A stretch of DNA of 64,000 bases, taken from positions 118,091-182,090 of the forward strand of contig JBAZQK010000001.1 in the NCBI GenBank assembly GCA_041645215.1, in the 5' to 3' direction. Below the pieces are notes generated by a model. That model was not told where the DNA came from and ran no database searches. It worked only from the letters and a program-made list of their open reading frames with translations. The translations under genes were made by a program, and so were the position numbers. Every line of letters starts with the position of its first letter. Within the stretch, counting starts at the first letter, position 1. Source of the stretch: Patescibacteria group bacterium. Lineage in GTDB: Bacteria; Patescibacteriota; Patescibacteriia; Veblenbacterales; UBA10138. Positions 1-64,000 of this stretch are shown one piece after another.

Positions 1-1031
1 ACGCGGTCAAGCTGGAAGTTTTGCGCTCTTTAATGATGGGAACCGATGTTATTATTATTGACCCGGAAATGGAATACAAACATTTGGCCGAAGCGGTCGG
101 CGGGTCGTATGTCAGTATATCGCTTAATTCGGACGCTAAAATTAATCCGTTTGATTTGCCCCGTCCGGTGGGTGATGTGCGGGCCGGCGATATTATCCGT
201 TCGGCGGTTATTACCCTAAAAGGCTTAATGCGTTTAATGTTGGGCGCTTTAACCCATCAGGAAGACTCTATTGTTGACCGGGCTTTGCTGGAAACGTACG
301 CCAAAAAAGACATTACACCAACCTCTGATTTATCCAAAGTTGAGCCGCCGGTGATGGCCGATTTTGAGGACGTATTAAGCGGTATGGCTGGCGCGGAAGA
401 TTTGGTAATACGACTAAAAAAATATACGGACGGCACTTTTGCCGGTTTGTTCAACAAGCCCACCAATATTGATATGCGCAATCAGCTAGTGGTATTTTCG
501 GTGCGTGATTTAGAGGATGAATTACGCCCAATCGCCATTTATTCCATTATTAACTACATTTGGAACATAGTCCGATCGGAACTAAAAAAGAGAATTTTGG
601 TGATAGATGAAGCCTGGTGGCTAATGCAGAATGAGGACAGCGCCAAATTCATTTTTGCCCTGGTCAAGCGTTGCCGCAAATACTACTTAGGCGTTACCAC
701 GATTACGCAGGATGTAAACGACTTTTTAACCTCGCCCTATGGTCAAGCCATTGTTACCAACTCCGCCCTGCAACTATTGCTTAAACAATCACCGTCCGGG
801 ATTGATAAGCTGGTTAATACATTCCTGTTGACCGAAGGCGAAAAGTATTTGTTGTTAGAAGGCGGTGTGGGCGAGGGAATATTTTTTGCCGGCAATAAGC
901 ACGCCGCCATTAAAGTGGTGGCGTCATACACCGAGGACCAGCTAATAACCAGCGACCCGCGGCAATTGCTGGAGATTGAACAGGCTAAAAAAGAGTTTGC
1001 CGCGCAAGTGGACGAGCCGGAAATTGGCTAG
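1..1031 (+). CDS. VirB4/TrbE/CagE-family type IV secretion (conjugative) ATPase, C-terminal portion; 5' end lies outside window
   Basis: ORF open to window edge; motifs RILVIDEAWWLM (DEAW Walker B-like), GVTTITQDVNDF, LLLKQS, FLLTEGEKYLLLEGG typical of VirB4 C-terminal domain. Confidence 0.6.
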   Translation, partial: AVKLEVLRSLMMGTDVIIIDPEMEYKHLAEAVGGSYVSISLNSDAKINPFDLPRPVGDVRAGDIIRSAVITLKGLMRLMLGALTHQEDSIVDRALLETYAKKDITPTSDLSKVEPPVMADFEDVLSGMAGAEDLVIRLKKYTDGTFAGLFNKPTNIDMRNQLVVFSVRDLEDELRPIAIYSIINYIWNIVRSELKKRILVIDEAWWLMQNEDSAKFIFALVKRCRKYYLGVTTITQDVNDFLTSPYGQAIVTNSALQLLLKQSPSGIDKLVNTFLLTEGEKYLLLEGGVGEGIFFAGNKHAAIKVVASYTEDQLITSDPRQLLEIEQAKKEFAAQVDEPEIG

Positions 1032-1035
1032 AAAT

Positions 1036-1399
1036 AGAATTATGAATCAAGAATTAGGAATTAAGAATAATACAGCAAAGATAAAAACATTTACCGACTT
1101 ATTGGCTTGGCAAGAAGGACATAAATTGGTTCTGATGATTTATAAGATAACTACTGATTTTCCTAAGACAGAGCTATTTGCTCTAGTGGATCAATTAGTG
1201 GCTTAATAAAAAAATCAAAAACTATTCGTGATTCTTACCCAGTATAACTACTTGTGTTTCAGCTCGCTTTTAAAATAAAATTTATAAACCAGCTAAGTAA
1301 CTTATTCAATCGTTATCTTTTATTAATTACTTAATCTAAGCTCGCTAAATTTTATTTAACAAAGTAGTTATACTGGGCTTAATTCATAATTCTTAATTC
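1036..1399. repeat. Composite repeat: inverted AGAATTATGAATYAAG/heptamer ends (1036-1068 and 1378-1399) bracketing the four-helix fragment and a CCCAGTATAACTACTTG...CAAGTAGTTATACTGGG inverted-repeat hairpin (1238-1377)
   Basis: Read directly: 17-bp inverted repeat CCCAGTATAACTACTTG / CAAAGTAGTTATACTGGG; heptamers CTTAATTC ATAATTC TTAATTC at 1378-1399 are the reverse complement of 1041-1068. Confidence 0.55.
1042..1206 (+). pseudogene. N-terminal fragment of a four-helix-bundle protein (23S rRNA IVS protein family), truncated after ~55 codons
   Basis: MNQELGIKNNTAKIKTFTDLLAWQEGHKLVLMIYKITTDFPKTELFALVDQLV matches N-terminus of family (cf. intact copies at 2106 and 6746); premature stop; overlaps VirB4-like gene tail. 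Confidence 0.5.
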
Positions 1400-1408
1400 T
1401 TTCTAGTT

Positions 1409-2026
1409 GTGTCTCGTAAATTAATCATCATTCTTAGTGCAACAGCTAGCGTGTTACTGCTCGGTTTAGCAACGGGGTACTTTATTTGGTTTAGGAATCA
1501 ACCGCCGCCGGTTAATGCTAATCAGCCAGCTGACAATAGTCAAAACAATGTTACCGTGAATAATGGCAATGTGGCGCCGGTTAACAACGATGTGCCCTTG
1601 GGTTATCAAGGCTCGGGTGCGGCACCCGGTAGCGAGACCGATGATGATTCGCAAATTAGGTTAGTGGCTAAGAGTTTTGTGGAAAAATACGGCACTTTTT
1701 CAACCGATGTTAATTATGCCAATCTGGAGGGCCTTAAGTATTTATTAACTGACAGTATGAAGGCGGACATTAATAAAAGTGTGGCGGCCGGGCAATCTAA
1801 TCAGACTGGTTCTGTGTCTTTTTATGGCGTTACCACTAAGGCGTTGGTGACAAAAATAATTAATCAGGATTCAGGCCAAGGCGAAGTATTTTTAACCACT
1901 CAGCGCAGTGAAGTTTTTAGTCGTACTGCTACGCCGATTTTGCGGTATCAGGATATTAAAGTTGGTTTGTCAAAAGTCAATGGTCAATGGTTGGTTAACG
2001 AGGTGGAGTGGATTAAAGGGGAATAG
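1409..2026 (+). CDS. Membrane-anchored hypothetical protein (N-terminal TM helix, Pro/Asn-rich linker, globular C-terminal domain); possibly VirB8-like
   Basis: GTG start immediately after heptamer block; TM segment LIIILSATASVLLLGLATGYFIWF; no recognised catalytic motifs. Confidence 0.4.
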   Translation: MSRKLIIILSATASVLLLGLATGYFIWFRNQPPPVNANQPADNSQNNVTVNNGNVAPVNNDVPLGYQGSGAAPGSETDDDSQIRLVAKSFVEKYGTFSTDVNYANLEGLKYLLTDSMKADINKSVAAGQSNQTGSVSFYGVTTKALVTKIINQDSGQGEVFLTTQRSEVFSRTATPILRYQDIKVGLSKVNGQWLVNEVEWIKGE

Positions 2027-2105
2027 GAAACACTTAACCACTTTATCACTGGAACACTTTAACATTTATGGGAAATGATAACTAATTCAAAATTAAAAAA
2101 TCAAA

Positions 2106-2477
2106 ATGGAAAATGACAAATTAAAATTTAAAAATGAATTTAAGAAAAGGCTATATTCTTTTGTACTGAAATTAATTAAATTTATTGATTCTCTGCCTAA
2201 AGGGGTTGTTAGTGAGGTAATGGGTAAGCAATTATTACGCAGTGGCACTAGTATATTAGCCAATTATGTAGAAGCCAACTCAGCTAGTTCTAAGAAAGAT
2301 TTTATTAACTTTTTCACTCATTCTTTAAAATCAGCTAATGAATCAAAAGTTTGGTTAGCACTTTTAAAGGATACTAATAAAGGCAACAAACAAGAATTAG
2401 GCCGCCTTTTGGTGGAACTAATAGAATTGTCTAACATTTTAGCCTCTAGTATTTTAACTCTTAAAAATAAGAAATAA
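2106..2477 (+). CDS. Four-helix-bundle protein (23S rRNA intervening-sequence protein family)
   Basis: Family signature LLRSGTSILANYVEANSASSKKDFINFFTHSLKSANESKVWLALLKD, ~120 aa. Confidence 0.8.
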   Translation: MENDKLKFKNEFKKRLYSFVLKLIKFIDSLPKGVVSEVMGKQLLRSGTSILANYVEANSASSKKDFINFFTHSLKSANESKVWLALLKDTNKGNKQELGRLLVELIELSNILASSILTLKNKK

Positions 2478-2565
2478 TTTTGCATTTTTAATTGTCCCGC
2501 TTTGCGGGATCTCGCAAAGCGATGATAATTTTGATTTTTGATATTTACATTTTACATTTCCCATT

Positions 2566-2961
2566 ATGGCACCCAACGACCAAGCCCAAGATTATGAATC
2601 CGAGTTAGCCGCGGCGAGGCAACAGGAAAGGTTGCAGCAAATGCAAGCGGAGCAAGAGGCGCAAAAACCCAGTCGTTTACAGCGGCTGAAGGGTAATGTT
2701 GCGCAGTTAGCTAAACAGCAGGCGAAAAATATGGCTAAGCAGGCCGCTAAACAAGTTGCCAAGCAAGCTATAAGACCGGTGGCTATTTGGGTGGCAACTG
2801 GAATAGCAGCTCTTTTAGGCAATCCGATTACTTGGTTTGTTTCATTCGCGCTGCTTATCATCGTTTTTGGCTACTGGTGCGTTCAGCCGGCAACTAATAT
2901 CCCTAATTGCGCTGGGATAGTAGGTTGGGGCATTGTTGATATATTTAAGGTTGTTTTTTAG
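2566..2961 (+). CDS. Hypothetical membrane protein, Gln/Ala/Lys-rich coiled N-terminus and C-terminal TM hairpin
   Basis: Low-complexity QQAKNMAKQAAKQVAKQA then TM helices AIWVATGIAALLG / FVSFALLIIVFGYWC. Confidence 0.4.
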   Translation: MAPNDQAQDYESELAAARQQERLQQMQAEQEAQKPSRLQRLKGNVAQLAKQQAKNMAKQAAKQVAKQAIRPVAIWVATGIAALLGNPITWFVSFALLIIVFGYWCVQPATNIPNCAGIVGWGIVDIFKVVF

Positions 2962-3069
2962 TTTAATTTGTATGGATAAGTGTTGTATTTTGGGAAATTG
3001 TGAAATTGTGGTTTGATTAGTATTATTATAACGTGATTTTTTCAAAGGAATGTTAATTTATATATAAAA

Positions 3070-4608
3070 ATGTGCAATCTAGTTAAATTAGTTGTTTTCA
3101 GATCATTTTATGGCGGAATTTTATTAAGTATTATTTCCGTTACGTTTTTGTTATTCCCATTACAGAAGATTGCAGCGGCCGACCCAATTCAAGACAGGTG
3201 TTGGTTGCAAGAAAACTGTGAGTCATATAATGGCATCTGGGGTAAAAGCGATAATTATAAAAAACTTTATGGTAATGGACAGGCTGATGACTGGAGTCAG
3301 AAATTTTGTGATAACATTGGGGCCGATAAAGTTACGGCTCGTTGTTTTGCCGGTAATCCAACCCTGCCGCTGCAAGTCGGCATACCCGGGGTTACGGAAA
3401 AATTTTGTTCCAGTTTTAATTTAGGCAGTGAGCCGACCGCTTGTAAAATTGACGATGATTGTAAAGCCAAAAGTTTAGGTACTTGTCAGCCTGGGATTAA
3501 AGGCGGGTTCCCAGGTTATGTGGCGGCCTTTTATAAGTTTTTCGTGGGTTTTATGGCGGTGGTGGCGGTGGTGATGATTATGTGGGGCGGGTTTAAGCGA
3601 ATAATGGCCGCTGGCAGCGCGGAAAAAATAAAGGACGCTAATGGTACGGTTTTTGCCGCTATTATTGGTTTGGTGTTAACTTTAGTGTCTTATACTTTGC
3701 TTAATTTAATAAATCCACGCTTGGTGGCTAATATTTTGCCGTTAATGGAAAAAGTGCGGCCGGAAATTTTTGGCTTTTGTCCAAGTTATGAAAAAAATAA
3801 GTCCTTGTATGAGGCTGGGTATTTAAAATTTTTATGCGGCAGTGGCAAGAATGTGAATAGAACTTGTTTTACTGATGATGATTGTCCGCCTGACGGTGAG
3901 GTCAAAGGTAAGTGTGTGGAACGGGCTATGAGCTTTAATAACCCAGGGGATAATACTTGTGGTAAAAAGATGGTTTTTAGCGGCCGTGAATGCACCGGTA
4001 TGGAATGTCCTTCTGGACAGGGTTGTTTTAAAAATCAAGCCAGCAATAATCCTCCGTATGCTTGCGACAACATTATGCTCCAGGGAAATCTCAGCGGTAT
4101 ACGGGTTAATAAAATGGATGCCATCTTGGTTTGTAACAACGGCAGCGTGAGTGGTTATAATTGTGGCATGAAAGATGCTAACGGGACGGTTAGTGATAAT
4201 TTAGATGTTAAGAGTAAGAGCAGTTATGTTATTACTGGCTGTTGGACACCGGATACAAACAGCGAGCTTAAGTATCGTACCTTAGACACAAAATATTGTG
4301 AAAATGCCGGCGGTCTTAAGGGTATAGCCTTGGCGATTGAGAGGGAATCTACGGGCTGTGACGATTGGTATATTGTTGATGCTTCGTCTTGTTGGTCAGT
4401 CACCAAGAGAGTTACAGACGGAGACGGCAATTATGTTATATGGCCCCACTCGGCTGCACCTTTTTGTGTATATGATTTGTTTACCGCCGAAATGAATTTT
4501 CAAAAAGTTGATAAGAGCAAATTATTTTACCCTTTTGATAGCGATGGCAAGGTCAAAGCAATAAAATGTGATATAAATGTAACAAATAAAGAATTACCTG
4601 ATTTATAA
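3070..4608 (+). CDS. Large Cys-rich secreted/membrane protein with central pilin-like two-helix hydrophobic core (paralogue of 7863..9158)
   Basis: Signal peptide; >35 Cys; core YKFFVGFMAVVAVVMIMWGGFKRIMAAGSAEKIKDANGTVFAAIIGLVLTLVSYTLLNLINPRLV shared with 7863 ORF. Confidence 0.6.
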   Translation: MCNLVKLVVFRSFYGGILLSIISVTFLLFPLQKIAAADPIQDRCWLQENCESYNGIWGKSDNYKKLYGNGQADDWSQKFCDNIGADKVTARCFAGNPTLPLQVGIPGVTEKFCSSFNLGSEPTACKIDDDCKAKSLGTCQPGIKGGFPGYVAAFYKFFVGFMAVVAVVMIMWGGFKRIMAAGSAEKIKDANGTVFAAIIGLVLTLVSYTLLNLINPRLVANILPLMEKVRPEIFGFCPSYEKNKSLYEAGYLKFLCGSGKNVNRTCFTDDDCPPDGEVKGKCVERAMSFNNPGDNTCGKKMVFSGRECTGMECPSGQGCFKNQASNNPPYACDNIMLQGNLSGIRVNKMDAILVCNNGSVSGYNCGMKDANGTVSDNLDVKSKSSYVITGCWTPDTNSELKYRTLDTKYCENAGGLKGIALAIERESTGCDDWYIVDASSCWSVTKRVTDGDGNYVIWPHSAAPFCVYDLFTAEMNFQKVDKSKLFYPFDSDGKVKAIKCDINVTNKELPDL

Positions 4609-4626
4609 TAATGCACGTGTATCTTC

Positions 4627-4652
4627 AAGCCTCTTATTGCAAGAGGCTTTTG
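4627..4652 (+). terminator. Rho-independent terminator after Cys-rich gene
   Basis: AAGCCTCTTattgcAAGAGGCTT followed by TTTG TT. Confidence 0.6.
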
Positions 4653-4703
4653 TTGTTAAATTGGATTAATTCTTGTATAATATAATAAGGATTAAATGAA
4701 TTT

Positions 4704-4787
4704 ATGTTGGATAATCTTCGTTATTTTTGGAAAAATGTGGATAAAAAAAAGTTTTTAATAGTCTGGATTAATTTGAATTATAAATAG
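4704..4787 (+). pseudogene. Duplicated 5' fragment of the TolB-like gene (27 codons, MLDNLRYFWKNVDKKKF...), diverged copy of 5447..5530
   Basis: ATGTTGGATAATCTTCGTTATTTTTGGAAAAATGTGGATAAAAAAAAGTTTTT vs ATGTTGGATAACCTTCGCTATTGGTGGGAAAATTTGGACAAGAAAAAGTTTTTT at 5447. Confidence 0.55.
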
Positions 4788-4789
4788 AC

Positions 4790-5095
4790 TCGGTGATGTC
4801 ATTTCCGTCCCGTATCAAGTGCGGGATAAATTCCAACGGGAATCTGGGATCCCTTATTTTTGAAGGACTTACAAATATAGATTCCGTATCCACCGCTACG
4901 CGGGGCAGGCAAGTACGGAATGACAAGGATATTTTTTAAATCCGCAAGTCCTGTTAATATTAAAACAGCGCCGTTAAAGTTATTGGAGGTGTTTTTTGTT
5001 GCGTGGGTTGTCATCCTGAGCGCGAGCGAAGGAGCTCATAGATTCCTCAGCCCTCCTAAGGAGGGCTGAGGAATGACACTACTTAGTACTTTCAG
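4790..5095. repeat. Palindrome-rich noncoding segment (GTCATTCC...GGAATGAC type hairpins; perfect 15-bp stem ATTCCTCAGCCCTCC-taa-GGAGGGCTGAGGAAT; degenerate MITE-like copy with AGGACTTAC...GCAAGTCCT ends at ~4862-4978)
   Basis: Inverted repeats read directly from sequence; no credible ORF (track ORF 4799..5014 rejected). Confidence 0.5.
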
Positions 5096-5113
5096 AGTTG
5101 GCTAAATTAGGCT

Positions 5114-5142
5114 TTGTCAAAAAGCTTAAATTATGCTATAAT
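5114..5142 (+). promoter_or_regulatory. Sigma70-like promoter TTGTCA-N17-TATAAT; -10 ends 6 nt before ATG 5149 (leaderless transcript predicted)
   Basis: TTGTCA 5114-5119, TATAAT 5137-5142. Confidence 0.5.
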
Positions 5143-5148
5143 TTATTT

Positions 5149-5391
5149 ATGCAATCACTATTAATTAAGTTTTCGCCGGCTTTATTTTGGGATATTGATA
5201 GAGATTCTTTAAATTTTAAAAAACACCGTCAGTTTGTGATTGAGCGAGTGTTGAAATTCGGCGACTCCTCAGACTGGCAGGCCATAAAACAATTTTATGG
5301 TTTACCAGCCATAAAAAAAGTGGCTCAAACCAGCCGTGATTTAGATGATAAAAGTCGTAATTTTTGGCGGATTATGTTAAAAATTAAGTAA
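5149..5391 (+). CDS. Small conserved hypothetical protein (FWDID...FVIERVL..G..DW domain, commonly found as C-terminal module of HTH proteins)
   Basis: MQSLLIKFSPALFWDIDRDSLNFKKHRQFVIERVLKFGDSSDWQAIKQFYG...; start chosen at Met18 of track ORF because promoter occupies 5114-5142. Confidence 0.45.
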   Translation: MQSLLIKFSPALFWDIDRDSLNFKKHRQFVIERVLKFGDSSDWQAIKQFYGLPAIKKVAQTSRDLDDKSRNFWRIMLKIK

Positions 5392-5446
5392 AAATTAATG
5401 ACTGTTTTAACGCCGCCGGGAATTAAATTTTTACGGCTAGAAATAT

Positions 5447-6718
5447 ATGTTGGATAACCTTCGCTATTGGTGGGAAAATTTGGACAAGAAAAAGTTTTTT
5501 GGAGCCGTTACGGTTTTAACAGTTATTATCGGTCTGGGTTTTGTTATTTATTTAATTTGGCGTCCGGAAAGGCCGTCATCGCCAACCAATGTGAATTTGC
5601 CCGGAGAGAGCGGTTTCCCAATAGGCGCTCCCGGCGGGGTAAATGTGGCTGAACCGGGTGAAATCACTTTACCGTCAACCGAAGGAGTAACTCCGCCGCC
5701 GAGCGGCGGCGAGTTGCCGCCGGTAATCGCCAGCGGCGGCATTACTCTGACCGCGGTGGTAAATGACCAAGCAACCGCTTTCCCCGTATTTAGCGGCAGC
5801 GCCGTGCGTTATTATGACCCGCGTGAATGTGGTTTTTACGAAATAACCGGCGACGGCCAGCGCGCCGCCTTGACTGATGCTGCTTATTGCAGTGTTAATA
5901 ATATGACTTGGTCGCCAAATACCACGGGCGCGGTTTTGGAGTTTCCCGATGGTTCCAATGTGGTTTATGATTTTAGAACTAAGAAGCAATATTCTTTGCC
6001 TCGGGAAATGGAAAATTTTTCCTGGTCGCCGGATAGCGGTAAAATTGCCGGCAAGTTTATGGGTGACGATTTGGGAGACAGATGGGTGGTTACGGTTAAC
6101 AGCGACGGCTCGGCTTTAACCGGGGTGGAGCCAATGGGCGATAACGCCGACAAGGTCAATGTGGAATGGTCGCCGAATAATCAGGTAATTGCTCTGTCGC
6201 GAACCGGTGAACCGTCCGGCGCTTTTACCCAGCAGGTGTTATTGGTTGGATTTAATCAGGAAAATTTTAAAGGTTTGTATATTGATGGCCGTGGTTTTCA
6301 GCCTAAATGGACGCCGGATGGTAAAAGATTGTTATATTCGGTATTCAATGATAAAACCAATTTTAAACCGTCACTTTGGCTGGCTGATGCGGCTCCCGAT
6401 AGAGTTGGCTTAAATAAACAAAATCTTAACTTAGCCACTTGGGCTGATAAGTGCAATTTTAGCGGGAGCTATGCTTATTGCGCCGTACCAACCAATTTGC
6501 CGGACGGGTCTGGTTTAGTGCGGGAATTGGCTAATGGCGCACCGGATTCGTTGTGGCGGGTGGATTTAACCACGGGCGCGATTAATATTTTAGCTACTCC
6601 GGTCGCCGATGACGGTCAAGGTCTGACCGCGGCCAATATAACAATTTCAGCTGATGCCAAATGGCTGTATTTTACCGACAGCGACGGTAAGCTAAGGAGT
6701 GTGAAGTTGCAGGAGTAA
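5447..6718 (+). CDS. TolB-like beta-propeller (PD40 repeat) protein, N-terminally membrane anchored, Pro/Gly-rich linker
   Basis: Repeated WSPD/WSPN/WTPDGK motifs (FSWSPDSGKIAG, VEWSPNNQVIAL, PKWTPDGKRLLY); TM helix near N-terminus. Confidence 0.55.
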   Translation: MLDNLRYWWENLDKKKFFGAVTVLTVIIGLGFVIYLIWRPERPSSPTNVNLPGESGFPIGAPGGVNVAEPGEITLPSTEGVTPPPSGGELPPVIASGGITLTAVVNDQATAFPVFSGSAVRYYDPRECGFYEITGDGQRAALTDAAYCSVNNMTWSPNTTGAVLEFPDGSNVVYDFRTKKQYSLPREMENFSWSPDSGKIAGKFMGDDLGDRWVVTVNSDGSALTGVEPMGDNADKVNVEWSPNNQVIALSRTGEPSGAFTQQVLLVGFNQENFKGLYIDGRGFQPKWTPDGKRLLYSVFNDKTNFKPSLWLADAAPDRVGLNKQNLNLATWADKCNFSGSYAYCAVPTNLPDGSGLVRELANGAPDSLWRVDLTTGAINILATPVADDGQGLTAANITISADAKWLYFTDSDGKLRSVKLQE

Positions 6719-6745
6719 CAAAAAATATCAAAATTCAAATTTCAA

Positions 6746-7126
6746 ATGTCAAACCAAGCACGAAATCCCAATGACAAAAAGTATGATTTAAAGGAAAGAA
6801 CGTCTAAATTCGGCGAAGACTTGATAATTTTTGTTTCAAAATTAGAGCGAAGCCCCATAAACAATCCCTTAGTTAGTCAATTGGTCAGGTCTTGTACAAG
6901 CATAGGAGCAAATTATATGGAGGCTGATGGTGCGGAATCAAGGCCGGATTTTAAACATAAGATTGCTATTTGCAAAAAAGAGGCCAAAGAAACCACGCAT
7001 TGGTGTAAAATGTTAGCCGCAGTTAATCCGCAGTACGGAGAGCATTTTGCTGGTTTTTATAAAGAAGCGCATGAGTTGGTTTTAATTTTTTCTTCCATTT
7101 TGAATAATATGGTTAAGTCAAAATAA
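6746..7126 (+). CDS. Four-helix-bundle protein (23S rRNA IVS protein family), second intact copy
   Basis: LVRSCTSIGANYMEADGAESRPDFKHKIAICKKEAKETTHWCKMLAAV, ~125 aa. Confidence 0.8.
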   Translation: MSNQARNPNDKKYDLKERTSKFGEDLIIFVSKLERSPINNPLVSQLVRSCTSIGANYMEADGAESRPDFKHKIAICKKEAKETTHWCKMLAAVNPQYGEHFAGFYKEAHELVLIFSSILNNMVKSK

Positions 7127-7169
7127 TTTTAGTCATTTAGAAATTGATTTGTCATTTGAGCTTTGAAAT

Positions 7170-7826
7170 TTGGATTTTATGAATAAGCATGGTTTCTGGT
7201 TTTTACTAATTGCTTTAGGAGTTGTTGGTTTTGCGTTTTATAGTTTAAAGCAGCAATCTTCAAGCTTTAAGCCGGCGCTTAAACCGGTTAATATTATTTA
7301 TCCCAAGTTACCCGGTGAAGTGACAATTTTTCCGGCTGACCCCCAGCTCGGCGAACGACAGGCACCGGTAAAAATTATTGAATTCGGTGATTTTCAATGT
7401 CCATTCTGCGCGCAAACCGCGCCGATTTTAGAACAGACGGTTAAAAACAATAAAGGCAAAGTTGAGCTTATTTGGAAGGATTTTCCGCTCCCTGATCACC
7501 CCGAGGCCTATGCCGCCGCCGCCGCCGCGCAATGCGCCGGTCGGCAAGGAAAATTTTGGGAATATCACGACCAATTATTTTTGAATCAAAGTTCTTTGGG
7601 TCAAGATTTGTATAACAGGATAGCTTCGTCTTTAAATTTAAATATGGAGAAATTTTCCAGTTGCCTAAGTAATCACGAAGCTGTACCGTTAATAAAGCAG
7701 AATATTGACGAGGCTCGAGCCATTGGGGTTGATAGCACGCCGTATTTTGTGATAAACGGGCAAGTTTATAGCGGTATAATAAGCCAGGAAGAGTTAAATT
7801 CCCTTATTAATTCAGTTAGTAAATAA
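7170..7826 (+). CDS. DsbA-family thiol:disulfide oxidoreductase, membrane anchored
   Basis: N-terminal TM helix, thioredoxin-fold active site FGDFQCPFCAQ (CxxC). Confidence 0.75.
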   Translation: MDFMNKHGFWFLLIALGVVGFAFYSLKQQSSSFKPALKPVNIIYPKLPGEVTIFPADPQLGERQAPVKIIEFGDFQCPFCAQTAPILEQTVKNNKGKVELIWKDFPLPDHPEAYAAAAAAQCAGRQGKFWEYHDQLFLNQSSLGQDLYNRIASSLNLNMEKFSSCLSNHEAVPLIKQNIDEARAIGVDSTPYFVINGQVYSGIISQEELNSLINSVSK

Positions 7827-7862
7827 AAATCATTTATACTATCAGTTGGGCAGTAATTATTT

Positions 7863-9158
7863 ATGAAGCTATCAAATATTAGTAAGATATTAATTCTATA
7901 TATCACGGTATTTTCTTTTTTGGTTTCATATAATTATGTTTTGGCGCAAACTGATTTAGAACAGTGTAAGAGCGCTGGTTATACTGGAATAGGTGATTGT
8001 AAACAAAATGAACAAGGTGATGGTATGTGGTGCGAATCAACTATTAATACAGCGGAAAAACTAAAGCCAATTATTACATGTGAAGGTTGTCCTACTTATA
8101 AATTATGTTGTCAAAAACCAGAAGATCCTAATAATGCAGCACCATTAGCTCCTAGAGTACCGGGGTGTATAGAAAAGATACCTGACGCCCAAACAACCCC
8201 ACCTGAACCCATATATTTCAAGCCCAGCGTTACCATACCCGGCACAATTTTTACAGCCGGCAAAGAGATTGAGATAACCGGCGAATCTTTTGCTCAATAT
8301 GTCAGCGGCTTTTATAAATTCTTTGTCGGTTTTATGGTGGTGGTTACGGTGGTGATGATAATGTGGGGCGGGTTTAAGCGAATTATGGCCGCCGGTTCAG
8401 CTGAAAAAACTAAAGACGCTAATGATACAATTTTTGCCGCCATTATTGGTTTGGTTATTACTTTAATTTCTTATACTTTGCTTAATTTAATAAATCCGCA
8501 GTTAGTTAATTTAAAAACCTTAGCAATACAATCAATTAAAGCGGAAGAATTTAGCATACGTCCGGGTATATTGGAAAATCCTGGTCTTAAAAGTACTGCT
8601 GATGAATATAAAATAATGTCATGTCCCTCAAGTGCGGAATTACTGGCTGGAGTTAAATTTTTTACAACAGGTTATTATAAGCCCAACTTTGAAGATAAAG
8701 AGCGGTACCAAAGTTTTTGGTGTAATATTGCCATGCAGTGTTCTTGCCCAAATGGTAGGGAAGTTGAATATTCGTGTCAGTCAGGGACCATGAAGTGGCA
8801 ACCCTGCAAAAAGTTTAATAATGATGTACCTTACTGCAATGCAGCAGCAGAAATGCGCACGCCACCACCGCCACCAGGACAGACAACACCCACTAAGACA
8901 CCGGAACCTTGGGTTACAGTAGCACAGAAAGGATGCAATATGACCGGAACGGTATTGAAGGTGTTTGGTTCTAAGCAGGATGGGGTAAATACTGCCGTGT
9001 GGTATGTGCATGATACAGGGGGCGCTATCACCGGGCGGCGGATTGATCTATATTTCGGTCAAGGTCCAAGTGCCTATCAGCAAGCCGTGAAAAGTACGGG
9101 TATTGTCACAGTAAAGAAGTGCCCAGATAACGATATAAGTAAGTGTCCATCTTTATAA
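7863..9158 (+). CDS. Cys-rich secreted/membrane protein with pilin-like two-helix core and C-terminal 3D (MltA/YuiC-like) domain; paralogue of 3070..4608
   Basis: Signal peptide; core YKFFVGFMVVVTVVMIMWGGFKRIMAAGSAEKTKDANDTIFAAIIGLVITLISYTLLNLINPQLV; C-terminus VHDTGGAITGRRIDLYFG matches 3D-domain motif. Confidence 0.6.
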   Translation: MKLSNISKILILYITVFSFLVSYNYVLAQTDLEQCKSAGYTGIGDCKQNEQGDGMWCESTINTAEKLKPIITCEGCPTYKLCCQKPEDPNNAAPLAPRVPGCIEKIPDAQTTPPEPIYFKPSVTIPGTIFTAGKEIEITGESFAQYVSGFYKFFVGFMVVVTVVMIMWGGFKRIMAAGSAEKTKDANDTIFAAIIGLVITLISYTLLNLINPQLVNLKTLAIQSIKAEEFSIRPGILENPGLKSTADEYKIMSCPSSAELLAGVKFFTTGYYKPNFEDKERYQSFWCNIAMQCSCPNGREVEYSCQSGTMKWQPCKKFNNDVPYCNAAAEMRTPPPPPGQTTPTKTPEPWVTVAQKGCNMTGTVLKVFGSKQDGVNTAVWYVHDTGGAITGRRIDLYFGQGPSAYQQAVKSTGIVTVKKCPDNDISKCPSL

Positions 9159-9165
9159 ACATAAA

Positions 9166-10518
9166 ATGAGTGCGCATTCAGCTGTTGTTTATTTCTGCTC
9201 CAACTGCGACGCCCAATACCCCAAATGGGTGGGGCGTTGTACGGAATGCGGGCAGTTTGGCACAGTATCAACCACGCCGCGGGTTATTAGTAAAGTATCC
9301 AAGACTACTGCCTTTTCTACCGTTGCCAGTACTGTTCTGCTGGGCAATACAGCTGATGTACAGTTAGTCAAGCGTTTTAGTTCCGGCTTGATGGAGGTTG
9401 ATAGGGTTTTAGGCGGTGGTTTGGCTAAAGCCAGTGTGGTTTTGCTTAGCGGCGAACCGGGGGTTGGTAAATCAACCTTGGTTTTAGTTTTGGCGGAAAA
9501 ATGCGGCGCTGATGTTCTATATGCTTCGGGCGAAGAATCAGTTGAGCAAGTACAAGGCCGAATAAAGCGTTTAGGTTTAACAGCTGGCCGGCTTCATTTT
9601 ACCACTGCCACTGATATTCGTGCCGTAGTTGAATCAGCCAAGCAACTTAAACCAGCTTTATTGGTAGTTGATTCATTGCAGACTATGCAACTGGAAGATA
9701 TTGACGGCGCGGCTGGTTCACCCACTCAAACCCGCGGCGTTTTAAGTGAGCTAATTGCCCTGGCCAAGAATTTAGGCATGATAGTTTTAGTCATTGGTCA
9801 TGTTACTAAGGAGGGGGTGGCGGCTGGACCCAAAGCCATTGAGCATTTAGTGGATATTGTTTTGACTTTGGATGGAGCCGAACATCAAGCTTTGCGATTT
9901 TTGCGCGCCAGTAAGAATCGGTTTGGCCCGACTGATGAAGTTGGCGTGTTTCAGATGGCGGAAAATGGATTAATTGAAGTTAGTAATCCATCCGCCCTGT
10001 TTTTAGCCGAACGTCACAGCGGGCCCGGCTCTTGCGTCGCCGCCTTATTAGAAGGTTCGCGCAGTTTGTTAATAGAAGTCCAAGCTTTGGTTACCAGAAC
10101 CAGCAACATAAAATATCCCAAGCGCGCGACCACCGGGTTTGACCTGAATCGCTTGCAGATGTTATTGGCGGTCTTGGGCGAACGAACGCCAATAAAACTT
10201 GATTTTAAAGATGTTTATGTTAATTTAGCCGGTGGTTTTAAAAGTCGCGAGCCGTCGCTTGATTTGGCGGTTTGCTTAGCCGTAACTTCCGCCGCGCTTA
10301 AAAAAACCTTACCGCGCGATTTGGTTGTTTGGGGCGAGGTTGGCTTAGGCGGTGAGGTCAGGCCGGTGGTGGCAATGGAACGCCGCTTGGCCGAAGCCGG
10401 CCGATTAGGGTTTAAACAGGCGCTAACGCCAAAATTGCCAGCCAACGCCAAGTTGCCCAAAGACATAGAGCTAGTATTAATAAGAAATTTAACAGAAGCG
10501 GTGGAGTGGGTGAGATAG
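9166..10518 (+). CDS. radA: DNA repair protein RadA/Sms
   Basis: N-terminal Zn ribbon CSNCDAQYPKWVGRCTECGQ, Walker A GEPGVGKST, Lon-like C-terminal domain, 450 aa. Confidence 0.9.
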   Translation: MSAHSAVVYFCSNCDAQYPKWVGRCTECGQFGTVSTTPRVISKVSKTTAFSTVASTVLLGNTADVQLVKRFSSGLMEVDRVLGGGLAKASVVLLSGEPGVGKSTLVLVLAEKCGADVLYASGEESVEQVQGRIKRLGLTAGRLHFTTATDIRAVVESAKQLKPALLVVDSLQTMQLEDIDGAAGSPTQTRGVLSELIALAKNLGMIVLVIGHVTKEGVAAGPKAIEHLVDIVLTLDGAEHQALRFLRASKNRFGPTDEVGVFQMAENGLIEVSNPSALFLAERHSGPGSCVAALLEGSRSLLIEVQALVTRTSNIKYPKRATTGFDLNRLQMLLAVLGERTPIKLDFKDVYVNLAGGFKSREPSLDLAVCLAVTSAALKKTLPRDLVVWGEVGLGGEVRPVVAMERRLAEAGRLGFKQALTPKLPANAKLPKDIELVLIRNLTEAVEWVR

Positions 10519-10667
10519 CAGTTGGCGTATAGCGTAGAGCAAATAGCAGATGGTGTGGGTAGTAAATATACCATGGGTCAAAATTGTCCGGTCACCGCAC
10601 CTACTATTAAAAAAATTTTAATTTTGCCCTCTGCCGTTATGGCGGCATCGGACATTTTTGACATATA

Positions 10668-10798
10668 TAGGACTTACGCGTTTGTCATCCTGAACTTGGT
10701 TCAGGATCTCGGCACCGTTAAGAAAGGCTGAGATTCTGAAATAAATTCAGAATGACGGAATGAAAAAGCCTTATTTAGTATCAAACGCGTGAGTCCTA
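10668..10798. repeat. MITE-like element, copy 1: termini TAGGACTTACGCGTTTG ... CAAACGCGTGAGTCCTA, internal nested hairpins (ATCCTGAAC-ttg-GTTCAGGAT; ATTCTGAA-ataa-ATTCAGAAT)
   Basis: 17-bp terminal inverted repeat with 1 mismatch read directly; homologous termini at 44970, 55620, 56679. Confidence 0.6.
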
Positions 10799-10903
10799 TT
10801 ATAGATAAATTTGGTAGATTTGATTAAAATAAGTAGTTTGGTAGGTAAAATTGGGTCAGTTAAAAGGAGAAAACCAAGCCTTACGGGGCCTGGTTTTGGT
10901 AGA

Positions 10904-11161
10904 TTATTTGAAATTGATCACTTTTTTAAATTTTTTGTGATCGAAACCTTCTCGCTTGCATACTTGTACAAACAAATTTTTGTTTGTTACAGTAATTTTT
11001 ACATTTTTTTGTTGTACAAGTTCAAGAGTTCTTTTAATTTTACCGACTACTGCTCCTTGTGTTGACAGGTTAGAAGTGTTGATTGAGATTATATGAGGAC
11101 TACTTCCGCCGTTTGGATAAGTAGCAAGTGGTGTCCAGTTTTGTCCATTTGACTTTGCCAT
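10904..11161 (-). CDS. Hypothetical protein (weak call)
   Basis: 85-aa ORF in an otherwise gene-free 600-bp interval; no recognised motifs. Confidence 0.2.
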   Translation of the reverse strand: MAKSNGQNWTPLATYPNGGSSPHIISINTSNLSTQGAVVGKIKRTLELVQQKNVKITVTNKNLFVQVCKREGFDHKKFKKVINFK

Positions 11162-11426
11162 TTTTACTCCGAATAGTAGAGAATTGTTATTTTTGTTTTT
11201 TTTAGCTGTTTTAATCTGAACTCCCCCGCAGATTTAAAATTGAGTAAACAATGGTTTTAGCTGGTGTTAAGTTTCATTCTTCCTCCGACATTTGTTTTTA
11301 TTAACTTTGGATAGAGCGCTCGAGCACGAATTGATGGAGGATTCACCACCGACACGTGTTAACTCTATCCAAGTTGTTATTTTTTGGTAAATTACTTTAT
11401 ACCACGGATGTTTTATTTTGTCAATA

Positions 11427-13487
11427 TTATTCAGGATGAAAATCAATATTTTTTAATTGCTGTTTGATTTGCGGCCATTTGGTAAAATTAGGGTCAGTTT
11501 GAATTGTATATTGAGCCGCGTTTCTAACAGTTACTAAAAGTTCGGCGTTTACTAAATCAGCGTACTTAAGATTAAAATAGCCCGATTGGATATCACCAAG
11601 TAAACTACCCGGTCCGCGTTCGGCCAGGTCATATTCAGCCAGGGCAAAGCCGTTTTGGTATTTAACCATAGCTTGTAAGCGTGATGGTAAATTATTTTTT
11701 TGGTCCGTAAACAATAAACAATAACTTTGTCGGCTTGAACGCCCGACTCGGCCGCGCAGTTGATGCAGTTGGGCAATGCCAAAATGCTCCGCCCCTTCAA
11801 TCGCCATTATGGTGGCCTCCGGTACATCTACCCCAACTTCAACCACCGTGGTTGTTACCAGTATTGGAGTAGTGCCATTTTTAAAATTGTTCATCGCTTC
11901 AGTTTTTTGCTGACTGGACATTTTGCCATGCAACCGGCCAATTTTTATAGATTTAAACACCTCTTGGGCTAACCGGTCAGCTTCAGTCGTGACGGATTTT
12001 TGACCGCCTTCGTCGTCGTCTTCAATTAACGGGCAAATTATAAAAACTCGGTTTTGTTCAGCTATTTCTTGTTTAATTAATTGATAGGCCGCGGTTCTTT
12101 GATTTGGTTCTACGATTTTAGTAGTTATGGGCAGGCGGCCGCTCGGCATTGATTTGATTAAGGAAATATCCAAATCACCGTAGATTGACAGAGCTAACGA
12201 ACGGGGAATAGGCGTGGCCGATAATGATAAAAGATGAGGGTATAGAGCTTGTGGCTGGTTCATTAAATAGCGCCTTTGCTCCACGCCAAAACGGTGTTGC
12301 TCGTCGATTATGACAAATCCCAGCCGAGCCCATTGTATAGTTTTTTGCAATAAACTGTGCGTGCCGACAATAATGTTTATTTTATCTTCAGCCAACAATT
12401 TTTTTATGCTGGCACTGGTAGTTTTTTTATTGTCGTTTGGTCGGTTTAGTAAATGATAGCCGCGTGATAATAAAGCCAACGATATGGGGTAATCTTTAAA
12501 TAAATCAGCCAGGGTATGAAAATGCTGTTTGGCCAGAATTTCCGTGGGCGCTACCAAGGCCACTTGCCAGCCGGCTTTAACGGCGTTTAAGGCCGCAATG
12601 CCCGCCACGATGGTTTTACCAGATCCAACATCACCTTGTAATAACCTAAACATTGGCTTGGCTTGTCCCAGGTCTTTAATAATTTTCCAGGCGGCCTGTT
12701 TTTGGTCAACTGTTAACTGCCAAGGCAGGCCGGCCACAAAATTTTTAGTGTCAGGCGAGTAGTCAATAACCGGTGACTTAAGCTGTCGCAATGATTGGCG
12801 GGCCAACTTGGCCTGCAAGTTGATTAAGTATAGTTCATCAAAAGCCAAGCGGCGACGAGCCTGTAGGATGTCGTTGTGGTTTTTAGGAAAGTGTAATTGA
12901 ATTATAGTTTGGTTTAAATTTATTATTTTAGCTTGGTTTTTTATGGCGGCGGGCAACCAATCATTTATTCCTTTGGCTAAAGGTAATACTTTATTAATTT
13001 GTGTTCTTAACCAGTGGTTGTTTAACAAGCCGTGTAATGAATAATAGGGCACCAGCCGGCCAGTATGTACGCCATAGGTTTTGCTTGGTTCGTAGGTTGG
13101 TTGTTCCAGTTGCAAGCCGTAGTTAGACAGTGATAGTTTGCCCGACAGGAGAATTATATCGCCGGCTTTTAAATTTTTTATCAGATAAGGCTGATTAAAC
13201 CAAATAGCTTTAATACTGCCGGTATCGTCGCTTATTACGGCCTGGGTAATGGTTAAACGGCTTTTAAACGAGCGGCGAGCGCTTATTAGGTTAACGCGGC
13301 CTTTAATGGTAACTTTATCGCCGGCGGTTAGTTGTTTAATAGGAGTGATTTGTGAATAATCCTCATATCTAATGGGTAAGTGCCACAGTAAATCATTGAC
13401 TGTAAAAATTTCCAAGGTAGCCAGTTTTTTGGCCATGGCCGGGCCAATGCCGCTGATATTGGTTATTGGGTTTAATAGCGAAAGCAT
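11427..13487 (-). CDS. recG: ATP-dependent DNA helicase RecG
   Basis: Wedge-domain N-terminus, helicase motifs GDVGSGKT, DEQHRFGV, 686 aa. Confidence 0.9.
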   Translation of the reverse strand: MLSLLNPITNISGIGPAMAKKLATLEIFTVNDLLWHLPIRYEDYSQITPIKQLTAGDKVTIKGRVNLISARRSFKSRLTITQAVISDDTGSIKAIWFNQPYLIKNLKAGDIILLSGKLSLSNYGLQLEQPTYEPSKTYGVHTGRLVPYYSLHGLLNNHWLRTQINKVLPLAKGINDWLPAAIKNQAKIINLNQTIIQLHFPKNHNDILQARRRLAFDELYLINLQAKLARQSLRQLKSPVIDYSPDTKNFVAGLPWQLTVDQKQAAWKIIKDLGQAKPMFRLLQGDVGSGKTIVAGIAALNAVKAGWQVALVAPTEILAKQHFHTLADLFKDYPISLALLSRGYHLLNRPNDNKKTTSASIKKLLAEDKINIIVGTHSLLQKTIQWARLGFVIIDEQHRFGVEQRRYLMNQPQALYPHLLSLSATPIPRSLALSIYGDLDISLIKSMPSGRLPITTKIVEPNQRTAAYQLIKQEIAEQNRVFIICPLIEDDDEGGQKSVTTEADRLAQEVFKSIKIGRLHGKMSSQQKTEAMNNFKNGTTPILVTTTVVEVGVDVPEATIMAIEGAEHFGIAQLHQLRGRVGRSSRQSYCLLFTDQKNNLPSRLQAMVKYQNGFALAEYDLAERGPGSLLGDIQSGYFNLKYADLVNAELLVTVRNAAQYTIQTDPNFTKWPQIKQQLKNIDFHPE

Positions 13488-13732
13488 AGTTAATATTTTT
13501 AATCAATTTAGAAATTTTAAATTAAATAATTCAATAAACCCGCCTGCCAAAGCCGCTATCTTAAACACACTTGAACTACAAATCAGAGTACCGTAGTTTA
13601 GTGTCAATCCATCTATCATGTAAGGCGAGCGGCGGGCAGGAATTTTAAATTAAAAATTAATCATTATAATTACATTATAACCTTGAACCATAAATAAAAA
13701 CACCCCTTGAGGGTGCTTAGCTAATCATTTTG

Positions 13733-13846
13733 CCCCAGTAGGAACCCAGATAGTAGTCCCGCGGGGCAGGACACTACTGGGCAGGTCGAACCTACATTAC
13801 AAGCTCCGCAAGCTCGCGTTCTCTGCCTGCTGGCAGGTATTCTTCA
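13733..13846 (-). pseudogene. tRNA-Arg-derived partial copy (shares 36 nt anticodon-arm/T-stem segment with tRNA-Arg) with a ~40-nt hairpin inserted in the T-loop; cannot form D-arm
   Basis: GAACGCGAGCTTGCGGAGCTTGTAATGTAGGTTCGA identical to neighbouring tRNA; followed by CCCAGTAGTGTCC..GGGACTACTATCTGGG hairpin. Confidence 0.45.
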
Positions 13847-13858
13847 CCTAACCAAATC

Positions 13859-13930
13859 TGCCCCCGGTAGGAATCGAACCTACATTACAAGCTCCGCAAG
13901 CTCGCGTTCTATCCATTGAACTACGAGGGC
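13859..13930 (-). tRNA. tRNA-Arg (anticodon GCG), no encoded CCA
   Basis: Manual fold: GCCCTCG/CGGGGGC acceptor, D-stem GTTC/GAAC, anticodon loop TTGCGGA, T-arm GTAGG-TTCGATT-CCTAC. Confidence 0.75.
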
Positions 13931-14063
13931 CTGAAGGAAATTTAAAAATTAAATATCAAAAATTAAAATGGTTTTGTATTTTTGTTTTTGACTTCTGATT
14001 TAAAATAAGCCCCACTATTGTAGGGTTAGTAAGTAAAAAAATCAAGGGCTGATTATTGCATGA

Positions 14064-14573
14064 TTACTGCAGTTTTAACAAGCGCGCCAACGCCTCCGAG
14101 GTGGGCTCATCCTCGCGCGACAAATCCTCGTTCAGAAATTTTATTAAGTGCTCACGAATGTTCAGCGGATTGGTTTTTTCCAGCGGAATAGTTAAGCGCG
14201 GCTCCAACAAACTTTTTGGTTCCAAGTAGAGGTTGGTTATTTCCGGCGGGTGGTAAGCTATCCAAAATTGGTTTACCTCTTTCCAGTGCCAGAATTTTTT
14301 ACCGACCGCTATTCCCGTTGATGTCAAACGGCAGTCAATTTGTCGGGGGCGGCGTTTGGTTTCATTAATAAACAAAGCCCCGCCCATCAGTAATATAAGG
14401 GCAAACAAAAAGTTTCCGCTAAATAAAGCATAACCGAGCATGGCTAGTGTTACCAGTCCGGCGGTAATCCACCAGCGTTTACTGCGCTCTGGCGCTCTAA
14501 ACTCACGAAATTGCCAACGTAGGATGACATTGCCAATATTAGCTTGCGGGTCAACATTAAGGTTTATAGGCAT
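14064..14573 (-). CDS. Hypothetical membrane protein (two TM helices)
   Basis: 169-aa ORF with hydrophobic segments; no conserved motifs recognised. Confidence 0.4.
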   Translation of the reverse strand: MPINLNVDPQANIGNVILRWQFREFRAPERSKRWWITAGLVTLAMLGYALFSGNFLFALILLMGGALFINETKRRPRQIDCRLTSTGIAVGKKFWHWKEVNQFWIAYHPPEITNLYLEPKSLLEPRLTIPLEKTNPLNIREHLIKFLNEDLSREDEPTSEALARLLKLQ

Positions 14574-14598
14574 AGTTAGTTTAAGTATAACTTAGAGT

Positions 14599-15240
14599 TT
14601 GGATTTTGAGCAATATTTGTCATCTGGTAATTTAACCGGTTATTGTGTTAAGATAACAACCATGATTGATAAAAAATTTTTTAACCAACTAAAAAAGCGT
14701 TACCAAACCTCCGGCCAGGGTCGCCGGCAGCTTTCGGAAATGTCTAATCAGGCCCAATCTTTGAGCAAACAAGCCATTTTTGCCAGCCAACGAGGTGATT
14801 TAAATCAGGCGGCTGCTTTATTGAAACAGGCTGAGCAACAGCTGTTTAATGGGCAAAAATTAGTGCGTCAAATTGAAGATTTGGAAAACCAAGGCAGTTA
14901 TCGGGCGGCCTGGGAAGAATTTGCCGAGGCTAAATTATTTTATAATTATTTAACCACTGGTAATCTGGGCGCGATTATAAAGACCGAGTTACCCGTGGAG
15001 GTATATATTGGCGCGGTTAGTGATTTAGTGGGCGAGATGGTGCGTTATGCCGTTAAGCTGGCTACTGATGGCCAGGGCGTTAAGGTTGGCGCGGTAGTAA
15101 AAGTGGCCACCATCATCACGGCTATTTTAGGCGAGATGAATCTAACTGGCGGCTTGCGCAGTAAGTATGACCAGGCCAGGCATCATTTGCGCCGTTTGGA
15201 AGATATTCAATATGACTTGGCCATTAAACACCGCGCCTAG
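14599..15240 (+). CDS. Hypothetical helical protein
   Basis: 213-aa ORF (start may be Met at 14665); no confident family assignment. Confidence 0.35.
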   Translation: MDFEQYLSSGNLTGYCVKITTMIDKKFFNQLKKRYQTSGQGRRQLSEMSNQAQSLSKQAIFASQRGDLNQAAALLKQAEQQLFNGQKLVRQIEDLENQGSYRAAWEEFAEAKLFYNYLTTGNLGAIIKTELPVEVYIGAVSDLVGEMVRYAVKLATDGQGVKVGAVVKVATIITAILGEMNLTGGLRSKYDQARHHLRRLEDIQYDLAIKHRA

Positions 15241-15601
15241 TTTAAGAGGCATTGTTGTTAAAGGTTTAGGCGAAGGCAAGCCGTTAGGTTATCCCACGGC
15301 TAATTTAAAGTTGGCGGCTGACAGTGTACGTCCCGCCCCGGGGATTTATTTAACAACTGTCACTGGCTTGATTGCCCAACCATTGTATGGTTTATTGGTT
15401 TGCGGAGTACATCAGGAAAATGGGAACCAACCGCAAGTGGAAGTATATTTACTTGATTGGCATCAGGATATTTATGGCCGCGCTTTGGAGGTGTCAGTTG
15501 GTCATAAAATTAGAAATTTAGTTTTCACTGATGACGTAGCCGAGCTTAAAAAATTGATTGAGCAAGACATTGCAACCGCGCGGCAATATTTTAAAATGTG
15601 A
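15212..15601 (+). CDS. Riboflavin kinase (monofunctional RibF C-terminal-domain type)
   Basis: GIVVKGLGEGKPLGYPTANL...GIYLTTV...EVYLLDWHQDIYGRALEV pattern of bacterial riboflavin kinase; internal Met at 15212 used as start. Confidence 0.6.
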   Translation: MTWPLNTAPSLRGIVVKGLGEGKPLGYPTANLKLAADSVRPAPGIYLTTVTGLIAQPLYGLLVCGVHQENGNQPQVEVYLLDWHQDIYGRALEVSVGHKIRNLVFTDDVAELKKLIEQDIATARQYFKM

Positions 15602-15647
15602 GGCACTCACTGACATTGTAGGACAACTACGTGGGGTATTCTACTGT

Positions 15648-15745
15648 GGCCGTCGGGGTTTTCAGACTTTTCGGCTGGTGGAGCGCGCCTGTCCACCTGT
15701 GGTGGAAAACCCCGCACCGATTCGATGTTCATCGGATCTGGTGCG
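15648..15745 (+). other. GC-rich highly structured segment (possible small RNA or complex terminator) downstream of riboflavin kinase
   Basis: Nested helices: GGGGTTTTC...GAAAACCCC; GGTGGA-gcgcgcctg-TCCACC; CACC-tgt-GGTG; GCACC...GGTGC. Confidence 0.3.
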
Positions 15746-15889
15746 TGGGTAGTACGTTATGGTAGGTTTAGTATTTGGTATCTGATCACTGATTTGACAA
15801 ATAGTTACAATAGGACTAATCTTTAAAAAACTAAAATATATTTAGCAACAATTAAATAACAATACAAAAAACAAATATTAAGGTGAGCT

Positions 15890-16108
15890 ATGTCAATTAG
15901 GAGCGTTTGTCCTTGTGGGTGCATATGCCACGTAACCGGGCATTGTGGAGTTGTTGGACCATGTTGTTACTACGCAGGAAAACTGTGGGAGAATGGCAGA
16001 TTTGTAACCAGTGATATTAGTAGTCCTGTAATGAGGCGTGCACTGAAGTATACTAAAAAGATTTTGTCAAAAAAGCCGCCAAAGAAAAAATCAAAGAATA
16101 AAAAATAG
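15890..16108 (+). CDS. Small Cys-rich basic-tailed protein (72 aa)
   Basis: CPCGCICHVTGHCGVVGPCCYY then KKKSKNKK tail; SD-like AAGGTGAG upstream; hairpin GTGCCAttaacaTGTGGCAC downstream. Confidence 0.4.
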   Translation: MSIRSVCPCGCICHVTGHCGVVGPCCYYAGKLWENGRFVTSDISSPVMRRALKYTKKILSKKPPKKKSKNKK

Positions 16109-16246
16109 TTGCCATTGTTGTATCAAAATTGAAGTGCCATTAACATGTGGCACTTATTTATTGTAGTGGAGATAGTCGGTTAGTTATTTTCCCTCATCCT
16201 TCTAAGGGGGCCAAAAAGAACCTCACTTAGATGTTGTGGCTTTAAT

Positions 16247-17077
16247 TCAGGTAGAATTTTGATTGGTTGCCAAGCGATAAACATTCCAAAGCAGCATAGC
16301 TACCGTCATAGGCCCCACGCCACCCGGCACGGGCGTTAAATAGACTGACCGATTTATAAAATCGGCAGCTTTAATGTCGCCCTTAAGTTGATTGTTTACT
16401 TTGGTGGTGCCAACATCTATTAGGATGGTGCCGTCTTTTACCATTTGACCAGTGATTATTTCCGGTTGCCCCAGGGCCACAATAATAATGTCAGCCTTAA
16501 GTAATTCAGCCGCTTCCGGCTGGAGACTGGTTTTTACCACTAATCCAAGTTGTCCGAGTAGCCAGCTTAAGGGCTGGGAGAATTCTTCACTATTAGCTAA
16601 AATTAAGACAGCTTTGTTTTTTAATTCCAAACCGGTTAGATTTATTAGTTTAATAATACCTTCACTAAGACCGGGAATAATTGATGGTTGTCCGCTGGTC
16701 AATTTTTTTAAGTTTAGCGGGTGAAAACCATCAGCATCTTTATTAGGGTCAATAGAGTTAATAACTGTTTGTTCGGGTAAAGGGGCGGGTAAGGGCAATT
16801 GCACTAAAATGCCGTGGATATTGGCGTTTTCATTAAAAGTTTTAACAGCTCCAGTAATTTGGGAGAGTGTGGCGGTGGCTGGTAAGATGATTTTATTAAC
16901 ACTGATGCCAACTTCAGCCGCGGCTTTTTCTTTTAGGCTGACATATAAATGTGAAGCTGGGTCATCGCCAACTAAAATTACCCCTAGACATGGGGTAAAA
17001 TCTAGAGCTGATATTTTTAGTTTAAGTTCTTGCAAAAGCTGTTCGGCAAGAGCGCGTCCGTTTAACAGAGTGGCCAT
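16247..17077 (-). CDS. folD: Bifunctional methylenetetrahydrofolate dehydrogenase/cyclohydrolase FolD
   Basis: GILVQLPLP, DADGFHPLNLKKL motifs; 276 aa. Confidence 0.9.
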   Translation of the reverse strand: MATLLNGRALAEQLLQELKLKISALDFTPCLGVILVGDDPASHLYVSLKEKAAAEVGISVNKIILPATATLSQITGAVKTFNENANIHGILVQLPLPAPLPEQTVINSIDPNKDADGFHPLNLKKLTSGQPSIIPGLSEGIIKLINLTGLELKNKAVLILANSEEFSQPLSWLLGQLGLVVKTSLQPEAAELLKADIIIVALGQPEIITGQMVKDGTILIDVGTTKVNNQLKGDIKAADFINRSVYLTPVPGGVGPMTVAMLLWNVYRLATNQNST

Positions 17078-18370
17078 TTAGTTTAATTCAGGATATAAAG
17101 GATATTGCTTAGTTAAATTTTTAACTCGCTGTTTGGCCTTTTCTAAAATTGATTCATCAACCGGTGATTTTAGAACCGAACTTATAATTTGGCCAATTTC
17201 CATCATGACTTCTTCCTTCATACCGCGGGTGGTTAAAGCCGGCGTGCCCAAGCGAATACCGGAAGGGTCCAGCGGCGAGCGGCTGTCATAAGGAATAAGA
17301 TTTTTATTTACCGTGATGCCGACGGTATCAAGAACCGTTTCGGCGGCCTGGCCGGTTAAGTTGAAGTTGCTGACGTCCATAAGTATTAAATGGTTGTCAG
17401 TGCCGCCGGTTATTAAGTTGGCGCCGGACGCAGTTAAAGTTTTGGCCAACGCTTTACTGTTCTTAACAATTTGACTGGCATAATTTTTAAAGTCCGGCTG
17501 ACTAGCCTCTTTTATCGCTACCGCAATAGCGGCGGTTTGGTGGTTATGGGGGCCGCCTTGCAACCCGGGAATAATGGCGGCGTCAATTAATTCCGCCAGG
17601 TTCCGTTTGCTGGTCGCGTGATAAAGGTCGTGCCAGCGGTCGGCAACATTCGGCGTCATTATAATTGCCCCGCGCGGTCCGCGTAAGGTTTTATGAGTGG
17701 TAGTCATCACGATATCGGCATAGGGAACGGGCGATTGGTGTTGGCCGCCAATAACTAATCCGGCAATATGTGATATATCAGCTAACAAATAAGCCTTTAC
17801 TTCATCGGCGATGACGCGGAAGCGGGAAAAATCAATTTGCCGCGGGTAGGCGGTAGCTCCGCAAATAATAAGTTTAGGTTTGGTGGCGCGGGCAATTTTA
17901 CTGATTTCCTCATAATTCAGTAAATGAGAAGATTTATCAACACCATAACCAAAAGCTTTATAGAATCGGCCCGAGAAGTTTAGTTTATAGCCATGGGTTA
18001 AGTGGCCGCCTTGAGATAATTCCAGTCCCAGTATATTATCGCCTGGTTTAAGAAGGGCAAACATTACCGCTTGGTTGGCGGGTGATCCGGAATAAGACTG
18101 CACATTGGCGTGGGCGACGCCAAATAATTTTTTAACTCGCGCGCGGGCAATTTCTTCAATTTGGTCAATATATTTATTACCGCCATAATAGCGTTTGCCC
18201 GGATAACCTTCGGAATATTTATTGGTCAGGATGGTGCCGCTGGCGGCCATAACCGCCAGTGACGTAAAATTTTCCGAGGGTATCATTTCCAGGCCGTGGC
18301 GTTGGCGGTCAAGTTCCTGATTGATTAGTTTGGATATTTCAGGGTCAGTGTTTGGTAGCCAATTACGCAT
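17078..18370 (-). CDS. glyA: Serine hydroxymethyltransferase
   Basis: LEMIPSENFTSLAVMAASGTILTNKYSEGYPGKRYYGG, PLP-Lys context TTHKTLRGPRGA; 430 aa. Confidence 0.9.
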   Translation of the reverse strand: MRNWLPNTDPEISKLINQELDRQRHGLEMIPSENFTSLAVMAASGTILTNKYSEGYPGKRYYGGNKYIDQIEEIARARVKKLFGVAHANVQSYSGSPANQAVMFALLKPGDNILGLELSQGGHLTHGYKLNFSGRFYKAFGYGVDKSSHLLNYEEISKIARATKPKLIICGATAYPRQIDFSRFRVIADEVKAYLLADISHIAGLVIGGQHQSPVPYADIVMTTTHKTLRGPRGAIIMTPNVADRWHDLYHATSKRNLAELIDAAIIPGLQGGPHNHQTAAIAVAIKEASQPDFKNYASQIVKNSKALAKTLTASGANLITGGTDNHLILMDVSNFNLTGQAAETVLDTVGITVNKNLIPYDSRSPLDPSGIRLGTPALTTRGMKEEVMMEIGQIISSVLKSPVDESILEKAKQRVKNLTKQYPLYPELN

Positions 18371-18481
18371 ATAATTATGGTACCTCCTCCGCGGCCAATT
18401 TGTCTACGTTTAGTTGTTTAGTTGGCCTGGTTTAGCTTGTTAAGCCGATTATAAAGCCTTATACTGATAAAGTAATAATTT

Positions 18482-19618
18482 ATGAAAAAATTGTATAAAA
18501 TTTTTAGTTTGTCTTTATTTATAATAGCGTTACTTAACGGTCTGCCGGCGCGGGCGGCGGTTGATGATAATAATACGGGGGTAGCGGCAGATAAGGTTAT
18601 TGATGGCAATTATTATACCGTTAACACCAATGTTGAAATTGCCGGAAAAGTTACGAGTGATGTTTTTGCGATTGGTCAAAGGGTTGATTTAACCGGTGAC
18701 GTTGCCGGTGATGTTTTTGTGATGGCGGGAAAGGTGCGGATCAAAGGCAAGATTGGCGGTAATGTGCGGGTCTTGGCAGGTACAGTGGAAATATCCGGTG
18801 TGGTCGCTAAGAATATTCTTGCTGCCGCCGGAACCGTGGATATTTCCGCCGACAGCAAGATTGGCGGTCATGTTACGGTGCTGGCTAATGAGTTTAAGAG
18901 CCTGGGCACAATTAGCGGCAGTTTGTTGGTTAGAGCCGTAACCATGGAAATAAATAACTACATAAACGGCCCGGTTAATTTGTGGCTGGAGAAAAATGGC
19001 AGATTAGAAGTTAAAGATCAAACTGTGATTGACAATGAATTTATTTATCACGCTTTTAAGCCGGCGTTAATTTCTACCCAGGCCCGCTTAGCCAAAGGCG
19101 TCACGCACCAAGAATTAGTCAGCCAATCGTCCAATTTTGGTCAGCGCGGTCGTAATTGGTTAATCGCTTTATTTGGGTCATTGGTGTTGGGAATGGTCTT
19201 GTTTAGTTTGACGCCTCAATTAGTAATGAAAGTTGGTCGTCAAATGTTAGTTAAACCCTGGTTGAATTTGGGTTGGGGATTGTTGTGGACAGTGGTTGTT
19301 CCGGTGCTTAGTATAATTTTGATTTTAACTTTGATTGGCATACCGTTGGCGATATTGGCAGTTTTGGTTTATGTCGGCGGAATAGTGGTGGCGCCGGTGT
19401 TGGCCGCCGCCGCGGCGGCGGATTACGCCCGGTCCAAGCCATTGCTCAAGTTTGCCAGCGGTTATTCCGAGCTGACCTTGATATTGTTAGCTTTGCTGTT
19501 TTATCATTTGTTTAGATTAGTGACATTGGTCGGCCCGTTGGCCGCCGTGGTGGTAGCTTTAATAAGTTGGGGAGCGGTAATCCGTTTGTTTAAACAGAAT
19601 GGATTAGTTAAAACATAA
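18482..19618 (+). CDS. Bactofilin-like (beta-helical repeat) protein with signal peptide and C-terminal multi-TM region
   Basis: Repeats GDVAGDVFVMAGKVRIKGKIGGNVRVLAGTVEISGVVAKNI...; C-terminal hydrophobic helices. Confidence 0.45.
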   Translation: MKKLYKIFSLSLFIIALLNGLPARAAVDDNNTGVAADKVIDGNYYTVNTNVEIAGKVTSDVFAIGQRVDLTGDVAGDVFVMAGKVRIKGKIGGNVRVLAGTVEISGVVAKNILAAAGTVDISADSKIGGHVTVLANEFKSLGTISGSLLVRAVTMEINNYINGPVNLWLEKNGRLEVKDQTVIDNEFIYHAFKPALISTQARLAKGVTHQELVSQSSNFGQRGRNWLIALFGSLVLGMVLFSLTPQLVMKVGRQMLVKPWLNLGWGLLWTVVVPVLSIILILTLIGIPLAILAVLVYVGGIVVAPVLAAAAAADYARSKPLLKFASGYSELTLILLALLFYHLFRLVTLVGPLAAVVVALISWGAVIRLFKQNGLVKT

Positions 19619-19622
19619 AGAT

Positions 19623-20951
19623 ATGAATCAGAATATTTTTAAAGCTTACGACATTCGTGGTATTTACCCGACAGAATTGAATGAGGCCGCCGCGCTGGCG
19701 ACAGGTCGGGCGGTGGCCAAAATAGTTAACGGCGGCCGAGTGGTAGTGGGACGGGATATGCGCCTGTCGTCACTAAGTCTTCACCAAGCATTGATAAGAG
19801 GCTTGATTGCCGGCGGCGCCAAAGTAGAAGATATTGAACTAGCATCAATTGACGCGGTTTATTTTGCCGTAGGCAGATATGAGTATGACGCCGGTATAAT
19901 GGTGACGGCTTCGCATAACCCGCCGGAATATAATGGTTTTAAAATAGTAAAAAAAGGGGTCGAGATTGTGCGCGGTCAAGATATAAAAAAAATAATGGAT
20001 GGCGATTTGGTCGAGCCAGCTAACTCCGGCAGTCTGCGGCAAGTAAATTTGTGGTCAGAATATATTAATTATTTAAAGTCATTTGTTAATTTATCAGCCT
20101 TGCGTTCACTTAAGGTTGTAGTTGACGCCGGCAACGGAATGGCTGGTTTGGTTATACCTCGGCTGATGACCGGTTTACCGTTTGAAGTTGAACCTTTATT
20201 TTTTGAGCTGGATGGTTCGTTTCCTAATCGGCCGTCAAATCCGTTGGCCGATGGCGCAACCCGAGCAGTGACAGAAAAAATAATTCAAGTTAAAGCTAAC
20301 TTAGGAATAATATTTGACGGCGATACTGACCGTGTATTTTTTATTGATGAAACGGGCCGTTTTGTTCCGGCTGACATAACTCTAATTTTATTGGCCAAAG
20401 AGTTTTTGCGCCGTGAACCCGGTTCGGCGATTGTTTATAATTTGATTTGTTCGCGGGCCGTACCGGAGTTTATTACAAAATGGGGCGGTCGTCCAATCAG
20501 GAGCGCCGTTGGTTATGTTAATATGCGAACCAGTATGATAGCTAATCAAGCGATTTTTGGCGGTGAGCTTTCCGCCCATTATTCCTTCCGTGATACTTAT
20601 TATGCTGATTCCGGTTTTGTCGCGGTTTTATTGGTGCTGGAGCTGCTGTCGCGGCAAAACCAGCCGTTATCGGAATTAATAAAGGCCTACTCGCCATACG
20701 TTAAATCACCAGAAACTAATTTGACCGTTAAAGATCCGCCAATGATTTTAGCTGAACTTAAAAAACACTATGCTGATTCTCAAATCGATGAGTTAGACGG
20801 CGTGACGGTTAGTCACCCTAATTGGTGGTTTAATGCCAGACCATCAAATACCGAACCATTGTTGCGAGTAGTTGTAGAAGCTAATAACCAGCAACTTATG
20901 GAGGTAAAGTTGAAAGAAATAGTTGATTTTATTAAGAGTTTATCACGGTAA
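19623..20951 (+). CDS. Phosphomannomutase/phosphoglucomutase family phosphohexomutase
   Basis: Active-site TASHNPPEYNGFK, Mg-binding FDGDTDR; 442 aa. Confidence 0.8.
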   Translation: MNQNIFKAYDIRGIYPTELNEAAALATGRAVAKIVNGGRVVVGRDMRLSSLSLHQALIRGLIAGGAKVEDIELASIDAVYFAVGRYEYDAGIMVTASHNPPEYNGFKIVKKGVEIVRGQDIKKIMDGDLVEPANSGSLRQVNLWSEYINYLKSFVNLSALRSLKVVVDAGNGMAGLVIPRLMTGLPFEVEPLFFELDGSFPNRPSNPLADGATRAVTEKIIQVKANLGIIFDGDTDRVFFIDETGRFVPADITLILLAKEFLRREPGSAIVYNLICSRAVPEFITKWGGRPIRSAVGYVNMRTSMIANQAIFGGELSAHYSFRDTYYADSGFVAVLLVLELLSRQNQPLSELIKAYSPYVKSPETNLTVKDPPMILAELKKHYADSQIDELDGVTVSHPNWWFNARPSNTEPLLRVVVEANNQQLMEVKLKEIVDFIKSLSR

Positions 20952-20966
20952 AAAATTTTTATTATG

Positions 20967-21107
20967 CCCAGTAATACAACTTGGCTAGCACTCGCCCTAA
21001 CCACCAGCTATCATAATTTTATGTTTTATCTAACATCATTTAATCATTTATTCTTGTATAACCACGCTTCGTGCGTAAGGGTGGTTTAGCCAAGTTGATA
21101 TACTGGG
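20967..21107. repeat. Inverted-repeat hairpin element CCCAGTAATACAACTTGGCTAG ... TAGCCAAGTTGATATACTGGG ending 1 nt before murI ATG
   Basis: ~20-bp inverted repeat read directly; same CCCAGTAWWACWACTT terminus family as 1238 and 43165. Confidence 0.55.
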
Positions 21108-21108
21108 T

Positions 21109-21888
21109 ATGATTGGTTTATTTGATTCCGGCATTGGCGGATTAACCGTCGTGCGCGAGGTAATGAAAAAGTTACCTAACCAAAGTTTGCTTTATTTTGG
21201 CGATACGGCTCGTACACCCTACGGCAATAAAAGTCCGGAGGTAATTAAGCAGTATGGTTTGGAAGCGACGCGATTTTTGGTGGAGCATGGCGCTAAAGTG
21301 ATAGTGGTGGCTTGTAATACGGTATCAGCGGTGGGTATAGAAGCTATTAAGGAGCACTATCCGGAAATAGAAGTTTTTGATGTTATAACTCCGGCGGTGC
21401 AGGCTATTAAGAATTTACCTCATGCTAAACGAATTGGCATTATGGGCACACGAGCTCTGGTTAACAGTGGCATTTATGAAAAATTATTAAACGCGCCTGG
21501 CCGCGAAGTGGTCTCTTATCCGGCGCCATTGTTAGTGCCGTTAGTAGAAGAGGGTTGGCTTAATAAACCCGAGACCAAACGGATTATTAAACATTATTTG
21601 TTACCCTTTAAACAGGCGCAAGTTGAGGTTTTGGTTTTAGCTTGTACCCATTATCCCTTAGTTAAAAAATTAATTATTGCCCGTTTAAGCAAGCGAACAA
21701 AAGTTATTGATCCAGCCCAGGAAACAGCCGCTGTGGTGGCCGCCTTAGTTAATAAACAGCCAGCCTTAGCCGTTTCCAGCGCTAAGCCGGAGCATCATTT
21801 TTTTGTGACTGACCTTACGGTTCACACCCAGGCCATAGCGCAGAAATGGTTACAACGAGAAGTTAATTTAGAAAAAGTAAATTTATAA
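21109..21888 (+). CDS. murI: Glutamate racemase
   Basis: FDSGIGGLTV, VVACNTVSAVG, LACTHYPL motifs. Confidence 0.9.
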   Translation: MIGLFDSGIGGLTVVREVMKKLPNQSLLYFGDTARTPYGNKSPEVIKQYGLEATRFLVEHGAKVIVVACNTVSAVGIEAIKEHYPEIEVFDVITPAVQAIKNLPHAKRIGIMGTRALVNSGIYEKLLNAPGREVVSYPAPLLVPLVEEGWLNKPETKRIIKHYLLPFKQAQVEVLVLACTHYPLVKKLIIARLSKRTKVIDPAQETAAVVAALVNKQPALAVSSAKPEHHFFVTDLTVHTQAIAQKWLQREVNLEKVNL

Positions 21889-21906
21889 ATTTTTAACAAA
21901 AAATAT

Positions 21907-22914
21907 ATGGCCAAGATTTTATTTACTGAATTAGAAGGCTGGGAAGAAGCCGATATTAAAGCGGCCCTGCCGGAACATGATTTGGTTTTAAAAACCGAGC
22001 CGCTTAAAGATGAAGATTATGCGGCTATTGGTTCGGCCGAGATAGTGGCGCCGTTTATTTATACACCCATAACAGCCGAAGTTATGGCTAAGTTACCGAA
22101 TTTGAAGTTAATAGCTACTCGTTCCACTGGCTTTGATCATATTGATGTGGCCGCTGCCAAAAGTAAGGGCATAACCGTTTGTAATGTGCCGTTCTATGGG
22201 GAAAATACTGTGGCCGAACACGCCTGGGCATTAATTTTAGCTTTATCGCGTAATATTTGTACGTCTTACGACCGCACCAAAGCCGGCAGTTTTTCTTTTG
22301 CCGGCTTGCGCGGGTTTGATTTAAAAGATAAAACGCTCGGTATAATCGGCGGCGGGCATATTGGTCAGCATGTAGCCAGAATGGCCCAAGGGTTTGCCAT
22401 GAAGGTTTTAGTGTTTGATCCTAAGCAGGATGAGTCACTGGCTACTAGTTTGGGATTTTCTTATGTATCTTTGGCTGAGCTATTAAAGAAATCTGATGTT
22501 ATAACTTTACACGCGCCTTATAATGATAAGACCCATCATTTATTAAATCGTGATAATTTACGTTTAATGAAACCGAGCGCGATTTTGGTTAATACGGCCC
22601 GGGGCGGGTTGATAGATACGCTCGCTCTAGCTGAAGCCTTAAAAGGCGGGCGGTTGGCAGGGGCGGGTTTGGATGTATTGGAGGAGGAATCGTATATCAA
22701 AGAGGAAATTCAATTGTTGTCGCCAGAATTTCACAAAACTTGTGATTACAAAACTTTGATAGCCAATCATATTTTATTGGAAATGCCTAACGTGATTATT
22801 ACCCCGCACAATGCCTTTAACAGCCAAGAGTCTATTAAGCGCATTTTGAATACCACTTTGGATAATATTAAAGCTTATTTGGCAGGTCAGCCGATAAACA
22901 CGGTTCATAATTAA
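21907..22914 (+). CDS. D-isomer-specific 2-hydroxyacid dehydrogenase (D-lactate dehydrogenase-like)
   Basis: NAD-binding GIIGGGHIGQHVA, catalytic NTARGGLID, 335 aa. Confidence 0.75.
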   Translation: MAKILFTELEGWEEADIKAALPEHDLVLKTEPLKDEDYAAIGSAEIVAPFIYTPITAEVMAKLPNLKLIATRSTGFDHIDVAAAKSKGITVCNVPFYGENTVAEHAWALILALSRNICTSYDRTKAGSFSFAGLRGFDLKDKTLGIIGGGHIGQHVARMAQGFAMKVLVFDPKQDESLATSLGFSYVSLAELLKKSDVITLHAPYNDKTHHLLNRDNLRLMKPSAILVNTARGGLIDTLALAEALKGGRLAGAGLDVLEEESYIKEEIQLLSPEFHKTCDYKTLIANHILLEMPNVIITPHNAFNSQESIKRILNTTLDNIKAYLAGQPINTVHN

Positions 22915-22931
22915 AGTCAGCTAACAATTTT

Positions 22932-23516
22932 ATGCAGGCCGTATATACGAACTTTTATTTATTTATCATGGCTGTGGTGTTGGCCTTAATGGAAATTCAA
23001 ACCGAGGGCCGACACGGCTGGGCTGGTGATTTGCCGACTTGGCGTCCCAGTAATCAGAAGTGGTACACGCGCTGCTGGCGGCGGCTAATGAATGACAAGG
23101 ATTTAACCGGTTATCACGTTGGTATTTTTAGTTTTGTTTTTTTGGTATTTCACCTGCCTTATGTTTTTGGTTTTCCCTTCACGTTGTCTCATTGGTCGCA
23201 AACTTTATCCTTATTCTTTTTGTTCGTGGTGTTGTGGGATTTTTTGTGGTTTGTGCTTAATCCTTATTATCCTTTAAGTGAGTTTAAAAAGGAACATATT
23301 TGGTGGCACAAAAAATGGTTGGCCTTGGCGCCGATGGATTATTACAGCGGCGTGCTAATATCTTTGTTTATTCAAATTATCGCCGCCGTGGTGACTTATT
23401 CTTGGCTGCCGCTTGGTTGGTGGCTGCTTAATTTGGGTTTATTTTCTTTGCTTACTTTGGTGGTGGTGTGGATTAGCCATTCGGTTCTTGATATTGATAA
23501 CTGGCAGAAGAAATAG
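22932..23516 (+). CDS. Hypothetical polytopic membrane protein, Trp-rich
   Basis: 194-aa ORF with 4-5 hydrophobic helices. Confidence 0.4.
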   Translation: MQAVYTNFYLFIMAVVLALMEIQTEGRHGWAGDLPTWRPSNQKWYTRCWRRLMNDKDLTGYHVGIFSFVFLVFHLPYVFGFPFTLSHWSQTLSLFFLFVVLWDFLWFVLNPYYPLSEFKKEHIWWHKKWLALAPMDYYSGVLISLFIQIIAAVVTYSWLPLGWWLLNLGLFSLLTLVVVWISHSVLDIDNWQKK

Positions 23517-23585
23517 TGGTTATTGGTTGTTAAAAATAAAAAGGGTCTAAATTAAGGCCCTTTTTTCTAATTATTATTTTTTGTT

Positions 23586-24269
23586 TTACATGCTCAAATC
23601 ATCATAGGCTACATCGACCACAAATTGGTTAAAATCATGTTTGAAGCCAGTAATTATGAGTATATCTTTGTTTGGTATTATGATCGCATCATTAAGTATT
23701 TCGTAGTCGTTCCCATAGTAGTCACGGATTATGCTATTTATCTTTTCAAAACCACTGGCTGATGTGCCAAGGTCTAAACAAAAAGATTCTTGATGAACCA
23801 AGAGTAACAGCATTAATCCCGATAGATGTTTGTAGCCGTTTATTGTTTCTTGGTCTTTTAAAATCATACTCATTTTAAAAGTTTCAGTGGTCTTAACGTT
23901 TAATTTTTCTGCCGCATAGTATTCAAACGTACCAATTTCTTTTTTTAATTTAACGATTTCTTCCCACAATTCAATAAGAATTGGGCCAATTTCTTGCTCT
24001 GTCATTTTAGAAATAACAGGCAGGAGGTTTCTAATTTTCATTTCAGTGGCATTATAACCCAAAACAAGTCTGCCTAATCTTCTTAAATTATTGTAGAAAC
24101 ATGATTCTACATAAGCTATGTTGTAGTCTCCTTGTAAATTGTTATGTTTACCCATTTGGCATACCAAGACAACATATAACATCTTAAGAGCAAATAACTT
24201 GACTCTTAGAATTGGCGCTTTGACTCCACCAAAATCAAAGTAATTTAAAAAATATGTTAAAGAATACAT
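23586..24269 (-). CDS. Hypothetical protein in AT-rich island with own strong promoter and SD (possible acquired/defence-type gene)
   Basis: 227-aa ORF, visibly more AT-rich than neighbours; upstream TTGACA-N16-TATGAT (minus strand, ~24308-24336) and AAGGAGGAAAA before ATG; flanked by bidirectional hairpins. Confidence 0.4.
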   Translation of the reverse strand: MYSLTYFLNYFDFGGVKAPILRVKLFALKMLYVVLVCQMGKHNNLQGDYNIAYVESCFYNNLRRLGRLVLGYNATEMKIRNLLPVISKMTEQEIGPILIELWEEIVKLKKEIGTFEYYAAEKLNVKTTETFKMSMILKDQETINGYKHLSGLMLLLLVHQESFCLDLGTSASGFEKINSIIRDYYGNDYEILNDAIIIPNKDILIITGFKHDFNQFVVDVAYDDLSM

Positions 24270-24408
24270 TTTTCCTCCTTAAGGCTGTTTTATTTTTATT
24301 ATTTTTTAACTTTATATCATATACTATTTGGTAATTTTGTCAAGCCTTTGTATAATACCTAAAAACCCACTATTGTGGGTTTTTAGTGAAGGAAATTAAT
24401 TAGGTTGT

Positions 24409-25401
24409 TTAAGCCAAGCCCATTCGTTCTTTAACATCCTGCAGGGTTTTTTGCGCGATTAAGCGAGCTTGGTCGCGGCCCGCGCTCATAATTTTATTAA
24501 CTTCCTGCGGTTTAGCCGCCAGTTCCGCCCGTCGCTCCTGAATTGGTTGTAAAACTTTAATAATAGTTTCAGACAAAATCGGTTTAAATTCCGAATACTT
24601 TAACTCACCGGCTTTGTAAGCGTCGTCCAGTTGCTGTTTTAGTGGTTTGTCAGTGGAAAGAATTTTAAACATATCAAGCAAGTTGCGGCCGCCGGATACC
24701 TGACGGCCGTCAGCGCCGCCTTCATCAGTTACGGCTTTGGTGATTTTTTGGCGGATCGTTTCCGGTTTGTCATCTAAAGTGATGCAATGGTTGGGGCCAA
24801 GTGATTTTGACATTTTTTTATCCGGCTCCAATAAATCCATCACCCGGGGTACTGAACCCAAATAGGCTTTTGGTTCTTTAAAGTAGTCTCCGAACAAATT
24901 GTTAAATTTATGAACAATAAATCGAGTAAGTTCAATATGTTGTTCCTGGTCTTCGCCCACCGGTATTAGTTCAGCCTGATAAAGCAATATGTCAGCCGCC
25001 ATTAAAACCGGATAATTCAACAAACCGGCGTTAACGGCCGTGGCGTGTTGGCGAGATTTATCTTTATATTGCGTCATTCTTTCCAGTTCGCCAACGGGCG
25101 TGATGGTATTAAGCAACCAAGCCAGTTCAGTGTGTTCCGGAACGTGGGACTGGATAAATATGACGCTTTTTTCCGGATCAAGGCCGGTTGACAATATATC
25201 TAACACCGCGTCTTTAACCAGCTTGGGCAGGTCTTTGGCATTATAAGGCGCGGTGATGGCATGATAATCAACTACCGCGAAGAAACAACGGTTGTCATTT
25301 TGCAAATAGGCCCAGTTTTGCAGGGCGCCCAGGTAATTTCCTAAATGAATCTCACCCGATGGTTTAATGCCGGAAAATATCACTTTGCCTTTGGGAAACA
25401 T
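24409..25401 (-). CDS. trpS: Tryptophan--tRNA ligase
   Basis: FSGIKPSGEIHLGNYLGA (HIGH-type), KMSKS; collinear with E. coli TrpS by eye; 330 aa. Confidence 0.9.
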   Translation of the reverse strand: MFPKGKVIFSGIKPSGEIHLGNYLGALQNWAYLQNDNRCFFAVVDYHAITAPYNAKDLPKLVKDAVLDILSTGLDPEKSVIFIQSHVPEHTELAWLLNTITPVGELERMTQYKDKSRQHATAVNAGLLNYPVLMAADILLYQAELIPVGEDQEQHIELTRFIVHKFNNLFGDYFKEPKAYLGSVPRVMDLLEPDKKMSKSLGPNHCITLDDKPETIRQKITKAVTDEGGADGRQVSGGRNLLDMFKILSTDKPLKQQLDDAYKAGELKYSEFKPILSETIIKVLQPIQERRAELAAKPQEVNKIMSAGRDQARLIAQKTLQDVKERMGLA

Positions 25402-25431
25402 AATATTTAAAATTAAAAATCAAAATTATTT

Positions 25432-27246
25432 TTAGACTTTTATTATAACAGGTATTATCATAGGCTGCCGCTCAATTTTTTGAAAGAGGAAGCGGCCGAG
25501 TTCATTGCGAATTTTATCCCGCAGCTGAATATCGTTAACGCCTTTTTGGTCATCAGCTGCTCTCATTATTTCCCTGATTTTATGGCGGGTTTCATCAAGC
25601 AGTTTTTTATTGTCTTTCATATAGACAAAGCCGCGGGAGATGATGTCGGGCGAGCCAACCAGTTTGCCAGTTTTACTGTCTATGCTTATTCCTATGACTA
25701 CCATACCATCATGCGATAAAATTTGTCGATCGCGCAAGACGACATGGGAAACGTCACCCACACCGAGTCCGTCCACGAAAACATAGTCAATTGGTATTTT
25801 TTGCGGTAAAACCCGCAATCCGTTGGCTGACAATTCGGCCACACTGCCATTATCAAGGTAACAAATGTTTTGTGGCGGGAAACCAATGGACATCGCCACC
25901 TTGCCCGCTTCTTTAAGCAAGTAGTGGTTAGCGTACACCGGAATTAGGTATTTGGGCTTGATTTGGCGGAGCAGTAGTTTAATATCTTCCATCAAAGCAT
26001 GTCCGCCGCCGTGCACACCCATAATTTCCTTATGGATAACGTCGTCACATTGGCGATATAGTGAATCTTTTAATCGTTGAATTGTGCGTTCATTGCCGGG
26101 GATAACCGAAGACGAAAAAATTACCGTATCGGTTTTTTGTAGTTTAATTTGGCGGTGTTCGCCGTTGGCAATTCGCATTAAGACCGCCCGGTCTTCACCT
26201 TGCGCGCCGGTACCTATAATGATTAGCTTATTATCGGGGTAGTCGTGCATGCGTTTTATATCTATCAGAGTGGTGGGCTTGAATTTGAGATAACCAATTT
26301 CTTTAGCTATCTCAATGTTAATTTTCATTGAGTAGCCGTCGAGTACCACTTTTTTACCTAACTCTTCGGCCATATTGATAATCCAGCCGACTCGCTCCAC
26401 CATGGTGGAGAAGGTGGCGATAATAACGCGGCCGGTGGCGCGTTCTATAATTTGTTTGGTGTTACGGTAAACTTCCAACTCGGATATTTGATAACCCTCT
26501 TTAGTTGAGCCTAGGCTTTCCATCATCAGCACTGACGGGGTGGCTTTGTTATTCCATTGGGCTAATTGCGAAAAATCGGTTTGTTGCCCGTTAACCGGAT
26601 TTAGTTCATAGCGCCAGTCACCCGGATGAATGATATTGCCAACCGCGGTTTGAATAATTACTCCCACCGCGTCCATAATACTATGAGTAACATCAAAGAA
26701 ATTTACTCTGATATTGCCAAAAGCAAATTGTTCTTTGGTGTTTTTTATTTCGTAAGCCTTTAAAAACCGGTTGAGGCGTGATTCTTCCAAACGACGTCGA
26801 ACTAAGGCTAAGGTAAGCTTGCTGGCGTAAATTGGCGGCCAACCGAGTTGGGGTAGAATATGCGGAATGGCTCCAATATGGTCAAGGTGGCCGTGGCTTA
26901 AAATAACGGCGCGGATATTTTTTTCTTTGCCTTTTAAGTACCTGATATCGGGAATTATGTAATCAATTCCCGGCATATCTTCCTCGGGAAACTGCAAACC
27001 GACATCCAGAATAACTATATCCTGGCCGTATTCAAAAACTGTCATATTGCGGCCAACTTCCTCCTGCCCGCCCAGCGGTATTATGCGCAGTTTGGGGGTG
27101 GCGGCAGTATTGGCAGGGCCTTGATTAGGTTGATTGTATTTAGGCATAATCGGCCGTGGTCCGGTACGCCTAAAAAAGCGTCGGTGCGGATTAGTCGCGC
27201 GATTTGGTTGGTTTATTTTTGGGTTTATTATTGTTTCAGTTGTCAT
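25432..27246 (-). CDS. rnj: Ribonuclease J (metallo-beta-lactamase/beta-CASP) with basic N-terminal extension
   Basis: SHGHLDHIGA, MTVFEYGQDIVILDVGLQFPEE; 604 aa. Confidence 0.85.
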   Translation of the reverse strand: MTTETIINPKINQPNRATNPHRRFFRRTGPRPIMPKYNQPNQGPANTAATPKLRIIPLGGQEEVGRNMTVFEYGQDIVILDVGLQFPEEDMPGIDYIIPDIRYLKGKEKNIRAVILSHGHLDHIGAIPHILPQLGWPPIYASKLTLALVRRRLEESRLNRFLKAYEIKNTKEQFAFGNIRVNFFDVTHSIMDAVGVIIQTAVGNIIHPGDWRYELNPVNGQQTDFSQLAQWNNKATPSVLMMESLGSTKEGYQISELEVYRNTKQIIERATGRVIIATFSTMVERVGWIINMAEELGKKVVLDGYSMKINIEIAKEIGYLKFKPTTLIDIKRMHDYPDNKLIIIGTGAQGEDRAVLMRIANGEHRQIKLQKTDTVIFSSSVIPGNERTIQRLKDSLYRQCDDVIHKEIMGVHGGGHALMEDIKLLLRQIKPKYLIPVYANHYLLKEAGKVAMSIGFPPQNICYLDNGSVAELSANGLRVLPQKIPIDYVFVDGLGVGDVSHVVLRDRQILSHDGMVVIGISIDSKTGKLVGSPDIISRGFVYMKDNKKLLDETRHKIREIMRAADDQKGVNDIQLRDKIRNELGRFLFQKIERQPMIIPVIIKV

Positions 27247-27383
27247 GAATGTTAATAAGTAAAAATGTTAATAAGTAAAATAGGGGATAATAAAATAGTG
27301 AATGAATATTAATTTGGTTTAGATTGTTAGATATGAGTTTGGTGCGCTTGGTCAGATTGAATTGAAACTCGGTTAATCAAGAA

Positions 27384-27866
27384 TTACGAATTTGGCAATC
27401 CTTGTTTCAGGCCAAGCTGCTGGTCTAAGGGCGGATGGGAAAAATAAGCTCTTACATTGAACGATGGGTCTATTAACTCAATCATCTCATATTCTTTACG
27501 CTCAATTAGTTTGAATCCTACTTTTGGTAAATACGTTTTTTTGAATATTGGATAGACAACAACTGTAAAATCGGCATTTCCTCTTTCAGGTCGGGTTGTT
27601 TCGGGCTTTCGGATTTTTAATAACCGCAGTTGTCCAGCAACTGTGTCTATTCCACCAATTTCAAAAAGTGGGCCTGTGGGTGTATCTTGAATGATTTTCC
27701 CGATTTGTCCTGCTGGTTCAAGCAAACCTTGATATTCCCTGTCGTTCTGCGAGAATATCGCCGCATAATTTACAGCTGCATCCTTCTCAGTCGTGTGTTT
27801 ATCCTTCAGTTCACGAGCTTGCTTAACGATTTCTTGGACGATTGTTTTTAGACTCTCGGTGTTCAT
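27384..27866 (-). CDS. Hypothetical protein
   Basis: 160-aa ORF; no recognised motifs. Confidence 0.35.
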   Translation of the reverse strand: MNTESLKTIVQEIVKQARELKDKHTTEKDAAVNYAAIFSQNDREYQGLLEPAGQIGKIIQDTPTGPLFEIGGIDTVAGQLRLLKIRKPETTRPERGNADFTVVVYPIFKKTYLPKVGFKLIERKEYEMIELIDPSFNVRAYFSHPPLDQQLGLKQGLPNS

Positions 27867-28307
27867 TGGATTAGCATAGTTTATCGTAGATACACGTAGT
27901 TTGTTATGGATTGGTGTCGTTATAAAACGGGAGTGTTTTGATAAAAATTTAATAATATATTAATGCAAAATGTAAAAATCTTCGCCCAAGGCGGATCTGC
28001 CTCCCTCGGCCCGCTATTCGGCGGGGTGTGCGGGCGGGAAATAATAACTAATGCCCAAATATCAAAAGCTAAAATTTGATAAGAGTTGGTAATTAGTCAT
28101 TGGGGTTTAATTAGTAATTAGGTCAATTAGGAATTAGTAATTGTAACGATTCTTGATTCGCTATTCGGAGTATTACAATTTTCCATTTTGGTTTTGGTTG
28201 CCTCGCGCAACCATCCCGATTTATTGATTAATTTGGTGGCCTGAACCAGAGCATAGCACGGTTCAGGCCTACCATGAACCGTGTTGCTTTAGAGCAACTC
28301 TGGTTCA

Positions 28308-28394
28308 TGGTGCCCGGAGAGGGACTCGAACCCTCAATCCCGTAAGGGAGTACGCACCTGAAGCGTATGCGTATACCAATTCCGCCATCCGGGC
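28308..28394 (-). tRNA. tRNA-Leu (anticodon CAG), CCA encoded
   Basis: Manual fold: acceptor GCCCGGA/TCCGGGC, anticodon loop TTCAGGT, long variable arm, T-arm GGG-TTCGAGT-CCC; followed by two tandem 9-10 bp hairpins. Confidence 0.8.
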
Positions 28395-28400
28395 TAATTA

Positions 28401-30005
28401 TTATTCGCGCCCAATTTTGGTGTACCAGTTTTCTATATCTAAGAAACGATTAGCCGGCTGATTAATCAGCCTTCGTTCCAAACCTTGCAGTTTATAGCTT
28501 AGGGCGTACATGTAGTTTTTACTGAATAAGAATATAGCCGGACTCTCGTCTTTTAAAATTTCTTGAAATTTAAGATATAAACTTTGCCGCTTTTTGTCAT
28601 CGTTGGTTTGTCTGGCTTCAGTTAACAGTTTGTCAGCCTCATGGTCTTGGAACTTCGCCAGGTTAAGTCCCGGGGCGATGATTTGAGAAGAGTGCCAAAA
28701 TGGATAAGGATCCGGGTCGAGGCCGGTAATTTCACTGGCTAATATGGCTTGATAAGCGCGGTTATTGATTAAATTGCTGTGCAGTTCACTTGGCGGTATC
28801 AGGTTTAATTCAACCTTAATCCCTATTTTTTCCCATTGGTTTTTAATGGCTTCAGCCGTGGCTAGATATTGGCTTTGGTCAATTATGGTTAGAATTATAG
28901 TTAGCGGTTCACCTTGAGAATCAACAAAAAATTTTCCCTGGTTATCTTTTTTAAAACCGGCGGCGGTTATTAATTTTTCAGCAGCCGCTAAGTTAAAGGG
29001 CCAAGCTACCGCCGCCGTTTTATTTTTTAATTCTCCCACTACAAATGGTCCGGTCGCTGGCCGGTAATTATTATTGGATAGTTTTTGGATAAGCTCTAGT
29101 CGATTAGTGGCATAGTTTAAAGCTTGGCGGACAGATTTATTTTTAAGAATGTCGTTTTGTTCCGGGTTAAAAAATATAGCGGTGTATTGGGGTAAGGGAA
29201 TGTCATAAAGATTAAATTTACCGCTGGATAAAGAATTGACACTGGCGGTATCAATTCCGCCTAGACCGTCCACCGCGTTCTGGCGCAAATAGTCAAGCGC
29301 GGCGGCCGTATCAGGCACAAATTTAATGGTAAGACTTTTTAAAAACGGTCTTTTGGTGTGAGTAAACGTATTTGGTTCCAGGCTATAACTTTTAATATTA
29401 CCGGACGCGTCTTTATTAACAGTTTTAAAGCGAAATGGCCCGGTCCCCACTGGTTTTAAGCTAGCCTCGTTAGTCAGCCAAGACTGAATTGGTATATTGT
29501 TCCATATATGAGCCGGTATGATGCCAATAGTCAGGGCGCTTAGGAAAGGAGCATAAGGGGTTTTTAAAGTAAAACTGACGGTCAGAGCATTAATACGGTT
29601 GACACTAAGGTCGCGAAATTCATTATAACGCGGACTCATTAGGTCTTTGTTTTGCAGGCGGTTGAAGGTAAAGATAATATCATCAGCTGTTAACGGTTCG
29701 CCGTCTGACCATTTTAGGCCTAGCCGCAGGCTGATTTGATAAGTTTTACCGTCTGAACTTAGATCCCAGTTTTCGGCCAGATCAGTGACAGTTTTACCTT
29801 GTTTGCTATATTTAAATAATCCGCGATAAGTTAGTTGACTTAGGTCAAGTTCGGCATCATTAGCGGCTAATAGCGGATTAGCGGTGCGGGGATTGCCAAT
29901 TATGGCTTCGCTATATTCACCGCCAATTGAGGGCATAACCACGGTAGTATTTTTGTGCCAACTCCAAATCAACCAACCGCCTGACATTACGCAAATTAAG
30001 AGCAA
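28401..30005 (-). CDS. ABC transporter substrate-binding protein, family 5 (oligopeptide/dipeptide type), membrane anchored
   Basis: 534-aa SBP_bac_5-like protein; ORF stays open upstream to 30215 so true start may be non-ATG. Confidence 0.65.
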   Translation of the reverse strand: MLLICVMSGGWLIWSWHKNTTVVMPSIGGEYSEAIIGNPRTANPLLAANDAELDLSQLTYRGLFKYSKQGKTVTDLAENWDLSSDGKTYQISLRLGLKWSDGEPLTADDIIFTFNRLQNKDLMSPRYNEFRDLSVNRINALTVSFTLKTPYAPFLSALTIGIIPAHIWNNIPIQSWLTNEASLKPVGTGPFRFKTVNKDASGNIKSYSLEPNTFTHTKRPFLKSLTIKFVPDTAAALDYLRQNAVDGLGGIDTASVNSLSSGKFNLYDIPLPQYTAIFFNPEQNDILKNKSVRQALNYATNRLELIQKLSNNNYRPATGPFVVGELKNKTAAVAWPFNLAAAEKLITAAGFKKDNQGKFFVDSQGEPLTIILTIIDQSQYLATAEAIKNQWEKIGIKVELNLIPPSELHSNLINNRAYQAILASEITGLDPDPYPFWHSSQIIAPGLNLAKFQDHEADKLLTEARQTNDDKKRQSLYLKFQEILKDESPAIFLFSKNYMYALSYKLQGLERRLINQPANRFLDIENWYTKIGRE

Positions 30006-30226
30006 ACTTATGACTAAAGTGCGTTCGGGCGAGTTAAGAATTTTAGGAAAGAGCGATAATTGTTTCCACGACGGCCAAAATTTTGTAACCGCTTGATTAA
30101 AACCATATTCAATGTCAGACTGGCGCTGGCCGTATAGCAGGCGCCAGAGCTTAAGCAGGCGATTGGAGATTTTTAAAACAATCGTCTTAGTGAATTGTGG
30201 TAAAGTAGATATAAGTTAACTTAAAC

Positions 30227-30448
30227 TTAGGAACTAACCAACAAACTCCAAATTGCTAAGCTAAAAAAAATGATTGCTAAAATTATCGTACTTATGTAAA
30301 GTCCTTTTTCAACGCCTCGTTTGGTTCGGTAAACATTGCCTTCACCGCCAAAAATCCCGCCCAAACCAGTACCACGGCTTTGCAAAATAATCGCGATAAT
30401 CAAAAGTAGAGAAATCGCCGCTTGAACGATTTGGACGTATCTTATCAT
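30227..30448 (-). CDS. secG: Preprotein translocase subunit SecG
   Basis: Two TM helices with GTGLGGIFGGEG loop; 73 aa. Confidence 0.75.
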   Translation of the reverse strand: MIRYVQIVQAAISLLLIIAIILQSRGTGLGGIFGGEGNVYRTKRGVEKGLYISTIILAIIFFSLAIWSLLVSS

Positions 30449-30520
30449 TTCCGTCAGAATAAAGTGGGTTGCTAATCAATTTAGCAAAAGTTAAGTTAAA
30501 AGTAACATACTGCGGTTAGT

Positions 30521-32569
30521 TTGTCAAGGCCCTTAATTATGTCGCCAGATAATATTTTGTCAGGTTTAAATTCAGCTCAAGTTGCGGCGGTTACGGAAAA
30601 CAGCGGTCCGGTTTTAGTATTGGCCGGGGCGGGTAGTGGTAAAACCAGAACAATTGTTCATCGTTTGGGTTATTTAATCAAACAACGGGCAGTTTCACCA
30701 ACTGAAATTGTGGCTGTGACTTTTACCAATCGAGCCGCGGCCGAGCTTAAGAACCGGGTGGAAAATTTGGTTGGCCGGGCGGCCTTAGTTAATATGGCAA
30801 CGGTCGGAACATTTCATTCCGTCAGTTGTCGCTGGTTACGCCGTGAAGCTCGTCATTTGGGTTGGCCCAGTCACTTTACTATTTATGATACTGACGACCA
30901 AATGAATTTACTAAAGTCAGTTTATAAAACAGTCGGTCTGTCGCTTAAACAGTTTCCGCCGCGGGCGGTGCTGGCTGTTATATCGCAGGCTAAGTCTAAT
31001 TTGTTAAAGCCGGCCGAATTTTTAGAGAACAGTGAGGGGAATTACTTTAATCAGGTGGTTTACCGGGTTTATTTACAATATCAAGCGGATTTACGACAAA
31101 ATCAAGCAATGGATTTTGACGATTTAATCAGCCAACTGGTTTGGTTGTGGCAGTCCAATCCTAAAATACTCCAGCGTTATCAGCAACTTTACCGTTATTT
31201 GTTGGTTGATGAATATCAAGATACTAATCAAGCGCAATATCAGTGGTGCAAATTATTGGCCGGCGGTTATCGTAATTTATATGTGGTCGGTGATGATTGG
31301 CAGTCAATTTATTCCTGGCGGGGCGCCGACTTTGGCAATATTCTGCGTTTTAATAAAGATTACCCTGATGCCAAAATAATCAAGCTCGAGCAAAATTATC
31401 GGTCAACCCAGACTATCATCAGGGCTTCTAACGCGGTTATGGTTAAAGCGGTGTTAAAAAGTGATAAAAAATTATGGACCGAAAACGATTTCGGTACGGC
31501 TATCGCGGTGGTGGAGGTGGATAATGAAAATAGTGAGGCGGAATTCGTGGTTAATCAGGCCGTCAAACTGGTGCCAGGCGATACCGCCGACGTTGAACTG
31601 ACTTATGAATCAACAACCAGCAAAAGTTTTTTGCCGGATGTGAGAATGCCCTCGCGGTTTTACGGTTCAGCGGCGGATTTGTCGCAAACCGCCGTTTTGT
31701 ATCGGACCAATATACAAAGTCGCGCCTTAGAACAGGCTTGTCTTAAACAAGGCGTGCCGTATCGTTTAATTGGCGGTGTCCGTTTTTACGAACGTCGGGA
31801 AATTAAAGATATGTTGGCCTATTTGCGATTTTTGCTTAATCCGTTTGATACGGTTAGTTTGCGCCGCTTAGTTACGCGGCCTAACCGCGGTTTGGGGGTG
31901 GCGAGCGTTGAGTTAATTATCCAGACAGCGCAAACGCAAAAATTAAATGTCTTGCAATTGGCCGAGCAAGCGATTTTAAGCGGGCAGCGCCAGGCGGCTT
32001 GGCAAGATTTGATTAAATTGTTCGCCACTTGCCGGCAAAAATTACCTGATTTGACGGTTGACCAATTGATTGATTGGGTGATGGCCGCCAGCGGATTAAA
32101 AGCCGATATTTTAGACGGCACCGACGAGGGCGAAGTCAGATTTATGAACATTCAGGAACTTAAAACCGTAGCCATTGAGCGCGCCGCCGGCCAAGGCCAG
32201 CCGGCCTTGGAACAATTTTTAACCGAGGTATCGCTGTGGCAGGATCAGGATGGGTTGGGCATTAAATCAAGTGGACTGACATTAATGACCTTGCATGCGG
32301 CTAAGGGGTTGGAGTTTAAAAATGTTTTTGTGGTTGGCATGGAGGAGGGCCTGTTTCCGCATGCTTCCAGTTTTAACGACCCGGCGGAAATGGATGAGGA
32401 AAGGCGTTTGTGTTATGTCGGCTTAACCCGCGCCAAGGAAAGAGTCTATTGTGTTTATGCGGTTAACCGCCGCTTGGCCGGCACTTTGACGTTTGGCATA
32501 CCCTCGCGGTTTATTGGTGATTTGCCACCGGAATTGGTCAGTTTTAAATCATTAGCCAATCCGTTTTAA
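30521..32569 (+). CDS. ATP-dependent DNA helicase, UvrD/PcrA family
   Basis: LNSAQVAAVTENSGPVLVLAGAGSGKTRT (motif I), DEYQDTNQAQY, 682 aa. Confidence 0.85.
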   Translation: MSRPLIMSPDNILSGLNSAQVAAVTENSGPVLVLAGAGSGKTRTIVHRLGYLIKQRAVSPTEIVAVTFTNRAAAELKNRVENLVGRAALVNMATVGTFHSVSCRWLRREARHLGWPSHFTIYDTDDQMNLLKSVYKTVGLSLKQFPPRAVLAVISQAKSNLLKPAEFLENSEGNYFNQVVYRVYLQYQADLRQNQAMDFDDLISQLVWLWQSNPKILQRYQQLYRYLLVDEYQDTNQAQYQWCKLLAGGYRNLYVVGDDWQSIYSWRGADFGNILRFNKDYPDAKIIKLEQNYRSTQTIIRASNAVMVKAVLKSDKKLWTENDFGTAIAVVEVDNENSEAEFVVNQAVKLVPGDTADVELTYESTTSKSFLPDVRMPSRFYGSAADLSQTAVLYRTNIQSRALEQACLKQGVPYRLIGGVRFYERREIKDMLAYLRFLLNPFDTVSLRRLVTRPNRGLGVASVELIIQTAQTQKLNVLQLAEQAILSGQRQAAWQDLIKLFATCRQKLPDLTVDQLIDWVMAASGLKADILDGTDEGEVRFMNIQELKTVAIERAAGQGQPALEQFLTEVSLWQDQDGLGIKSSGLTLMTLHAAKGLEFKNVFVVGMEEGLFPHASSFNDPAEMDEERRLCYVGLTRAKERVYCVYAVNRRLAGTLTFGIPSRFIGDLPPELVSFKSLANPF

Positions 32570-32581
32570 AAAAATAAAATA

Positions 32582-32606
32582 AGGCGGTCTAAACTTCAGA
32601 CCGCCT
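32582..32606. terminator. Bidirectional Rho-independent terminator between uvrD-like gene and convergent membrane-protein operon
   Basis: AGGCGGTCT-aaacttc-AGACCGCCT flanked by A-run and T-run. Confidence 0.7.
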
Positions 32607-32622
32607 GTCAAGATTTGTTTTA

Positions 32623-33408
32623 TTAAAAATCATCGCCACCACTGTTCGGTTCACACTTTTCATTGTGTAAACAATTTGGACAAATTATATGGTCATAATT
32701 TATTTCTCTGTTCATGGTAGCCAGCTCACCCTGATACATTTTGTGGTCAGGTGAGATTCCATATTTGTTTGTAAAAACAGAGAATTTAAGCATACGAACG
32801 CCACAATGTCTTCTGAAAATAAATCTTTTAAACGAAACAAGAATCGGGGTGGTGGTAATTTTTTCGTCAGATTTTTCCGTTCTAGCTTCTTTTATCGTTT
32901 TAATTAACTCGTCCATATTTTTGATTTCTGGTTTGTAACCTTCTTCCTTTACGTAATATCCACCGAATAACAGGATGACGCTTGTTACCAAATAGAAATA
33001 ATTAGGCAAACGACAAATATCATTCATCAATTGCGAATATTCCGACAATGTAACAAAAACTGACACTAGGATTATTAGTCCAACTAAACTGGTCACTAAT
33101 CCCATAAACCACCGCAACAAAGAGAAAGTTTCTCTTCGTTGCTTAATTACTTTGATACCCAAGAAGACAATTAGACAGCCGAACAATAGTACCCAAAATG
33201 TATAGTTGTCTAAAATTCGGGTCGCATTTCCTGGTATCTCGCTATTAACAACGAGAAATAAAGCTAGAAAAAAGCCACCGAGAAGAATTAGAGCTTTTCC
33301 GAATAGTTGATACTTGTTTTTCATTTTACCCATCCTTTTTGACTTGATGATTGATTTAGTGTTTTGATTGTTAATTTTTTTCACATTACTCCAACAAACT
33401 TGCGCCAA
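32623..33408 (-). CDS. Hypothetical membrane protein with C-terminal Cys4/His Zn-ribbon-like motif
   Basis: 4-5 TM helices; C-terminus HIICPNCLHNEKCEP. Confidence 0.4.
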   Translation of the reverse strand: MAQVCWSNVKKINNQNTKSIIKSKRMGKMKNKYQLFGKALILLGGFFLALFLVVNSEIPGNATRILDNYTFWVLLFGCLIVFLGIKVIKQRRETFSLLRWFMGLVTSLVGLIILVSVFVTLSEYSQLMNDICRLPNYFYLVTSVILLFGGYYVKEEGYKPEIKNMDELIKTIKEARTEKSDEKITTTPILVSFKRFIFRRHCGVRMLKFSVFTNKYGISPDHKMYQGELATMNREINYDHIICPNCLHNEKCEPNSGGDDF

Positions 33409-33583
33409 TAATGGCTAATATAGCTCCTCCAAAAAATAAGACTATTGCCACCCATCGCTTAACATCGCTGGCCTGGTAGTAACTAATTTCTCTGCCTATG
33501 CGTACAGAAAGAAAAATTCCAGCGCAACCTAGTACAATAAGTACCCAGGCTAATTTCTGTGTTAATTCCATCCGCCACCTCAA
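33386..33583 (-). CDS. Small membrane protein (2 TM)
   Basis: 65-aa ORF overlapping neighbours by 4 and 23 nt (operon). Confidence 0.35.
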   Translation of the reverse strand: MRWRMELTQKLAWVLIVLGCAGIFLSVRIGREISYYQASDVKRWVAIVLFFGGAILAIIGASLLE

Positions 33584-34002
33584 CAGAATTCTTCTGTTAA
33601 CATTCTATCGTCGTATAGGAAATGCTTTCCTATCCGCATTATAACCAGCATCATTATTGCACCAACTAATACTAGTTGCATTGGTATAAGGCTAACCAGC
33701 ATAATTTGATTATTGGGTAGTGTAATTAACATATAGTCTTCCGGTCCGGTTAGGGCATAGGTTGTGACACCGAATGAACCTATTGAAAAGAAAATAATTC
33801 CAAAAAAATATAGCAGTTCCGGTTTTATAATGCAGAAGACTGTACCGATTGCTATTATTATCGCCCCGCCGTTAAGCATAGTGTATTTTTCTGCTTGGGT
33901 TGCGCCACCGTTTTTTACGGCCAGAATTACACCTGCTGCCATAATTAATATGACAACTACAATTTTGACAATAGACAATGGTTTTAATGAATAATTATTC
34001 AT
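33580..34002 (-). CDS. Hypothetical membrane protein (4 TM)
   Basis: 140-aa hydrophobic ORF, first gene of 3-gene overlapping operon. Confidence 0.4.
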   Translation of the reverse strand: MNNYSLKPLSIVKIVVVILIMAAGVILAVKNGGATQAEKYTMLNGGAIIIAIGTVFCIIKPELLYFFGIIFFSIGSFGVTTYALTGPEDYMLITLPNNQIMLVSLIPMQLVLVGAIMMLVIMRIGKHFLYDDRMLTEEFC

Positions 34003-34547
34003 GGTAGTCCCTTTTTGATTTGTGATTTATTTTATTTAATTGTATTTTCTCCCTACTAATCCGGAGGAGAAGGTCTAAACGTCTTATGTCCGGAGACGAC
34101 GTTTTAAGGTTAATGACCTTGGAGATAATCAGTAACCAGCTAACTAGCACCAATTAATATCCTAAGCTTATTAACCCTTCTCCCCTCCCGAGTTAGTAAG
34201 GAGAAATTAGGAGTGTCATTCCCAATCTAATTGGGAATCTAGAAAATCCTTCCTGGATTCCCGTTGGCACGGGAATGACATACTGACAGCTACATTGTTA
34301 AAGAACCCTTCCTTTCACCAATCACGACTTGGTCATTAAATAACTTATCAATATACGCCTAAACCTCTTATTTGTCAAGGGTCGTGGAACAATTTTGGCT
34401 AGTAGCCAAGAGCTAATGGCTAATGGTAGGGAAAATAAAACACTGGGAAACAGTGTTCTACGTTGCACAGGTCTGGCCTCTGCTTTGGAGCTGTGCTTTC
34501 TTAAAAAAATAACGCCAGAGGTTAATTAAACTATAAAGTTAGAAAGT

Positions 34548-35024
34548 TTAATAAACTCTGGCAGATTGAGATTGTTTTTTATTTTTATTTATTAGTTTGG
34601 CATAAGTTGCCGACAGCGGTCCTAGTTGCCTTATGATAATTTCATCTAAGGCCGATTCAAAACTGATACTACCGTCAATAATGAAGTTGGCAATTTTTTT
34701 AATAACCTCGCGTTTAAGCAAGTTATTATTTATTATACCTTTCATGCTTCTGACGTCGTTTGCCAATTTGGAGTCTTGCGCCGTAGGGTGCAACTCGGGA
34801 CTTATGTTTAGGCCGATATAAAGAGTTTTAACCATTGCTATATAAATTTTCAAAAACTGTTCTGGTTCAATGGGCATATCGGCTGTGCTAAATAAGATGA
34901 AGATTGCGCACAGAATGTTTTCTTCCTGGCTGCCGTTGTCAAGGCAATGATAGTTGTTACAGTCAATGGAGTTTTTTAATTCTTGGCTGATTTTAAGGTA
35001 CGGAGGTGTTGGTATTTGTCCCAT
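34548..35024 (-). CDS. Hypothetical protein
   Basis: 158-aa ORF; no recognised motifs. Confidence 0.35.
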   Translation of the reverse strand: MGQIPTPPYLKISQELKNSIDCNNYHCLDNGSQEENILCAIFILFSTADMPIEPEQFLKIYIAMVKTLYIGLNISPELHPTAQDSKLANDVRSMKGIINNNLLKREVIKKIANFIIDGSISFESALDEIIIRQLGPLSATYAKLINKNKKQSQSARVY

Positions 35025-35529
35025 GGGGCCACCTTTTGGTTGTGTTTTGATTGTTTGTTTGCCTTGACCTTATCTAAATAATTGAAAAAAGTCAATACTT
35101 TATAGAAAGTCTAAATAAAATCTGATTTTATTATTCATTACTTCTCTAGAGAAGTAACATAAGAGTCGCCACACAAGGCTTACGGGTATGGCAGTGCTCG
35201 TTAGACACAGGGCTGGTGCTACCTGCCCGCCATCGGCCTCTTGCAATCGATAATTGCTAATTAGTGTTGTAGTTTTCTATTTAATAGCATCGTTTACTTT
35301 GTACAGGCTTAGGCAGGTGGGTGTACAAACCACCACAAACACGCACCAGCTTAACCTGTGTCTAACTTCCCCGCCGGCCGTCGGGCAGGCGCTCTGCACA
35401 TACCCTCCAGCATGGTGGCAAAAGAGATAACACAAAATCTCTACCACCTGCACCCCTCGTTCCTGGCACGCTAGGAAAGGAAGATAATATTGTTAGTTGA
35501 GGATTGGCTTGATACACAGTTAAATTTGA

Positions 35530-37323
35530 TTATATCCGTTCCAAATGTGAGAATAGTTTAGCTGCTTTTTTATTACCTAAGATTTTTTCCAATTTGTCCA
35601 AGCTGGCCAGGCGCAAATTCTTTAAATCACCAAATTCTTGTTTTAATAGTTTTTTGGTTTTTGGACCCACGCCCGGGAGTCCATCCAAACCGGATTTAAG
35701 ATTGCGCCGGCGGTGAGTTTGGCGGTAAAAGGTTATGCCAAAGCGATGAGCCTCATCACGCAATTGTTCCAGCAATAGTAGTCCCGGATTATTTGATTTC
35801 AATCGTAGAGCAGACTTTTTGTTTGGCCGGTAAATTAATTCTTCGGCTTTAGCCAGCGCGATAATTGGCACGGTCACACCGTAGCTATTTAAGACTTTTT
35901 GTACTGTTGACAGTTGCCCGGCGCCGCCATCCAGCATAATAAGATCGGGTTGCGGCCAATCAAGATTTTTAGTAAAACGACGAGCTATCACTTGTGCCAA
36001 CATAGCAACATCGTTAGGCGTGGTAAGGCCTTTGATTTTAAAATGACGATAAGATTTATTATCCAGTAAGCCATCAGTCATTACTACCATGGCGCCTACG
36101 GCATTTTGGCCTTGGATGTTGGAAATATCATAACCTTCAAGGCGCTCGGGTAGTTTGGATAAATTGAGCGCTTTTTGTAAGGTTTTCAGACCGCGGCGCG
36201 CTCGGACTGATTGGCGTTCCCAGCTGGTGCGGCTTTGTTCCAAAAAATTTTGGGCGTTAATGGCGGCCAATTTGACCAAGTTGCGTTTGTAACCGCGCTG
36301 GGCAACTTTTATTTTAATTTTTCCAATGAGTTTGGTTTGGACTTTAATTGGCAGATAAACTGCCGACGGCAGATTAGTAGCCAGACTATAGTATTGCGGC
36401 AAAAAATCTTCCCAAATTTCTTCGGCTGGTAAACCACGAGTGTGTTCCAGTAGAAAATTTTGAGTATCAAGCAGGGCGCCACGGCGAATTGGCAAATGGC
36501 AAACCGCGGCTAAGTCCAAATATTGATACAAACCAAAAATGTCAAAACTGCTTGGTTGTGGGCTAAGGGCGCTTTGTTTAATAATAATTTGTTCCAGAGA
36601 TTTAATCTGGTCGCGTTGTTTAGCCGCCAGTTCAAATTTTTTAGCCGCGGCCGCTCGGCGCATAGTTTGCTTAAGTTCGTTAATAATTTGTTCGGTTTTG
36701 CCTTGTAATATTTTTTCAGCTTGTTTTAGTGAACGCCGGTAGACTGACTTGCTTTGGGGCGCGAAGTTATGCCCCAGGCAACGCCCGAGGCGGGCGGCAA
36801 AACAAGGTTTGTCCGGCGGGTTAGGGCAGGTTTTAAGGCCAAAGATTTTTTTAAGCAAATAAAAAGTACGACGGGCGGCTACCGCCGAAGTATAAGGACC
36901 AAAGTATTTTATGCCTTTAATTTTAGTGGTGCGCTCCAGGCTTACTTCCGGCCAGTCGGTACGATAGTCAATCGCCAGGTAGAGCCAGCTTTTATCATCT
37001 TTTAAAACCACATTATAAGGCGGACGGTATTGCTTGATTAAATTACTTTCCAGCAGCAAAGCTTCGGTTTCATTTTTTACTCTTATGGTCTCGAGACTGG
37101 TAATTTCTTTGACCATGGTTTGTTTGGCCGGACTTAGCTTAGCCCCGCTGTGAAAGTAAGAATTTACTCGGGCATAGAGCGATTTAGCCTTGCCCACGTA
37201 AAGCAGTTGTTCGGTTTGGTTAAAAAACTTATATACACCGGGTGCGGCCGGCAGTTTGCTCAACTGGCGTTTAAGAACGAGATTCATATCTTTGATGTTA
37301 ATATAAATTGTTTTATTTACCAA
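35530..37323 (-). CDS. uvrC: Excinuclease ABC subunit C
   Basis: N-terminal GIY-YIG (PGVYKFFNQTEQLLYVGKAKSL), UvrBC and RNaseH-like/HhH C-terminal regions; 597 aa. Confidence 0.9.
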   Translation of the reverse strand: MVNKTIYINIKDMNLVLKRQLSKLPAAPGVYKFFNQTEQLLYVGKAKSLYARVNSYFHSGAKLSPAKQTMVKEITSLETIRVKNETEALLLESNLIKQYRPPYNVVLKDDKSWLYLAIDYRTDWPEVSLERTTKIKGIKYFGPYTSAVAARRTFYLLKKIFGLKTCPNPPDKPCFAARLGRCLGHNFAPQSKSVYRRSLKQAEKILQGKTEQIINELKQTMRRAAAAKKFELAAKQRDQIKSLEQIIIKQSALSPQPSSFDIFGLYQYLDLAAVCHLPIRRGALLDTQNFLLEHTRGLPAEEIWEDFLPQYYSLATNLPSAVYLPIKVQTKLIGKIKIKVAQRGYKRNLVKLAAINAQNFLEQSRTSWERQSVRARRGLKTLQKALNLSKLPERLEGYDISNIQGQNAVGAMVVMTDGLLDNKSYRHFKIKGLTTPNDVAMLAQVIARRFTKNLDWPQPDLIMLDGGAGQLSTVQKVLNSYGVTVPIIALAKAEELIYRPNKKSALRLKSNNPGLLLLEQLRDEAHRFGITFYRQTHRRRNLKSGLDGLPGVGPKTKKLLKQEFGDLKNLRLASLDKLEKILGNKKAAKLFSHLERI

Positions 37324-37490
37324 TGTTTTTATCGTAGAGTGGCAGGATTAAATCTAAATATTACTCTATGTAGGCAGGCAAATTTAGTGTTTTTGGCCAG
37401 GTTGTCATCTTTTATTTTTTGGTTTTAACCTTAAACCTTGACTTGGCTTGACAGGCGGAGTATAATTGAACCTAACTTTGTGCCATTTTT

Positions 37491-40439
37491 ATGACTAAGA
37501 CAAACGCCAAAAATAAACTTGCGCCAGCCGATAGTTTTAGCAAAAAGAGCAAGCAGTCTTCAGTGGGCAGTTTTTCAGCAATGACTCGGAATGGAAATCA
37601 GATTGTAATTCACGGAGCGCGGGTTCATAATCTAAAAAATATTTCTTTGACTATTCCCCGCGATAAGTTGGTGGTGATTACCGGTTTGTCCGGTTCCGGT
37701 AAATCATCGTTGGCGTTTGATACTATTTATGCCGAAGGTCAGCGTCGTTATATTGAATCATTGTCGTCTTACGCGCGTCAGTTTTTAGGCATGATGGATA
37801 AACCGGACGTAGACCAGATTGACGGTTTGTCGCCAGCTATTTCTATAGACCAGCGTTCCACTTCACATAACCCGCGTTCCACCGTCGGTACGGTTACGGA
37901 AATTTATGATTACCTAAGATTGTTGTACGCTCGCGTTGGCATACCGCATTGTCCCGGTTGCGGTCGTGAAGTTAGCCGACAAACAATTGATCAAATAGTA
38001 AAACGTTTAAACACATTACCGGCCGGCACGCCATTATCGTTGTTGTCGCCGGTTGTGCGCGACCAAAAAGGTGAGCACAAAGGAACGATTGCCGAACTCA
38101 AAAAAGCCGGTTATGTCAGATTACGTTTTGATAACAATTTTATGTCAATTGAGGAGGCCGAGGATTTACGAGTTGATAAACAAAAAAAGCATTCCGTAGA
38201 AGTGGTGGTGGATAACGTGGCCGTGTCCGCCGATAATGATGACATTAGTCGTTTAGCCGATTCTTTGGAAACGGCCCTTGAGCTGGGAGATGGCATTATT
38301 AAAGTTTGGCGACAAGATACCAGCGAGGAAATGCTTTTTAGTCAGCATTTTTCCTGCCCGCATTGCCAGATTGATTTGCCTAACATTGAGCCGCGCAGTT
38401 TTTCATTTAATTCTCCCTACGGAGCTTGTGCCGCCTGTACCGGCTTGGGCACAAAATTGGAGATTGATCCGGACTTGATTATTCCCAATAAGCGACTGTC
38501 AATTGCCGAGGGCGCGATTCGTCCCTGGTCGCGCACCGCCGTTAATCAAACTTGGTATTACCGTATTGTGGAGGCGGTGGCCCGGGCGTCTAATTTTTCC
38601 TTAACCGTGCCGGTACAAAAACTTTCGGCCAGTGATTTAAAAATAATTTTGTATGGCACCGGCAACCAAACTTATAATGTTAATGCGGGGGCTGACCAGA
38701 ACGGCAAGGCCCGGGAATTTTACACCGCTTTTGAAGGCGTGATTCCCAATTTGGAGCGGCGCTATCGTGAAACTGAATCAGACTATATTCGCGCGGAAAT
38801 TGAGCGCTATATGCGGATTTGGCCTTGTCCGGTTTGTCGGGGCCGTCGCCTTAAGGCGGAAGTATTAGGGGTTACGGTTAACAAAATCAATATTTCCGAA
38901 TTGACCAAAATGTCAATTACGGAGGCCTTAGGATTTTTTTTGAATTTGGGAGGCAAGGGTATTTTGACCGAGCGGAATTATAAAATTGCCCGCCAAATAA
39001 TTAAGGAGATTAAGGAACGGTTAAGTTTTTTATTTGATGTTGGTCTTGATTATTTAACACTTGATCGGCCAGCGGCTACTTTAGCCGGCGGCGAGGCCCA
39101 GCGTATTCGCTTAGCCACCCAAATCGGTTCGTCTTTAATGGGGGTTATTTATATTTTGGATGAGCCGTCAATTGGTTTGCACCAGCGCGACAATGCAAAA
39201 TTAATTGCCACCTTGCGTCGTTTACGGGATTTGGGTAACACCGTGATTGTGGTGGAGCATGATTATGAAACAATGATGGCGGCTGACCAGTTAATAGATA
39301 TCGGACCCGGGGCCGGCAAGCACGGCGGCGAAGTAGTGGCGCAAGGTACGCCCCAGGAGGTGGCTAAAGTCAAACAATCTTTGACCGGCCAGTATTTGGC
39401 CGGTAAGTTAATGATTTCCACCCCGGTAAAATATCGTCTTGGCAACGGCCACAAATTATCTATCAAAGGCGCGGCCGAATTTAATTTAAAAAATATTGAT
39501 GTTGATATACCCTTGAGTAAATTAGTTTGTATAACCGGCGTTTCGGGTTCGGGCAAATCAACCTTGATGACGGAAATATTATCCAAGGCTTTGGCGCAGC
39601 ATTTTTTTAACGCCAAGGATATTCCCGGTAAACATAAGGCCATTACCGGTTTAGAAAATATTGATAAGGTAATTAGCATTGATCAGTCGCCGATTGGACG
39701 TACGCCGCGTTCCAATCCGGCAACCTATACCGGGGTTTTTACCTATGTTAGAGATTTGTTCGCTCAATTACCAGAGGCCAAGATTCGCGGTTATGAGCCG
39801 GGCCGCTTTTCGTTTAACGTTAAGGGCGGCCGCTGTGAAGCTTGCGAAGGTGACGGTTTGGTGCGCATTGAAATGCATTTTCTGCCTGATGTTTATGTGG
39901 AGTGCGAGGAATGCCATGGCAAGCGTTATAATCAGCCGGCTTTGGAAATTCATTATAAAGGCAAGAATATAGCCGATATTTTGGAAATGACGGCCGAAGA
40001 GGCTATGAATTTTTTTAGCAATGTGCCGATTATTCACGACAAGTTAAAGGTTTTGTGCGAGGTTGGTTTGGGTTATATTCACTTAGGACAAAGTGCCACC
40101 ACGCTGTCGGGCGGTGAAGCCCAGCGTATTAAACTGTCCACTGAATTGTCGCGCCGTTCCACCGGCCGCACCCTTTATATTTTGGATGAGCCGACTACCG
40201 GGCTTCATTTTGAGGATGTGAGAAAGCTTTTACAGGTGTTAAACGAGTTGGTGGACCGGGGCAATACCGTGCTGGTGATAGAACATAATTTGGACGTTAT
40301 TAAATCAGCCGACTGGGTGATTGATTTAGGCCCGGAAGGCGGCGACAAAGGCGGCGAAGTGGTAGCCACCGGCACTCCGCGCGATGTGGTTAAGGTTAAG
40401 ACCAGTTACACCGGCCAGTGGTTGAAGAAGGTGTTGTAA
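37491..40439 (+). CDS. uvrA: Excinuclease ABC subunit A
   Basis: Two ABC ATPase modules ([18 protein letters not shown]), Zn-finger Cys clusters, 982 aa. Confidence 0.95.
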
Positions 40440-40448
40440 AATTAAGCC

Positions 40449-40482
40449 AACTATAACCCGTTCAAGCGGGTTATAGTTGTTG
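40449..40482 (+). terminator. Rho-independent terminator after uvrA, followed by TTGACA -35 at 40483
   Basis: AACTATAACCCG-ttcaa-GCGGGTTATAGTT then GTTGTTG. Confidence 0.65.
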
Positions 40483-40584
40483 TTGACAAATTGTGGCTTA
40501 GGTATTAAAGTAAAATGAAATTAAGTTAAAAAATGTTCATTAACTAATTAGAAAACAAAACTACTAAATAACAGGGAGATTAAA

Positions 40585-41271
40585 ATGAAAACGTTATGTT
40601 TAGTTATATCGGGTGGATGGTTGTTTATTGCGTTTATTCTGTTTTTAGTTTTCTTCTTCACAGGTATTGTATTAATTTATAGCTTTATAGTTGCTAAAAC
40701 TAAAGTATGGCCTAAGTTGATTTGGGGGATGTCTTTATGGACTGCCGCCTTGGTCATTGTAGTTGCCATTATATGGTTATGGACAAACTATCCCCCATGT
40801 CGTATAAGGTTATTTCAGAACGAAGTGGCGTTATTAAGAACAGGGGAAAATTTGTACAAATTTCAAAGTGACGCAACTGTGTTTACCAATGAAAAATGTA
40901 TTATTTTTCCTAACAACGCCGGGATATCTTATGGTGATGTTAAGGTTAAGTTGTCATCAGCGTTAGAAAAAATGTATAAAAACAAGTCAGTGATATTTAA
41001 AGTCTATTTCAATTATTTTTTGGGACCTGACGAGTATTACTCAAAGATAGTTGGGTTAGCCGGTCCTGACGGGCGGTTTACGGAAAATTTGTACAGCCAG
41101 GTTAACGCCTACGCGGATAAATATGAATTAACTGGTAAGGATTGCTCTTGGGAAGTGGAAATGCAAAAATATTTGTCTCCGTATGTTGAAAAATTGGGCC
41201 CTCAATTATTAGTGGTAACATATCACTATTTTGACTCGCCAGTGGCCCGTGGTCCTAATGCGGAAAAATAA
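40585..41271 (+). CDS. Hypothetical membrane-anchored protein
   Basis: 228-aa ORF with two N-terminal TM helices. Confidence 0.4.
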   Translation: MKTLCLVISGGWLFIAFILFLVFFFTGIVLIYSFIVAKTKVWPKLIWGMSLWTAALVIVVAIIWLWTNYPPCRIRLFQNEVALLRTGENLYKFQSDATVFTNEKCIIFPNNAGISYGDVKVKLSSALEKMYKNKSVIFKVYFNYFLGPDEYYSKIVGLAGPDGRFTENLYSQVNAYADKYELTGKDCSWEVEMQKYLSPYVEKLGPQLLVVTYHYFDSPVARGPNAEK

Positions 41272-41344
41272 ATTTAACTAAACCTTTTTGATTAAGCAAA
41301 GCCAGTCTTGAACTGGCTTTATTTTTTGTTAAAAATCGGCTTTC

Positions 41345-41374
41345 TTGTCAATCAGACGAGATAATACCATAATT
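41345..41374 (+). promoter_or_regulatory. Promoter TTGTCA-N18-ATAATT ending 5 nt before ATG 41380 (leaderless transcript predicted)
   Basis: TTGTCA 41345-41350, ATAATT 41369-41374. Confidence 0.4.
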
Positions 41375-41379
41375 AAATT

Positions 41380-42762
41380 ATGACTATCAGTTTAAACCAA
41401 GTACGTGAGTATGGATTTTACTTATTGGTTTTTATATTGCCCTGGCAAACCCGATGGATTATTCGCGACCCTTTAATCGGCGGCGAGGTGTGGGAATATG
41501 GAAGGGTTAGTTTGTATGGGTGGGATATCGTTTTGATTGTATTGTTATTAATTAGTCTGCTAGCGGTTGGGCAGATGGTTAAAAATTTTAAATTTTTAAT
41601 TTTTAATTTTAAATCAAATTTCAAGTGGAGCTTTAAGATTTTTAAAAATCCGGTTTTGGTGTATCTCTTACTCTTGCTCTTTACTTTTACTTCAATCGGC
41701 TGGGCGGGGGATAAGGTATTGACGCTTTATTGGCTGGGACGGATAGCAGAAGTGGGCGCGTTGTGGTGGTTAATTAAATTTATTAAACCGAGGTTGTCAG
41801 TTGTTTGTTGGTCGTTGGTAGCTGCTGGTACTGTGCAAGCCTTGTGGGCCATCGGGCAGTTTATTACTCAATCAACTTTTGCCAGCAAATGGTTGGGTGT
41901 GGCTGTTCATCCCATAACACAATATGGTACTTCGGTGGTTTTAACTGATGCCGGACGGTGGCTCAGAGCTTACGCCGGGCAGGTGCACCCTAATGTTCTG
42001 GGTGGTTTGTTAGTAGTGACTTGTTTGGCGACGATATTGTTAATAAGTAGAATTAAGAATTACGAATTACGAATTAAGAATATAATATTAGTAGCACTGT
42101 ATATAATACAATTAGTTGGTTTGTTTTTTACTTTTTCCCGGGGGGCTTGGTTAGCTTTATTTATAACTTTAGCCGTATTGATAATGTACAATTGTGTAAA
42201 ATATGTCCGGCCGGACATATTTTGTCAGGATGACGATCAGATGGGCTTGAGATTGGGACGGCATTATTTAAAAAAGCGTCTGGCGGTAGTTTTAGGTTAT
42301 ACATTATTGGTGTTTATTACTTTGGGTGTAGTTTTGTGGCAACCGACTGTGGGGCGTATTTTAGGCTACAGCCGTTTGGAGGTTAAATCAGTTGAGGAAC
42401 GCATGGCCAGTGTTCAGGACAGCCAGAAAGTTGCCGCGGTTAACCAGTGGTTTGGCGTTGGCCTAGGAAATTATACGGTGGCTTTGCAAAAAATTATGCC
42501 CAATGAGCGCGCTTATTATTATCAGCCGGTGCATAATGTATTTTTGTTGATACTGGCCGAACTGGGAATAATTGGTTTATTATTGTTTATGTGGTTGATT
42601 GGTTCTATGGTTTGTTTAAAAAAACCATTAGCTATTAGCCATTGGCTATTAGCCGCGGTGCTTATCACCAGCTTGTTTGACCACTATTGGTGGACCATTC
42701 CCTCAATGCTGGTTTTAGGTGGTTTGTGGTTGAGTTTAAGCCAAGCTAGATTAGAGCCATAA
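41380..42762 (+). CDS. O-antigen ligase/polymerase-family (Wzy_C) polytopic membrane protein carrying two in-frame low-complexity insertions
   Basis: FTFSRGAWLALFITLAVLIMY motif; in-frame VKNFKFLIFNFKSNFKWSFKIFKN (41570-41650) and SRIKNYELRIKNI encoded by heptamer block GAATTAAGAATTACGAATTACGAATTAAGAAT (42050-42080). Confidence 0.6.
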   Translation: MTISLNQVREYGFYLLVFILPWQTRWIIRDPLIGGEVWEYGRVSLYGWDIVLIVLLLISLLAVGQMVKNFKFLIFNFKSNFKWSFKIFKNPVLVYLLLLLFTFTSIGWAGDKVLTLYWLGRIAEVGALWWLIKFIKPRLSVVCWSLVAAGTVQALWAIGQFITQSTFASKWLGVAVHPITQYGTSVVLTDAGRWLRAYAGQVHPNVLGGLLVVTCLATILLISRIKNYELRIKNIILVALYIIQLVGLFFTFSRGAWLALFITLAVLIMYNCVKYVRPDIFCQDDDQMGLRLGRHYLKKRLAVVLGYTLLVFITLGVVLWQPTVGRILGYSRLEVKSVEERMASVQDSQKVAAVNQWFGVGLGNYTVALQKIMPNERAYYYQPVHNVFLLILAELGIIGLLLFMWLIGSMVCLKKPLAISHWLLAAVLITSLFDHYWWTIPSMLVLGGLWLSLSQARLEP

Positions 42763-42766
42763 ACAC

Positions 42767-42794
42767 TTGACAGTTTGTAAAAACTTGCTAAAAT
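42767..42794 (+). promoter_or_regulatory. Sigma70-like promoter TTGACA-N16-TAAAAT for groES-groEL
   Basis: TTGACA 42767-42772; TAAAAT 42789-42794. Confidence 0.6.
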
Positions 42795-42798
42795 GCTA

Positions 42799-42825
42799 TT
42801 AGCACTCCATATCAGAGAGTGCTAA
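42799..42825 (+). promoter_or_regulatory. CIRCE operator (HrcA binding site)
   Basis: Exact consensus TTAGCACTC-N9-GAGTGCTAA. Confidence 0.9.
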
Positions 42826-42859
42826 TTTCTACTAAATTTATAATTAACTAAGCCAAAAT

Positions 42860-43150
42860 ATGAAATTAAAGCCATTAGGCGACCATTTAGTGGTCAAAGT
42901 CAATCAGGAGGATAAAACTACTAAGGGCGGCATATTATTGCCCGATACAGTAGATAAAGAAAAACAGGAGACCGGCGAAGTAATAGCGGTCGGCCCCGGT
43001 AAATTGATGGACAATGGTAATCGCGCCGCTATGGAAGTAAAAGTCGGCGATAAGATTTTGTTTAAAAAGTATGCCTTAGATGAGTTTAAATTAGACGATG
43101 AAGAATTCGGCACTTTACAACTCTCTGATGTAATTGCGATTGTTGAGTAA
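42860..43150 (+). CDS. groES: Co-chaperonin GroES
   Basis: 96 aa; KPLGDHLVVK...GGILLPDT...GEVIAVGPG. Confidence 0.9.
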   Translation: MKLKPLGDHLVVKVNQEDKTTKGGILLPDTVDKEKQETGEVIAVGPGKLMDNGNRAAMEVKVGDKILFKKYALDEFKLDDEEFGTLQLSDVIAIVE

Positions 43151-43164
43151 TTTCTAATTCTTGT

Positions 43165-44871
<1,707 letters not shown>

Positions 44872-44930
44872 CCAATAGCTGATAGCTAGTGGCAAATAGC
44901 TAATAGCGTATTATAACTAATAATAATCAA

Positions 44931-44960
44931 CTCCTCCGCTTGTACAAGCGGAGGAGTTTT
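44931..44960 (+). terminator. Rho-independent terminator after groEL
   Basis: CTCCTCCGC-ttgtacaa-GCGGAGGAG-TTTT. Confidence 0.75.
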
Positions 44961-44969
44961 GTATTTAAT

Positions 44970-45121
44970 TAGGATTTAGGCGTTTGGTCCCCATCTTAGG
45001 GTAAGGAAGGAGCTATGAACCATCTAAAAATCGTAACTCCCCCTTTACGGGGGGCTGTACGCCCTAACCCCTCTTTCCGCCAACTGGCGGACTAAGAGGG
45101 GGATGAAGCGCGTGAGTCCTA
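44970..45121. repeat. MITE-like element, copy 2: TAGGATTTAGGCGTTTG ... AAGCGCGTGAGTCCTA; interior hairpins CCCCCtttacGGGGG, CCGCCaactGGCGG
   Basis: Imperfect 17-bp terminal inverted repeat; interior TTCCGCCAACTGGCGGACTA homologous to copy 3. Confidence 0.55.
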
Positions 45122-45162
45122 TTGAAGTCGGTTAATGCTTAATATGCTATAATTTAAACAGT

Positions 45163-45621
45163 ATGGATCAAGCTCAAAAAACCGTTGGTCTAGAAGTTTA
45201 TGGTAAACCAATCAGCGATTATGTTGAATTGGCCGAATGGCCATTCATTATCGCGGCCGGCTTGATTGTTTTGGTTTACCTGATCAGTATTTGGATGGAA
45301 ATGTCCTATTATGGTTTGGTCGTATCTTTGATATTGCTGATACAAATTTTAATCGCTGCCGCGTTGGCTTACTGGCGGGGAGTTTTAAATCATGACACTT
45401 GGCCGCAAATTGTCAGTTTGGCTGTTTTGGTGGGGATGCTAGCCGGTCTGATTTCGGCTGTGGCCGCCCTTATCAGGTTTGGTCGCTTGTGGATGGTTTT
45501 TAATTTAATTACCGAGCCGATTTGGAGCGGTTTGTTGGCGGCCTTAATAAGTTTATTAACTTTAGGTTTTTTTGCTTTGCCCGCGGTGTTGCGCCCGTGG
45601 GCGGGGAAAATTAAAAAATAA
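45163..45621 (+). CDS. Hypothetical membrane protein (4 TM)
   Basis: 152-aa hydrophobic ORF. Confidence 0.4.
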   Translation: MDQAQKTVGLEVYGKPISDYVELAEWPFIIAAGLIVLVYLISIWMEMSYYGLVVSLILLIQILIAAALAYWRGVLNHDTWPQIVSLAVLVGMLAGLISAVAALIRFGRLWMVFNLITEPIWSGLLAALISLLTLGFFALPAVLRPWAGKIKK

Positions 45622-45633
45622 CCATATAATTTT

Positions 45634-45951
45634 ATGATTACCACCCCAATCACTGCCGATGATAAAGTTTATGCCGCTTTATCGTATTTATTTGTGCTGG
45701 CAATAGTACCACTGCTTTTTAAGCGCCAGCGCGAGTTTGTGCAATGGCACGCTCGTCAGGGTTTTTTACTGTTTTTGGCTGAAATTATAATAATGATAGT
45801 GTCGCCAATTCCTGTGCTCGGTTGGTTAGTGGCTTTTGTCGGTTGGTTGGCGGCGGTAGTTTTGACTTTATTGGGTTTAGCCTCCGCTTTAACTGGCAGA
45901 TATTGGGTAATGCCGTATTTAGGTGAATACGCTAAGAAGTTGAAGATTTAA
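45634..45951 (+). CDS. Hypothetical small membrane protein
   Basis: 105-aa ORF with 3 TM helices. Confidence 0.4.
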   Translation: MITTPITADDKVYAALSYLFVLAIVPLLFKRQREFVQWHARQGFLLFLAEIIIMIVSPIPVLGWLVAFVGWLAAVVLTLLGLASALTGRYWVMPYLGEYAKKLKI

Positions 45952-45960
45952 AAAATTTTT

Positions 45961-45989
45961 CTTAATTCATAATTCTTAATTCGTAATTC
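45961..45989. repeat. Heptamer block CTTAATTC ATAATTC TTAATTC GTAATTC 6 nt upstream of ppsA ATG
   Basis: Read directly. Confidence 0.6.
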
Positions 45990-45995
45990 TATCTT

Positions 45996-48404
45996 ATGCC
46001 TAACCGTTCTAAACAGTTCATTCTTAACTTTTCTGAAATTACTATTAAAGACGTGCCGCTGGTCGGCGGTAAGACTGCCTCATTGGGGGAAATGTATCAA
46101 AAGCTGACTAAACAAGGTGTGCGGGTGCCGCCCGGTTTTGCGGTAACGGCTTATGCTTACCGAAAGTTTTTGCGTTCCACTGGCATTGATCGCCAGATAA
46201 AAAAACTTTTACAAGGGTTAGATACTAATAAATTGGCAGATTTAGCTGAACGTGGCCGCGAGGTGAGAAAGACCATTATGCAGGGTGAGTTTCCCCTTGA
46301 ACTCAAACGTGAGATAACCAAAAATTATCGCGCTTTGTCAAAAAAATTAAAAGTTAAAGCGCTGGACGTGGCCATCCGTTCTTCGGCTACGGCCGAAGAC
46401 TTGCCGGACGCGAGTTTTGCCGGCCAGCAGGAAAGCTATTTGAATATCCGCGGCGAAGACGAGGTTTTACAAGCCTGTAAAATGTGTTTTGCTTCGCTTT
46501 TTACCGATCGGGCCATTTCCTATCGGGTAGATAAAAAATTTGACCACTTTGCCGTGGCTCTTTCCATTGCCGTGCAAAAGATGGTTCGTTCCGATAAAGC
46601 CTGTTCCGGCGTTATGTTCACGCTTGATACGGAATCCGGTTTTAGAGATGTGGTTTTGATTAATAGTACTTGGGGTTTGGGGGAGTATATTGTTAAGGGC
46701 GTGGTCAATCCGGATGAATACGTGGTGTTTAAGCCAACTTTTAAACAGGGCTATAAGGCAATTATTTCACAAAAACTCGGTTCTAAGCAGTATAAACTGA
46801 TTTATGCGAATGACCCCAAATCGCCCACCCGGCGAATGGTGGTAAGTGAAGCTGACCGGCAGAAATTCACCCTTAAACCAGTTGAGGTTTTGCAACTGGC
46901 TAAGTGGGGTATGCAAATTGAAGAGCACTACAATAAGCCCATGGACATTGAATGGGCCAAAGACGGAATCAGCAAAGAGCTTTATATTGTGCAGGCCCGT
47001 CCGGAAACAGTTGAGTCTACTAAATCAACTAGCGTGATTGAAAAAGCGATTTTGTCCAAAACTTCTAGAGTTTTGTTAGAAGGTGCGGCGGTGGGCGCTA
47101 AGATTGGCCAGGGTCCGGTGAATATAATTAGGAACGTTAAAGAGATCAGCCATTTTAAGCCGGGCAGCGTGCTGGTGACGGAAATGACCGACCCGGATTG
47201 GGAGCCGGTTATGAAGCAGGCCGCGGCGATTGTCACTAATTCCGGCGGGCGCACCTGCCACGCGGCCATTGTGTCGCGAGAGCTGGGTGTTCCTTGTATT
47301 GTGGGTACAAAAAACGGCACTAGCAAACTAAAAGACGGGCAAAAAGTTACCGTCTCCTGCGCTGAAGGCGAAATTGGTAAGGTTTATGAAGGAATTTTGC
47401 CGTTCAAAATTGAAACCACCAATCTTAAAAATCTACCTAAGACCAAAACCAAGATAATGATTAACATTGGTGAGCCGGAACAGGCCCTGGCCCAGTCGTT
47501 CTTGCCGGTTGACGGCGTAGGGTTGGCCCGAGAAGAATTTATAATTAACAGGTCTATAAAAATTCATCCTTTGGCACTGCTCCATTTTGATAAACTTAAG
47601 GATAAAAAAGCTAAAGCTAAAATTGCCAAACTAACCGCTGGTTACAATAATAAAAGTCAGTATTTTATTGACAAACTGGCTTATGGTGTGGGCGTGCTGG
47701 CGGCGGCTTTTTATCCGCGCGAGGTGATTATTCGTTTATCTGATTTTAAGTCTAGTGAATATGCCGGTTTAATCGGTGGTAAGGAATTTGAACCAGAGGA
47801 ACGCAATCCCATGATTGGCTGGCGCGGCGCCTCGCGTTATTACAGCGCCCAGTACGAAGCTGGTTTCCGTTTGGAGTGCAAGGCCTTAAAAAGGGTTCGT
47901 GAGCAGTTTGGTTTAACTAACCTTAAGGTAATGGTGCCGTTCTGCCGCACCATTGAAGAAGGACAAAAAGTTCTGAAGATTATGGCCAGCGAGGGCTTAA
48001 AGCGTGGTAAAAACGGTTTAGAGGTTTATGTGATGTGCGAAATACCGTCCAATGTTATTTTGGCGCGCGAATTTGCCCAGATTTTTGACGGCTTTTCTAT
48101 TGGTTCCAATGACCTAACTCAATTAATCTTGGGCGTGGATAGGGATTCAGAACTGGTCAGTAAGGTTTATGACGAGCGCAACGTGGCGGTTATGAAATTT
48201 ATCAGCCAGGTTATTCGTGAAGCTCGCGCCGTGGGCGCCAAAATTGGTATTTGCGGCCAGGCGCCGTCGGACTTTCCGGACTTTGCCGAATTTTTGGTGC
48301 GCGAAGGCATAGATTCCATTTCACTTAACCCGGATACGGTGGTAGCTACCAAATTGCACATTGCCAAACTGGAGAAAACCTTGGCTGTCAAGAAACACCA
48401 ATAA
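45996..48404 (+). CDS. ppsA: Phosphoenolpyruvate synthase (pyruvate, water dikinase)
   Basis: 802 aa; PEP-utilising enzyme mobile-domain GGRTCHAAIVSRELGVPCIVGT; N-terminal ATP-grasp-like region. Confidence 0.9.
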   Translation: MPNRSKQFILNFSEITIKDVPLVGGKTASLGEMYQKLTKQGVRVPPGFAVTAYAYRKFLRSTGIDRQIKKLLQGLDTNKLADLAERGREVRKTIMQGEFPLELKREITKNYRALSKKLKVKALDVAIRSSATAEDLPDASFAGQQESYLNIRGEDEVLQACKMCFASLFTDRAISYRVDKKFDHFAVALSIAVQKMVRSDKACSGVMFTLDTESGFRDVVLINSTWGLGEYIVKGVVNPDEYVVFKPTFKQGYKAIISQKLGSKQYKLIYANDPKSPTRRMVVSEADRQKFTLKPVEVLQLAKWGMQIEEHYNKPMDIEWAKDGISKELYIVQARPETVESTKSTSVIEKAILSKTSRVLLEGAAVGAKIGQGPVNIIRNVKEISHFKPGSVLVTEMTDPDWEPVMKQAAAIVTNSGGRTCHAAIVSRELGVPCIVGTKNGTSKLKDGQKVTVSCAEGEIGKVYEGILPFKIETTNLKNLPKTKTKIMINIGEPEQALAQSFLPVDGVGLAREEFIINRSIKIHPLALLHFDKLKDKKAKAKIAKLTAGYNNKSQYFIDKLAYGVGVLAAAFYPREVIIRLSDFKSSEYAGLIGGKEFEPEERNPMIGWRGASRYYSAQYEAGFRLECKALKRVREQFGLTNLKVMVPFCRTIEEGQKVLKIMASEGLKRGKNGLEVYVMCEIPSNVILAREFAQIFDGFSIGSNDLTQLILGVDRDSELVSKVYDERNVAVMKFISQVIREARAVGAKIGICGQAPSDFPDFAEFLVREGIDSISLNPDTVVATKLHIAKLEKTLAVKKHQ

Positions 48405-48461
48405 TAATTTAGCCGTTTTGGCTAAAATAGGAATAATTTATTATTTAATTTATACAATACT

Positions 48462-48851
48462 ATGTCCAACGAACTACTTTTTCTTATCGGTCGTGTTCTT
48501 TTTGGCGGTTATTTTTTAATGAATGCCATTAACCATTTCAGCCAGGCTGATATGTTGTCTGGCTACGCGGCCTCCCAAGGTGTTAAATCGCCAAAGTTAG
48601 CCGTTTTTGTGAGCGGTTTGCTCTTATTGGCGGGTGGCGCGGGCATACTGCTTGGTGTATATGTCAGCTGGGCAGTTTTGGCCCTGGTGCTATTCTTAGT
48701 GCCGGTATCGTTTAAGATGCACGCTTTTTGGAAAGTGTCTGAACCCAATATGAAAATGATGGAGATGGTAAACTTTACAAAAAATATGGCGTTGCTCGGC
48801 GCCGCTTTGATGCTTTTAGCTATTTCTACCCCCTGGCCGTTGTCGTTTTAA
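48462..48851 (+). CDS. DoxX-family membrane protein
   Basis: 129 aa, 4 TM, LFGGYFLMNAINHF N-terminus typical of DoxX. Confidence 0.5.
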   Translation: MSNELLFLIGRVLFGGYFLMNAINHFSQADMLSGYAASQGVKSPKLAVFVSGLLLLAGGAGILLGVYVSWAVLALVLFLVPVSFKMHAFWKVSEPNMKMMEMVNFTKNMALLGAALMLLAISTPWPLSF

Positions 48852-48983
48852 GCGGTGGCCTGTCCGCTTTGGGCGGAGAACCAGCTTGTTTGGAGCTTAA
48901 GGAGTTGGTGGAGGCTTGAGAAGCGGGTAGTTAGGATGGAATCAAAGAAATTATTTAACTTTATCAATTCCATAATAAGAGTT

Positions 48984-50012
48984 CTATTTTGGCTGCATAG
49001 ATCTATAAGCGATAGTTTCCAAAATATCATTACTGTTGAGTAAGAATCCAACTAATCGTTCAAAGCCAATTCCAAATCCGCCCCTCATTGTCGGTTTTTC
49101 TTGTTTAAAAAGGTTCAGATATTCTTGAAAGGGTAATAAGGGGTCGCCATTTTGGGCTGTAATGTATTTCGCAATTTTAGAATTTAGCAGATATTGTTTA
49201 ATTTTTTTACCATCCTCTTCTCTTACCGCGCCACCAGTCGTTTCGCCCAAACGAGGCATAAGTAAATCTACACTATAAACACGCTCGCCGTCCGGCGTTC
49301 GCTTCATATTGAAGAATTTAATCTTTGCCGGATAATGCGAAATAAAAGTGGGAATATTATCGAAATGAGCAAGAATTTTGCGCTCTTCTAGAGCTCCGAA
49401 ATCGTCACCAAATTTATAATTACCGTTAGATTTATTAAGCAACTCTAACGCTTCATCGTAAGTAAGACGGGCAAAATTCTTGCTTAAAATTGACTTCAGA
49501 TAGTCAACTTGGCCGCCAAGTAGCGCAACATCTTTTTTGCAAGTTTCTAAAACCTTTTTGATCGCAAACTTAATAATTTTTTCTTCGGTGCTGATTATTG
49601 CGTCTAAGATTTGTTCAGGCGTCAAATTTTTATAAGGTTTTTCCGGCTCAATGAGTGTGAACTCTGAAAGGCGGCGGCCTTTTGTTTCCGGATCGTCATA
49701 ATTTTCTTCTCGGAAGCTGTTATTAACAGTAAACACGCCTCGCTGGAGGCGAATAACCAACGCCTCAAGTTGGAGTTGCGCGCTTTGCGATAAGTGCGCC
49801 TCTCGTCCGTAATAATTCAAACTGAAAGAGGCGTAGGGATTTTCACATGAGCCGGCGATATTTACGAGTGATGAGGTTGAGACCTCGGTATAACCATTTT
49901 GGATTAAAGCTTTTCTTATTGCGTTTAAAGCAGTACTCCTCACGTTAAGTAGGGCATTGAATTTATCCTTACTAAATTTTCCTAATCCCGTAGTAATTAC
50001 ATTTTCCATCAT
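48984..50012 (-). CDS. Class II aminoacyl-tRNA synthetase catalytic-core protein lacking anticodon-binding domain (AsnA-type asparagine synthetase / AsnRS paralogue)
   Basis: Motif 2-like NNSFREENYDDPETKGRRLSEFTLIEPE and motif 3 GGFGIGFERLVGFLL; 342 aa. Confidence 0.5.
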   Translation of the reverse strand: MMENVITTGLGKFSKDKFNALLNVRSTALNAIRKALIQNGYTEVSTSSLVNIAGSCENPYASFSLNYYGREAHLSQSAQLQLEALVIRLQRGVFTVNNSFREENYDDPETKGRRLSEFTLIEPEKPYKNLTPEQILDAIISTEEKIIKFAIKKVLETCKKDVALLGGQVDYLKSILSKNFARLTYDEALELLNKSNGNYKFGDDFGALEERKILAHFDNIPTFISHYPAKIKFFNMKRTPDGERVYSVDLLMPRLGETTGGAVREEDGKKIKQYLLNSKIAKYITAQNGDPLLPFQEYLNLFKQEKPTMRGGFGIGFERLVGFLLNSNDILETIAYRSMQPK

Positions 50013-50173
50013 GTTTTTGTAGATATTGAATTATTGAGAATTTAATCAATAATGTCATTATTGTCAACATAATATTCAAGAATATGGGCGTATTTATTGG
50101 TAAATAACGACATTTCATTGCGAACGACGACTAAAAAGTTGACATATTTTAAAATATTACATAGTATAACTTT

Positions 50174-50923
50174 ATGGACATAAGAAATATATTAGAAGCC
50201 TTAGGTTTAAATAAAAAGCAAGTAGATATTTATCTTACTTGCCTTGAACATGGGCCCGAAACTATTACAAATATTTCTAAACTGTCAGGCCACAAACGCT
50301 CCACCATTTATAACGTTATAGAGGATTTGCTTAGGGGCGGATTCTTGGTACTTATTCGTAGAAATAAACATACCCTATACGATGCCGAGAAACCCAAGCG
50401 ATTATTGACTATTATTAGAGCTCGTGAGAGAGAATTGGAGCAATTACTTCCGCAGTTAGAAACTATTCGAAATACAAAAAAAGAAATACCAAACATTCAA
50501 ATTCTTGAATCGGAAGTTTCTGTAAAAAACTTATATGATGAAGTGTATTCAAGTTTTAATAATAAAGATGAGGTCTGTTTTTTGAGCGCTGTCGGTGACT
50601 TGTTTAAAAATCTTCCTCTGGTAATGGATGCTTATTTTGCAAAATTTCATAATCGTAAAGATTATAAAATTCGGGAACTAATCTTAAACGACGAGGAGGG
50701 CAGGCGTTATGTTAGATTGTTGCGCCATAAAGGTATCTCGCACCCTGTTAAATTATTGCCAACCGACTTCCCTATTTTTAATGATCTAGTAATCTATGAG
50801 AATAAGGTTCTTATAGCCAGCTTTAAAAATAGGGTTATCGTAACCTTATTTGATAATCCAGAAATTTTTTTAACGCTCAAAACGCTTTTTGAGTGGGCTT
50901 GGCAAAATGGCAAATTGGTTTAA
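50174..50923 (+). CDS. TrmB-family (winged-HTH) transcriptional regulator
   Basis: N-terminus NILEALGLNKKQVDIYLTCLEHGPETITNISKLSGHKRSTIYNVIEDL. Confidence 0.5.
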   Translation: MDIRNILEALGLNKKQVDIYLTCLEHGPETITNISKLSGHKRSTIYNVIEDLLRGGFLVLIRRNKHTLYDAEKPKRLLTIIRARERELEQLLPQLETIRNTKKEIPNIQILESEVSVKNLYDEVYSSFNNKDEVCFLSAVGDLFKNLPLVMDAYFAKFHNRKDYKIRELILNDEEGRRYVRLLRHKGISHPVKLLPTDFPIFNDLVIYENKVLIASFKNRVIVTLFDNPEIFLTLKTLFEWAWQNGKLV

Positions 50924-51160
50924 TATTGCCCTACTAGGACATTATCACGTTGCCGCGACATTGCTGCGACACGGCCTTGACAAATATAGCTAGATGAATT
51001 ATATTATCTTGTTCTTTAACAAAAGTTTATAGTCCTCTGTTGTGGCCATTTTCATACTGGTCAGAACAGAGGGTTGTAAACAATGGGTCTAGTTCAAAAA
51101 ATAAATCATAAACTACAAATAATTCAATAATCAAAAACCAAAAACGAAGGAGGTGTCATT

Positions 51161-51301
51161 ATGACAAGCTGGATAACAATAGGCCAGTACGAATATGAGT
51201 ATAACGAAGCTGGCTACACTGGCTGGTGCCGATGCGTCGGCGGAATGATGGCCAAGGGGAAATGGCCCCAATGGAATTATCTAACCGGCACCACACGTTA
51301 A
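51161..51301 (+). CDS. Small protein (46 aa) with strong SD GAAGGAGGTG, Trp/Cys-rich
   Basis: MTSWITIGQYEYEYNEAGYTGWCRCVGGMMAKGKWPQWNYLTGTTR; SD 7 nt upstream; not in ORF track (<60 aa). Confidence 0.4.
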   Translation: MTSWITIGQYEYEYNEAGYTGWCRCVGGMMAKGKWPQWNYLTGTTR

Positions 51302-51341
51302 CCATTAATCAACAAAAATAAATAACTCATGGGAGGTTACT

Positions 51342-51632
51342 TTGAGTAATAACATCAAAAAAATCAAACGCCACGTCTATTTTAGCGGTAATGTACAGAG
51401 TCTAGAATTTCTGACTCCGGACGGTAAAAAGGCTACCATTGGCGTAATAATGCCAGGCGAATACAATTTCGGCACAGCTAAACAAAAAGAAACAATTTCT
51501 GTCTTGCAGGGTATGGTCTTTACAAAGGAAGGCAGTCTTCGCCCTGGTGGCTATCCAATCGTGTTTGAGCCAGGTACGAAAATTATATTTTCCTGCCCTG
51601 AACCAGTCGCCTATTTATGTCTTTATGGCTAA
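51342..51632 (+). CDS. ppnP: Pyrimidine/purine nucleoside phosphorylase PpnP (YaiE/DUF1255 cupin)
   Basis: HVYFSGNVQSLEF...GVIMPGEYNFGTA...YLCLYG collinear with E. coli YaiE; TTG start with GGGAGG SD. Confidence 0.75.
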   Translation: MSNNIKKIKRHVYFSGNVQSLEFLTPDGKKATIGVIMPGEYNFGTAKQKETISVLQGMVFTKEGSLRPGGYPIVFEPGTKIIFSCPEPVAYLCLYG

Positions 51633-51638
51633 AACTAT

Positions 51639-51676
51639 AAAGAGACGCAAACAAAATTAAAGTGTGTAGGGCAACG
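51639..51676. terminator. Bidirectional terminator between ppnP and convergent small ORF
   Basis: AGTGTGT-agggcaacgccca-ACACACT flanked by A-run/T-run. Confidence 0.6.
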
Positions 51677-51797
51677 CCCAACACACTCTTTTTTTATTAA
51701 AAACTAACACCATCAACTGGCTTATGTTCAAATTAAACTTCCGGCGAATTATTTAATTGTTATTAAATTGTTGACTAGAGCCTTAACAATTAATTTC

Positions 51798-51875
51798 TTA
51801 AGCAGCCGGGGTGGTTGGTTCAACCGGAGGGCAAGTGCATGGCTCATTGTCACATTTCGGGCAAACATCTGTCAT
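51798..51875 (-). CDS. 25-aa Cys-rich peptide with strong SD (AAGGAG, 9-nt spacing)
   Basis: MTDVCPKCDNEPCTCPPVEPTTPAA; four Cys in CxxC...CxC arrangement; not in ORF track. Confidence 0.35.
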   Translation of the reverse strand: MTDVCPKCDNEPCTCPPVEPTTPAA

Positions 51876-51988
51876 ATACCTAGGCTCCTTTCTACCCCGC
51901 GGGTTCTTTATAAAAAAACTTACGAGTTACGTAAATAATTAGCTAGCTAAGAATAGCATATGAGATAAACCCGTTAACTATCAGCAGG

Positions 51989-52228
51989 ATGGTTTCAACG
52001 AAGATGGATTTCTTTTTTCCCTGTCGGAGTTTTACGGTAATGCCATTGGAAATCCAAGTATTTGATACCGCTGGTTTTCTTGCTCGGCAAGAAATAAAGG
52101 ATACTGGCCAGCAAGTAGTGTTTTACAAATTTGCTGGTGGAACAGTCATTGAGCTTGGCGACAACGGCAAATACATAACTGTTGACAGAGACGAATGGCT
52201 CGTTAAGTTTCCACGGACTAGTAACTAA
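51989..52228 (+). CDS. Hypothetical protein
   Basis: 79-aa ORF followed by terminator CCACCttatagttttttcgaGGTGG-TCTTTTTTT (52268-52300). Confidence 0.35.
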   Translation: MVSTKMDFFFPCRSFTVMPLEIQVFDTAGFLARQEIKDTGQQVVFYKFAGGTVIELGDNGKYITVDRDEWLVKFPRTSN

Positions 52229-52437
52229 GAAAGTCTGAAAAAACAAAACTAAGTTATTAATTCAGGGCCACCTTATAGTTTTTTCGAGGTGGTCTTTTTT
52301 TATCAAAAAATCACCCGCATCGGGTGGCTTATGATTTTTACCGTTGCCGGGAACCCCGATAGTAGTCCCGCTAAGCGGGACACTACGGCGCAAGTCAAAC
52401 CCTGGTTTTTATTCATCCACCAAATTAAATATTAGCT

Positions 52438-52512
52438 TGGTAGCCCCTAGGGGAATCGAACCCCTATTACGTCATTGAAAGCGACGTGTCCTAACCATTA
52501 GACGAAGGGGCC
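52438..52512 (-). tRNA. tRNA-Glu (anticodon TTC), CCA encoded
   Basis: Manual fold: 3-bp D-stem GTC/GAC typical of tRNA-Glu, anticodon loop CTTTCAA, T-arm AGGGG-TTCGATT-CCCCT, ...ACCA. Confidence 0.75.
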
Positions 52513-52582
52513 ATAATATTTGGTGGGCGGGTTGGAAAAGCGTGGTGCCTGCCCCGCACCGAGCTCAGCTCTGGTGCTGGGG

Positions 52583-52605
52583 TCCTAACCATTAGACGAT
52601 AGCGG
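52583..52605 (-). repeat. tRNA-Glu 5'-fragment copy B (GCCGCTATCGTCTAATGGTTAGGAC) then unrelated sequence
   Basis: Matches acceptor/D-arm of tRNA-Glu; homology ends inside anticodon stem. Confidence 0.5.
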
Positions 52606-52846
52606 CATGTAGATTATTAAATAACTCAATTCTAGCTTTGGCTGTCTTTTTAAGAAATAGTTCTCTTTTTCTAGCTAACATTCGGTTACTGTAAGCTTCA
52701 GTATATATAACCTTTAGCGGTCTATATGCTTTAGTAGATTTGACCTTACCTTTATTATGCTCTAGCAGCCTTCTTTCAACATTATCCGTACTGCCTATAT
52801 AATGCCAATTTTTCTTATTTCCTAAAAGTACATAAAGATAATACAT
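52592..52846 (-). CDS. GIY-YIG nuclease-superfamily protein, YhbQ/UPF0213-like (84 aa)
   Basis: MYYLYVLLGNKKNWHYIGSTDNVERRLLEHNKGKVKSTKAYRPLKVIYTE... = GIY-YIG core with YIG and Arg/Glu catalytic positions. Confidence 0.7.
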   Translation of the reverse strand: MYYLYVLLGNKKNWHYIGSTDNVERRLLEHNKGKVKSTKAYRPLKVIYTEAYSNRMLARKRELFLKKTAKARIELFNNLHAAIV

Positions 52847-52898
52847 ACTTTAACAAACTATGGTTGTGTCTCCTCCGGAGGAGGACCCGTCTCCGACG

Positions 52899-52920
52899 GG
52901 CTAACCATTAGACGAAGGGG
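52899..52920 (-). repeat. tRNA-Glu 5'-fragment copy A (GGCCCCTTCGTCTAATGGTTAG) followed by hairpins CCCGTCggaGACGGG and TCCTCCTCCGGAGGAGA
   Basis: 22/22 identity to 5' end of tRNA-Glu at 52491-52512. Confidence 0.55.
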
Positions 52921-53034
52921 CCGCGTGTCAAGCGTTGACATTCTAAAATGTAATTGATTCTAAGTCAACCAGTTGGTTAATTGTTGGTAAAATCTTGTCC
53001 AATACAGTAGCCTTGCTATACTGTTTATATAAGT

Positions 53035-53496
53035 ATGTCAGTATTTTCTTTTTTTGTTAAAGCCGATAGTGTGCCCGCCGCCGTCCCTAATCAGACTGTC
53101 GTTAAGGCCGGTAAAATTGCACCAACTGATGCTGAATCAGCCGTGGAGTGGTACTCGGATGAGTATGAAGGGCAGTTATCAGTGGATGTTTTTCAAACGC
53201 CTGATTATGTAGTGGTACGATCCACGATTGCCGGCGTCAGGCCGGAAGATTTGGATATTACTTTGAATAATGATGTTATTACTATCCGCGGCCGGCGTTA
53301 CCAAGAGGCTGAGGTTGCGCCGGAGGATTATTTTTATCAGGAGTGTTACTGGGGCGGTTTTTCGCGCTCCATTGTGCTGCCGGTGGAGGTTGACCCCGAG
53401 AAAGTGGAGGCGAGTTTAAAAAACGGGGTTCTGACAATTAAATTACCAAAAATTAAAACTAAGAGCGTGTCGGTAAAGGTGGAGGTAGAGGAATAA
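53035..53496 (+). CDS. Hsp20/alpha-crystallin-family small heat-shock protein
   Basis: 153 aa; alpha-crystallin domain VDVFQTPDYVVVRSTIAGVRPEDLDITLNNDVITIRGRR...LKNGVLTIKLPK. Confidence 0.75.
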   Translation: MSVFSFFVKADSVPAAVPNQTVVKAGKIAPTDAESAVEWYSDEYEGQLSVDVFQTPDYVVVRSTIAGVRPEDLDITLNNDVITIRGRRYQEAEVAPEDYFYQECYWGGFSRSIVLPVEVDPEKVEASLKNGVLTIKLPKIKTKSVSVKVEVEE

Positions 53497-53501
53497 TAAT
53501 T

Positions 53502-53723
53502 ATGGCTAATACTGTTCAATTAACCCTTGACCGTGTTGAAGGCGACCAGGCAATTTTAGTTTTTAGCGACCACATGCAAATTACGCTCCCGCTATCCTTA
53601 ATGCCTATCGGTACGACGGAAGGCTCGGTAGTTCGTTTGTCTATTGTCAAAGACGCTGACGCGACATTTGACCAGCAAGAGCAAGCTCGGCATTTGCTTA
53701 ACGAAGTCTTAAAGTCTAATTAA
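53502..53723 (+). CDS. Small hypothetical protein (DUF3006-like), translationally coupled to VanW-like gene (TAATG overlap)
   Basis: 73-aa ORF, stop overlaps next start. Confidence 0.35.
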   Translation: MANTVQLTLDRVEGDQAILVFSDHMQITLPLSLMPIGTTEGSVVRLSIVKDADATFDQQEQARHLLNEVLKSN

Positions 53724-55612
53724 TGAGTATACCAAAGCGTTATTTTTCGCCGCGTTGGCTGGGGGTGATTTTTCCCGTAGTTTTTTTGTTGCTACTGGGT
53801 GCCAGTTTATCGATTTATAATTTAGCCTATGCGACTCGAATTTTCCCCGGGGTGGCAATGGGACAAATTAGTTTGGCTGGTTTAACGGCTAGTCAGGCGG
53901 AAAGTAAATTAAGTTCGGTTTGGAATGATTATAGTCAGGCGGGAATAGTTGTAAAATCAGACAAGTATCAGGTTACCGTGCCGGCAGTTTTAAATTCCAC
54001 CAATTCTGATTTAGCCGTTAATTTAATGTATGTTTATTTGGCTCAAGCCGCTACGGCGGCTTATCAGGTTGGGCACAGCGGCGTTTGGTATAATGATTTA
54101 GTTGAGCCGGTGTTAATTAGATTATGGCCGACCTTTGGTCAAATAAAATTGCCGGTTGACATTGATATAAATCGCCTAGTTAAATATATCAGCAGTAGTT
54201 TGCCCGAACTTGGCGCAAAATCAATTCCGGCGCGTTTGCGTTTAAATACCAACGACAAACTGGAAATAATCCCTGAAACTATAGGTAGAGAGATTGATGC
54301 CGTAGATTTAGGAATAAAGTTGCAGGCCAAAATTGAGACCATGTCAGCCGGGGCCATTGAATTAACGTTAAAATCTGAACCAGCCGCCGTGACCGCGCAA
54401 GAGTTAACAGTTTTGTTGCCGGCGGCGCAAGCCGCGTTAAAGCCGGTAAAATTAATTTTTACTTTTGCCGATGCGACTTGGGCAGCTCAACCAAGTGTGT
54501 GGCAGGCTTGGTTGCAGCCAGTGTTGAACCCGGACCAATTGGCGATTAGATTAAGCAGCGAGGCCGCCACTGGATTTTTCAGCGCCATCGGCCAGACAGT
54601 TAATCAGCCGGCGCAGGATGCTAAATTTGAGATTAAAGATGGCCGGGTAGAATTATTTCAAGCCAGCCAAGAAGGTCGGGAGGTTGATATTTCGGCCACC
54701 TTGGCTCAAATCAATGAGAAACTGGCGGCGATAGACAATAATATAACCTGGCCTTTGGTAGTTAAATCAACCCAACCAAATGTAACCACCGCCGAAGTTA
54801 ACAATCTGGGAGTTACTGAAATTATTGGTACCGGTAAGTCTAATTTTGCCGGTAGTCCGCCCAATCGCCGCCATAATATTAAAGTTGGGGCTGATAAGTT
54901 GAACGGCGTAATTATTCAGCCGGATGAAGAATTTTCGCTGGTTAAAACCTTAGGCGCGATTGATGCGGCATCCGGTTATTTGCAGGAATTAGTTATAAAG
55001 GGCAATAAAACTATTCCGGAGTACGGTGGCGGCTTGTGTCAAATTGGCACCACTACTTTTCGGGCGGCTTTAAGTTCAGGGTTGCCGATTTTAGAGCGAC
55101 GCAGCCATTCTTACCGGGTGCCTTATTATGAACCGGCTGGTACTGACGCCACCATTTACGACCCCAGTCCGGATTTTAAGTTTAAGAACGATACCGGCCG
55201 GGCAATTTTGATACAAACTAAAATCAAGGGCGATGAGTTGATATTTGAATTTTGGGGAGCTAAGGACGGGCGGCAGGCGGAGCAGACCAAGCCGCGCATC
55301 TATAATATTGTTAAACCGCCGCCAACTAAAATTATTGAAACAACTGAATTGCCGGTTGGTCAAAAAAAATGCACGGAAAAGGCGCATACGGGAGCGGATG
55401 CCGAATTTAATTACAAAGTTACTTATCCGAGCGGTGAGGTTAAAGATCAAACATTTCGCAGTCATTATGTACCATGGCAGGAGGTTTGTTTGCTGGGGGT
55501 GGCTAAATTAGATTCAAGTGAACAAAATTCAACCAGCGATAGTTCAGCCGCAACTCCGTCCGCCTCGTCCGATTTACCAGCCGCTGATATTTCTGGTCAA
55601 ACCGGAAATTAA
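53723..55612 (+). CDS. VanW-domain protein with N-terminal TM anchor and peptidoglycan-binding-like repeats
   Basis: VanW signature NRRHNIKVGADKLNGVIIQPDEEFSLVKTLG...GGGLCQIGTTTFRAALSSGLPILERRSHSY...DATIYDPSPDFKFKNDTG. Confidence 0.75.
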   Translation: MSIPKRYFSPRWLGVIFPVVFLLLLGASLSIYNLAYATRIFPGVAMGQISLAGLTASQAESKLSSVWNDYSQAGIVVKSDKYQVTVPAVLNSTNSDLAVNLMYVYLAQAATAAYQVGHSGVWYNDLVEPVLIRLWPTFGQIKLPVDIDINRLVKYISSSLPELGAKSIPARLRLNTNDKLEIIPETIGREIDAVDLGIKLQAKIETMSAGAIELTLKSEPAAVTAQELTVLLPAAQAALKPVKLIFTFADATWAAQPSVWQAWLQPVLNPDQLAIRLSSEAATGFFSAIGQTVNQPAQDAKFEIKDGRVELFQASQEGREVDISATLAQINEKLAAIDNNITWPLVVKSTQPNVTTAEVNNLGVTEIIGTGKSNFAGSPPNRRHNIKVGADKLNGVIIQPDEEFSLVKTLGAIDAASGYLQELVIKGNKTIPEYGGGLCQIGTTTFRAALSSGLPILERRSHSYRVPYYEPAGTDATIYDPSPDFKFKNDTGRAILIQTKIKGDELIFEFWGAKDGRQAEQTKPRIYNIVKPPPTKIIETTELPVGQKKCTEKAHTGADAEFNYKVTYPSGEVKDQTFRSHYVPWQEVCLLGVAKLDSSEQNSTSDSSAATPSASSDLPAADISGQTGN

Positions 55613-55619
55613 TTTTAAC

Positions 55620-55743
55620 AGGATTTACGCGTTTGACTTTCGGAAGGTGGTGTTTTTGTAGCCGTCATTCTGACCCGCTTCCGCAACTCCGGCGGACATT
55701 GGGTCAGAATCTCTTGATTCAGTGAAGATAAACCCGTAAGTCC
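55620..55743. repeat. MITE-like element, copy 3: AGGATTTACGCGTTTG ... AAACCCGTAAGTCC; interior ATTCTGACCC...GGGTCAGAAT and CCGCAACTCCGGCGG hairpins
   Basis: Terminal inverted repeat and interior homology (TTCCGCAACTCCGGCGGACATT) to copy 2. Confidence 0.55.
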
Positions 55744-55781
55744 GGAGATTATTAGTCTTTTGGCAATTGATTTGACCAGTT

Positions 55782-56678
55782 ATGATTCAAAATTCAATTC
55801 AACTCCACCCCAATAAAGGGTTGGTGGCTTTAATGTTGGCTGCTCTTTTATACGGTTTATATGGTGTTATTTCAAAAATAGTTGGCATTGATTTTGGTGT
55901 TTTCTTTTTAGGCTGGAGTCGGGGAGTTATTATCGGTCTAGTTGTTCTAATAATTTTTTTTGTACGGCGGCATTGGATAAAGTTACAAACCGGAGATTAC
56001 AAATGGTTCGCCAGCATGAGTGCCGCCGGCGTGATTTCATTTTTGACGATTTTTGTGGCTTTTAATTATATACCAATCGGCACCGCCTTATTTATTTTTT
56101 TCTCAAGTTTAATTATAGCGAGTTACGTAATTGGCTATTGGCTGTTTAGAGAGCAATTAACCGTTAGTAAGTTAGTTCTACTGGGGCTGTCTTTGGCCGG
56201 ACTTATACTGCTTTTTTACGGACGTCTTGATGGTGATAATTGGCAGTTTTTGGCGCTCGCCTGTATTTCCGGGATAAGCGGCGCTATTTGGAATGTATTT
56301 TCTAAAAAAGTTTCGGTTGTTTATCCGCTCAGCGAAATAATTTTAATTGATGCCATAATGGCGATTATTATTTGTTTGCCGCTTTCCTTAGTGTTTAGAG
56401 AGCCAGTCTCATTCTTTAATTTTTTTACGGAATTACCCACCATTGGGCTATTCGCTTTTATAACAATTGGCGCCAATGCTATGACATTTACCGGCTTTAA
56501 AAATCTACCAGCGCAAATTGCCAGTATTATTATGTTATTGGAATTGGTCTATGGCGTTATTTTTGGCTGGTTATTCTTTAAGGAAATTTTATCGCCCCTG
56601 GAAATGGCTGGTGGAATACTGATTATTCTGGCGGTTGTTTTATCCAGTTTAATAGCCAAGGAGCGTGTTAGTATTTAA
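55782..56678 (+). CDS. EamA/DMT-family transporter (10 TM)
   Basis: 298 aa, duplicated 5-TM halves. Confidence 0.55.
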   Translation: MIQNSIQLHPNKGLVALMLAALLYGLYGVISKIVGIDFGVFFLGWSRGVIIGLVVLIIFFVRRHWIKLQTGDYKWFASMSAAGVISFLTIFVAFNYIPIGTALFIFFSSLIIASYVIGYWLFREQLTVSKLVLLGLSLAGLILLFYGRLDGDNWQFLALACISGISGAIWNVFSKKVSVVYPLSEIILIDAIMAIIICLPLSLVFREPVSFFNFFTELPTIGLFAFITIGANAMTFTGFKNLPAQIASIIMLLELVYGVIFGWLFFKEILSPLEMAGGILIILAVVLSSLIAKERVSI

Positions 56679-56845
56679 TAGGACTTACGCGTTTGAGCCA
56701 AGTTCGAGGCAAAACCGAGCATTTGAGCAAGCCGTAGTAAAACTACGGTGAGCGAAAAGCGGAGGTTTTAACGAAGAAATTGGCCAAAGCCGCTTGAGGG
56801 GTCGTCCCTGCGCCCGCCCCTAAAGCGGCAAACCCGTAAGTCCTA
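56679..56845. repeat. MITE-like element, copy 4: TAGGACTTACGCGTTTG ... CAAACCCGTAAGTCCTA with different interior; flanks GTATTTAAT / TTTAAGTCG shared with copy 2
   Basis: 17-bp terminal inverted repeat, 2 mismatches. Confidence 0.55.
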
Positions 56846-57669
56846 TTTAAGTCGTTATAACCCTAAGGACAGGCAGAGTCTTGCCGCCGTCTTGATAAAG
56901 TCCTTGTTAATCATCTTAGGTAGCATTGACTATTTAGCGGGCATCAGGTAAAAAGAGCATATGAAGCTCCCTCCCGATGTACATCGGGACTACGGCGGGT
57001 TATAAAGCCTAACCGCTCGGGCCCCAATCTGGCCGAAGCCTACATACAAAAATGCATATCTCGTCCATTATCCACCCCCGCCTTTGACCCCTACGTTCCC
57101 ATCACCCGCCTTCTTGACATCAAAACCCTCAATAACCGCTTGGGTTGGCGGCGGAGCCCCGCTAAGCGGGGCGGAGGAGAATAAAAATACACCCACAGGG
57201 GGTGGCAAGAAAATCTGCATTAGCATAATTCTAGCCCGCGAACGAGCCGGAAGTAAGCTGATGCACGATTCCCATGCTTGTCGTGCCACCGCTTTTGAGT
57301 GTATTTATAAATACCTAGTTGTTAATCAAGCTCTGGTATTTTACTTGTCCCGCCGATTCGGCGGGGCCTGCCCGCCGTTTGCCTCACCCAATCAACAAAT
57401 CATTGTTTAATTACCGTACTTGTTCATAGCCAGATTATATTTAAAACACTAGCTTTGGCAGGCGGGGCCTGCCCGCCATCAGCCTCTTGCAATCAGCGAA
57501 TCTCCCGCCTGCCTTGTTCAGCCGAGCCGGCGGGATTTTGACAGTTTAAGCCCAAAACAACGTTGCTTTGAGGGATTTGTAATGTTAGGGAGTTTTTATT
57601 TAACTGGCAATCTTAGCACGCGGTATTTTTCTTGTCAAGGGGGGTTTAAGAATGGTAATCTAACCATAT

Positions 57670-58704
57670 ATGAACGATAAACCAGCCGGTGTTCGCATTG
57701 TCAACCGCGACGAGCAAACTGAGGATAAGCTGCTAGATACTAAATTGCGTCCGCAAACGCTGGCCGAGTATATTGGTCAAGGTCAAGTTAAAGATAATTT
57801 GGCTATTTTTTTGCAGGCCGCCAAACAACGCCATGAACCGATTGAGCATGTTTTACTGTATGGTCCGCCTGGTTTAGGTAAAACTACTTTGGCTCATATA
57901 ATCGCCAAGGAAATGGAAGCTGGCATAAAAGTAACTTCCGGTCCGGCGATTGAACGCGCCGGCGACTTAGCGGCCATTTTAACAAATTTGGAACCGGGCG
58001 ATATTTTATTTATTGACGAAATTCACCGTTTAAACAAAATAATTGAGGAGGTGCTGTATCCGGCCATGGAAGAGTCGGCCCTGGATTTAGTGATTGGCAA
58101 GGGTCCGTCCGCCCGGACCTTGCGCTTGGATTTGCCGCGGTTTACGTTAATTGGCGCGACCACGCGTTATCATTTGATATCGGGCCCGCTCCGTAATCGT
58201 TTTGGGGCGACATTTCGTTTAAATTTTTACAGTCCGAGCGAAATGAAGCAGATTGTCGAGCGTTCCGCCAAACTGATAAATCTTAAATTGGAGCCGGGTG
58301 CGGCTACGGCGATGGCTGACCGATCGCGGGCGACACCACGGATTGCTAACCGGCTGTTGCGGCGGGTTCGTGATTACGCGCAAGTTAAAGGACAGGGGGT
58401 GGTAACAGCTGATTTAGCCCAAGCCGCGCTTGATCAATTAGCCGTTGACCCGGTGGGACTTGATGATTTGGACCGGCAAATTTTGCGGGTTATTATTGAA
58501 AAATACAAAGGCGGTCCGGTTGGAGTAAGTTCCATTGCCGCCGCCTTGAGCGAGGAGATGGGTGCGATTGAGGAAATTTACGAGCCGTTTTTAATGCAAT
58601 TAGGCTTTTTGGCGCGCACCCCACGCGGGCGGGTGGCGACGGAGGCGGCCTATAAACATCTTGGTCTTGACGAAACTAAATCAAATCAAAATCGGTTGGT
58701 ATAG
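57670..58704 (+). CDS. ruvB: Holliday junction branch-migration helicase RuvB
   Basis: [21 protein letters not shown] Walker A, DEIHRL, 344 aa; candidate promoter TTGTCA-N18-TAATCT at ~57639-57668. Confidence 0.9.
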
Positions 58705-58725
58705 TAATAATTTTTTACATTTATT

Positions 58726-58980
58726 ATGGCCGTTCCTTATTATATTTTTTTACTTATATATCTGCTGATTGCGGTGGCGTTGTTGCTTTATGGCGCATCT
58801 ATCTTGTGGCACTTATTGCGCTATGGGTTTTTGTCGTGGGGGTCGGTGTTTTTAACTTTTATAATGATCGCCGGGACGGTGGTAGTTCTTTTTATATCGT
58901 ATCGGACACTGGCGCCGGTGGACTGGAATCAGAGTTTTGATTTGTTCGGTTTTATTTTTAACCTTAATCCACTTCGCTAA
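58726..58980 (+). CDS. Small membrane protein (3 TM)
   Basis: 84-aa hydrophobic ORF. Confidence 0.35.
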   Translation: MAVPYYIFLLIYLLIAVALLLYGASILWHLLRYGFLSWGSVFLTFIMIAGTVVVLFISYRTLAPVDWNQSFDLFGFIFNLNPLR

Positions 58981-58981
58981 T

Positions 58982-59539
58982 ATGTATTTAGGTCGCGTTT
59001 TAAGTTCGCCTCTGCCAGGAGAAAAAGTGATTTTTTATTTGCGTAAGCATTGGTATAAATTTTTAAAGATAATTTTGTTCTATACTTTTTTGGGTATTAT
59101 TCCGGGAGTTATATTGTTGGGTTTGTTAAGATTTTATCCGGGATTAGTTGAATGGTTGTTCAATGGAGCTTTGGTGGAAGTGTTGGTTAAATTGGGACTT
59201 AGCCTTTATTACCTGGCAGTATGGCTATTTTTTTGGAATACTTGGGTGGATTATTATTTGGACGTTTGGTTGGTGACGAACGAACGAATTTTACATCTGG
59301 AGCAGAAGGGTTTGTTTAGCCGGACAACTTCAGAATTGAGGTTAAACCGAGTTCAGGACGTGGCCGCTGATGTTAAGGGTTTAGCCGCCACGATTTTTGA
59401 TTTTGGCACAGTGCGGGTGCAAACTGCCGGCACGGCGCCTAATTTTATTTTTGAATTAGTGCCTGACCCGCATAAAATTGCCGAACAAATCATGAGGTTG
59501 GCGGATGCGGCTCGAGTTAAGGCTGAGCCTATAACATAA
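58982..59539 (+). CDS. Membrane protein with bacterial PH-like (YdbS/YdbT-type) domain
   Basis: Start Met 58982 immediately after upstream stop; two TM helices then basic domain. Confidence 0.35.
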   Translation: MYLGRVLSSPLPGEKVIFYLRKHWYKFLKIILFYTFLGIIPGVILLGLLRFYPGLVEWLFNGALVEVLVKLGLSLYYLAVWLFFWNTWVDYYLDVWLVTNERILHLEQKGLFSRTTSELRLNRVQDVAADVKGLAATIFDFGTVRVQTAGTAPNFIFELVPDPHKIAEQIMRLADAARVKAEPIT

Positions 59540-59601
59540 CTCGCCGGTTATGACATTTTAACTTCCCGTTGCGTTTGAAACTAGAATTTGCCAGATTGCT
59601 A

Positions 59602-59630
59602 TTGACAAAAATAGCCCGATATGCTAATAT
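59602..59630 (+). promoter_or_regulatory. Near-consensus sigma70 promoter TTGACA-N17-TAATAT
   Basis: TTGACA 59602-59607, TAATAT 59625-59630. Confidence 0.55.
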
Positions 59631-59653
59631 AACAATGTTGAATAGATAAACAC

Positions 59654-59678
59654 AAACCCTCAAACAGGAGGGTTTTTT
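59654..59678 (+). terminator. Intrinsic terminator-like hairpin ~25 nt downstream of the promoter (AAACCCTC-aaacag-GAGGGTTT-TTTGG), upstream of 3D-domain gene
   Basis: Read directly. Confidence 0.5.
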
Positions 59679-59716
59679 GGTACCCTGATACATTACGCCT
59701 AATTGTAAATCAATAT

Positions 59717-60238
59717 ATGAAACATCGTTTTTGGCGCAAGAATTGGCCCGGGCCCTTGGTGGTAGCCGGATTGTGTCTGGCTGTGCAGTTTTTATTTCCG
59801 CAGTCAGCTATGGCCGAGCAGTTGTTAACCCAGGCGCAACCCAATCGGCTAGTGGCGGAAACCGGTATTAACCAAACCGGTCAGGCGATTCAGGCGGCTG
59901 ATGATAAACCAATAGTCTTGCCATTACCGGTGATAAACAATATACCAGCCCGCTATGTTATGAAAGTTCCGGTAACAGCTTATTCGTCAACGGTTGATCA
60001 GACTGACGACACGCCGTTCATTACTGCCAGCGGTAGCCGCGTTCGCTCTGGTATAGTGGCGGCTAATTTTTTACCAATGGGTACTCGCATCCGTATGCCC
60101 GATTATTTTGGCGATAAAGTTTTTGTAGTGGAGGACAGAATGCATTCTCGTTTTTCTAACCGGGTTGATGTTTGGATGGAAACTCGCGGCGAAGCGGTTG
60201 ATTGGGGCGTTCGGCGTTTAAATATTGAGGTTTTATAA
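59717..60238 (+). CDS. 3D-domain protein (MltA/YuiC-like cell-wall hydrolase domain) with signal peptide
   Basis: VTAYSSTVDQTDDTPFITASGSRVRSGIVAANFLPMGTRIRMP...VVEDRMHSRFSNRVDVWMETRGEAVDWG. Confidence 0.7.
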   Translation: MKHRFWRKNWPGPLVVAGLCLAVQFLFPQSAMAEQLLTQAQPNRLVAETGINQTGQAIQAADDKPIVLPLPVINNIPARYVMKVPVTAYSSTVDQTDDTPFITASGSRVRSGIVAANFLPMGTRIRMPDYFGDKVFVVEDRMHSRFSNRVDVWMETRGEAVDWGVRRLNIEVL

Positions 60239-60253
60239 TCGACTGAGTATTAA

Positions 60254-60283
60254 CTCCATCAGCCATCGGCTGGTGGAGTTTTT
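60254..60283 (+). terminator. Rho-independent terminator after 3D-domain gene
   Basis: CTCCATCAGCC-atc-GGCTGGTGGAG-TTTTTGG. Confidence 0.7.
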
Positions 60284-60336
60284 GGTTGATTAAATGGTAT
60301 TTTTTTGGTAAAGTATGGTCTGCTTGCTTTGGGTGC

Positions 60337-60411
60337 GGCCAGGTAGCCAAGCAGTAAGGCGACGGTCTGCAAAACCGTTATACACGGGTGCAATTCCCGT
60401 CCTGGCCTCCA
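60337..60411 (+). tRNA. tRNA-Cys (anticodon GCA), CCA encoded, U73 discriminator
   Basis: Manual fold: acceptor GGCCAGG/CCTGGCC, anticodon stem ACGGT/ACCGT loop CTGCAAA, T-arm ACGGG-TGCAATT-CCCGT (unusual G at position 55). Confidence 0.65.
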
Positions 60412-60473
60412 TTTATAAGTTTAGTTGGCATTTTTTAATAAACTAATTTTGTTAATCAGGAATAAATATAGTT

Positions 60474-63236
60474 ATGGTTCAAACAACGGAAAAGTTCGTG
60501 ATTTTTGACGGCAACGCGATTGTGCATCGCGCTTGGCACGCCTTGCCGCCGTTAACAACTAAGAACGGCACGTTGGTAAATGCCGTTTATGGTTTTACCA
60601 GTATGTTTTTGAAAGTACTCAAAGATCTTAAACCGCAATATGTGGCGGTGGCATTTGATCGGCGCGAGCCAACTTTTCGGCATGAGGCGTTTAAGGAATA
60701 CAAAGCCCAACGAATCAAACAACCGCAGGAATTATACGACCAAATACCGTTGATTAAGGAAGTTTTGACGGCCTTTAAGGTTGCAGTTTTTGAAAAAGCC
60801 GGGTTTGAGGCCGACGATATTATTGGAACTTTAACGCGCCAAGTAGAGTTGGAATCGGACAAAGTACAAAGCGTGATAATAACCGGCGATATGGATACCT
60901 TACAGCTGGTTGATGATCGGACCTTTGTTTATTTACCCAAAAAAGGTTTAAGCGATCCGGTGCTTTATGATGCAACGACTGTAGTAACGCGTTTTGGGAT
61001 TAATCCATCACAGTTAATAGATTATAAGGCCTTGCGCGGCGATCCGTCTGATAATATACCGGGAGTTAAGGGTATTGGCGAAAAGACCGCTTTAGAGTTA
61101 ATTAAAAAGTTTGGTTCGGTGCCGGCCCTCTATTCGACCCTGGCCAAAGACCGGTCTAAGTTTGCTGATTTTTCTAGCCGCGTGGTTGAGGCGTTGTCTA
61201 ATCAGGCTAAAGAGGCGGCGCTGTCGCGCGAGTTAGTAACAATTGTGTGTGACGTTAAGCTTGATTTTAAATTGGCGGACAGCCGCCTGCTTGGTTTTGA
61301 TATGCCAACCCTGGTTGAATTGTTTCAGCGTTTGGAGTTTAAATCTTTGCTGGGTCGATTGCCGGAATTGCAGACTAAACTTGAGTTACCCCCAGCCATC
61401 AATAATTCAATGACCAAAAAGCAGTCAGTTAAATCTAAGGTTAAGTATAAATTGATTGCGACCGAAATTGAGCTTATGGCAGTGATTAAAAAATTAAACC
61501 GTCAAAAGGTTTTTGCGATTGATACTGAAACTACCTCACTCCATCCATTAGTAGCCAAACTGATTGGTATAAGTTTGAGTTGTAAGGCCGGTGAAGCTTA
61601 TTTTATTCCGGCGTCAGTTAAGTTATTGGTTGGCGCCGCCGGTCAGCAATTAAAAACTTTGTTGGCCAGCGTTAAAATAGGCAAAGCCGGTCATAATTTA
61701 AAATATGACTGGCAGGTATTAAATCAAAATGGTTTTGATTTAAATAATCTGACTTTTGACACCTTAATCGCCGCGTATTTAAAACGACCGGGCGAGCGAA
61801 ATCTAGATTTAAAAACTTTAGTGTTTCAGGAACTGGGTTATGAAATGCAGCCAATTGAGGAGCTAATCGGCGCACCCGGCCCAGCGCAAAAAAATATGTC
61901 AGCCGTGTCAGTGGCTAAAGTAGCTGATTACGCCGCCGCTGATGCTGATTATACCTGGCAATTGATGGAAAAATTAAAATTAGAGTTAACCGCCAACAAG
62001 TTGGAGTCATTGTTCCAAACCATTGAAATGCCGCTGGTAGCTGTACTGGGCAAAATGGAATTGTACGGTATAAAAATTGATGCCGTTTATTTGCAAACCT
62101 TAAACCAGCAGTTGTCGGGCCAACTGACCGCGCTGGAAAAAAACATTTATGAGTTAAGCGGCCATAAATTTAACGTTAATTCGCCGAAACAGCTTAAAGA
62201 AGTTTTGTTTGATAAGTTAAATATTTCCCAGCAGGGTTTGCGCCGTACTAAAACCGGAGTTTCCACCGCCGCCGCCGAGCTGGAAAAGATGCGCGGCTTG
62301 CATCCGGTGATAGATAAAGTTTTTGAGTATCGTGAATTAAGCAAGCTGTTATCAACCTACGTTCAAGCTTTGCCAAAATTGATTGCCCCGTCCACCGGTC
62401 GGGTTCACACTAGTTATAACCAAACTATTACCGTTACCGGGCGCTTGTCGTCGTCCGAGCCGAATTTGCAAAATATTCCGATTCGTGGCGATTGGGGTAA
62501 TAAAATAAGACGCGCCTTTGTGGCGGAGTCAGGTTTTAAACTGTTGTCGGCTGATTATTCGCAAATTGAACTGCGCGTGGCCGCGCACCTAGCGGGTGAC
62601 AGCAAAATGATTGATGTTTTTAAAGGTGGACATGATATTCACACCGCCACTGCCGCTTTTATTTTTGACATTAAGCCCGAGGCAGTTACACCTGACCAAC
62701 GCCGTAGCGCCAAAGAAGTCAATTTTGGCGTGCTATATGGAATGGGGGCTTGGGGACTGGCTGAAAGGACGGGCATTAACCGGGAAGAGGCCAGATTATT
62801 TATTGAGCGCTATTTTAGATCCTTTACCGCTTTGGCTAAATGGATTGAAGATATTAAAATTGAGGCGCGCCAACAGGGTTTTGTTACAACTTGGTTTGGC
62901 CGGCGGCGTTATTTGCCGGAGATAAATTCCGGACTGGCGCAAATGCGCAATCAAGCCGAACGCATGGCTATAAATTTGCCAGTCCAAGGCACGGCGGCTG
63001 ATTTAATGAAATTGGCGATGATAAAAATTAATTCTCGTTTGGCCGCCATCAAATCCGAGTCGCGAATGCTATTACAAGTGCATGATGAATTAGTATTTGA
63101 GGTGCCGATTAAAGAGGTTGATAAAATTGCCCAGTTAGTTAAACTGGAAATGGAACAAGCTGCCCAATTCAGCGTGCCGATTGTGGCTGAGGTTAAGGTG
63201 GGTGATAATTGGGGAGAGATGGAGCCCCTTAGATAG
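60474..63236 (+). CDS. polA: DNA polymerase I
   Basis: 920 aa; 5'-3' exonuclease N-terminus, exonuclease-like middle domain, polymerase motifs DYSQIELR, RRSAKEVNFGVLYG, QVHDELVFE. Confidence 0.95.
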   Translation: MVQTTEKFVIFDGNAIVHRAWHALPPLTTKNGTLVNAVYGFTSMFLKVLKDLKPQYVAVAFDRREPTFRHEAFKEYKAQRIKQPQELYDQIPLIKEVLTAFKVAVFEKAGFEADDIIGTLTRQVELESDKVQSVIITGDMDTLQLVDDRTFVYLPKKGLSDPVLYDATTVVTRFGINPSQLIDYKALRGDPSDNIPGVKGIGEKTALELIKKFGSVPALYSTLAKDRSKFADFSSRVVEALSNQAKEAALSRELVTIVCDVKLDFKLADSRLLGFDMPTLVELFQRLEFKSLLGRLPELQTKLELPPAINNSMTKKQSVKSKVKYKLIATEIELMAVIKKLNRQKVFAIDTETTSLHPLVAKLIGISLSCKAGEAYFIPASVKLLVGAAGQQLKTLLASVKIGKAGHNLKYDWQVLNQNGFDLNNLTFDTLIAAYLKRPGERNLDLKTLVFQELGYEMQPIEELIGAPGPAQKNMSAVSVAKVADYAAADADYTWQLMEKLKLELTANKLESLFQTIEMPLVAVLGKMELYGIKIDAVYLQTLNQQLSGQLTALEKNIYELSGHKFNVNSPKQLKEVLFDKLNISQQGLRRTKTGVSTAAAELEKMRGLHPVIDKVFEYRELSKLLSTYVQALPKLIAPSTGRVHTSYNQTITVTGRLSSSEPNLQNIPIRGDWGNKIRRAFVAESGFKLLSADYSQIELRVAAHLAGDSKMIDVFKGGHDIHTATAAFIFDIKPEAVTPDQRRSAKEVNFGVLYGMGAWGLAERTGINREEARLFIERYFRSFTALAKWIEDIKIEARQQGFVTTWFGRRRYLPEINSGLAQMRNQAERMAINLPVQGTAADLMKLAMIKINSRLAAIKSESRMLLQVHDELVFEVPIKEVDKIAQLVKLEMEQAAQFSVPIVAEVKVGDNWGEMEPLR

Positions 63237-63398
63237 CCCTTGGTATTCATCGTATGCTAGTAGGGGCGAATATCCCGTACCAGAGGATCATTTTGTCTAC
63301 AATTAAAATTGTGATCCTCTTGGTACCGGGATGGAACCGGTAGTTCTTAGTTAATAGTTTGTAGATTATTGTCATTGCGAGCACCAGCGAGGCAATCT

Positions 63399-63427
63399 CT
63401 TAATTCTTGATTCATAATTCTTAATTC
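63399..63427. repeat. Heptamer block CTTAATTC TTGATTC ATAATTC TTAATTC 9 nt upstream of ATG 63437; reverse complement reads ATGAATCAAGAATTAAG (MNQEL...), a 22-codon remnant four-helix-bundle-type ORF start
   Basis: Read directly; compare 1041-1068. Confidence 0.55.
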
Positions 63428-63436
63428 AAACTGGAC

Positions 63437-64000
63437 ATGTTGCTTGATATTGTAATTTTGCCGCCAAGTGAGGTACGTAAGAAAGTTGGTAGAATTATAC
63501 CAAAATCGGTTACTAAGCGGATGACGTTGGTAGTTGACAATAAAAAGTTTATACCTCACATTTCTTTGTTTCATTTAAAAACCAATAAAGCCGGTTTACT
63601 AGAGGTTATTAAAGCGACAGAGGAAGTAATCAAAGATTGTAGGCCGTTAGTATTTAGGTCTTTGAATTATTCGGCTAGTAATCGATGGCTTACGCTGTTT
63701 TTATCAAACAGTAAACATTTAAAAAAATTAAATACGGAAATTATAAATAAGTGTTTTTTGTTGCGTACGGGCACTATGCCCTGGACAGAAGATTACCCGC
63801 CGACCAAACAGGCAATAAATAATAGAAAAAGATTGGGCAATAACGGCGGCCGAAGTTTTAAATCCCATTTTACAATAGGGGTAGCTAAGAGTGCGGTTGA
63901 CGCTAAAGAGATTGTAGATGTATTGAAACCAGTTAAGATGAAATTTATTTCTAACCAAATTGCTGTTTGTGAAGTCAATTTTTGGCATCAAGTGACAAAA
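63437..64000 (+). CDS. 2H phosphoesterase-superfamily protein (LigT-like 2'-5' RNA ligase/cyclic phosphodiesterase), 3' end outside window
   Basis: Translated manually: two H-x-T/S-x motifs (HISLF and HFTIG) ~80 aa apart; ORF open to window end, so absent from ORF track. Confidence 0.5.
   Translation, partial: MLLDIVILPPSEVRKKVGRIIPKSVTKRMTLVVDNKKFIPHISLFHLKTNKAGLLEVIKATEEVIKDCRPLVFRSLNYSASNRWLTLFLSNSKHLKKLNTEIINKCFLLRTGTMPWTEDYPPTKQAINNRKRLGNNGGRSFKSHFTIGVAKSAVDAKEIVDVLKPVKMKFISNQIAVCEVNFWHQVTK

Follow-up and report, generated by a model that had tools for sequence, protein, structure and literature searches.

The window, a 64,000-nucleotide stretch of DNA, opens with the downstream half of a chromosomal type IV secretion system (T4SS) already known from ultra-small Patescibacteria (Table 1). 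All genes in positions 1–9158 lie on the + strand, every item named in the original prediction for this DNA was found there, and the other 55 kb of the stretch consists of housekeeping genes. Three ‘four-helix-bundle’ (23S_rRNA_IVP) gene cassettes (~1036–1393, 2106–2477 and 6746–7126) and a DUF6922 insertion (4757–5441) are also present; the prediction was silent on these, on the terminator-like hairpin and on radA. The terminator-like site after protein 1 and the DUF6922 insertion indicate that the locus comprises at least two transcription units, the second of which probably ends with radA.

Table 1 Features of the T4SS locus in the window.
Feature	Position	Strand	Basis
VirB4-like ATPase, C-terminal 342 aa; gene start upstream of window	3–1031	+	NCBIfam NF045971 (CD1110 family), E 1e-59; Pfam P-loop_TraG
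VirB8-like protein, 205 aa: membrane helix 3–29, disordered linker 39–71, NTF2-like domain 78–202	1409–2026	+	Predicted fold
Small single-pass membrane protein, 131 aa: charged N-terminal half, hydrophobic ~83–101, Cys 105 and 115	2566–2961	+	
Pilin-like protein 1, 512 aa, 27 Cys: signal peptide, Cys-rich N-ectodomain (8 Cys), hairpin, Cys-rich C-ectodomain (18 Cys)	3070–4608	+	PF18895, 24.8 bits; NF045849, 30.2 bits
Two-helix hairpin core of protein 1, aa 146–219	3505–3726	+	AF2 helices 146–179 and 184–214; hydrophobic 157–175 and 193–211; no Cys
Terminator-like hairpin and T-rich tail, 19 nt past protein 1 stop codon	4627–4649	+	Consensus scan, 9-pair stem; pattern match only
Membrane-anchored PD40-repeat protein (presumed propeller): membrane helix 19–37, Pro/Gly-rich linker, 4 Cys	5447–6718	+	PD40, 26.8 bits
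Membrane-anchored DsbA-type thiol-disulfide oxidoreductase, CPFC at aa 77–80, membrane helix 8–26	7170–7826	+	Thioredoxin_4, 111 bits; DSBA, 67 bits
Pilin-like protein 2, 431 aa, 18 Cys: signal peptide, Cys-rich N-ectodomain (8 Cys), hairpin, C-terminal 3D-domain (MltA/YuiC-type) wall hydrolase (10 Cys)	7863–9158	+	PF18895, 26.2 bits; 3D, 32.5 bits
Two-helix hairpin core of protein 2, aa 141–214	8283–8504	+	Alignment to protein 1 core
Segment matched by Pfam 3D model, aa 377–408, motif DTGGAITGRRIDLYF	8991–9086	+	32.5 bits (cut-off 23.8); aligns to YuiC DTGSAIKGNRLDLYF
radA, 8 nt downstream of protein 2 gene, co-directional	9166–10518	+	Pfam hits on called genes of L001

VirB4, recovered at full length (624 aa) from the identical contig L001, scored 354 bits against a curated cut-off of 325, and genes for PrgI/VirB3 and a TrsD/TraC-like protein lie upstream on the same contig, so both the VirB4 call and the assignment to a T4SS-type locus hold. 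VirB4 is split here into a TrsD-like protein and the ATPase. The upstream contig, where the original prediction proposed to look for further T4SS genes, supplied PrgI/VirB3 and the TrsD-like gene, but the 64 kb contain no coupling protein. A VirB6-like protein was recognized only in relatives, by architecture (6–8 membrane helices and a large hydrophilic domain) and with no HMM match; L001 ends before that position. The best VirB4 models derive from conjugative elements (the CD1110 family and the Mycoplasma integrative conjugative element (ICE)), and the Mbov_0397 family (Mycoplasma ICE VirB4) is also a strong match, as would suit a locus that is part of an ICE. We consider such an origin highly improbable, given that relaxase and integrase genes are likewise missing from the 64 kb, that the flanks are housekeeping genes, that the gene order is common to 80 fetched relatives (VirB4 71–88% identical to that of the window; at least 410 candidate stretches were confirmed by tblastn) and that VirB4 has reportedly seldom passed from one Patescibacteria class to another (PMC12102498).

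The same gene order occurs in dozens of Patescibacteria genomes that, going by their names, would belong to class ABY1, and the nearest relatives are named as members of this class (Kerfeldbacteria and allies). A vertically inherited, chromosomal T4SS from a Patescibacterium is part of the overall reading that we favour below. Patescibacteria T4SSs with VirB2-like pilins, and with radA, recG and comF surroundings in class ABY1, were published in 2023–2025 (PMC10633639, PMC12102498, PMC12857230), and NCBI already calls the 512-aa protein ‘pilin’ and the 431-aa protein ‘3D domain-containing protein’; the claim that the locus is not a described system therefore fails. Our system-level picture agrees with PMC12102498 and PMC10633639.

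Synteny across relatives, proposed as a check, is recurrent. Among 46 related loci that extend for 8 kb or more past virB4 on its downstream side, we found a VirB8-like gene in 45, a pilin-like gene in 33, a PD40-repeat gene in 28, radA in 27, DsbA in 23 and two or more pilin-like genes in 17; no pilin-like gene occurs within 10 kb in 13 loci. The PD40-repeat gene adjoins a pilin-like gene in 24/46 loci and the DsbA gene in 21/46, and radA lies directly 3′ of a pilin-like gene in 16/46. Neither the 205-aa protein with the N-terminal membrane anchor nor the 131-aa protein had a family match in profile searches. The former is VirB8-like by its predicted fold, as had been suspected. The position of the latter is taken, in most loci having a pilin-like gene downstream, by a protein with a charged N terminus and 1–3 C-terminal membrane helices, and the two cysteines after its helix are kept in close relatives.

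The two large Cys-rich proteins share only a two-helix module, as originally described: they align solely over residues ~146–219 and ~141–214 (BLASTP E 1e-27), and their hairpin cores are 85% identical in nucleotides across 64 codons, compared with 20–38% in the in-register flanks. Protein 1 was modelled with an AF2 pLDDT of 85.2. Both proteins score just under the cut-off of Pfam T4SS_pilin (PF18895, 26.6 bits), a model matched at E ≤ 0.001 by 60 of 64 homologues in related loci (41/43 protein 1 orthologues and 19/21 of protein 2); judged by these profiles, the shared core belongs to the T4SS_pilin family. The Mycoplasma ICE pilin-like family NF045849 is matched by 32 of the 43 protein 1 orthologues. 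Two relatives, P0103 (E 4e-32 to the core in the window) and P0106 (E 2e-26), pass the TrbC/VirB2 cut-off (PF04956), which suggests a homology to canonical VirB2 that is transitive only. The predicted pilin-like core is thus upheld at the level of the T4SS_pilin family, whereas profile–profile comparison with MPF-T VirB2/TrbC found no similarity. Solved pilins match the hairpin proteins neither by sequence nor by fold, in a fold search unable to separate a two-helix hairpin from other helical hairpins, and the ectodomains of protein 1 had no fold match in the PDB. The two hairpins of one genome evolve in concert: the number of foreign cores (of 68) lying nearer to either member than its paralogue was zero or one for 14 of the 20 within-genome pairs, and the window cores have 35 of 51 synonymous codons in common (22.8 expected).

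The hairpin proteins could be true polymerizing pilins, stacked by the T4SS, whole or as fragments processed at IPG/NPxLV, into a pilus with Cys-rich heads and hydrolase domains outside. Membership in a family named T4SS pilin, the transitive link to TrbC/VirB2, a topology as in VirB2/TraA (both ends outside, loop inside), the invariant ‘IPG’ and ‘NPxL’ (NPxLV) motifs bordering the hairpin and the lack of a small stand-alone pilin gene in the window all favour this. At 431–512 aa, however, both proteins are far above any known VirB2, which to our knowledge measures about 70–120 aa. They have no long linkers, so by our own estimate an F- or T-type pilus lattice would leave little room for globular domains of ~100 and ~300 aa on every subunit of a homopolymer, and some relatives carry 6–8 hairpins in a single chain, which is incompatible with classical subunits. 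Although pilin arrays are essential in Southlakia (PMC10633639), we regard polymerization of these proteins as unlikely.

The closest solved relative of protein 2 is YuiC. At the orthologous position (n = 21), SLT domains occur in eight proteins, VanY in six, and M23 and 3D in one each; additional 3D and VanY fusions were also found. Because the peptidoglycan-hydrolase domain differs between genomes (SLT, VanY/M15, 3D, M23), protein 2 is likely the VirB1 equivalent, the system’s missing cell-wall-cutting enzyme, and the proposal that its 3D domain is functionally VirB1-like is well founded. The notion of interchangeable heads applies to this hydrolase end only; orthologues of protein 1 keep its heads, in which the cysteines are invariant.

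Between the two hairpin genes sit those for DsbA and the PD40-repeat protein. The latter had been called TolB-like, which goes too far: the TolB model gave 21 bits (cut-off 343), and nothing beyond generic PD40 repeats was detected. Bar one in a signal peptide, the cysteines of the hairpin proteins are all found beyond the hairpin, each domain having an even number of them, and the predicted topology turns the Cys-bearing domains outward and the inter-helix loop inward. This layout fits the suggested partnership with DsbA; no DsbB/VKOR was found in the window. DsbA may instead serve the whole secretome. More broadly, DsbA, the PD40-repeat protein and radA might be housekeeping genes in conserved order beside the T4SS, with no functional tie: about half of the 46 loci have no DsbA, two have a second copy nearby, the terminator-like site and the insertion separate units, and inherited gene order persists in small genomes. 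This we doubt, since the block of pilin 1, PD40-repeat protein, DsbA and pilin 2 travels together, staying intact in several loci where it is displaced by 6–8 kb and inverted, and since each pilin-like protein has 18–27 cysteines, all on the outside. DsbA and the PD40-repeat protein are conserved, syntenic parts of the T4SS locus.

Our preferred explanation, to which we assign a probability of about 0.6, is a T4SS locus whose hairpin proteins co-assemble with the VirB complex, protein 2 bringing a wall hydrolase and DsbA oxidizing the heads. Sec would export both hairpin proteins, leaving the short loop inside and both large domains outside, where the locus-encoded DsbA would oxidize their 8+18 and 8+10 cysteines. 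The hairpins would co-assemble with each other and with the VirB3/4/6/8 membrane complex, which we propose as the reason why they are alike within each genome. Protein 2 would carry its hydrolase, here of 3D/MltA type, to the assembly site and open the wall, a task that falls to VirB1, PrgK, TraG or CwlT in other T4SSs. Protein 1 would display its conserved head, rich in disulfides, at the distal end on the cell surface; the membrane-anchored PD40-repeat protein may be a lineage-specific scaffold.

As for what is transported, DNA import is the leading guess, in view of the radA, recG and comF genes nearby. Helicobacter pylori ComB keeps a VirB2-like component (ComB2) and has no relaxase or coupling protein, and the locus could be a similar DNA-uptake machine, with RadA, RecG and ComF processing incoming DNA. 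The absence of relaxase and coupling protein in the 64 kb would suit it, as would the close, co-directional radA, present in 27 of the 46 loci, with recG beside it, and comF behind the VirB8-like gene in loci with a displaced pilin block. The association of radA with the ABY1 T4SS was noted in PMC12102498, which, like PMC11665869, proposed DNA uptake; the latter cites ComB as precedent. Gene neighbourhood, however, is weak evidence by itself, and as PMC12857230 relates, citing Wang 2023, Southlakia lacking comEC loses competence but stays viable whereas its T4SS is essential, so the T4SS has a role beyond transformation, at least in Saccharibacteria. We therefore treat a dedicated uptake machine as possible but tentative.

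In the searchable literature we found no report of protein 2 with different hydrolase domains across genomes, of DsbA and a propeller protein as syntenic parts of a T4SS locus, of concerted evolution of the two hairpins or of even-numbered cysteines confined to outward-facing domains. What appears new is the fusion of a wall-cutting enzyme to a pilin-like membrane protein, with DsbA and the propeller protein as conserved locus parts.

Among known systems, H. pylori ComB resembles the present one in having no relaxase or coupling protein, and recombination and competence genes adjoin the window system; ComB, however, works in a diderm and includes VirB7, VirB9 and VirB10. The diderm VirB2/TrbC/TraA pilins (PF04956, whose cut-off a few relatives pass) likewise have two hydrophobic helices, joined by a short loop, after a signal peptide, but the window proteins are 4–5 times larger and have no direct sequence or profile similarity to them. 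The best named match to the hairpin is the Mycoplasma ICE ‘Mbov_0395 family pilin-like conjugal transfer protein’ (NF045849, 30–34 bits), whose 80-position model describes the hairpin alone; the window proteins fall under its cut-off of 40 and have two large ectodomains extra. In the Gram-positive conjugative T4SSs (pCF10 Prg, pIP501 Tra, ICEBs1 Con, C. difficile CTn), PrgK, TraG and CwlT carry SLT plus CHAP or LytM on a plain N-terminal helix, whereas the window hydrolase is anchored by a pilin-family hairpin after a Cys-rich domain, its family varies by genome and the system has no relaxase or coupling protein. Closest are the Patescibacteria (CPR) T4SSs of Wang et al. 2023 (PMC10633639) and Quinonero-Coronel et al. 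2025 (PMC12102498), which share an MPF-FATA-related VirB4, TrsD-like and PrgI/VirB3 proteins, PF18895 ‘pilins’ beside virB4, a chromosomal setting with no relaxase or coupling protein nearby and, as in ABY1, radA and recG neighbours. Those accounts make no mention of DsbA, the PD40-repeat protein, Cys-rich pilin heads or pilin–hydrolase fusions; here, by contrast, both pilin-family proteins measure 431–512 aa, one bears a wall hydrolase, and VirB8 is recognized by fold, its family occurring in 45 of 46 loci.

Family scans recovered ten co-directional genes in window 1-9158, and their content and paralogous core are as described in the original prediction of a T4SS- or pilus-like surface locus. 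The two Cys-rich pilin-like proteins of 512 aa and 431 aa (hereafter proteins 1 and 2) align over a hairpin of ~74 residues only (BLASTP E 1e-27), which confirms the core as their common part. An exact look-up of the 205-aa membrane-anchored protein returned an identical copy on L001, an ENA contig of 45 kb that reaches 3.3 kb upstream of the window and adds PrgI (VirB3-like; PF12666), a TraC-like/TrsD-like gene (PF26593) and the full 624-aa VirB4. This full-length VirB4 scored 354 bits against the CD1110-family model NF045971 (curated cut-off 325), so the VirB4 call holds over the whole protein, and the contig upstream does carry other T4SS genes. The ATPase covers model positions 182-730, and a separate 230-aa TrsD/TraC-like protein (NF041427, 26.6 bits, under the cut-off) matches the N-terminal part of VirB4 models; VirB4 is split into a TrsD/TraC-like protein and an ATPase. 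A four-helix-bundle cassette lies between their two genes in this genome. With VirB4, TrsD-like and PrgI/VirB3 components present, the locus belongs to the Patescibacteria-clade T4SS related to MPF-FATA.

Features of the T4SS locus and its surroundings, with coordinates in the window or in the contig or locus named
Feature	Sequence	Position	Strand	Evidence or remark
VirB4-like ATPase, C-terminal 342 aa	window	3-1031	+	NCBIfam CD1110 family, E 1e-59
Four-helix-bundle (23S_rRNA_IVP) gene, truncated	window	~1043-1206	+	weak match
Membrane-anchored 205-aa protein	window	1409-2026	+	no family match
Four-helix-bundle gene	window	2106-2477	+	TIGR02436, PF05635
131-aa membrane protein	window	2566-2961	+	no family match
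512-aa protein 1, 27 Cys	window	3070-4608	+	T4SS_pilin PF18895 24.8 bits (cut-off 26.6)
DUF6922 protein	window	5098-5391	+	PF21956
PD40-repeat protein, membrane-anchored	window	5447-6718	+	PD40 26.8 bits
Four-helix-bundle gene	window	6746-7126	+	TIGR02436, PF05635
DsbA/Thioredoxin_4	window	7170-7826	+	Thioredoxin_4 111 bits, DSBA 67 bits
431-aa protein 2, 18 Cys	window	7863-9158	+	T4SS_pilin 26.2 bits; 3D domain 32.5 bits (cut-off 23.8)
Terminator-like hairpin	window	4627-4649
58-nt direct repeat	window	4699-4756, 5442-5499		84% identical
Insertion-like segment	window	4757-5441
Palindrome, perfect, 16 bp	window	5042-5074
Promoter-like site, strong	window	5114-5142
Four-helix-bundle cassettes	window	1036-1393, 2084-2551, 6730-7178
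Four-helix-bundle cassettes	L001	3-314, 846-1217, 2006-2392
TrsD/TraC-like protein, 230 aa	L001	1268-1960
VirB4 ATPase, 624 aa	L001	2470-4344
Protein of >900 aa, running off locus end	L005, L035, L008	3-2756, 3-3245, 3-3542
ComF-type genes	L020, L024, L049	7899-8549, 7883-8626, 12346-13089
Translin-family protein	window	14599-15240		Pfam 57 bits
Candidate 72-aa ORF, 7 Cys	window	15890-16108

The gene order recurs across relatives. A VirB4 scan with one genome per species gave at least 410 candidate stretches confirmed by tblastn, from which 80 loci were fetched (VirB4 identity 71-88%), titled mostly Patescibacteria, with named candidate phyla mainly Kerfeld-, Falkow-, Magasanik-, Uhr- or Komeilibacteria. 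PrgI and TrsD-like genes adjoin virB4 in nearly all 80, and one PrgI orthologue (in L005) scored 31.3 bits (cut-off 27). When the window proteins were mapped onto these loci, the recurrent order was PrgI, TrsD-like, VirB4, 205-aa protein, small membrane protein, pilin-like 1, PD40-repeat protein, DsbA, pilin-like 2 and radA. In the 46 loci that extend 8 kb or more downstream of virB4, the 205-aa protein gene was present in 45, a pilin-like gene in 33 (at least two in 17), the PD40-repeat gene in 28, radA in 27 and the DsbA gene in 23. Several loci have the pilin/PD40-repeat protein/DsbA/radA block inverted and moved by 6-8 kb, yet intact, and a ComF-type phosphoribosyltransferase gene (motif VDDVxTTGAT) then follows the VirB8-like gene. 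Upstream of PrgI, relatives encode a protein of 993-1324 aa with 6-8 membrane helices in its first ~340 residues and a ~650-aa hydrophilic part; an HMM search with it gave no match, and its architecture is extended VirB6-like. Still further upstream lies a protein of >900 aa, with several cysteines in the parts from L005 and L035 and no Pfam or NCBIfam match to the L005 part; this protein could be an additional surface component of the T4SS.

The 205-aa protein is VirB8-like in its predicted structure. AlphaFold2 (35-sequence alignment, pLDDT 82.8) placed residues 3-29 in a membrane helix and 78-202 in a domain of three helices and four strands, with a disordered linker (39-71) between them, consistent with a single-pass membrane protein bearing an extracytoplasmic NTF2-like domain in a T4SS locus. 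A single-sequence homologue search gave three matches only, and an alignment-based search was used instead. In a Pfam scan none of the 73 family members matched VirB8 models (one weak TcpC match, E 0.003), and in a PDB search the 73-member profile found matches to its membrane-helix region only (DotF, E 0.03), so VirB8 is identified here only through its fold. In a survey of Patescibacteria, VirB8 matches were rare overall and nearly all in ABY1 (PMC12102498).

Proteins 1 and 2 probably belong to the T4SS_pilin family and have a pilin-like topology; neither can be shown to be a VirB2 orthologue or a pilus subunit. In the AF2 model of protein 1 (pLDDT 85.2), two helices (146-179 and 184-214) stand between an N-domain of ~100 aa and a beta-rich C-domain of ~290 aa. 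The hairpin stretch is 85% identical between the two genes at the nucleotide level, against 20-38% in the in-register flanks. Both proteins score under the PF18895 cut-off (E 2e-5 and 9e-6, respectively), and at E <= 0.001 the family matches 41 of 43 protein 1 orthologues and 19 of 21 protein 2 orthologues (best 4e-12). The NCBIfam Mycoplasma-ICE 'Mbov_0395 pilin-like' model matches 32 of the 43, and the NCBI name for the window 512-aa protein is 'pilin'. The proposed resemblance to VirB2/TrbC pilins held for the signal peptide and the two helices but not for a direct profile match: when the core profile was compared by hhalign with A. tumefaciens VirB2 (a sequence 99% identical to annotated virB2 genes) and with an alignment of seven annotated TrbC/VirB2 proteins, the probability was ~1%. 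Neither window hairpin protein matched PF04956, no pilin came up when PDB sequences were searched with the hairpin profile, and fold searches with the hairpin protein returned generic hairpins only. The link to VirB2/TrbC is transitive only, through two relatives of the hairpin, P0103 and P0106, whose matches to the window core have E-values of 4e-32 and 2e-26 and which pass PF04956 at 33 and 51 bits (cut-off 27.9).

Family and topology apart, it is quite unlikely that the hairpin proteins are true pilus subunits forming a decorated pilus; at 431 and 512 aa, with ectodomains of ~100 aa and 200-300 aa, they are not small proteins of the VirB2 kind. Among 1.84 billion representatives, phmmer recovered 10,644 proteins that carry the core (E <= 0.001), and the best 150 of these are mostly large multi-domain proteins of 200-890 aa, some with 2-8 tandem hairpins. 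Their size cautions that a PF18895 match is not evidence of a pilus each time. P0106 (820 aa), P0115 (552 aa), P0133 (555 aa), P0104 and P0103 carry 6-8 tandem T4SS_pilin domains, or two hairpins and an SLT domain, in a single polypeptide; it is difficult to see fused 'pilin arrays' of this kind as classical pilus subunits.

Protein 2 ends in a 3D domain, a muralytic domain scoring above its cut-off, whose closest relative of known structure is YuiC, a lytic transglycosylase (DTGGAITGRRIDLYF vs DTGSAIKGNRLDLYF). Its assignment as a VirB1-like hydrolase gained support from the corresponding position, just before radA, in 21 genomes, where the C-terminal domain varies and is a recognisable hydrolase in 16: SLT in eight, VanY/M15 in six, M23 in one and 3D in one (the window). 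The canonical VirB1 SLT (lysozyme-like) fold is thus found in 8/21 orthologues and absent from window protein 2; further 3D-pilin and VanY-pilin fusions occur in the protein database. Repeated hydrolase replacement on a constant anchor and T4SS position is strong evidence that wall cutting, presumably the VirB1 role, is the selected function of protein 2. The survey of Patescibacteria concluded that most of those with VirB2-like pilins lack VirB1, and it reported few homologues (PMC12102498).

All cysteines lie outside the hairpin, one of them in a signal peptide and the others even in number in each domain (N-domain 8 and C-domain 18 in protein 1; 8 and 10 in protein 2). The signal peptide and the two membrane helices place both domains of each protein on the outside, a layout suited to oxidative folding by DsbA, an adjacent membrane-anchored enzyme that has a membrane helix at 8-26 and a thioredoxin fold with its CxxC (CPFC, 77-80) outside the cytoplasm. 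No DsbB/VKOR redox partner was found among the other window proteins. The heads had been called interchangeable, which describes the hydrolase end of protein 2 and not protein 1, whose orthologues keep invariant Cys and the motifs CW..C..G.W, TARCF and LQVGIPG; a PDB fold search with the protein 1 heads gave no match. The TolB-like label of the presumed propeller was not borne out: only PD40 repeats were found, and the name TolB was rejected at 21 bits against a TIGR02800 cut-off of 343. No Tol-Pal genes accompany the PD40-repeat gene, and Patescibacteria are described as monoderms (PMC12857230).

For 14 of the 20 within-genome hairpin pairs, at most one foreign core among the 68 examined lay nearer to either member than its partner did (for example, 0.88 within the genome vs 0.57 for the best foreign core, and 0.99 vs 0.51), and the heads of such pairs are unrelated to each other. 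Of 51 synonymous codon positions, 35 are identical in the window cores, where codon usage would predict 22.8. This within-genome similarity points to gene conversion, co-adaptation or both, and hints that the two hairpins assemble together, which is a testable idea. One could go further and see the VirB2-type hairpin of ABY1 Patescibacteria as a modular docking element, not a pilus subunit, through which the T4SS would receive interchangeable extracellular heads, one conserved and disulfide-knotted and the other a wall hydrolase taken from at least four enzyme families. The hairpins of one genome would be kept matched for co-assembly by gene conversion, and relatives with 6-8 hairpins in one chain would be pre-assembled versions; taken jointly, these proposals are unlikely. 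Were they true, the hydrolase could aim at the host wall and the apparatus would be a disulfide-hardened host-breaching organ.

The terminator-like hairpin and a 743-nt insertion between the protein 1 and PD40-repeat genes suggest two transcription units, one from virB4 to protein 1 and one from the PD40-repeat gene to radA, which starts 8 nt past the protein 2 gene; recG follows on the opposite strand. Rfam gave no match across window 1-12000. The 743-nt repeat unit holds the DUF6922 gene, the palindrome and the promoter-like site, and the direct repeat duplicates the start of the PD40-repeat gene; the segment between the repeat copies resembles an insertion flanked by copies of its target. 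DUF6922 occupies the same position in three related loci (L002, L006 and L011). Six four-helix-bundle (23S_rRNA_IVP/TIGR02436) cassettes, one truncated, lie among the T4SS genes in 13 kb, with three copies in the first 7.2 kb of the window and none in the remaining 57 kb. The window's three are each flanked by inverted repeats with ends that pair in predicted folds (1030-1402: z -5.8). Together with the co-orientation of 25/25 copies with the T4SS genes in 14 fetched loci (L001 included) and their varying intergenic sites, these repeats suggest mobile cassettes inserting into this operon.

In the other 55 kb of the window the larger genes are all housekeeping (RecG, SHMT, RNase J, UvrA, UvrC, UvrD, GroES/EL, PPDK, RuvB and PolA) or unrelated, with no relaxase, coupling protein (T4CP) or integrase among them. 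On these grounds an ICE was rejected; the T4SS is vertically inherited and chromosomal, not a mobile element. GC skew is positive in nearly all 2-kb bins and climbs cumulatively to 3.55 over 1-64000, so the window lies on one replichore, with neither origin nor terminus inside. Near recG is a Translin-family protein, unusual in a bacterium since the family is mainly eukaryotic and archaeal. A candidate 72-aa ORF with seven cysteines begins MSIRSVCPCGCICHVTGHCGVVGPCCYY...

Our main reading, to which we assign a probability of roughly 0.6 overall and less for each step, is that the locus encodes the envelope-spanning part of an ABY1 T4SS. Proteins 1 and 2 would be membrane-inserted through their hairpins, with DsbA oxidising the outward-facing domains; protein 2 would open the wall for the apparatus, protein 1 would form a distal surface module, and the PD40-repeat protein would be a lineage-specific scaffold. 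DNA import as the function is somewhat unlikely and would be compatible with this arrangement; radA, recG and comF have been noted near ABY1 T4SS loci (PMC12102498), and the role of the T4SS in Patescibacteria has been called 'completely unknown' (PMC11665869).

The original prediction held this not to be a described system, which does not stand for the T4SS itself (PMC10633639, PMC12102498, PMC12857230). In Southlakia epibionticum, the only genetically tractable Patescibacterium, Wang et al. 2023 (PMC10633639) showed the T4SS, which includes an array of predicted pilins, to be essential. A survey of Patescibacteria described a VirB4 clade of its own close to MPF-FATA, with TrsD and PrgI abundant and PF18895/PF04956 pilins near virB4 (Quinonero-Coronel et al. 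2025, PMC12102498), an account repeated in a 2025 review (PMC12857230). The open-access literature searched makes no mention of the pilin-hydrolase fusions, DsbA, propeller protein or Cys-rich heads. Compared with these accounts, our analysis suggests that VirB8 and VirB1 are present in ABY1 but hidden, VirB8 recognisable by fold only and the VirB1 function fused to a pilin-family hairpin on which its enzyme domain is repeatedly replaced. It also gives a fuller T4SS parts list, with DsbA, the PD40-repeat protein and a small single-pass membrane protein, and the fusions are clonable targets for muralytic assays. The system is a known T4SS, to which this locus adds specific, testable parts.

Follow-up and report, generated by a model that had tools for sequence, protein, structure and literature searches.

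A VirB2-like membrane hairpin shared by two large proteins of a Patescibacteria type IV secretion cluster and probably kept alike by repeated gene conversion

Canonical VirB2, TrbC and TraA pilins, from type IV secretion systems (T4SS), have a length of about 70–120 aa and no extra domains, and in the VirB2/TraA topology both termini lie outside. In the Trw T4SS of Bartonella, Nystedt and colleagues are said to have found in 2008 that the trwL and trwJ paralogues are homogenised by recombination, so that copies group by genome; whole genes are reportedly amplified in tandem there while their exposed parts diversify. In Patescibacteria, T4SS pilin genes have so far been described as sequence-divergent arrays. 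These comprise 2–11 small VirB2-like pilins, in tandem or one gene apart and near virB4, with a mean identity of 25% and a maximum of 54% (Quinonero-Coronel et al. 2025, PMC12102498). Genes for radA/recG beside the T4SS are typical of the class ABY1 (PMC12102498), and in the single species studied for this, epibiotic growth required the T4SS (PMC10633639, PMC11665869). The arrangement described here differs from these arrays.

The two genes concerned, termed genes A and B, lie 4.8 kb apart in the 64-kb stretch of DNA analysed (the window), within a chromosomal type IV secretion cluster that is conserved among relatives. The cluster order is PrgI, TrsD-like, VirB4, gene A, PD40 propeller, DsbA, gene B, RadA and RecG, and the gene order was the same in L003, L005 and L052. 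Pfam and NCBIfam profiles placed VirB4, PrgI and TraC-like/TrsD genes at most 6 kb upstream. The window start cuts a VirB4-like ATPase gene, of which the C-terminal part remains (21..1031, + strand; Pfam P-loop_TraG, 80.6 bits); the full virB4 gene in L001 scored 354 bits against the NCBIfam VirB4-like CD1110 family (cut-off 325). Two genes without a family match in Pfam or NCBIfam follow it: one for a conserved 205-aa membrane-anchored protein (1409..2026, +), syntenic in L001, L003, L005 and L052, and, directly 5' of gene A, one for a conserved, likewise syntenic 131-aa protein with a hydrophobic C-terminal half (2566..2961, +). Gene A (3070..4608, +) encodes 512 aa and gene B (7863..9158, +) 431 aa, with four ORFs between them (DUF6922, PD40, IVP and DsbA) and two or three in relatives. 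A beta-propeller protein, PD40/TolB-like and anchored in the membrane by its N-terminus (5447..6718, +; Pfam PD40, synteny), is encoded 3' of gene A in all relatives. The gene for a DsbA-like thiol-disulfide oxidoreductase (7170..7826, +; Pfam Thioredoxin_4, 111 bits, and DSBA, 67 bits) lies directly 5' of gene B, in the same position as in relatives. The conserved right-hand neighbour of gene B encodes RadA/Sms (9166..10518, +; TIGR00416, 446 bits, cut-off 403; synteny), and the RecG helicase gene, also a conserved cluster neighbour, lies on the opposite strand (11427..13487, −; Pfam families of the identical L001 gene, synteny).

A repeat search of the window found one direct repeat, 3517–3725 and 8298–8506, with 83% identity over 209 nt. 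The corresponding in-frame segments of 210 nt (70 codons), core copy 1 in gene A (3517..3726, +) and core copy 2 in gene B (8298..8507, +), were 82–86% identical in DNA and 86% in protein. Alignment of gene A with gene B by blastn matched 166 of 194 positions (86%, E = 5e-61) and gave no alignable region besides the core. In register, identity fell to the random level in the 90 nt upstream (19%) and the 90 nt downstream (39%). Weak protein-level similarity extended over about 55 residues N-terminal of the hairpin, and the whole proteins aligned over about 154 residues at 51%, compared with 86% for the hairpins. The original prediction of a nearly identical cassette of about 200 nt in two otherwise unrelated genes, with two long exact runs and unalignable flanks, was thus confirmed, the weak upstream similarity aside; the exact runs measured 23 nt (3580–3602) and 29 nt (3688–3716). 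No further core copy was present in the window at the DNA or protein level.

The prediction had also stated that synonymous sites are conserved and that the pattern is expected of recent gene conversion or cassette exchange. Among the 55 identical degenerate residues, 36 had identical codons against 23 expected from window codon usage (p ~1e-4), so that core identity exceeded expectation; the fraction of 0.65 is a modest excess over the empirical between-genome baseline of 0.51. The remaining 19 residues differed synonymously, with pS of 0.41–0.46, dS of 0.59–0.71 (Nei-Gojobori), dN of 0.08–0.10 and dN/dS of ~0.1–0.13. Ser34 was encoded by AGC in gene A and TCA in gene B, which belong to different codon families. 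In the nearest relatives (G2, JBFOMO and JACRFM) the second helix grouped by gene type and only loop residues grouped by genome, and the long exact runs were near-invariant in all eight sequences of this clade. The last conversion in the window is old (dS ~0.6–0.7). Synonymous conservation therefore held only in part, and of the claimed recent conversion the conversion stood, as a family-wide process described below, but not its recency.

The module common to both genes appears to be a membrane hairpin of two helices that belongs to the T4SS_pilin (VirB2-like) family. In gene A its TM helix 1 is joined to TM helix 2 by the loop KRIMAAGSAEKIKDANG, and core copy 2 encodes the same hairpin. The Pfam T4SS_pilin profile (PF18895) scored 24.8 bits with hairpin A and 26.2 bits with hairpin B, both just under the gathering cut-off of 26.6, which orthologues and relatives exceeded (28.8–38.3 bits); the precomputed PF18895.6 hits of the sequence collection include both proteins. 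The best NCBIfam match of both hairpins was the Mbov_0395 pilin-like family (NF045849; A 30.2 bits, B 34.4 bits), with 63–70 of the 80 profile positions covered and scores under the 40-bit cut-off. It derives from a monoderm conjugation system, the Mycoplasma ICE, in which the proteins are small and stand-alone, in contrast to those in the window. Helices were modelled by AF2 at residues 146–179 and 184–213 of gene A and 140–175 and 180–210 of gene B. AF2 and hydropathy showed a PF18895-like layout of two hydrophobic helices, a short loop and a preceding signal-like segment. In canonical VirB2, TrbC and TraA, too, a signal peptide precedes two hydrophobic helices with a short basic loop, but the window proteins are 512 and 431 aa long with large flanking domains. 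The TrbC/VirB2 profile PF04956 matched neither window protein and scored 17.5 bits in one relative (cut-off 27.9), solved VirB2 or TraA pilins gave no sequence match, and the Foldseek match to the Aeropyrum conjugation pilus was non-significant (E 5.6). Family-wide, the hairpin had a mean column identity of 77% and 11 invariant columns.

The gene A product has a signal-like hydrophobic N-terminus, an N-ectodomain with 8 Cys, the hairpin and a C-ectodomain with 18 Cys. NCBI names an identical protein 'pilin', and orthologues with 36–72% identity occur in many Patescibacteria. A structure search with its AF2 model (pLDDT 76.6) returned no informative fold match. The gene B product starts with a signal-like N-terminus and an N-ectodomain that contains Cys; the hairpin follows, and an MltA-like domain forms the C-terminal part. 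In both proteins Cys occurs only outside the hairpin. The Pfam 3D profile (PF06725) matched aa 377–408 of gene B (8991..9086, +; the HDTGGAITGRRIDLYFG region) with 32.5 bits (cut-off 23.8), and Foldseek matched MltA structures with E of 4e-4 to 2e-2 and a probability of 1.00. Residues D384 and D395, which we take to be the equivalents of the MltA catalytic Asp, were near-invariant among B-type homologues. Judged by profile and modelled fold, this domain is a predicted MltA-like (3D) lytic transglycosylase. In sister genomes a VanY/M15 peptidase or lysozyme-like domain occupies the hydrolase slot of gene B, which suggests a VirB1-like, wall-cutting role for the predicted enzyme. The VirB1, TrsG and CD419 profiles (set of PMC12102498) were not detected in gene B. 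VirB1-/MltA-type T4SS hydrolases resemble it in the presence of an MltA-like 3D domain in a T4SS cluster, but the gene B enzyme is fused to a pilin-like hairpin instead of being soluble or a lipoprotein.

Like the VirB2-like arrays of Patescibacteria (PMC12102498; Wang et al. 2023, PMC10633639), the cluster in the window contains more than one gene with a PF18895-type pilin domain. These genes likewise lie beside virB4, PrgI and TrsD, the MPF-FATA-like cluster is chromosomal and lacks a relaxase, and radA and recG are neighbours, as in the class ABY1. In contrast to the arrays, the hairpins are located inside proteins of 431–512 aa with large ectodomains and not in small pilins, the two pilin-domain genes are separated by as many as four ORFs, and the hairpins share 86% identity and show concerted evolution. 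No report of embedded, concertedly evolving T4SS hairpins was found in the literature searched. As read from the sequences, the arrangement differs in that a pilin hairpin lies within large surface proteins, of which one is a predicted peptidoglycan hydrolase, and that the hairpins are probably kept matched by recurrent conversion in many lineages.

The paralogues were compared in 13 genomes carrying both gene types; in five of these the pair lies on different contigs of one MAG and the pairing depends on binning. The flanks grouped by gene type; for the cores, each of the 78 genome pairs gave grouping by genome. Core site patterns were 2112:240:185 for nucleotides and 773:36:15 for amino acids, and synonymous-only codon patterns in eight genomes of similar GC were 226 by genome, 17 by type and 21 cross. 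An excess of identical codons over the codon-usage null was found in 10 of the 13 genomes (p<0.003). In JBBIVB the paralogues were 98% identical over 196 nt, and in CALFUV 94% over 174 nt, with sub-segments of 100% at nt 43–135 in both and at nt 43–84 in CAZMMW. Such high-identity tracts border flanks of random-level identity, and identity drops inside the hairpin too. The codon family of Ser34 (AGY or TCN) was equal between paralogues in 9 of 11 genomes; Arg28 was AGA in both copies in one genome only. Taken at the sequence level, the comparison supports gene conversion as a family-wide process that homogenises the hairpin, beyond constraint on an old duplicate.

We consider it likely that genes A and B encode T4SS parts built on one VirB2-like hairpin, with a core kept alike by repeated gene conversion and matched for a common platform. 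Both would be components of a chromosomal, conjugation-derived T4SS of an ultrasmall bacterium of the Patescibacteria, class ABY1-like. Each protein would be built on one hairpin of 70 residues, with two membrane helices and a short basic loop; the loop would be cytoplasmic and both flanking domains outside the cell. DsbA, encoded between genes A and B, would make the disulfides of both proteins. Repeated conversion between the hairpin-coding segments, in short tracts at times covering part of the hairpin, would be followed by strong purifying selection (dN/dS ~0.1). Both proteins may enter one and the same T4SS membrane platform or pilus-like polymer, or assemble on it together, which would favour matched hairpins and the retention of converted copies. 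The repeated copying of the hairpin between both genes in at least 13 genomes suggests that both proteins fit the same machine. Recombination that homogenises T4SS pilus-component paralogues within a genome would be shared with Bartonella trwL/trwJ; here, in contrast, only an internal membrane module of 200 nt is homogenised, between genes of different architecture.

The most serious alternative, which we nevertheless regard as unlikely, is co-evolution at the protein level without DNA exchange: there would be contact between the two hairpins or with a partner common to both, and the same amino acid changes would be selected in both copies in each lineage. It accords with the Ser34 codons of the window and with the grouping of loop residues alone by genome among the nearest relatives. 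In CAYVOI, JAUYKG and CAZRDN, moreover, there was no synonymous excess and synonymous sites were saturated, yet the cores were 80–91% identical in protein and had lineage-specific residues in common, so protein-level co-evolution may contribute. These saturated cases also fit old conversion followed by selection at a dN/dS of ~0.05–0.1, and the nine genomes with an equal Ser codon family include JAUYKG and CAZRDN. The 226:17:21 grouping of synonymous-only codons by genome speaks against this alternative, as do DNA tracts of 98–100% identity between genes with unalignable flanks. In the three high-identity genomes, common changes occur as multi-site blocks that include silent sites.

An ancient duplication under purifying selection only, with the hairpin as the most constrained part of both proteins, appears very improbable. 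The high column identity of the hairpin, the exact runs kept across sister genomes and a dN/dS of ~0.13 agree with it, but it predicts grouping by gene type, whereas all 78 genome pairs grouped by genome, and both the identical-codon excess and the synonymous-only patterns contradict it. We give just as little credence to recent independent acquisition, in which the hairpin, as a mobile module, entered two older genes of each lineage by separate insertions or by a recent duplication. The similarity boundaries are sharp and fall roughly at domain limits in most genomes, but every A-type and hydrolase-type orthologue has the hairpin at the same place, none without it was seen among 68 homologues, tract limits vary between genomes and can fall within the hairpin, and the core is not flanked by repeats or mobile-element genes. 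Pilin antigenic or phase variation, with recombination between an expressed gene and silent cassettes that contain the conserved core, is the least probable reading. Direct repeats could support recombination, and the gene A N-ectodomain varies in a related strain (below). Against this reading, the core occurs just twice in the 64 kb together with 3.3 kb upstream, a metagenome scan gave no other copy, and each copy belongs to a full-length, syntenic gene with orthologues across genomes. What is exchanged is the conserved membrane hairpin, between unalignable exposed flanks, three assemblies of the strain show a single base difference over 14.6 kb, and the fold is that of a T4SS pilin and not of a type IV pilus pilin. 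In Neisseria pilE/pilS, by contrast, several promoterless silent cassettes feed one expressed gene and the variable exposed part is exchanged. The original prediction was correct about a pilin, although of the VirB2-like kind, and its conserved anchor with different exposed domains fits the architecture well; its analogy with antigenic-variation systems was not supported, and no silent cassettes were found in the window or the metagenome scan.

If hairpins of different proteins are kept matched by recurrent conversion, as we favour, this would be genetic evidence for a common partner or co-assembly, and exchange of hairpins should be tolerated inside one genome and not from one genome to another. 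Genes A and B offer concrete candidates for those parts of the T4SS that breach the wall and make contact with the host. More tentatively, and with considerable doubt, the VirB2-like hairpin of ABY1 and other Patescibacteria might be a portable docking or polymerisation module that mounts different ectodomains, wall-cutting enzymes and Cys-rich host-contact domains among them, on a single essential T4SS structure, with gene conversion keeping all these subunits compatible. In that case a hydrolase fused to a pilin would be the 'missing VirB1' of these systems, and the surface structure of the T4SS would be a heteropolymer with enzymes directed at the host cell wall. The Cys-rich outside domains of gene A possibly serve in host contact. 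Upstream of gene A, sequence from the related strain L045 matched the window at ~98–100% identity, compared with only ~70–75% in the gene A N-ectodomain, which indicates that the exposed part varies between strains.

Two surface proteins encoded in the T4SS cluster, A (window 3070–4608, plus strand, 512 aa) and B (7863–9158, plus strand, 431 aa), have in common a pilin-like hairpin whose two copies evolve in concert. The window contains one strong direct repeat (3517–3725 and 8298–8506, 209 nt, 83% identical), located in frame within these two ORFs. In blastn, A and B were identical at 166 of 194 positions (86%, E = 5e-61), and no further segment was alignable outside the core. Both exact runs quoted in the prediction were confirmed, one of 23 nt from 3580 and one of 29 nt from 3688. 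Compared in register, the flanks were 19% (90 nt before) and 39% (90 nt after) identical, which is the random level. The original prediction of a near-identical cassette inside otherwise unalike genes was thereby confirmed. Over the 70 core codons (3517–3726 and 8298–8507), identity was 86% for protein and 82% for nucleotides, with pS of 0.41–0.46, dS of 0.59–0.71 and dN of 0.08–0.10. The same codon was used at 36 of 55 identical degenerate residues, compared to 23 expected from the codon usage of the window (p about 1e-4). Synonymous sites, described as conserved in the prediction, are so only relative to expectation.

The cores scored 24.8 and 26.2 bits against the Pfam family T4SS_pilin (PF18895), just below the cut-off of 26.6, and relatives scored 28.8–38.3 bits. 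The top NCBIfam match was the Mbov_0395 pilin-like conjugal transfer protein (30–34 bits; cut-off 40 bits). A search of PDB sequences with the hairpin profile gave no pilin and only chance matches (E > 0.7). Hydropathy indicated a signal-like N-terminal segment followed by two membrane helices, and AlphaFold2 modelled a helical hairpin in both proteins (A: 146–179/184–213; B: 140–175/180–210). The inter-helix loop is basic (KRIMAAGSAEK.KDAN). Based on the positive-inside rule and the known topology of VirB2 pilins, the loop would be cytoplasmic and both flanking domains extracellular. The hairpin is free of cysteines; A has 8 + 18 outside it, besides one in the signal segment, and B has 8 + 10, all outside. 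The hairpin was present in 68 of 68 homologues, with a mean column identity of 77% in an 18-sequence core alignment. A-type and B-type genes were both found in many genomes, and A-type proteins were 36–72% identical.

The C-terminal domain of B matched the Pfam 3D domain (32.5 bits; cut-off 23.8) and, in Foldseek, MltA structures (E 4e-4 to 2e-2), and is predicted to be an MltA-type lytic transglycosylase. Across genomes, the C-terminal domain in the B slot was 3D, VanY/M15 or lysozyme-like. No recognizable fold was found for the ectodomains of A. An ORF considered as a second 3D-domain protein (59717–60238) had no Pfam match and was discarded. A further cell wall-related surface protein, of 629 aa with VanW and PG_binding_4 domains, was encoded outside the T4SS cluster (53723–55612).

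Thirteen genomes with both an A-type and a hydrolase-type (B slot) gene were compared, eight pairs being located on a single contig and five (JACRFM, CAZMMW, JAUYKG, CALFUV and CAZRDN) across two contigs of one MAG. The flanks matched according to gene type, while the hairpins clustered by genome in all 78 genome pairs, for protein and DNA alike. Informative sites grouped by genome, by type or crosswise in a ratio of 2112:240:185 for nucleotides and 773:36:15 for amino acids. Core positions 11–13, 16, 30, 35, 37, 50, 55 and 60 were lineage-specific. Co-evolution at the protein level may contribute to this pattern, but cannot account for the synonymous evidence. When only codons with the same residue in all four sequences were counted, in eight genomes with a GC of 0.36–0.42, the ratio was 226:17:21. 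Identical-codon counts were above each genome's codon-usage null in 10 of 13 genomes (p < 0.003); since this null is somewhat too lenient (between-genome identical-codon fraction 0.51 versus about 0.42 expected), an empirical baseline and the synonymous-only quartets were used as well. At core position 34, the paralogues agreed in serine codon family (AGY or TCN) in 9 of 11 genomes, a choice that escapes protein-level selection. Among the 13 pairs, within-genome pS was lowest in JBBIVB (0.12) and reached saturation at the other extreme; a tandem pair from another lineage (L029) was lower still, at 0.06. Recent tracts lay between unalignable flanks: identity was 98% (196 nt) in JBBIVB and 94% (174 nt) in CALFUV, and CAZMMW had a 100% identical sub-segment. 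Some conversion tracts stop within the hairpin. Together, these data show recurrent short-tract gene conversion of the hairpins followed by strong purifying selection, and the predicted gene conversion is supported as a family-wide process.

The conversion signal in the window itself is old and partial, contrary to the recent exchange initially proposed. Its identical-codon fraction was 0.65 compared to the empirical between-genome baseline of 0.51, and Ser34 is encoded by different codons, AGC for A and TCA for B. In a comparison with the three closest relatives (G2, loci L045/L053; JBFOMO, L052; JACRFM, L006/L007), the second helix (nt 133–210) clustered by gene type and the loop residues by genome. 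Both long exact runs were nearly invariant in the eight sequences from these four genomes of the window clade; they therefore mark a module that changes slowly throughout this clade, and were ruled out as a sign of a recent event in the window genome.

The pattern had also been likened to pilin antigenic variation. No silent or other third copy of the core was found in the 64-kb window at the DNA or protein level, nor when metagenomes were scanned with a degenerate pattern of the core; that scan retrieved relatives but not the strain itself. A and B are full-length orthologues at conserved positions, and the part exchanged is a conserved membrane segment. None of these results supports an antigenic-variation system. 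The three assemblies of the window strain were identical but for one mismatch in 14.6 kb; the two others (L001 and L002), being of the same strain, are uninformative on population heterogeneity. An assembly artefact was ruled out, because the three independent assemblies agree and the two copies differ by 14–18%.

A related strain (L045, JGI 3300028028) was compared with window 2498–3647, and was about 98–100% identical at 2498–2612 and about 2830–3000, shortly upstream of A. Identity was only about 70–75%, and indels were present, in two regions: the central Gln/Ala-rich part of the 131-aa gene and the A N-ectodomain. Gene B of the same strain (L053) had 95% protein identity to B of the window. 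The mosaic, seen in one short contig, points to recombination or fast evolution of the exposed segments. The exposed part may vary between strains by ordinary recombination.

In other Patescibacteria lineages (L024, L026, L029, L033, L035, L038), adjacent pilin-domain genes of 260–490 aa had differing flanks and near-identical hairpins (L029: 97% nucleotide identity over 229 nt; L026: 100% protein identity), with a weak lysozyme-like match on one partner. The mosaic pattern thus reaches past the A/hydrolase pair. In contrast to the two-gene A/B arrangement, a Magasanikbacteria locus (L034, 4891–9805) carried a classic pilin array, with eight or more ORFs that are small, divergent and contain the pilin domain. 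Two of its ORFs had an identical C-terminal half (6719–6928 and 7134–7343).

The window strain was present in two further assemblies, one of which reaches 3.3 kb farther upstream and encodes PrgI (VirB3-like), a TraC-like/TrsD protein and a full VirB4 (354 bits; NCBIfam CD1110-family cut-off 325). A DsbA-like gene lies between A and B. Three related loci (L003 from GCA_018817715.1, L005 and L052) shared one gene order: two large proteins, PrgI, TraC-like, VirB4, two small proteins, A-type, PD40 propeller, DsbA, hairpin-plus-hydrolase, RadA and RecG. Relatives bearing names were Kerfeldbacteria and Veblenbacteria. The cluster matches the chromosomal, relaxase-less T4SS of Patescibacteria, for which radA/recG neighbours are typical of class ABY1 (PMC12102498).

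We hypothesize that the hairpins of A and B must suit one partner, which could be the membrane platform of the T4SS or a polymer resembling a pilus, so that converted, matched copies would be kept. B, like the VanY or lysozyme proteins in its slot elsewhere, could provide a VirB1-like wall-cutting function, and A a disulfide-rich exposed domain. VirB1-like functions escape profile searches in Patescibacteria T4SS, and the VirB2-like pilin arrays near virB4 are divergent (mean identity 25%, maximum 54%) (PMC12102498). These arrays are essential in Southlakia. Literature searches found no report uniting gene conversion, Patescibacteria and pilin, and only two reviews that link VirB2 and lytic transglycosylase in Patescibacteria. 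In Bartonella, the pilus genes of the Trw T4SS have reportedly evolved in concert.

Five small 23S_rRNA_IVP genes (PF05635, four-helix bundle) were dispersed among the T4SS genes, at 976–1206, 2106–2477 and 6746–7126 in the window and at 846–1217 and 2006–2392 in L001. Each unit is about 420 nt long and flanked by AT-rich inverted repeats (2084–2107/2528–2551; 6730–6753/7155–7178), and the copies at window 2079–2495 and L001 819–1235 were 86% identical. None was present in the syntenic clusters L003 and L005. The units look like small mobile cassettes. In L003 and L005, the A-type gene and the PD40 gene lie directly next to each other; in the window they are separated by an insertion (4609–5446). 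The insertion contains a DUF6922 ORF (5098–5391), a perfect 16+16 nt palindrome (5042–5074) and a 58-nt, 84% identical copy of the PD40 gene start (4699–4756 versus 5442–5499). This insertion also occurs in L052, there together with a HepT/nucleotidyltransferase toxin–antitoxin pair. Rfam searches of the whole window found four tRNAs only, and no credible match in the 4560–5460 spacer. The inner 37 nt of tRNA-Arg(gcg) (13859–13930, minus strand) are repeated exactly at 13786–13822, which could be an integration footprint or a tRNA fragment.

Follow-up and report, generated by a model that had tools for sequence, protein, structure and literature searches.

Small intergenic repeats in a Patescibacteria genome are very probably MITEs with the terminal repeats of an IS701-family insertion sequence

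The locus described here raises the question of whether the short inverted-repeat elements found in a 64,000-nt stretch of DNA from a Patescibacteria group bacterium (the window) are transposable elements or small RNA genes. A preliminary description, made from the window alone, had read four copies and a degenerate fifth as a MITE-like family, adding that a long closing stem around a structured interior would also fit a family of small structured RNAs. All four copies were recovered, with elements of 127-167 bp and, in these and the relic, inverted termini of the form TAGGAYTTASGCGTTTG. The pattern AGGAYTTASGCGTTTG, with up to three mismatches allowed, matched the window 10 times where 2.3 matches were expected, a number reached in 0 of 100 shuffles, and 8 of the 10 matches corresponded to the paired arms of the four elements. 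A repeat search of the window also picked up copies 1 and 4, whose arms it listed as inverted repeats of 18-22 nt.

Copy 1 (10668-10798; 131 bp; no strand assigned) is bounded by TAGGACTTACGCGTTTG (10668-10684) and CAAACGCGTGAGTCCTA (10782-10798), and its type-a interior is an inverted pair of hairpin units, GTCATYCTGA...TCAGRATCTC. A related Kerfeldbacteria genome (L004) has, at a site that is not orthologous, a copy with approximately 85% identity to it. Copy 2 (44970-45121; 152 bp; no strand assigned), with a perfect left arm, three mismatches in the right arm and an interior of C-rich/G-rich hairpins, has the groEL terminator (44929-44958) on one side and, on the other, the conserved TGTGCTATAAT promoter of the gene that follows. 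Copy 3 (55619-55745 by our bounds; 127 bp; no strand assigned) likewise combines a perfect left arm with a degenerate right arm (three mismatches), and shares with copy 2 the previously reported segment TTCCGC(C)AACTSSGGCGGAC. Copy 4 (56679-56845; 167 bp; plus strand) carries a type-b interior, described earlier as different, that is unrelated to those of copies 1, 2 and 3. The degenerate copy, placed earlier at about 4862-4978, is real but shorter, spanning 4864-4952 (no strand assigned): this probable decayed copy keeps the outer 9 nt of both arms (AGGACTTAC ... GCAAGTCCT), with the inner half of each arm diverged and no target duplication. Copies 1-4 begin 150, 98, 7 (past the VanW-family gene) and 0 nt beyond the upstream stop codon, in agreement with the reported position just 3' of gene ends; their placement is simply intergenic.

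Outside the window, the same 17-18-bp ends bound a transposase-encoding insertion sequence (IS) at loci L046, L101, L033 and L137-L141. In the first three, these termini enclose elements of 1,071-1,072 bp around a single 322-aa ORF, which matches the IS701-family transposase model NF049921 of NCBIfam (368.8 bits against a cut-off of 250, E = 2.5e-110) as well as Pfam DDE_Tnp_1 and DDE_5, and whose last codons and stop (TTG GCA AAC GCG TAA) fall inside the right terminal repeat. At E <= 1e-20, 4,628 transposase homologues were found, many of them on contigs of approximately 1.1 kb. Annotated homologues are named as IS701-like element ISMesi2 / ISAba11 family transposases. No transposase was detected in the 64-kb window (best tblastn E = 0.22), so the copies there are non-autonomous; nor was a full-length IS seen in it. 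The MITE interiors do not resemble the IS interior, and derivation of the type-b interior by simple deletion of the IS was considered but is not supported, with only a weak 7-of-11 match found next to the left repeat. By sequence comparison, the MITEs thus appear not to be simple deletion derivatives of the IS.

Comparison with described elements places this parent IS more closely. ISAba11 of Acinetobacter baumannii (IS701 family; 1,101 bp; ends TAGGACTTACGCATTGAC) has the outer repeat TAGGACTTACGC, the outer 12-13 nt of which are identical to those of the window elements, while ISMesi2 of Allomeiothermus silvanus, also of the IS701 family (ends TAGGAGTTACGCAGTTG), has the nearly matching outer repeats TAGGAGTTACGC / TAGGACTTACGC; an IS on a Methanosarcina barkeri plasmid ends in TTAGGACTTACGCAGTT and is flanked by ATGGT/ATGGT. 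Both named elements resemble the parent IS in size, about 1.1 kb, and in having one DDE transposase gene; the parent transposase is 36% identical to that of ISAba11 and 44% to that of ISMesi2. Further likenesses to the parent are the 5-bp flanking repeats of ISAba11 (CATAT/CATAT) and the stop codon within the right repeat of ISMesi2; the window elements differ from both in lacking a transposase. Relative to classical IS701 elements, for which lengths of 1.4-1.55 kb and 4-bp duplications are published (PMC2266710), the parent group departs on both counts, being shorter and making 5-bp duplications.

Target-site duplications were examined in a set of 79 two-armed elements, drawn from the window and from other genomes and mostly 61-344 bp long. 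Identical 5-mers lie directly outside the Y-AGGAC...GTCCT-R boundary in 33 of the 79, and 16 more differ by one base, whereas registers shifted by 1-3 nt yield 0-3 identical flanks in the same set. Full-length IS copies also carry such duplications (ATATA in L137, GAATT in L138, ATAAA in L141); matching 5-mers are absent from L046, L101 and, unless shifted by one base, L033, plausibly as a result of chimeric assembly across the repeat. Of the four window copies, copy 4 alone is flanked by a perfect duplication (TTTAA at 56674-56678 and 56846-56850, the left one including the TAA stop of the upstream EamA gene). Those of copy 1 (ATATA, 10663-10667; TTATA, 10799-10803) and copy 2 (TTAAT and TTGAA) are decayed, and copy 3 has none, with TTTAA on its left (55614-55618) and no match on its right. 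The flanks reported as common to copies 2 and 4 (GTATTTAAT / TTKAAGTCG) are indeed present and contain these 5-bp duplications; the joined flank GTATTTAAGTCG has no further copy in the window and is not a repeated target there.

A search of other genomes for further copies, as the preliminary description had proposed, identified the element at no fewer than 118 loci, mostly in Patescibacteria, with up to about 10 copies in one Kaiserbacteria MAG among the matches listed, and with copies at non-orthologous sites in many genomes. Looking for empty sites in relatives also proved informative: copy 2 is missing from the orthologous spacer between groEL and a 152-aa ORF in four related, Kerfeldbacteria-like contigs, where GroEL is 90-91% identical, gene order is kept, and the spacer measures 102-110 bp as against 291 bp in the window, although divergence of the relatives' spacers prevents base-level placement of the junction. 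A type-a copy resembling copy 1 occurs at a different locus in one of these four genomes. Viral contigs gave 10 single-arm matches to the 16-mer, no two-armed element and no type-b core pattern, and hence no sign of phage carriage; single-arm matches were not counted as elements because, by our own estimate, chance alone should produce some hundreds of occurrences of a 16-mer in 596 Gb.

Together, the ends identical to those of an autonomous partner IS, the 5-bp duplications, the many copies across genomes, and the filled/empty difference between relatives bear out the MITE-like reading; the outcome named beforehand as refuting it, a lack of both further copies and empty-site polymorphism, did not arise. 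We put at roughly 0.92 the probability that the elements are MITEs with the terminal repeats of an IS701-family IS of about 1.07 kb, belonging to the ISAba11/ISMesi2 group. Under this model, a DDE transposase from a full-length copy elsewhere would recognise the 17-18-bp ends TAGGACTTACGCGTTTG and mobilise the element in trans, excising it and inserting it with a 5-bp staggered cut that would leave a duplication of an AT-rich target; such cut-and-paste chemistry is presumed by analogy with IS4/IS701-type DDE transposases. As only the ends would be needed, the interior would be free to differ; individual subfamilies do carry different hairpin-rich fillers. An alternative reading takes the elements as sites of recombination, such as integron attC, or as REP-type repeats (REP/BIME) mobilised by a tyrosine transposase, with which they would share a location at gene 3' ends, imperfect palindromes and variable interiors. 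However, the termini belong to a DDE-transposase IS, 5-bp target duplications are made by neither attC nor REP elements, no GTTRRRY/RYYYAAC core is present, and neither an integrase nor a RAYT occurs among the 10 window proteins scanned with Pfam. We consider this alternative extremely improbable and reject both the attC and the REP readings because the partner is a DDE element and target duplications are present.

The assignment follows the same logic as that of MITEAba12 to its partner ISAba12: a small element that lacks an ORF has the terminal repeats of an IS and is flanked by duplications matching in length those of the IS. MITEAba12 belongs to the IS5 family, makes 9-bp duplications, has one nearly uniform sequence of 113 bp and is confined to Moraxellaceae (PMC6382973). 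Intact duplications are found on about 40% of MITEAba12 copies (PMC6382973) and on 42% of the present elements. The two families differ in that the partner IS of MITEAba12 is co-resident, whereas that of the window elements was seen in other genomes, and in that the present elements have many unrelated interiors and occur in many phyla.

Correia/NEMIS, ERIC, RUP and BOX elements are small, strongly folding intergenic repeats that can be co-transcribed with their neighbours. The present elements, known here from sequence alone, are similarly small, intergenic and strongly folding; the terminal repeats and host range of those families are unrelated to the present one. A full-text literature search covering the terminal sequence as well as MITEs of Patescibacteria or of IS701 returned nothing on this family. 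The present analysis names a repeat common in small candidate-phyla-radiation genomes, along with its partner transposase. Such repeats are easily mistaken for RNA genes in these genomes and break assemblies, and the terminal sequence TAGGACTTACGC, which characterises the ISAba11/ISMesi2 group in hosts ranging from Acinetobacter to archaea, may serve as an aid to annotation.

The possibility that the elements are instead small structured RNA genes, with the 17-bp closing stem as an RNA helix (e.g. for processing or protein binding) and a functional interior, draws on their very stable folding (z = -7.5 to -9.7 for copies 1, 2 and 4; -57.5 kcal/mol and z = -9.7 for copy 1, -78.0 kcal/mol and z = -7.5 for copy 4), and on strong covariation and a one-strand excess of G-U pairs within the type-b interior, detailed below. 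Against it, the stem has the terminal sequence of an IS that encodes a transposase, the elements bear 5-bp target duplications, and changes in the stem are almost never compensated, with 141 one-sided changes at arm positions 2-17 compared with 5 compensated ones. Judged by this substitution pattern, the terminal stem behaves as a sequence-conserved transposase site and not as a covarying helix. Furthermore, interiors are unrelated from copy to copy, type-b elements are oriented at random with respect to the genes on either side (12 opposite/opposite versus 8 same/same), and simple consensus scans of the elements revealed no site resembling a promoter or a terminator. Rfam 15 returned no match to the elements at the gathering threshold or even at E <= 10, the only hits at the gathering threshold being four tRNAs. 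Of the earlier RNA suggestion, then, the covarying structure holds for the interior of copy 4 and fails for the closing stem, and stem plus structured interior is not supported as defining the family, given the random orientation, the unrelated interiors and the lack of an Rfam match. A small-RNA gene as the identity of the elements is not supported, and we regard it as very improbable.

As MITEs, the elements are of an ordinary kind, and what is unusual is the well-conserved folded interior of one subtype. The type-b core of approximately 90 nt (56697-56784, plus strand, inside copy 4; covariance model R1, 94.9 bits) comprises helices P2, P3 and P5 around a conserved asymmetric internal loop, GAGGC / AACGAAG. 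In the type-b interior 94.8% of cells are paired, compared with 75% in shuffles, with double changes at 17 of 24 pairs, rising to 21 of 24 in an alignment with 31 sequences, and G-U pairs outnumber A-C pairs on one strand (39 versus 9); because the alignments were made to fit the model and the copies share ancestry, these counts are not independent. This conservation of structure is seen within type b, and its covariation is not predicted by a pure model in which only the ends matter. Model R1 also finds the core within a variant terminal repeat, AGGACTCGTGATTTTG...CAAAATCACGAGTCCT (L083, 4541-4668), and within an unrelated long stem, GAGAYSRTTACAAAACT...AGTTTTGTAAYSRTCTC (L002 and L105), so that it also occurs in other terminal-repeat families.

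These features, the covariation, the conserved loop, the G-U excess and the foreign settings, would be accommodated if the elements were MITEs whose type-b core is under selection of its own, as RNA or ssDNA, and rides in several unrelated terminal-repeat families. We nevertheless hold this to be somewhat unlikely: orientation relative to genes is random, the counts share the dependence noted above, in about 1 Mb of sequence searched no more than three cores were found away from the canonical terminal repeat, and the context suggests no function or partner protein. It is unlikely, by our estimate, that the core is no mere filler but a functional folded module (RNA or one-strand ssDNA), preserved by selection across numerous compensatory changes and carried in at least three terminal-repeat families across Patescibacteria and other phyla. 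Were this the case, the MITEs would be vehicles for a mobile structured element. Of the whole system, this folded core alone could lead to something new.

Copies 3 and 4 bracket an EamA-family transporter gene (55782-56678, plus strand; Pfam EamA), which could have entered the locus on an insertion bounded by MITEs. Located between terminators and promoters, and having perhaps introduced this gene, the elements would be a visible source of gene-order change in otherwise streamlined genomes. That copies 3 and 4 came with the gene as one composite transposon, as opposed to two separate insertions around a resident gene, is a reading that we consider possible but less likely than not. In its favour, the outer flanks of the unit are both TTTAA (55614-55618 and 56846-56850), and the decayed arm of copy 3 is its inner one. 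Two relatives lack the gene, with VanW followed by the ruvB leader, but the empty site is inexact, as approximately 330 nt of window-specific sequence (56851-57182) adjoins copy 4. Against it, the inner TTTAA of copy 4 fits a simple insertion into the stop region of the gene, and TTTAA-like targets recur. The GC content of the gene (0.38-0.39) is below that of neighbouring sequence (0.43-0.51), which may only reflect a membrane protein. No protein of exact identity to the EamA product is on record, and a metagenome scan with it returned nothing beyond a relative at 61%, set in another context, and yielded no empty site. A move of the gene from the groES-proximal position that EamA genes occupy in relatives was also considered and rejected: the proteins are unrelated, and the absence of orthology there is compatible with arrival of the window gene as part of a composite unit.

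The repeats of the window are genuine MITEs, partnered by an insertion sequence (IS) of the IS701 family resembling ISAba11 and ISMesi2; the MITE family is ordinary in kind, and no description of it was found in the literature searched. Direct reading of the window, together with an arm-pattern search, bears out four elements whose inverted termini are near-perfect (TAGGAYTTASGCGTTTG ... CAAACSCGTRAGTCCTA), at 10668-10798 (copy 1), 44970-45121 (copy 2, after groEL), 55619-55745 (copy 3, with a decayed inner arm) and 56679-56845 (copy 4). Allowing up to three mismatches, the arm pattern was matched ten times in the window against 2.3 expected, a count attained by no shuffle, and eight of these ten matches are the paired arms of copies 1-4. 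All four copies are intergenic and fold very stably on both strands, and no transposase was found in the window. The preliminary description was right about the flanks that copies 2 and 4 have in common and about the segment found in both copy 2 and copy 3. In the degenerate copy that it reported near 4862-4978, only the nine outermost bases per arm survive, and its extent was corrected to 4864-4952.

Scanning 596 Gb of sequence (one genome per species) for AGGAYTTACGCGTTTG identified at least 118 loci, most of which, among the matches listed, lie in Patescibacteria MAGs, with a few labelled Bdellovibrionales, Gammaproteobacteria, Planctomycetales or methanogenic archaea. Because, by our own estimate, a 16-mer should occur a few hundred times by chance in 596 Gb, the count was restricted to loci bearing both arms in inverted order. 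Among the matches listed these numbered 79, mostly of 61 to 344 bp and with very different interiors. At three places the arms are 1,071-1,072 bp apart and enclose a single ORF of 322 aa, encoding an IS701-family DDE transposase (NCBIfam NF049921, 368.8 bits; Pfam DDE_Tnp_1 and DDE_5). The right terminal repeat of this parent IS contains the last codons and stop codon of the transposase, an overlap that probably contributes to how strongly the right-repeat sequence is conserved. Homologues of the transposase numbered 4,628 at E <= 1e-20, many of them on contigs of ~1.1 kb, as expected of a collapsed repeat. The nearest annotated records were ‘IS701-like element ISMesi2’ (44% identity) and ‘ISAba11’ (36% identity), and ends were read directly for ISAba11 (1,101 bp; TAGGACTTACGCATTGAC, with CATAT on both sides), ISMesi2 (TAGGAGTTACGCAGTTG) and a copy on a Methanosarcina barkeri plasmid (TTAGGACTTACGCAGTT, flanked on either side by ATGGT). 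Judging from these terminal sequences, the outer 12-13 bases of the window repeats are a signature of the ISAba11/ISMesi2 group across bacteria and archaea. Frameshifted, 47%-identical transposase copies were also observed beside the exact 16-nt terminal sequence at two compared loci, L066 (4054-5000) and L024 (Methanoregula sp. chromosome CP121470), so decayed members of the group also occur in an archaeal genome whose record is labelled complete.

With element boundaries taken as Y-AGGAC...GTCCT-R and five bases compared on each side, the flanking 5-mers were identical in 33 of the 79 two-armed elements and differed by one base in 16 more; with the register shifted by one to three bases, 0-3 identical cases were obtained among the 79. 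Several duplicated 5-mers contain G or C (CGGAA, AGTGT and GAACT among them), and the flank identity is therefore not an effect of AT-rich flanks. Full-length IS copies also carry 5-bp duplications (ATATA at L137, GAATT at L138-L140, ATAAA at L141). Two or three other full-length copies lack matching 5-mers: L046, L101 and, without a one-base shift, L033. Chimeric assembly over a multi-copy repeat is a plausible cause. Within the window, the duplication is perfect for copy 4 (TTTAA/TTTAA), the flanks of copies 1 and 2 read ATATA/TTATA and TTAAT/TTGAA, respectively, and copy 3 has none.

By its GroEL, the window belongs to a Patescibacteria MAG, and Candidatus Kerfeldbacteria are among the closest relatives of that MAG (90-91% identity). 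Four relative contigs keep the order groES, groEL, a 152-aa ORF, a MamF-like ORF and PPDK, and in all four the spacer after groEL measures 102-110 bp without an element, compared with 291 bp in the window; in the window and relatives alike, the terminator precedes the copy-2 site and the TGTGCTATAAT promoter follows it. The preliminary description had proposed empty sites in relatives as a check on the MITE reading, and these sites, together with the 5-bp duplications, uphold it. Among these relatives, JACRFM01 has, at an unrelated locus, an element of type a (the interior class of copy 1) that is ~85% identical to copy 1.

The long closing stem had alternatively been considered the helix of a small structured RNA. 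Across arm positions 2-17, 141 one-sided changes were counted against 5 compensated, a predominance which argues that each arm is conserved for its own sequence, as expected of a transposase site, and against such a helix. Position 1 showed 13 compensated changes (T/A to C/G), which are associated with one lineage. Inside the elements, no Rfam match and, by simple scans, no promoter or terminator match was detected.

The interiors sort into types. Type a comprises an inverted pair of GTCATYCTGA...TCAGRATCTC hairpin units, which also occur alone elsewhere. Such units lie inside copies 1 and 3 and stand alone at 4980-5075 (for example GTCATCCTGAGCGCGAGCGAAGGAGCTC, with a perfect 16-bp palindrome after it at 5042-5074), and near-identical units of 25 nt recur at multiple sites of other genomes (L023, L020).

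Type b, the interior of copy 4, was found in Saccharibacteria, Doudnabacteria, Kaiserbacteria and MAGs labelled Bdellovibrionales and Gammaproteobacteria. Its folded core (56697-56784) has three helices arranged about an asymmetric internal loop that is conserved (GAGGC facing AACGAAG), and is the only part that might exceed an ordinary MITE. In an alignment of 13 sequences, 94.8% of cells were paired, versus 75% when shuffled and 28-44% with partners slid, and 17 of 24 pairs had changed on both sides; for 31 distinct covariance-model matches the values were 93.7% and 21 of 24, all of these counts deriving from related copies and model-fitted alignments that overstate independence. On the modelled strand G-U pairs exceed A-C pairs (39 versus 9), a hint that the fold is adopted by one of the two strands. 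The random orientation of the core to flanking genes (12 opposite/opposite versus 8 same/same) argues against an RNA gene. In longer type-b copies an extra hairpin interrupts the right repeat, of which only the outer 11-12 bases remain. Covariance-model matches also place the core within a variant repeat, AGGACTCGTGATTTTG (L083), and twice within an unrelated long stem, GAGAYSRTTACAAAACT (L002, L105). The latter belongs to a long-stem repeat family, GAGAYSRTTACAAAACT ... AGTTTTGTAAYSRTCTC (L002 2695-2868; L105 4165-4325), enclosing a core resembling type b.

Copies 3 and 4 bracket an EamA-family transporter gene (unit 55619-56850), raising the possibility of a MITE-bounded composite insertion. 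Consistent with this, both outer flanks of the pair are TTTAA, the decayed arm of copy 3 is the inner one, the EamA gene is lower in GC, and two relatives have no EamA between their VanW-family gene and the ruvB leader. However, TTTAA also occurs on the inner side of copy 4, overlapping the EamA stop codon, and a further 330 nt beside copy 4 are also window-specific, so separate insertions of the two copies are at least as likely. EamA genes near groES in the relatives were rejected as a source, being unrelated. The ~330 nt adjoining copy 4 (56851-57182), which have no counterpart in the relatives’ VanW-ruvB spacer, are GC-rich and hairpin-dense (for example CCCGATGTACATCGGG and GGCGGAGCCCCGCTAAGCGGGGCGGAGG).

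Upstream of ruvB, a ~125-nt intergenic element with a closing stem and the sequence GGTGGCAAGAAAATC...GATTCCCATGCTTGTCGTGCCACC occupies 57183-57307; identity to its counterpart in a Kerfeldbacteria relative (L145 888-1008) is 84%, and L146 shows partial conservation. The element gave no Rfam match even at E <= 10 and may be a conserved non-coding RNA or a leader; since it overlaps the mechanical ORF at 57084-57410, that ORF is probably not a gene. Intergenic inverted repeats with termini CCCAGTATAACTACTT / CCCAGTAATACAACTTGG, ~140 bp apart, were also identified at 1237-1378 and 20967-21110 and may represent another small repeat family, to which a short palindrome between groES and groEL (about 43166-43200) is related.

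Follow-up and report, generated by a model that had tools for sequence, protein, structure and literature searches.

A single-domain GIY-YIG nuclease gene beside a tRNA-Glu gene of a Patescibacteria group bacterium: probable remains of a homing-type cassette family of tRNA genes

Selfish nuclease genes normally hide in introns or inteins and spare the gene that they occupy. The mobile endonuclease ORFs of fungal mitochondria (for example at Allomyces atp6) bring along a replacement piece of the host gene that displaces the resident piece, and GC-rich double hairpins, the mitochondrial double-hairpin elements, accompany such elements. The small GIY-YIG proteins of the UPF0213 (YhbQ) family have, to our knowledge, no assigned biochemical function, and we know of no tRNA linkage for E. 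coli yhbQ or B. subtilis yazA; Slx1, a repair nuclease for branched DNA, depends on its partner Slx4. In phage T4, SegB is a free-standing GIY-YIG homing endonuclease encoded in the tRNA gene cluster, its recognition site includes the conserved T-psi-C stem-loop motif of tRNA genes, and it enters genomes that have no SegB along with the tRNA genes next to it (PMC2330249). GIY-YIG ORFs also occur in non-intron insertions of the rRNA genes of CPR bacteria, insertions that match neither group I nor group II introns (Tsurumaki et al. 2024, PMC11270868); the word tRNA is absent from that paper.

Here we analyse a locus within a 64,000-nt stretch of DNA (the window) from a Patescibacteria group bacterium, in which an 84-aa GIY-YIG gene lies among pieces of tRNA-Glu genes and GC-rich hairpins. 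From sequence comparison we regard it as probably the nested traces left by a selfish, homing-type family of cassettes resident in tRNA genes. Every feature of the locus is on the minus strand, and read along that strand they are:

52940-52968, minus: promoter-like site TTGACT-17-TAGAAT, 17 nt upstream of copy A
52901-52922, minus: copy A, tRNA-Glu(UUC) nt 1-22, 22/22 identical to the resident tRNA
52871-52900, minus: 30-nt double-hairpin module (CCCGTC-GGA-GACGGG + TCCTCC-TCC-GGAGGA) at tRNA nt 22/23
52847-52870, minus: remaining 5' leader up to the ATG, starting with GACAC (tRNA nt 23-27)
52592-52846, minus: 84-aa GIY-YIG gene, catalytic core only, UPF0213/Slx1-like, with a Pfam GIY-YIG match
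52582-52606, minus: copy B, nt 1-25 of an N-type tRNA-Glu(UUC), 25/25
52547-52581, minus: hairpin with CAGG tail inserted after copy B nt 25, classed with the 19-nt 'hairpin+CAGG' modules found at other loci
52537-52546, minus: ACCACGCTTT, N-type tRNA nt 26-35, ending within the anticodon (by eye against relative L079)
52513-52536, minus: left arm of an imperfect inverted repeat around the intact tRNA (TCCAACCCGCCCACCAAATATTAT)
52438-52512, minus: intact tRNA-Glu(UUC), 'X type', set between N-type nt 35 and nt 36
52417-52437, minus: right arm of the same imperfect inverted repeat (AGCTAATATTTAATTTGGTGG)
52395-52416, minus: probable decayed N-type nt ~39-58 (ATGAATAAAAACCAGGGTTTGA; compare ATGTGGGAATCCGGGTTCGA; aligned by eye)
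52354-52394, minus: 41-nt long-hairpin module at nt 58/59, within the T-loop of the decayed N copy
52339-52353, minus: TTCCCGGCAACGGTA, like N-type nt 59-73 (TTCCCGGTAGCGGTA), the probable end of the old gene (by eye)
52302-52326, minus: terminator-like hairpin with T-run, the first such site downstream of the promoter-like site on this strand

The intact tRNA-Glu(UUC) at 52438-52512 (-) is present as a single copy (ARAGORN and Rfam; 62.4 bits, model positions 1-71), and Rfam, scanned over 52200-53100 up to E=10, returned tRNA only, with no Intron_gpI, ribozyme, riboswitch or known small RNA. A split or permuted tRNA, or one whose intron carries an ORF, is ruled out by this complete canonical tRNA-Glu downstream. 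An earlier note on this DNA had described two partial copies of the first 22-25 nt of the tRNA, flanking the nuclease ORF on the same strand. Both copies are real, as the 15-mer TCGTCTAATGGTTAG occurs three times in the window against 0.14 expected and none of 100 shuffles reached three, but only copy A has its origin and length as described. Copy B shares nt 8-25 alone with the resident tRNA (18/18), its first seven nt reading GCCGCTA against GGCCCCT, and it continues past nt 25, resuming with nt 26-35 after a hairpin insert of 34-35 nt. Its match is to the N type, which mismatches the X type at 17 of 75 positions and is intact in two relatives (L079 and L080) at the same HSP20-adjacent locus. 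On this alignment copy B is the 5' part of an older allele of the locus and does not derive from the resident tRNA. In a further relative, L078, the counterpart of the right inverted-repeat arm is AGCCAATATTTAATTGGCGGGCGGG, followed by N-type nt 37-72 at 36/36. By the same comparison the present X-type tRNA sits between the halves of the older N-type gene, in its anticodon, and at least two events have left nested remains at the locus. The earlier proposal that each event simply rebuilt the tRNA 5' end does not hold: what we find instead is one complete tRNA and, next to it, pieces of an older gene that hairpins interrupt. The exact X-type tRNA had no match in the metagenome scan.

The ORF does lie between the two copies on their strand, but copy B overlaps its 3' end: the last five codons with the stop (GCC GCT ATC GTC TAA) are tRNA nt 1-15, and the stop codon falls in D-loop sequence. 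Residues 1-71 align with positions 1-74 of the 78 of Pfam PF01541 (E=1.6e-14, 54.4 bits against a cut-off of 22.6). Among 47 homologues Y5, Y16, G18 and R26 are invariant and H30, N31 and E62 are at least 90% conserved, positions that we take to correspond to the I-TevI residues (the two GIY/YIG tyrosines, the arginine, the histidine and the metal-binding glutamate). The closest solved structures are EF2693 (1YWL, E=4.7e-7) and BH0048 (1ZG2, E=1.9e-4), both over residues 2-74, with Slx1 next, and by both size (~80-110 aa) and sequence kinship the 84-aa ORF belongs with the UPF0213/YhbQ-like single-domain proteins. NCBIfam held no specific family model for the ORF, its TIGR01453 giving a weak match (E=3.6e-4, 20.6 bits against a cut-off of 56) that we attribute to the shared domain; PHROGs gave no match, and phage records yielded weak homologues alone (33-41% identity). 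No separate DNA-binding or specificity domain is present, the Pfam domain filling residues 1-71 of 84, and the C-terminal tail is read-through into tRNA sequence that varies with the tRNA reading frame. Such a catalytic core has no obvious means of reading sequence. The dN/dS of 0.07-0.15 indicates that the nuclease gene is under purifying selection, and this strong constraint speaks for an alternative reading in which the gene forms a domesticated operon with tRNA-Glu, serving a host function tied to that tRNA (tRNA gene maintenance or nucleic-acid processing), the fragments being inert by-products of old tandem duplication.

The locus was aligned with a relative lacking the insertion, as the earlier note had recommended: L078, with flanks 99.3% identical, lacks exactly the 410 bp between the 22-nt direct repeats, of which copy A is the left member, and the same promoter-like site and 17-nt leader directly abut its intact tRNA. 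The cassette is present in the window and in three other assemblies (L076, L077 and L001), and at this site the window, L076 and L077 are occupied and L078 is empty, with flanks 99.3-100% identical. Presence and absence among near-identical haplotypes tell against a domesticated operon. A deletion between the 22-nt repeats explains the 410-bp polymorphism equally well; more than a single step separates L078 from the window, since they also differ 3' of the tRNA. A reading of L001 as a recombinant, CUC upstream and UUC downstream, was set aside, as it comes from the sample of L078, carries a second cassette copy and may be an assembly chimera. The 410-bp insert also bears on more conventional explanations. 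tRNA genes are classic integration sites and group I introns often encode GIY-YIG enzymes, which would suit an integrase-type island with attL and attR or a group I intron with its homing endonuclease, but the insert holds one 84-aa ORF and no integrase, and it duplicates the 5' 22 nt of the tRNA, not the 3' part. Chance or assembly error fares no better, the repeat being far above chance and the arrangement recurring in independent assemblies. We give next to no credence to this group of explanations, which the results refute.

Comparison with a Kerfeldbacteria genome (GCA_016234305.1, locus L005) dates the cassette relative to its hosts. For this one genome pair the cassette has a dS of 0.40 (89% nucleotide identity, with hairpins and leader identical at 53 of 54 positions), against 1.77 for HSP20, 1.60 for a VanW-like gene and saturation for DUF3006. 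In GCA_016234305.1 the cassette occupies a tRNA-Glu(CUC)/Mur-ligase locus, and the HSP20-adjacent tRNA-Glu(UUC) is cassette-free. As read from these distances and positions, the comparison shows that the cassette has recently moved horizontally, from lineage to lineage and from one tRNA-Glu locus to another. Two marks of a free-standing homing endonuclease, polymorphic presence and an element younger than the split of its hosts, are thus found here, and the mobile nuclease cassette of which the earlier note saw the footprint is borne out by the 410 bp missing from L078, by the dS of 0.40 against at least 1.6 and by the nested remains of at least two events. A cassette far younger than the divergence of its hosts, and at different loci, again argues against domestication. 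Stable synteny at L005 and L006 argues for it and counts against a homing cassette: these loci share their gene order though their nucleases are just 70% identical, which looks like long vertical residence and requires that the 22-nt fragment track the local tRNA by gene conversion, selection or repeated re-invasion.

The linkage of the small GIY-YIG family to tRNA genes, which the earlier note had offered as an alternative, extends well beyond this genome. A same-strand tRNA adjoins the ORF in 44 of 71 homologue loci, in 41 at no more than 90 nt. In 31 loci it lies downstream, starting at most 35 nt past or at most 25 nt before the ORF stop (the script cut-off left out L018, whose ORF runs 47 nt into the tRNA), and in 15 upstream, 12 of them within 90 nt and three at 160-185 nt. 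On the far side of the ORF most loci inspected have a hairpin-interrupted partial copy of the cognate tRNA. In L008 and L017 the ORF and its tRNA sit between the 5' and 3' parts of a broken tRNA gene that is unlike the intact one; elsewhere the intact tRNA is frequently identical to the broken copy and would then be expected to be a target as well, which counts against a homing nuclease. The same architecture is found with many types of tRNA, both in CPR bacteria and in bacteria outside the CPR, and some loci lie inside rRNA genes (L064 in 16S; L034, L060 and L053 in 23S). We found no description in the literature that links GIY-YIG genes with tRNA fragments, and this recurring nuclease-tRNA layout across bacteria is apparently undescribed. 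The tight packing of the ORF on the tRNA, with the stop codon often inside the tRNA, would fit a domesticated operon, but the occupation of many tRNA types and of rRNA genes, and resident genes that are broken with foreign alleles in their place, do not, and we hold domestication to be improbable.

Interrupted tRNA copies are split by GC-rich hairpin modules. One of these, the 30-nt double hairpin directly 3' of copy A, is absent from the earlier note; it is common to the homologues with compensatory stem changes, and zero broken pairs were seen among the hairpins compared. Module lengths are fixed (30, 19, 20 and 41 nt), and the modules sit in the broken tRNA copies at nt 22/23, at anticodon 35/36 and at T-loop 58/59, the copies being otherwise co-linear, with no tRNA bases lost or duplicated. 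Elsewhere in the window, near 13749-13777, a tRNA-Arg pseudo-copy has a second 41-nt module in its T-loop, at the matching position; the two are alike at 33 of 41 positions by eye, and the core of the tRNA-Arg copy fits the search pattern exactly. Since the 19-nt module occurs in both orientations, insertion at the DNA level is indicated. A guide-RNA role of the pseudo-tRNA leader found no support, and the two orientations argue against it.

These properties invite a reading in which the hairpin modules are the true mobile DNA (REP- or MITE-like) and the GIY-YIG protein a structure-specific nuclease acting in trans, as RAYT does for REPs and TnpA for IS200/IS605. Where DNA forms stem-loops, as tRNA genes do, this nuclease would place modules in the loops, either alone or carrying an ORF or a tRNA as cargo. 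Fixed lengths, precise insertion free of target duplication or loss, both orientations of the 19-nt module and the repeated use of one T-loop position by the 41-nt module in two pseudo-copies all fit this reading, as do hairpin-interrupted tRNA copies without an ORF (the tRNA-Arg of the window, and L070), the ~10-fold enrichment of hairpins near homologue ORFs, the placing of the intact tRNA between inverted-repeat arms and the presence of the structure-specific Slx1 among the closest solved relatives. In a sister subfamily, moreover, inverted repeats of 11-14 bp (CCCCCACACCT...AGGTGTGGGGG) enclose the ORF, and ORF-less hairpin versions lie nearby. Against it, we know of no GIY-YIG transposase, similar GC hairpins stand at other intergenic sites of the window and are perhaps simple terminators, and the hairpins could have been selected afterwards as homology breakers; the evidence that ties this protein to hairpin movement is indirect. 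We consider it rather unlikely that the modules are the primary mobile unit.

We therefore favour a homing-type cassette, which consists of an 84-codon core-only GIY-YIG gene set against an intact tRNA, with a partial copy of the same tRNA on the opposite side. Transcription reading through from the promoter-like site of the tRNA would yield the nuclease, a proposal that builds on the position of this site 17 nt before copy A and on the lack of any terminator-like site before 52326; another promoter-like match falls within the ORF itself and makes co-transcription less than certain. The nuclease would break cassette-free tRNA genes, its target probably being DNA structure or conserved loop motifs because a separate DNA-binding domain is missing, and the break would be repaired from a cassette-bearing copy with tRNA sequence as homology arm. 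That the nuclease itself drives insertion is our inference. The host would retain one working tRNA, often a foreign allele arriving with the cassette, and the resident gene would be left in pieces. The hairpin modules may leave no stretch of tRNA repeat long enough to recombine or be cut again, and for that reason cassettes that carry them would persist. In the window, an X-type tRNA-Glu may first have been placed in the anticodon of the native N-type gene, with the nuclease cassette now on its 5' side, although the order of events cannot be fixed uniquely. A bolder extension, doubtful but arguable, is that core-only GIY-YIG nucleases constitute an unrecognised class of mobile DNA, reading the stem-loops of tRNA and rRNA genes and their own GC hairpins in place of sequence, inserting hairpin-bounded modules precisely into loops, and retained by a tRNA-based addiction in which the resident tRNA is broken and the element carries the sole working replacement.

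Such a cassette family would account for isolated pieces of tRNA, and for small 'GIY-YIG family protein' genes, found by tRNAs in many metagenome-assembled genomes, would give a route for the exchange of tRNA alleles between lineages, and would be a source of assembly breaks and annotation errors. How an 84-aa nuclease without a recognition domain finds its target (structure, loop motifs or hairpin modules) is directly testable and may serve biotechnology.

Compared with the systems described so far, the cassette resembles SegB in placing a GIY-YIG gene among tRNA genes. SegB is a phage gene and the cassette ORF is on a bacterial chromosome; SegB has ~220 aa with a DNA-binding part, against the 84-aa core here, similarity is confined to the shared domain, and the partial tRNA duplicates and hairpin modules of the cassette have no counterpart in the T4 system. 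With UPF0213/YhbQ the ORF shares the size class and the conserved Tyr, Tyr, Arg, His and Glu. The ORFs of the CPR rRNA insertions are of the same protein family and likewise have CPR hosts, but they lie inside the RNA gene, whereas the cassette gene lies beside a working one and, unlike those insertions, comes with a broken duplicate and hairpin modules. REP/RAYT and IS200/IS605 elements share with the cassette short palindromic modules and precise insertion without target-site duplication, and with one cassette subfamily a nuclease gene flanked by hairpins; they use HUH/Y1 transposases and have no tRNA specialisation, whereas the sole cassette protein is a GIY-YIG nuclease. As in elements of the Allomyces atp6 type, the host gene is kept working by a foreign copy and a resident pseudo-fragment stays behind, but those elements target organellar protein-coding genes with longer ORFs fused in frame, and we know of no evidence for homology with the cassette. 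Set beside intron- and intein-borne nuclease genes, the cassette family appears to be another solution, suited to genes too small for introns, in which the resident tRNA is broken and a whole working copy is kept beside the nuclease.

A hairpin-interrupted pseudo-tRNA, a nuclease gene and an intact tRNA gene form a compact unit that is polymorphic, horizontally transferred, under selection and specialised on tRNA genes. In the window, which holds four tRNA genes, this cassette lies at tRNA-Glu (L-numbers below denote loci of homologues or relatives):

52438-52512, minus strand: intact tRNA-Glu(UUC), the X-type allele, 62.4 bits against the Rfam tRNA model
52582-52606, minus strand: copy B, a partial tRNA copy common to the resident tRNA only at nt 8-25
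52592-52846, minus strand: GIY-YIG ORF, 84 aa, between copies A and B
52901-52922, minus strand: copy A, 22/22 to tRNA nt 1-22

The two partial 5' copies upstream of the tRNA and the same-strand GIY-YIG ORF between them, as the earlier note had described, were recovered, and the copies are not chance matches: the 64 kb contain three copies of the 15-mer TCGTCTAATGGTTAG (tRNA nt 8-22) versus 0.14 expected, a count attained in 0/100 shuffles, and a repeat finder recovers the identical three copies in register. The claim that both copies repeat the resident 5' end is true of copy A but not of copy B, which begins GCCGCTA versus GGCCCCT in the resident tRNA, differing within nt 1-7, and belongs to the older N-type allele considered below. 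The ORF ends within copy B, whose first 15 nt supply its last five codons and its stop. Two perfect 15-nt hairpins lie directly 3' of copy A, and a sigma-70-like site (TTGACT-17-TAGAAT) is found 17 nt upstream of it, with no terminator-like site downstream of this promoter-like site before 52326. There is a second promoter-like match inside the ORF (52781-52808, minus strand, TTGGCA-16-GATAAT, 10/12), from which the tRNA could be transcribed independently of the upstream site.

The ORF matches nearly the entire Pfam GIY-YIG domain (E=1.6e-14), and among solved structures it is closest to the single-domain UPF0213 proteins EF2693 and BH0048 and next-closest to the Slx1 nuclease domain; neither a PHROG family nor a specific NCBIfam model matched it. 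Y5, Y16, G18 and R26 are invariant in 47 homologues and H30, N31 and E62 nearly so, and dN/dS is 0.07-0.15 versus the closest cassettes, indicating that selection preserves the gene. The C-terminal tails of homologues vary (HAAIV, PPSSSG, MPLSSSG, NDGPIV), being tRNA 5' ends translated in differing frames.

An exact-protein look-up placed tRNA-Glu directly 3' of the ORF in 4/4 closest homologues, and a scan of species-representative genomes yielded 71 homologue loci, which we classed by script on ARAGORN tRNA calls. Type i, in which a tRNA on the ORF strand begins ≤35 nt past the ORF stop or ≤25 nt ahead of it, comprises 31 loci (L018, whose ORF extends 47 nt into tRNA-Glu(CUC), falls outside this cut-off and would be the 32nd), while type ii, with a tRNA upstream of the ORF ATG, comprises 15 (12 with the tRNA ≤90 nt away, three at 160-185 nt). 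As 44/71 loci belong to one or both types, the suggested linkage of the small GIY-YIG family to tRNA genes is borne out. Every one of the nearest ~25 homologues occupies a tRNA-Glu locus (UUC or CUC), and remoter ones occur at Gln, Asp, Cys, Ser, Ala, Arg, His, Thr, Lys, Asn and Trp tRNAs; the hosts are mostly CPR/Patescibacteria, but also Ignavibacteriaceae, Balneolaceae, Pirellulales and Armatimonadota. The stop codon falls within the D-loop sequence of the tRNA in roughly half of type i loci. A single Liptonbacteria assembly (L014, L018) carries the cassette at both tRNA-Glu isoacceptor genes, UUC and CUC, versus CUC only in a Kerfeldbacteria genome. A sister subfamily with C-termini ending in SLQ (L024-L028, L030, L035, L037, L041-L044, L047, L048, L051) lacks an adjacent tRNA; its ORF is bounded by 11-14 bp inverted repeats (CCCCCACACCT...AGGTGTGGGGG), and ORF-less hairpin versions lie directly beside some of these ORFs (L037, L041, L047). 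At L075, a group I intron (Rfam RF00028) precedes the ORF, which is flanked by a repeated tRNA-like 3' end where ARAGORN called no tRNA.

When the intact tRNA of type i loci was aligned to the region before the ORF, with long inserts allowed, this region proved to repeat that tRNA co-linearly, beginning at nt 1 and ending at about nt 40-58, with discrete modules breaking it up:

30-nt pair of 15-nt hairpins: at tRNA nt 35/36, inside the anticodon, in at least 8 loci
30-nt pair of 15-nt hairpins: at tRNA nt 22/23, in the window, L003, L005 (Kerfeldbacteria cassette), L006 and L016
19-nt hairpin plus CAGG: at various D-arm positions, in either orientation (TCCGCCAGAGGCGGACAGG in L022, its exact reverse complement in L019)
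20-nt palindrome CCTGCCTGCCGGCAGGCAGG: in the D-arm

At tRNA-Gln loci a hairpin replaces the entire anticodon arm and the copy continues into the T-loop before the ATG. Type ii is the mirror image, with the intact tRNA followed by the ORF and then by a tRNA copy from the D-loop to the 3' end (25/25 to the tRNA 3' end in L065 and L073) in which a hairpin replaces the anticodon arm; in several such loci the intact tRNA is additionally preceded by a 5' copy that a hairpin interrupts. In some type i loci a 3' tRNA remainder follows the intact tRNA, again split by the hairpin pair at 35/36 (38/38 match in L019 and L021), and in L008 and L017 the broken gene is unlike the intact one, the broken resident gene bracketing the ORF-tRNA pair. 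Downstream of the intact tRNA, L021 (1818-1990) and L019 (1834-1990) carry a tandem array whose unit consists of flank, tRNA nt 20-35, the hairpin pair and nt 36-73.

Perfect 6+3+6 GC hairpins occur at 1.66/kb within -250/+350 nt of the ORFs versus 0.17/kb elsewhere in the loci (~10x), and among the closest five double-hairpin sequences four stem pairs have changed on both sides and none is broken. Across loci, loop 1 is purine-rich (GGA, AGA, AAA) and loop 2 pyrimidine-rich (TCC, TCT, TTC), so that the 30-mer reads alike on both strands; this symmetry and the occurrence of the 19-mer in both orientations point to a function at the level of DNA. Elsewhere in the window, non-coding 56700-57560 is dense in GC-rich hairpins and repeats (GCCCCGCTAAGCGGGGC at 57156; GGCGGGGCCTGCCCGCC at 57360 and 57461), and similar TCCNCC-loop-GGNGGA hairpins occur at 2495, 5050, 15692, 34259 and 45076.

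The origin of copy B emerged from relatives anchored by the divergent neighbour gene HSP20. L079 (Kerfeldbacteria GCA_016234305.1) and L080, with HSP20 67-69% identical, have at the same position a cassette-free tRNA-Glu(UUC), the N type, which begins GCCGCTA, has the anticodon stem CCACG/TGTGG and differs from X at 17/75 positions. Copy B is N nt 1-25 (25/25), followed by a 34-35 nt hairpin with a CAGG tail and N nt 26-35, after which come, in strand order (the last three assigned by eye):

(1) an inverted-repeat arm
(2) the intact X tRNA
(3) the other inverted-repeat arm
(4) decayed N nt ~39-58
(5) a 41-nt long-hairpin module
(6) TTCCCGGCAACGGTA, resembling N nt 59-73

With N pieces on both sides, X sits within the anticodon of an older N gene. 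The 41-nt module has exactly two copies in the window versus 0 expected (core GTAGTGTCCNGC...GCGGGACTACTATC, 13749-13777 and 52358-52386, same orientation), both at T-loop 58/59 of dead tRNA copies (Arg, Glu), and its core is also present in L001, L076 and L078. The Arg copy belongs to an ORF-less case:

13735-13930, minus strand: tRNA-Arg(GCG) composite of the same architecture, with a partial tRNA-Arg copy just 3' of the intact tRNA-Arg (13859-13930)

Here the intact tRNA is followed by 21 nt, the hairpin CCTGCCAGCAGGCAG, a 37/37 copy of nt ~21-58, the 41-nt module in the T-loop and nt 59-72 (13/14).

HSP20 is 100% identical in four assemblies. L076 and L077 carry the cassette at 99.4-100% identity, and L078 is 99.3% identical over 52901-55996 and then jumps straight to 52512 downwards, so that the intact tRNA directly follows the identical promoter and its 17-nt leader, and the stretch of 410 bp separating the 22-nt repeats is missing. 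Alignment to this cassette-free relative can be read as either insertion via homologous repair or deletion between the 22-nt repeats; downstream of X, L078 keeps N nt 37-72 (36/36), and the haplotypes thus differ there too and are more than one step apart. A second haplotype difference beside the cassette is a ~1.43-kb segment (50920-52350; small ORFs 51342-51632 and 51989-52228), replaced by ~214 nt in L076 and absent from L001. In L001 (1-217), a contig from the same sample as L078 that may be a chimera, a second, partial GIY-YIG copy, 93.8% identical to the window ORF at nt level, precedes the first by ~420 nt; several GC hairpins follow it, but no tRNA does.

Stronger evidence of mobility than this presence/absence polymorphism came from the Kerfeldbacteria cassette, which lies at a tRNA-Glu(CUC)/Mur-ligase locus, where a perfect 22-nt repeat of this tRNA flanks it; the tRNA-Glu(UUC) locus of that genome is cassette-free.

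Divergence between the window and Kerfeldbacteria GCA_016234305.1 (one genome pair)
Nuclease gene: dS 0.40, 89% nt identity
Hairpins and leader: dS not applicable, 53/54 nt
HSP20: dS 1.77, 68% nt identity
VanW-like: dS 1.60, 57% nt identity
DUF3006: dS saturated, 47% nt identity

The low dS of the cassette and its different locus indicate that it moved between lineages and loci long after the genomes diverged. The 22-nt fragment is identical to the local tRNA even where nuclease genes are synonymously saturated.

We envisage that read-through from the tRNA promoter-like site would express the nuclease, which would break cassette-free tRNA genes, and that repair of the break would copy the cassette-bearing allele, the tRNA sequence serving as homology arm. 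The host would survive through the intact tRNA that accompanies the nuclease. Since the protein is a catalytic core alone, structure or conserved loop motifs are its expected recognition target; in phage T4, the GIY-YIG homing enzyme SegB, whose gene lies in a tRNA cluster, recognises the T-psi-C motif (PMC2330249). The hairpins may divide the direct repeats into segments of ≤22 nt and limit the recombination that deletes the cassette (L078 may be a case of such deletion), or may destroy the target site in the dead copy. Alternatively, the modules may themselves be recognised or mobile, the GIY-YIG protein acting as a nuclease in trans. With the stop codon inside the tRNA, RNase P cleavage would yield a non-stop message and presumably a low nuclease level.

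In our literature search, no paper was found that ties tRNA fragments, or tRNA copies interrupted by hairpins, to small GIY-YIG genes. Nearest is a survey of CPR rRNA insertion sequences, which describes GIY-YIG ORFs in insertions other than introns and says nothing of tRNA (PMC11270868); four homologue loci here are such insertions, in 16S (L064) and 23S (L034, L060, L053) genes, with extended stems enclosing the homologues in L034 and L064. We classify the window cassette as a putative variant of the free-standing homing-type nuclease cassette, and there is a real chance that hairpin modules with a minimal nuclease constitute a new class of structure-guided mobile DNA.
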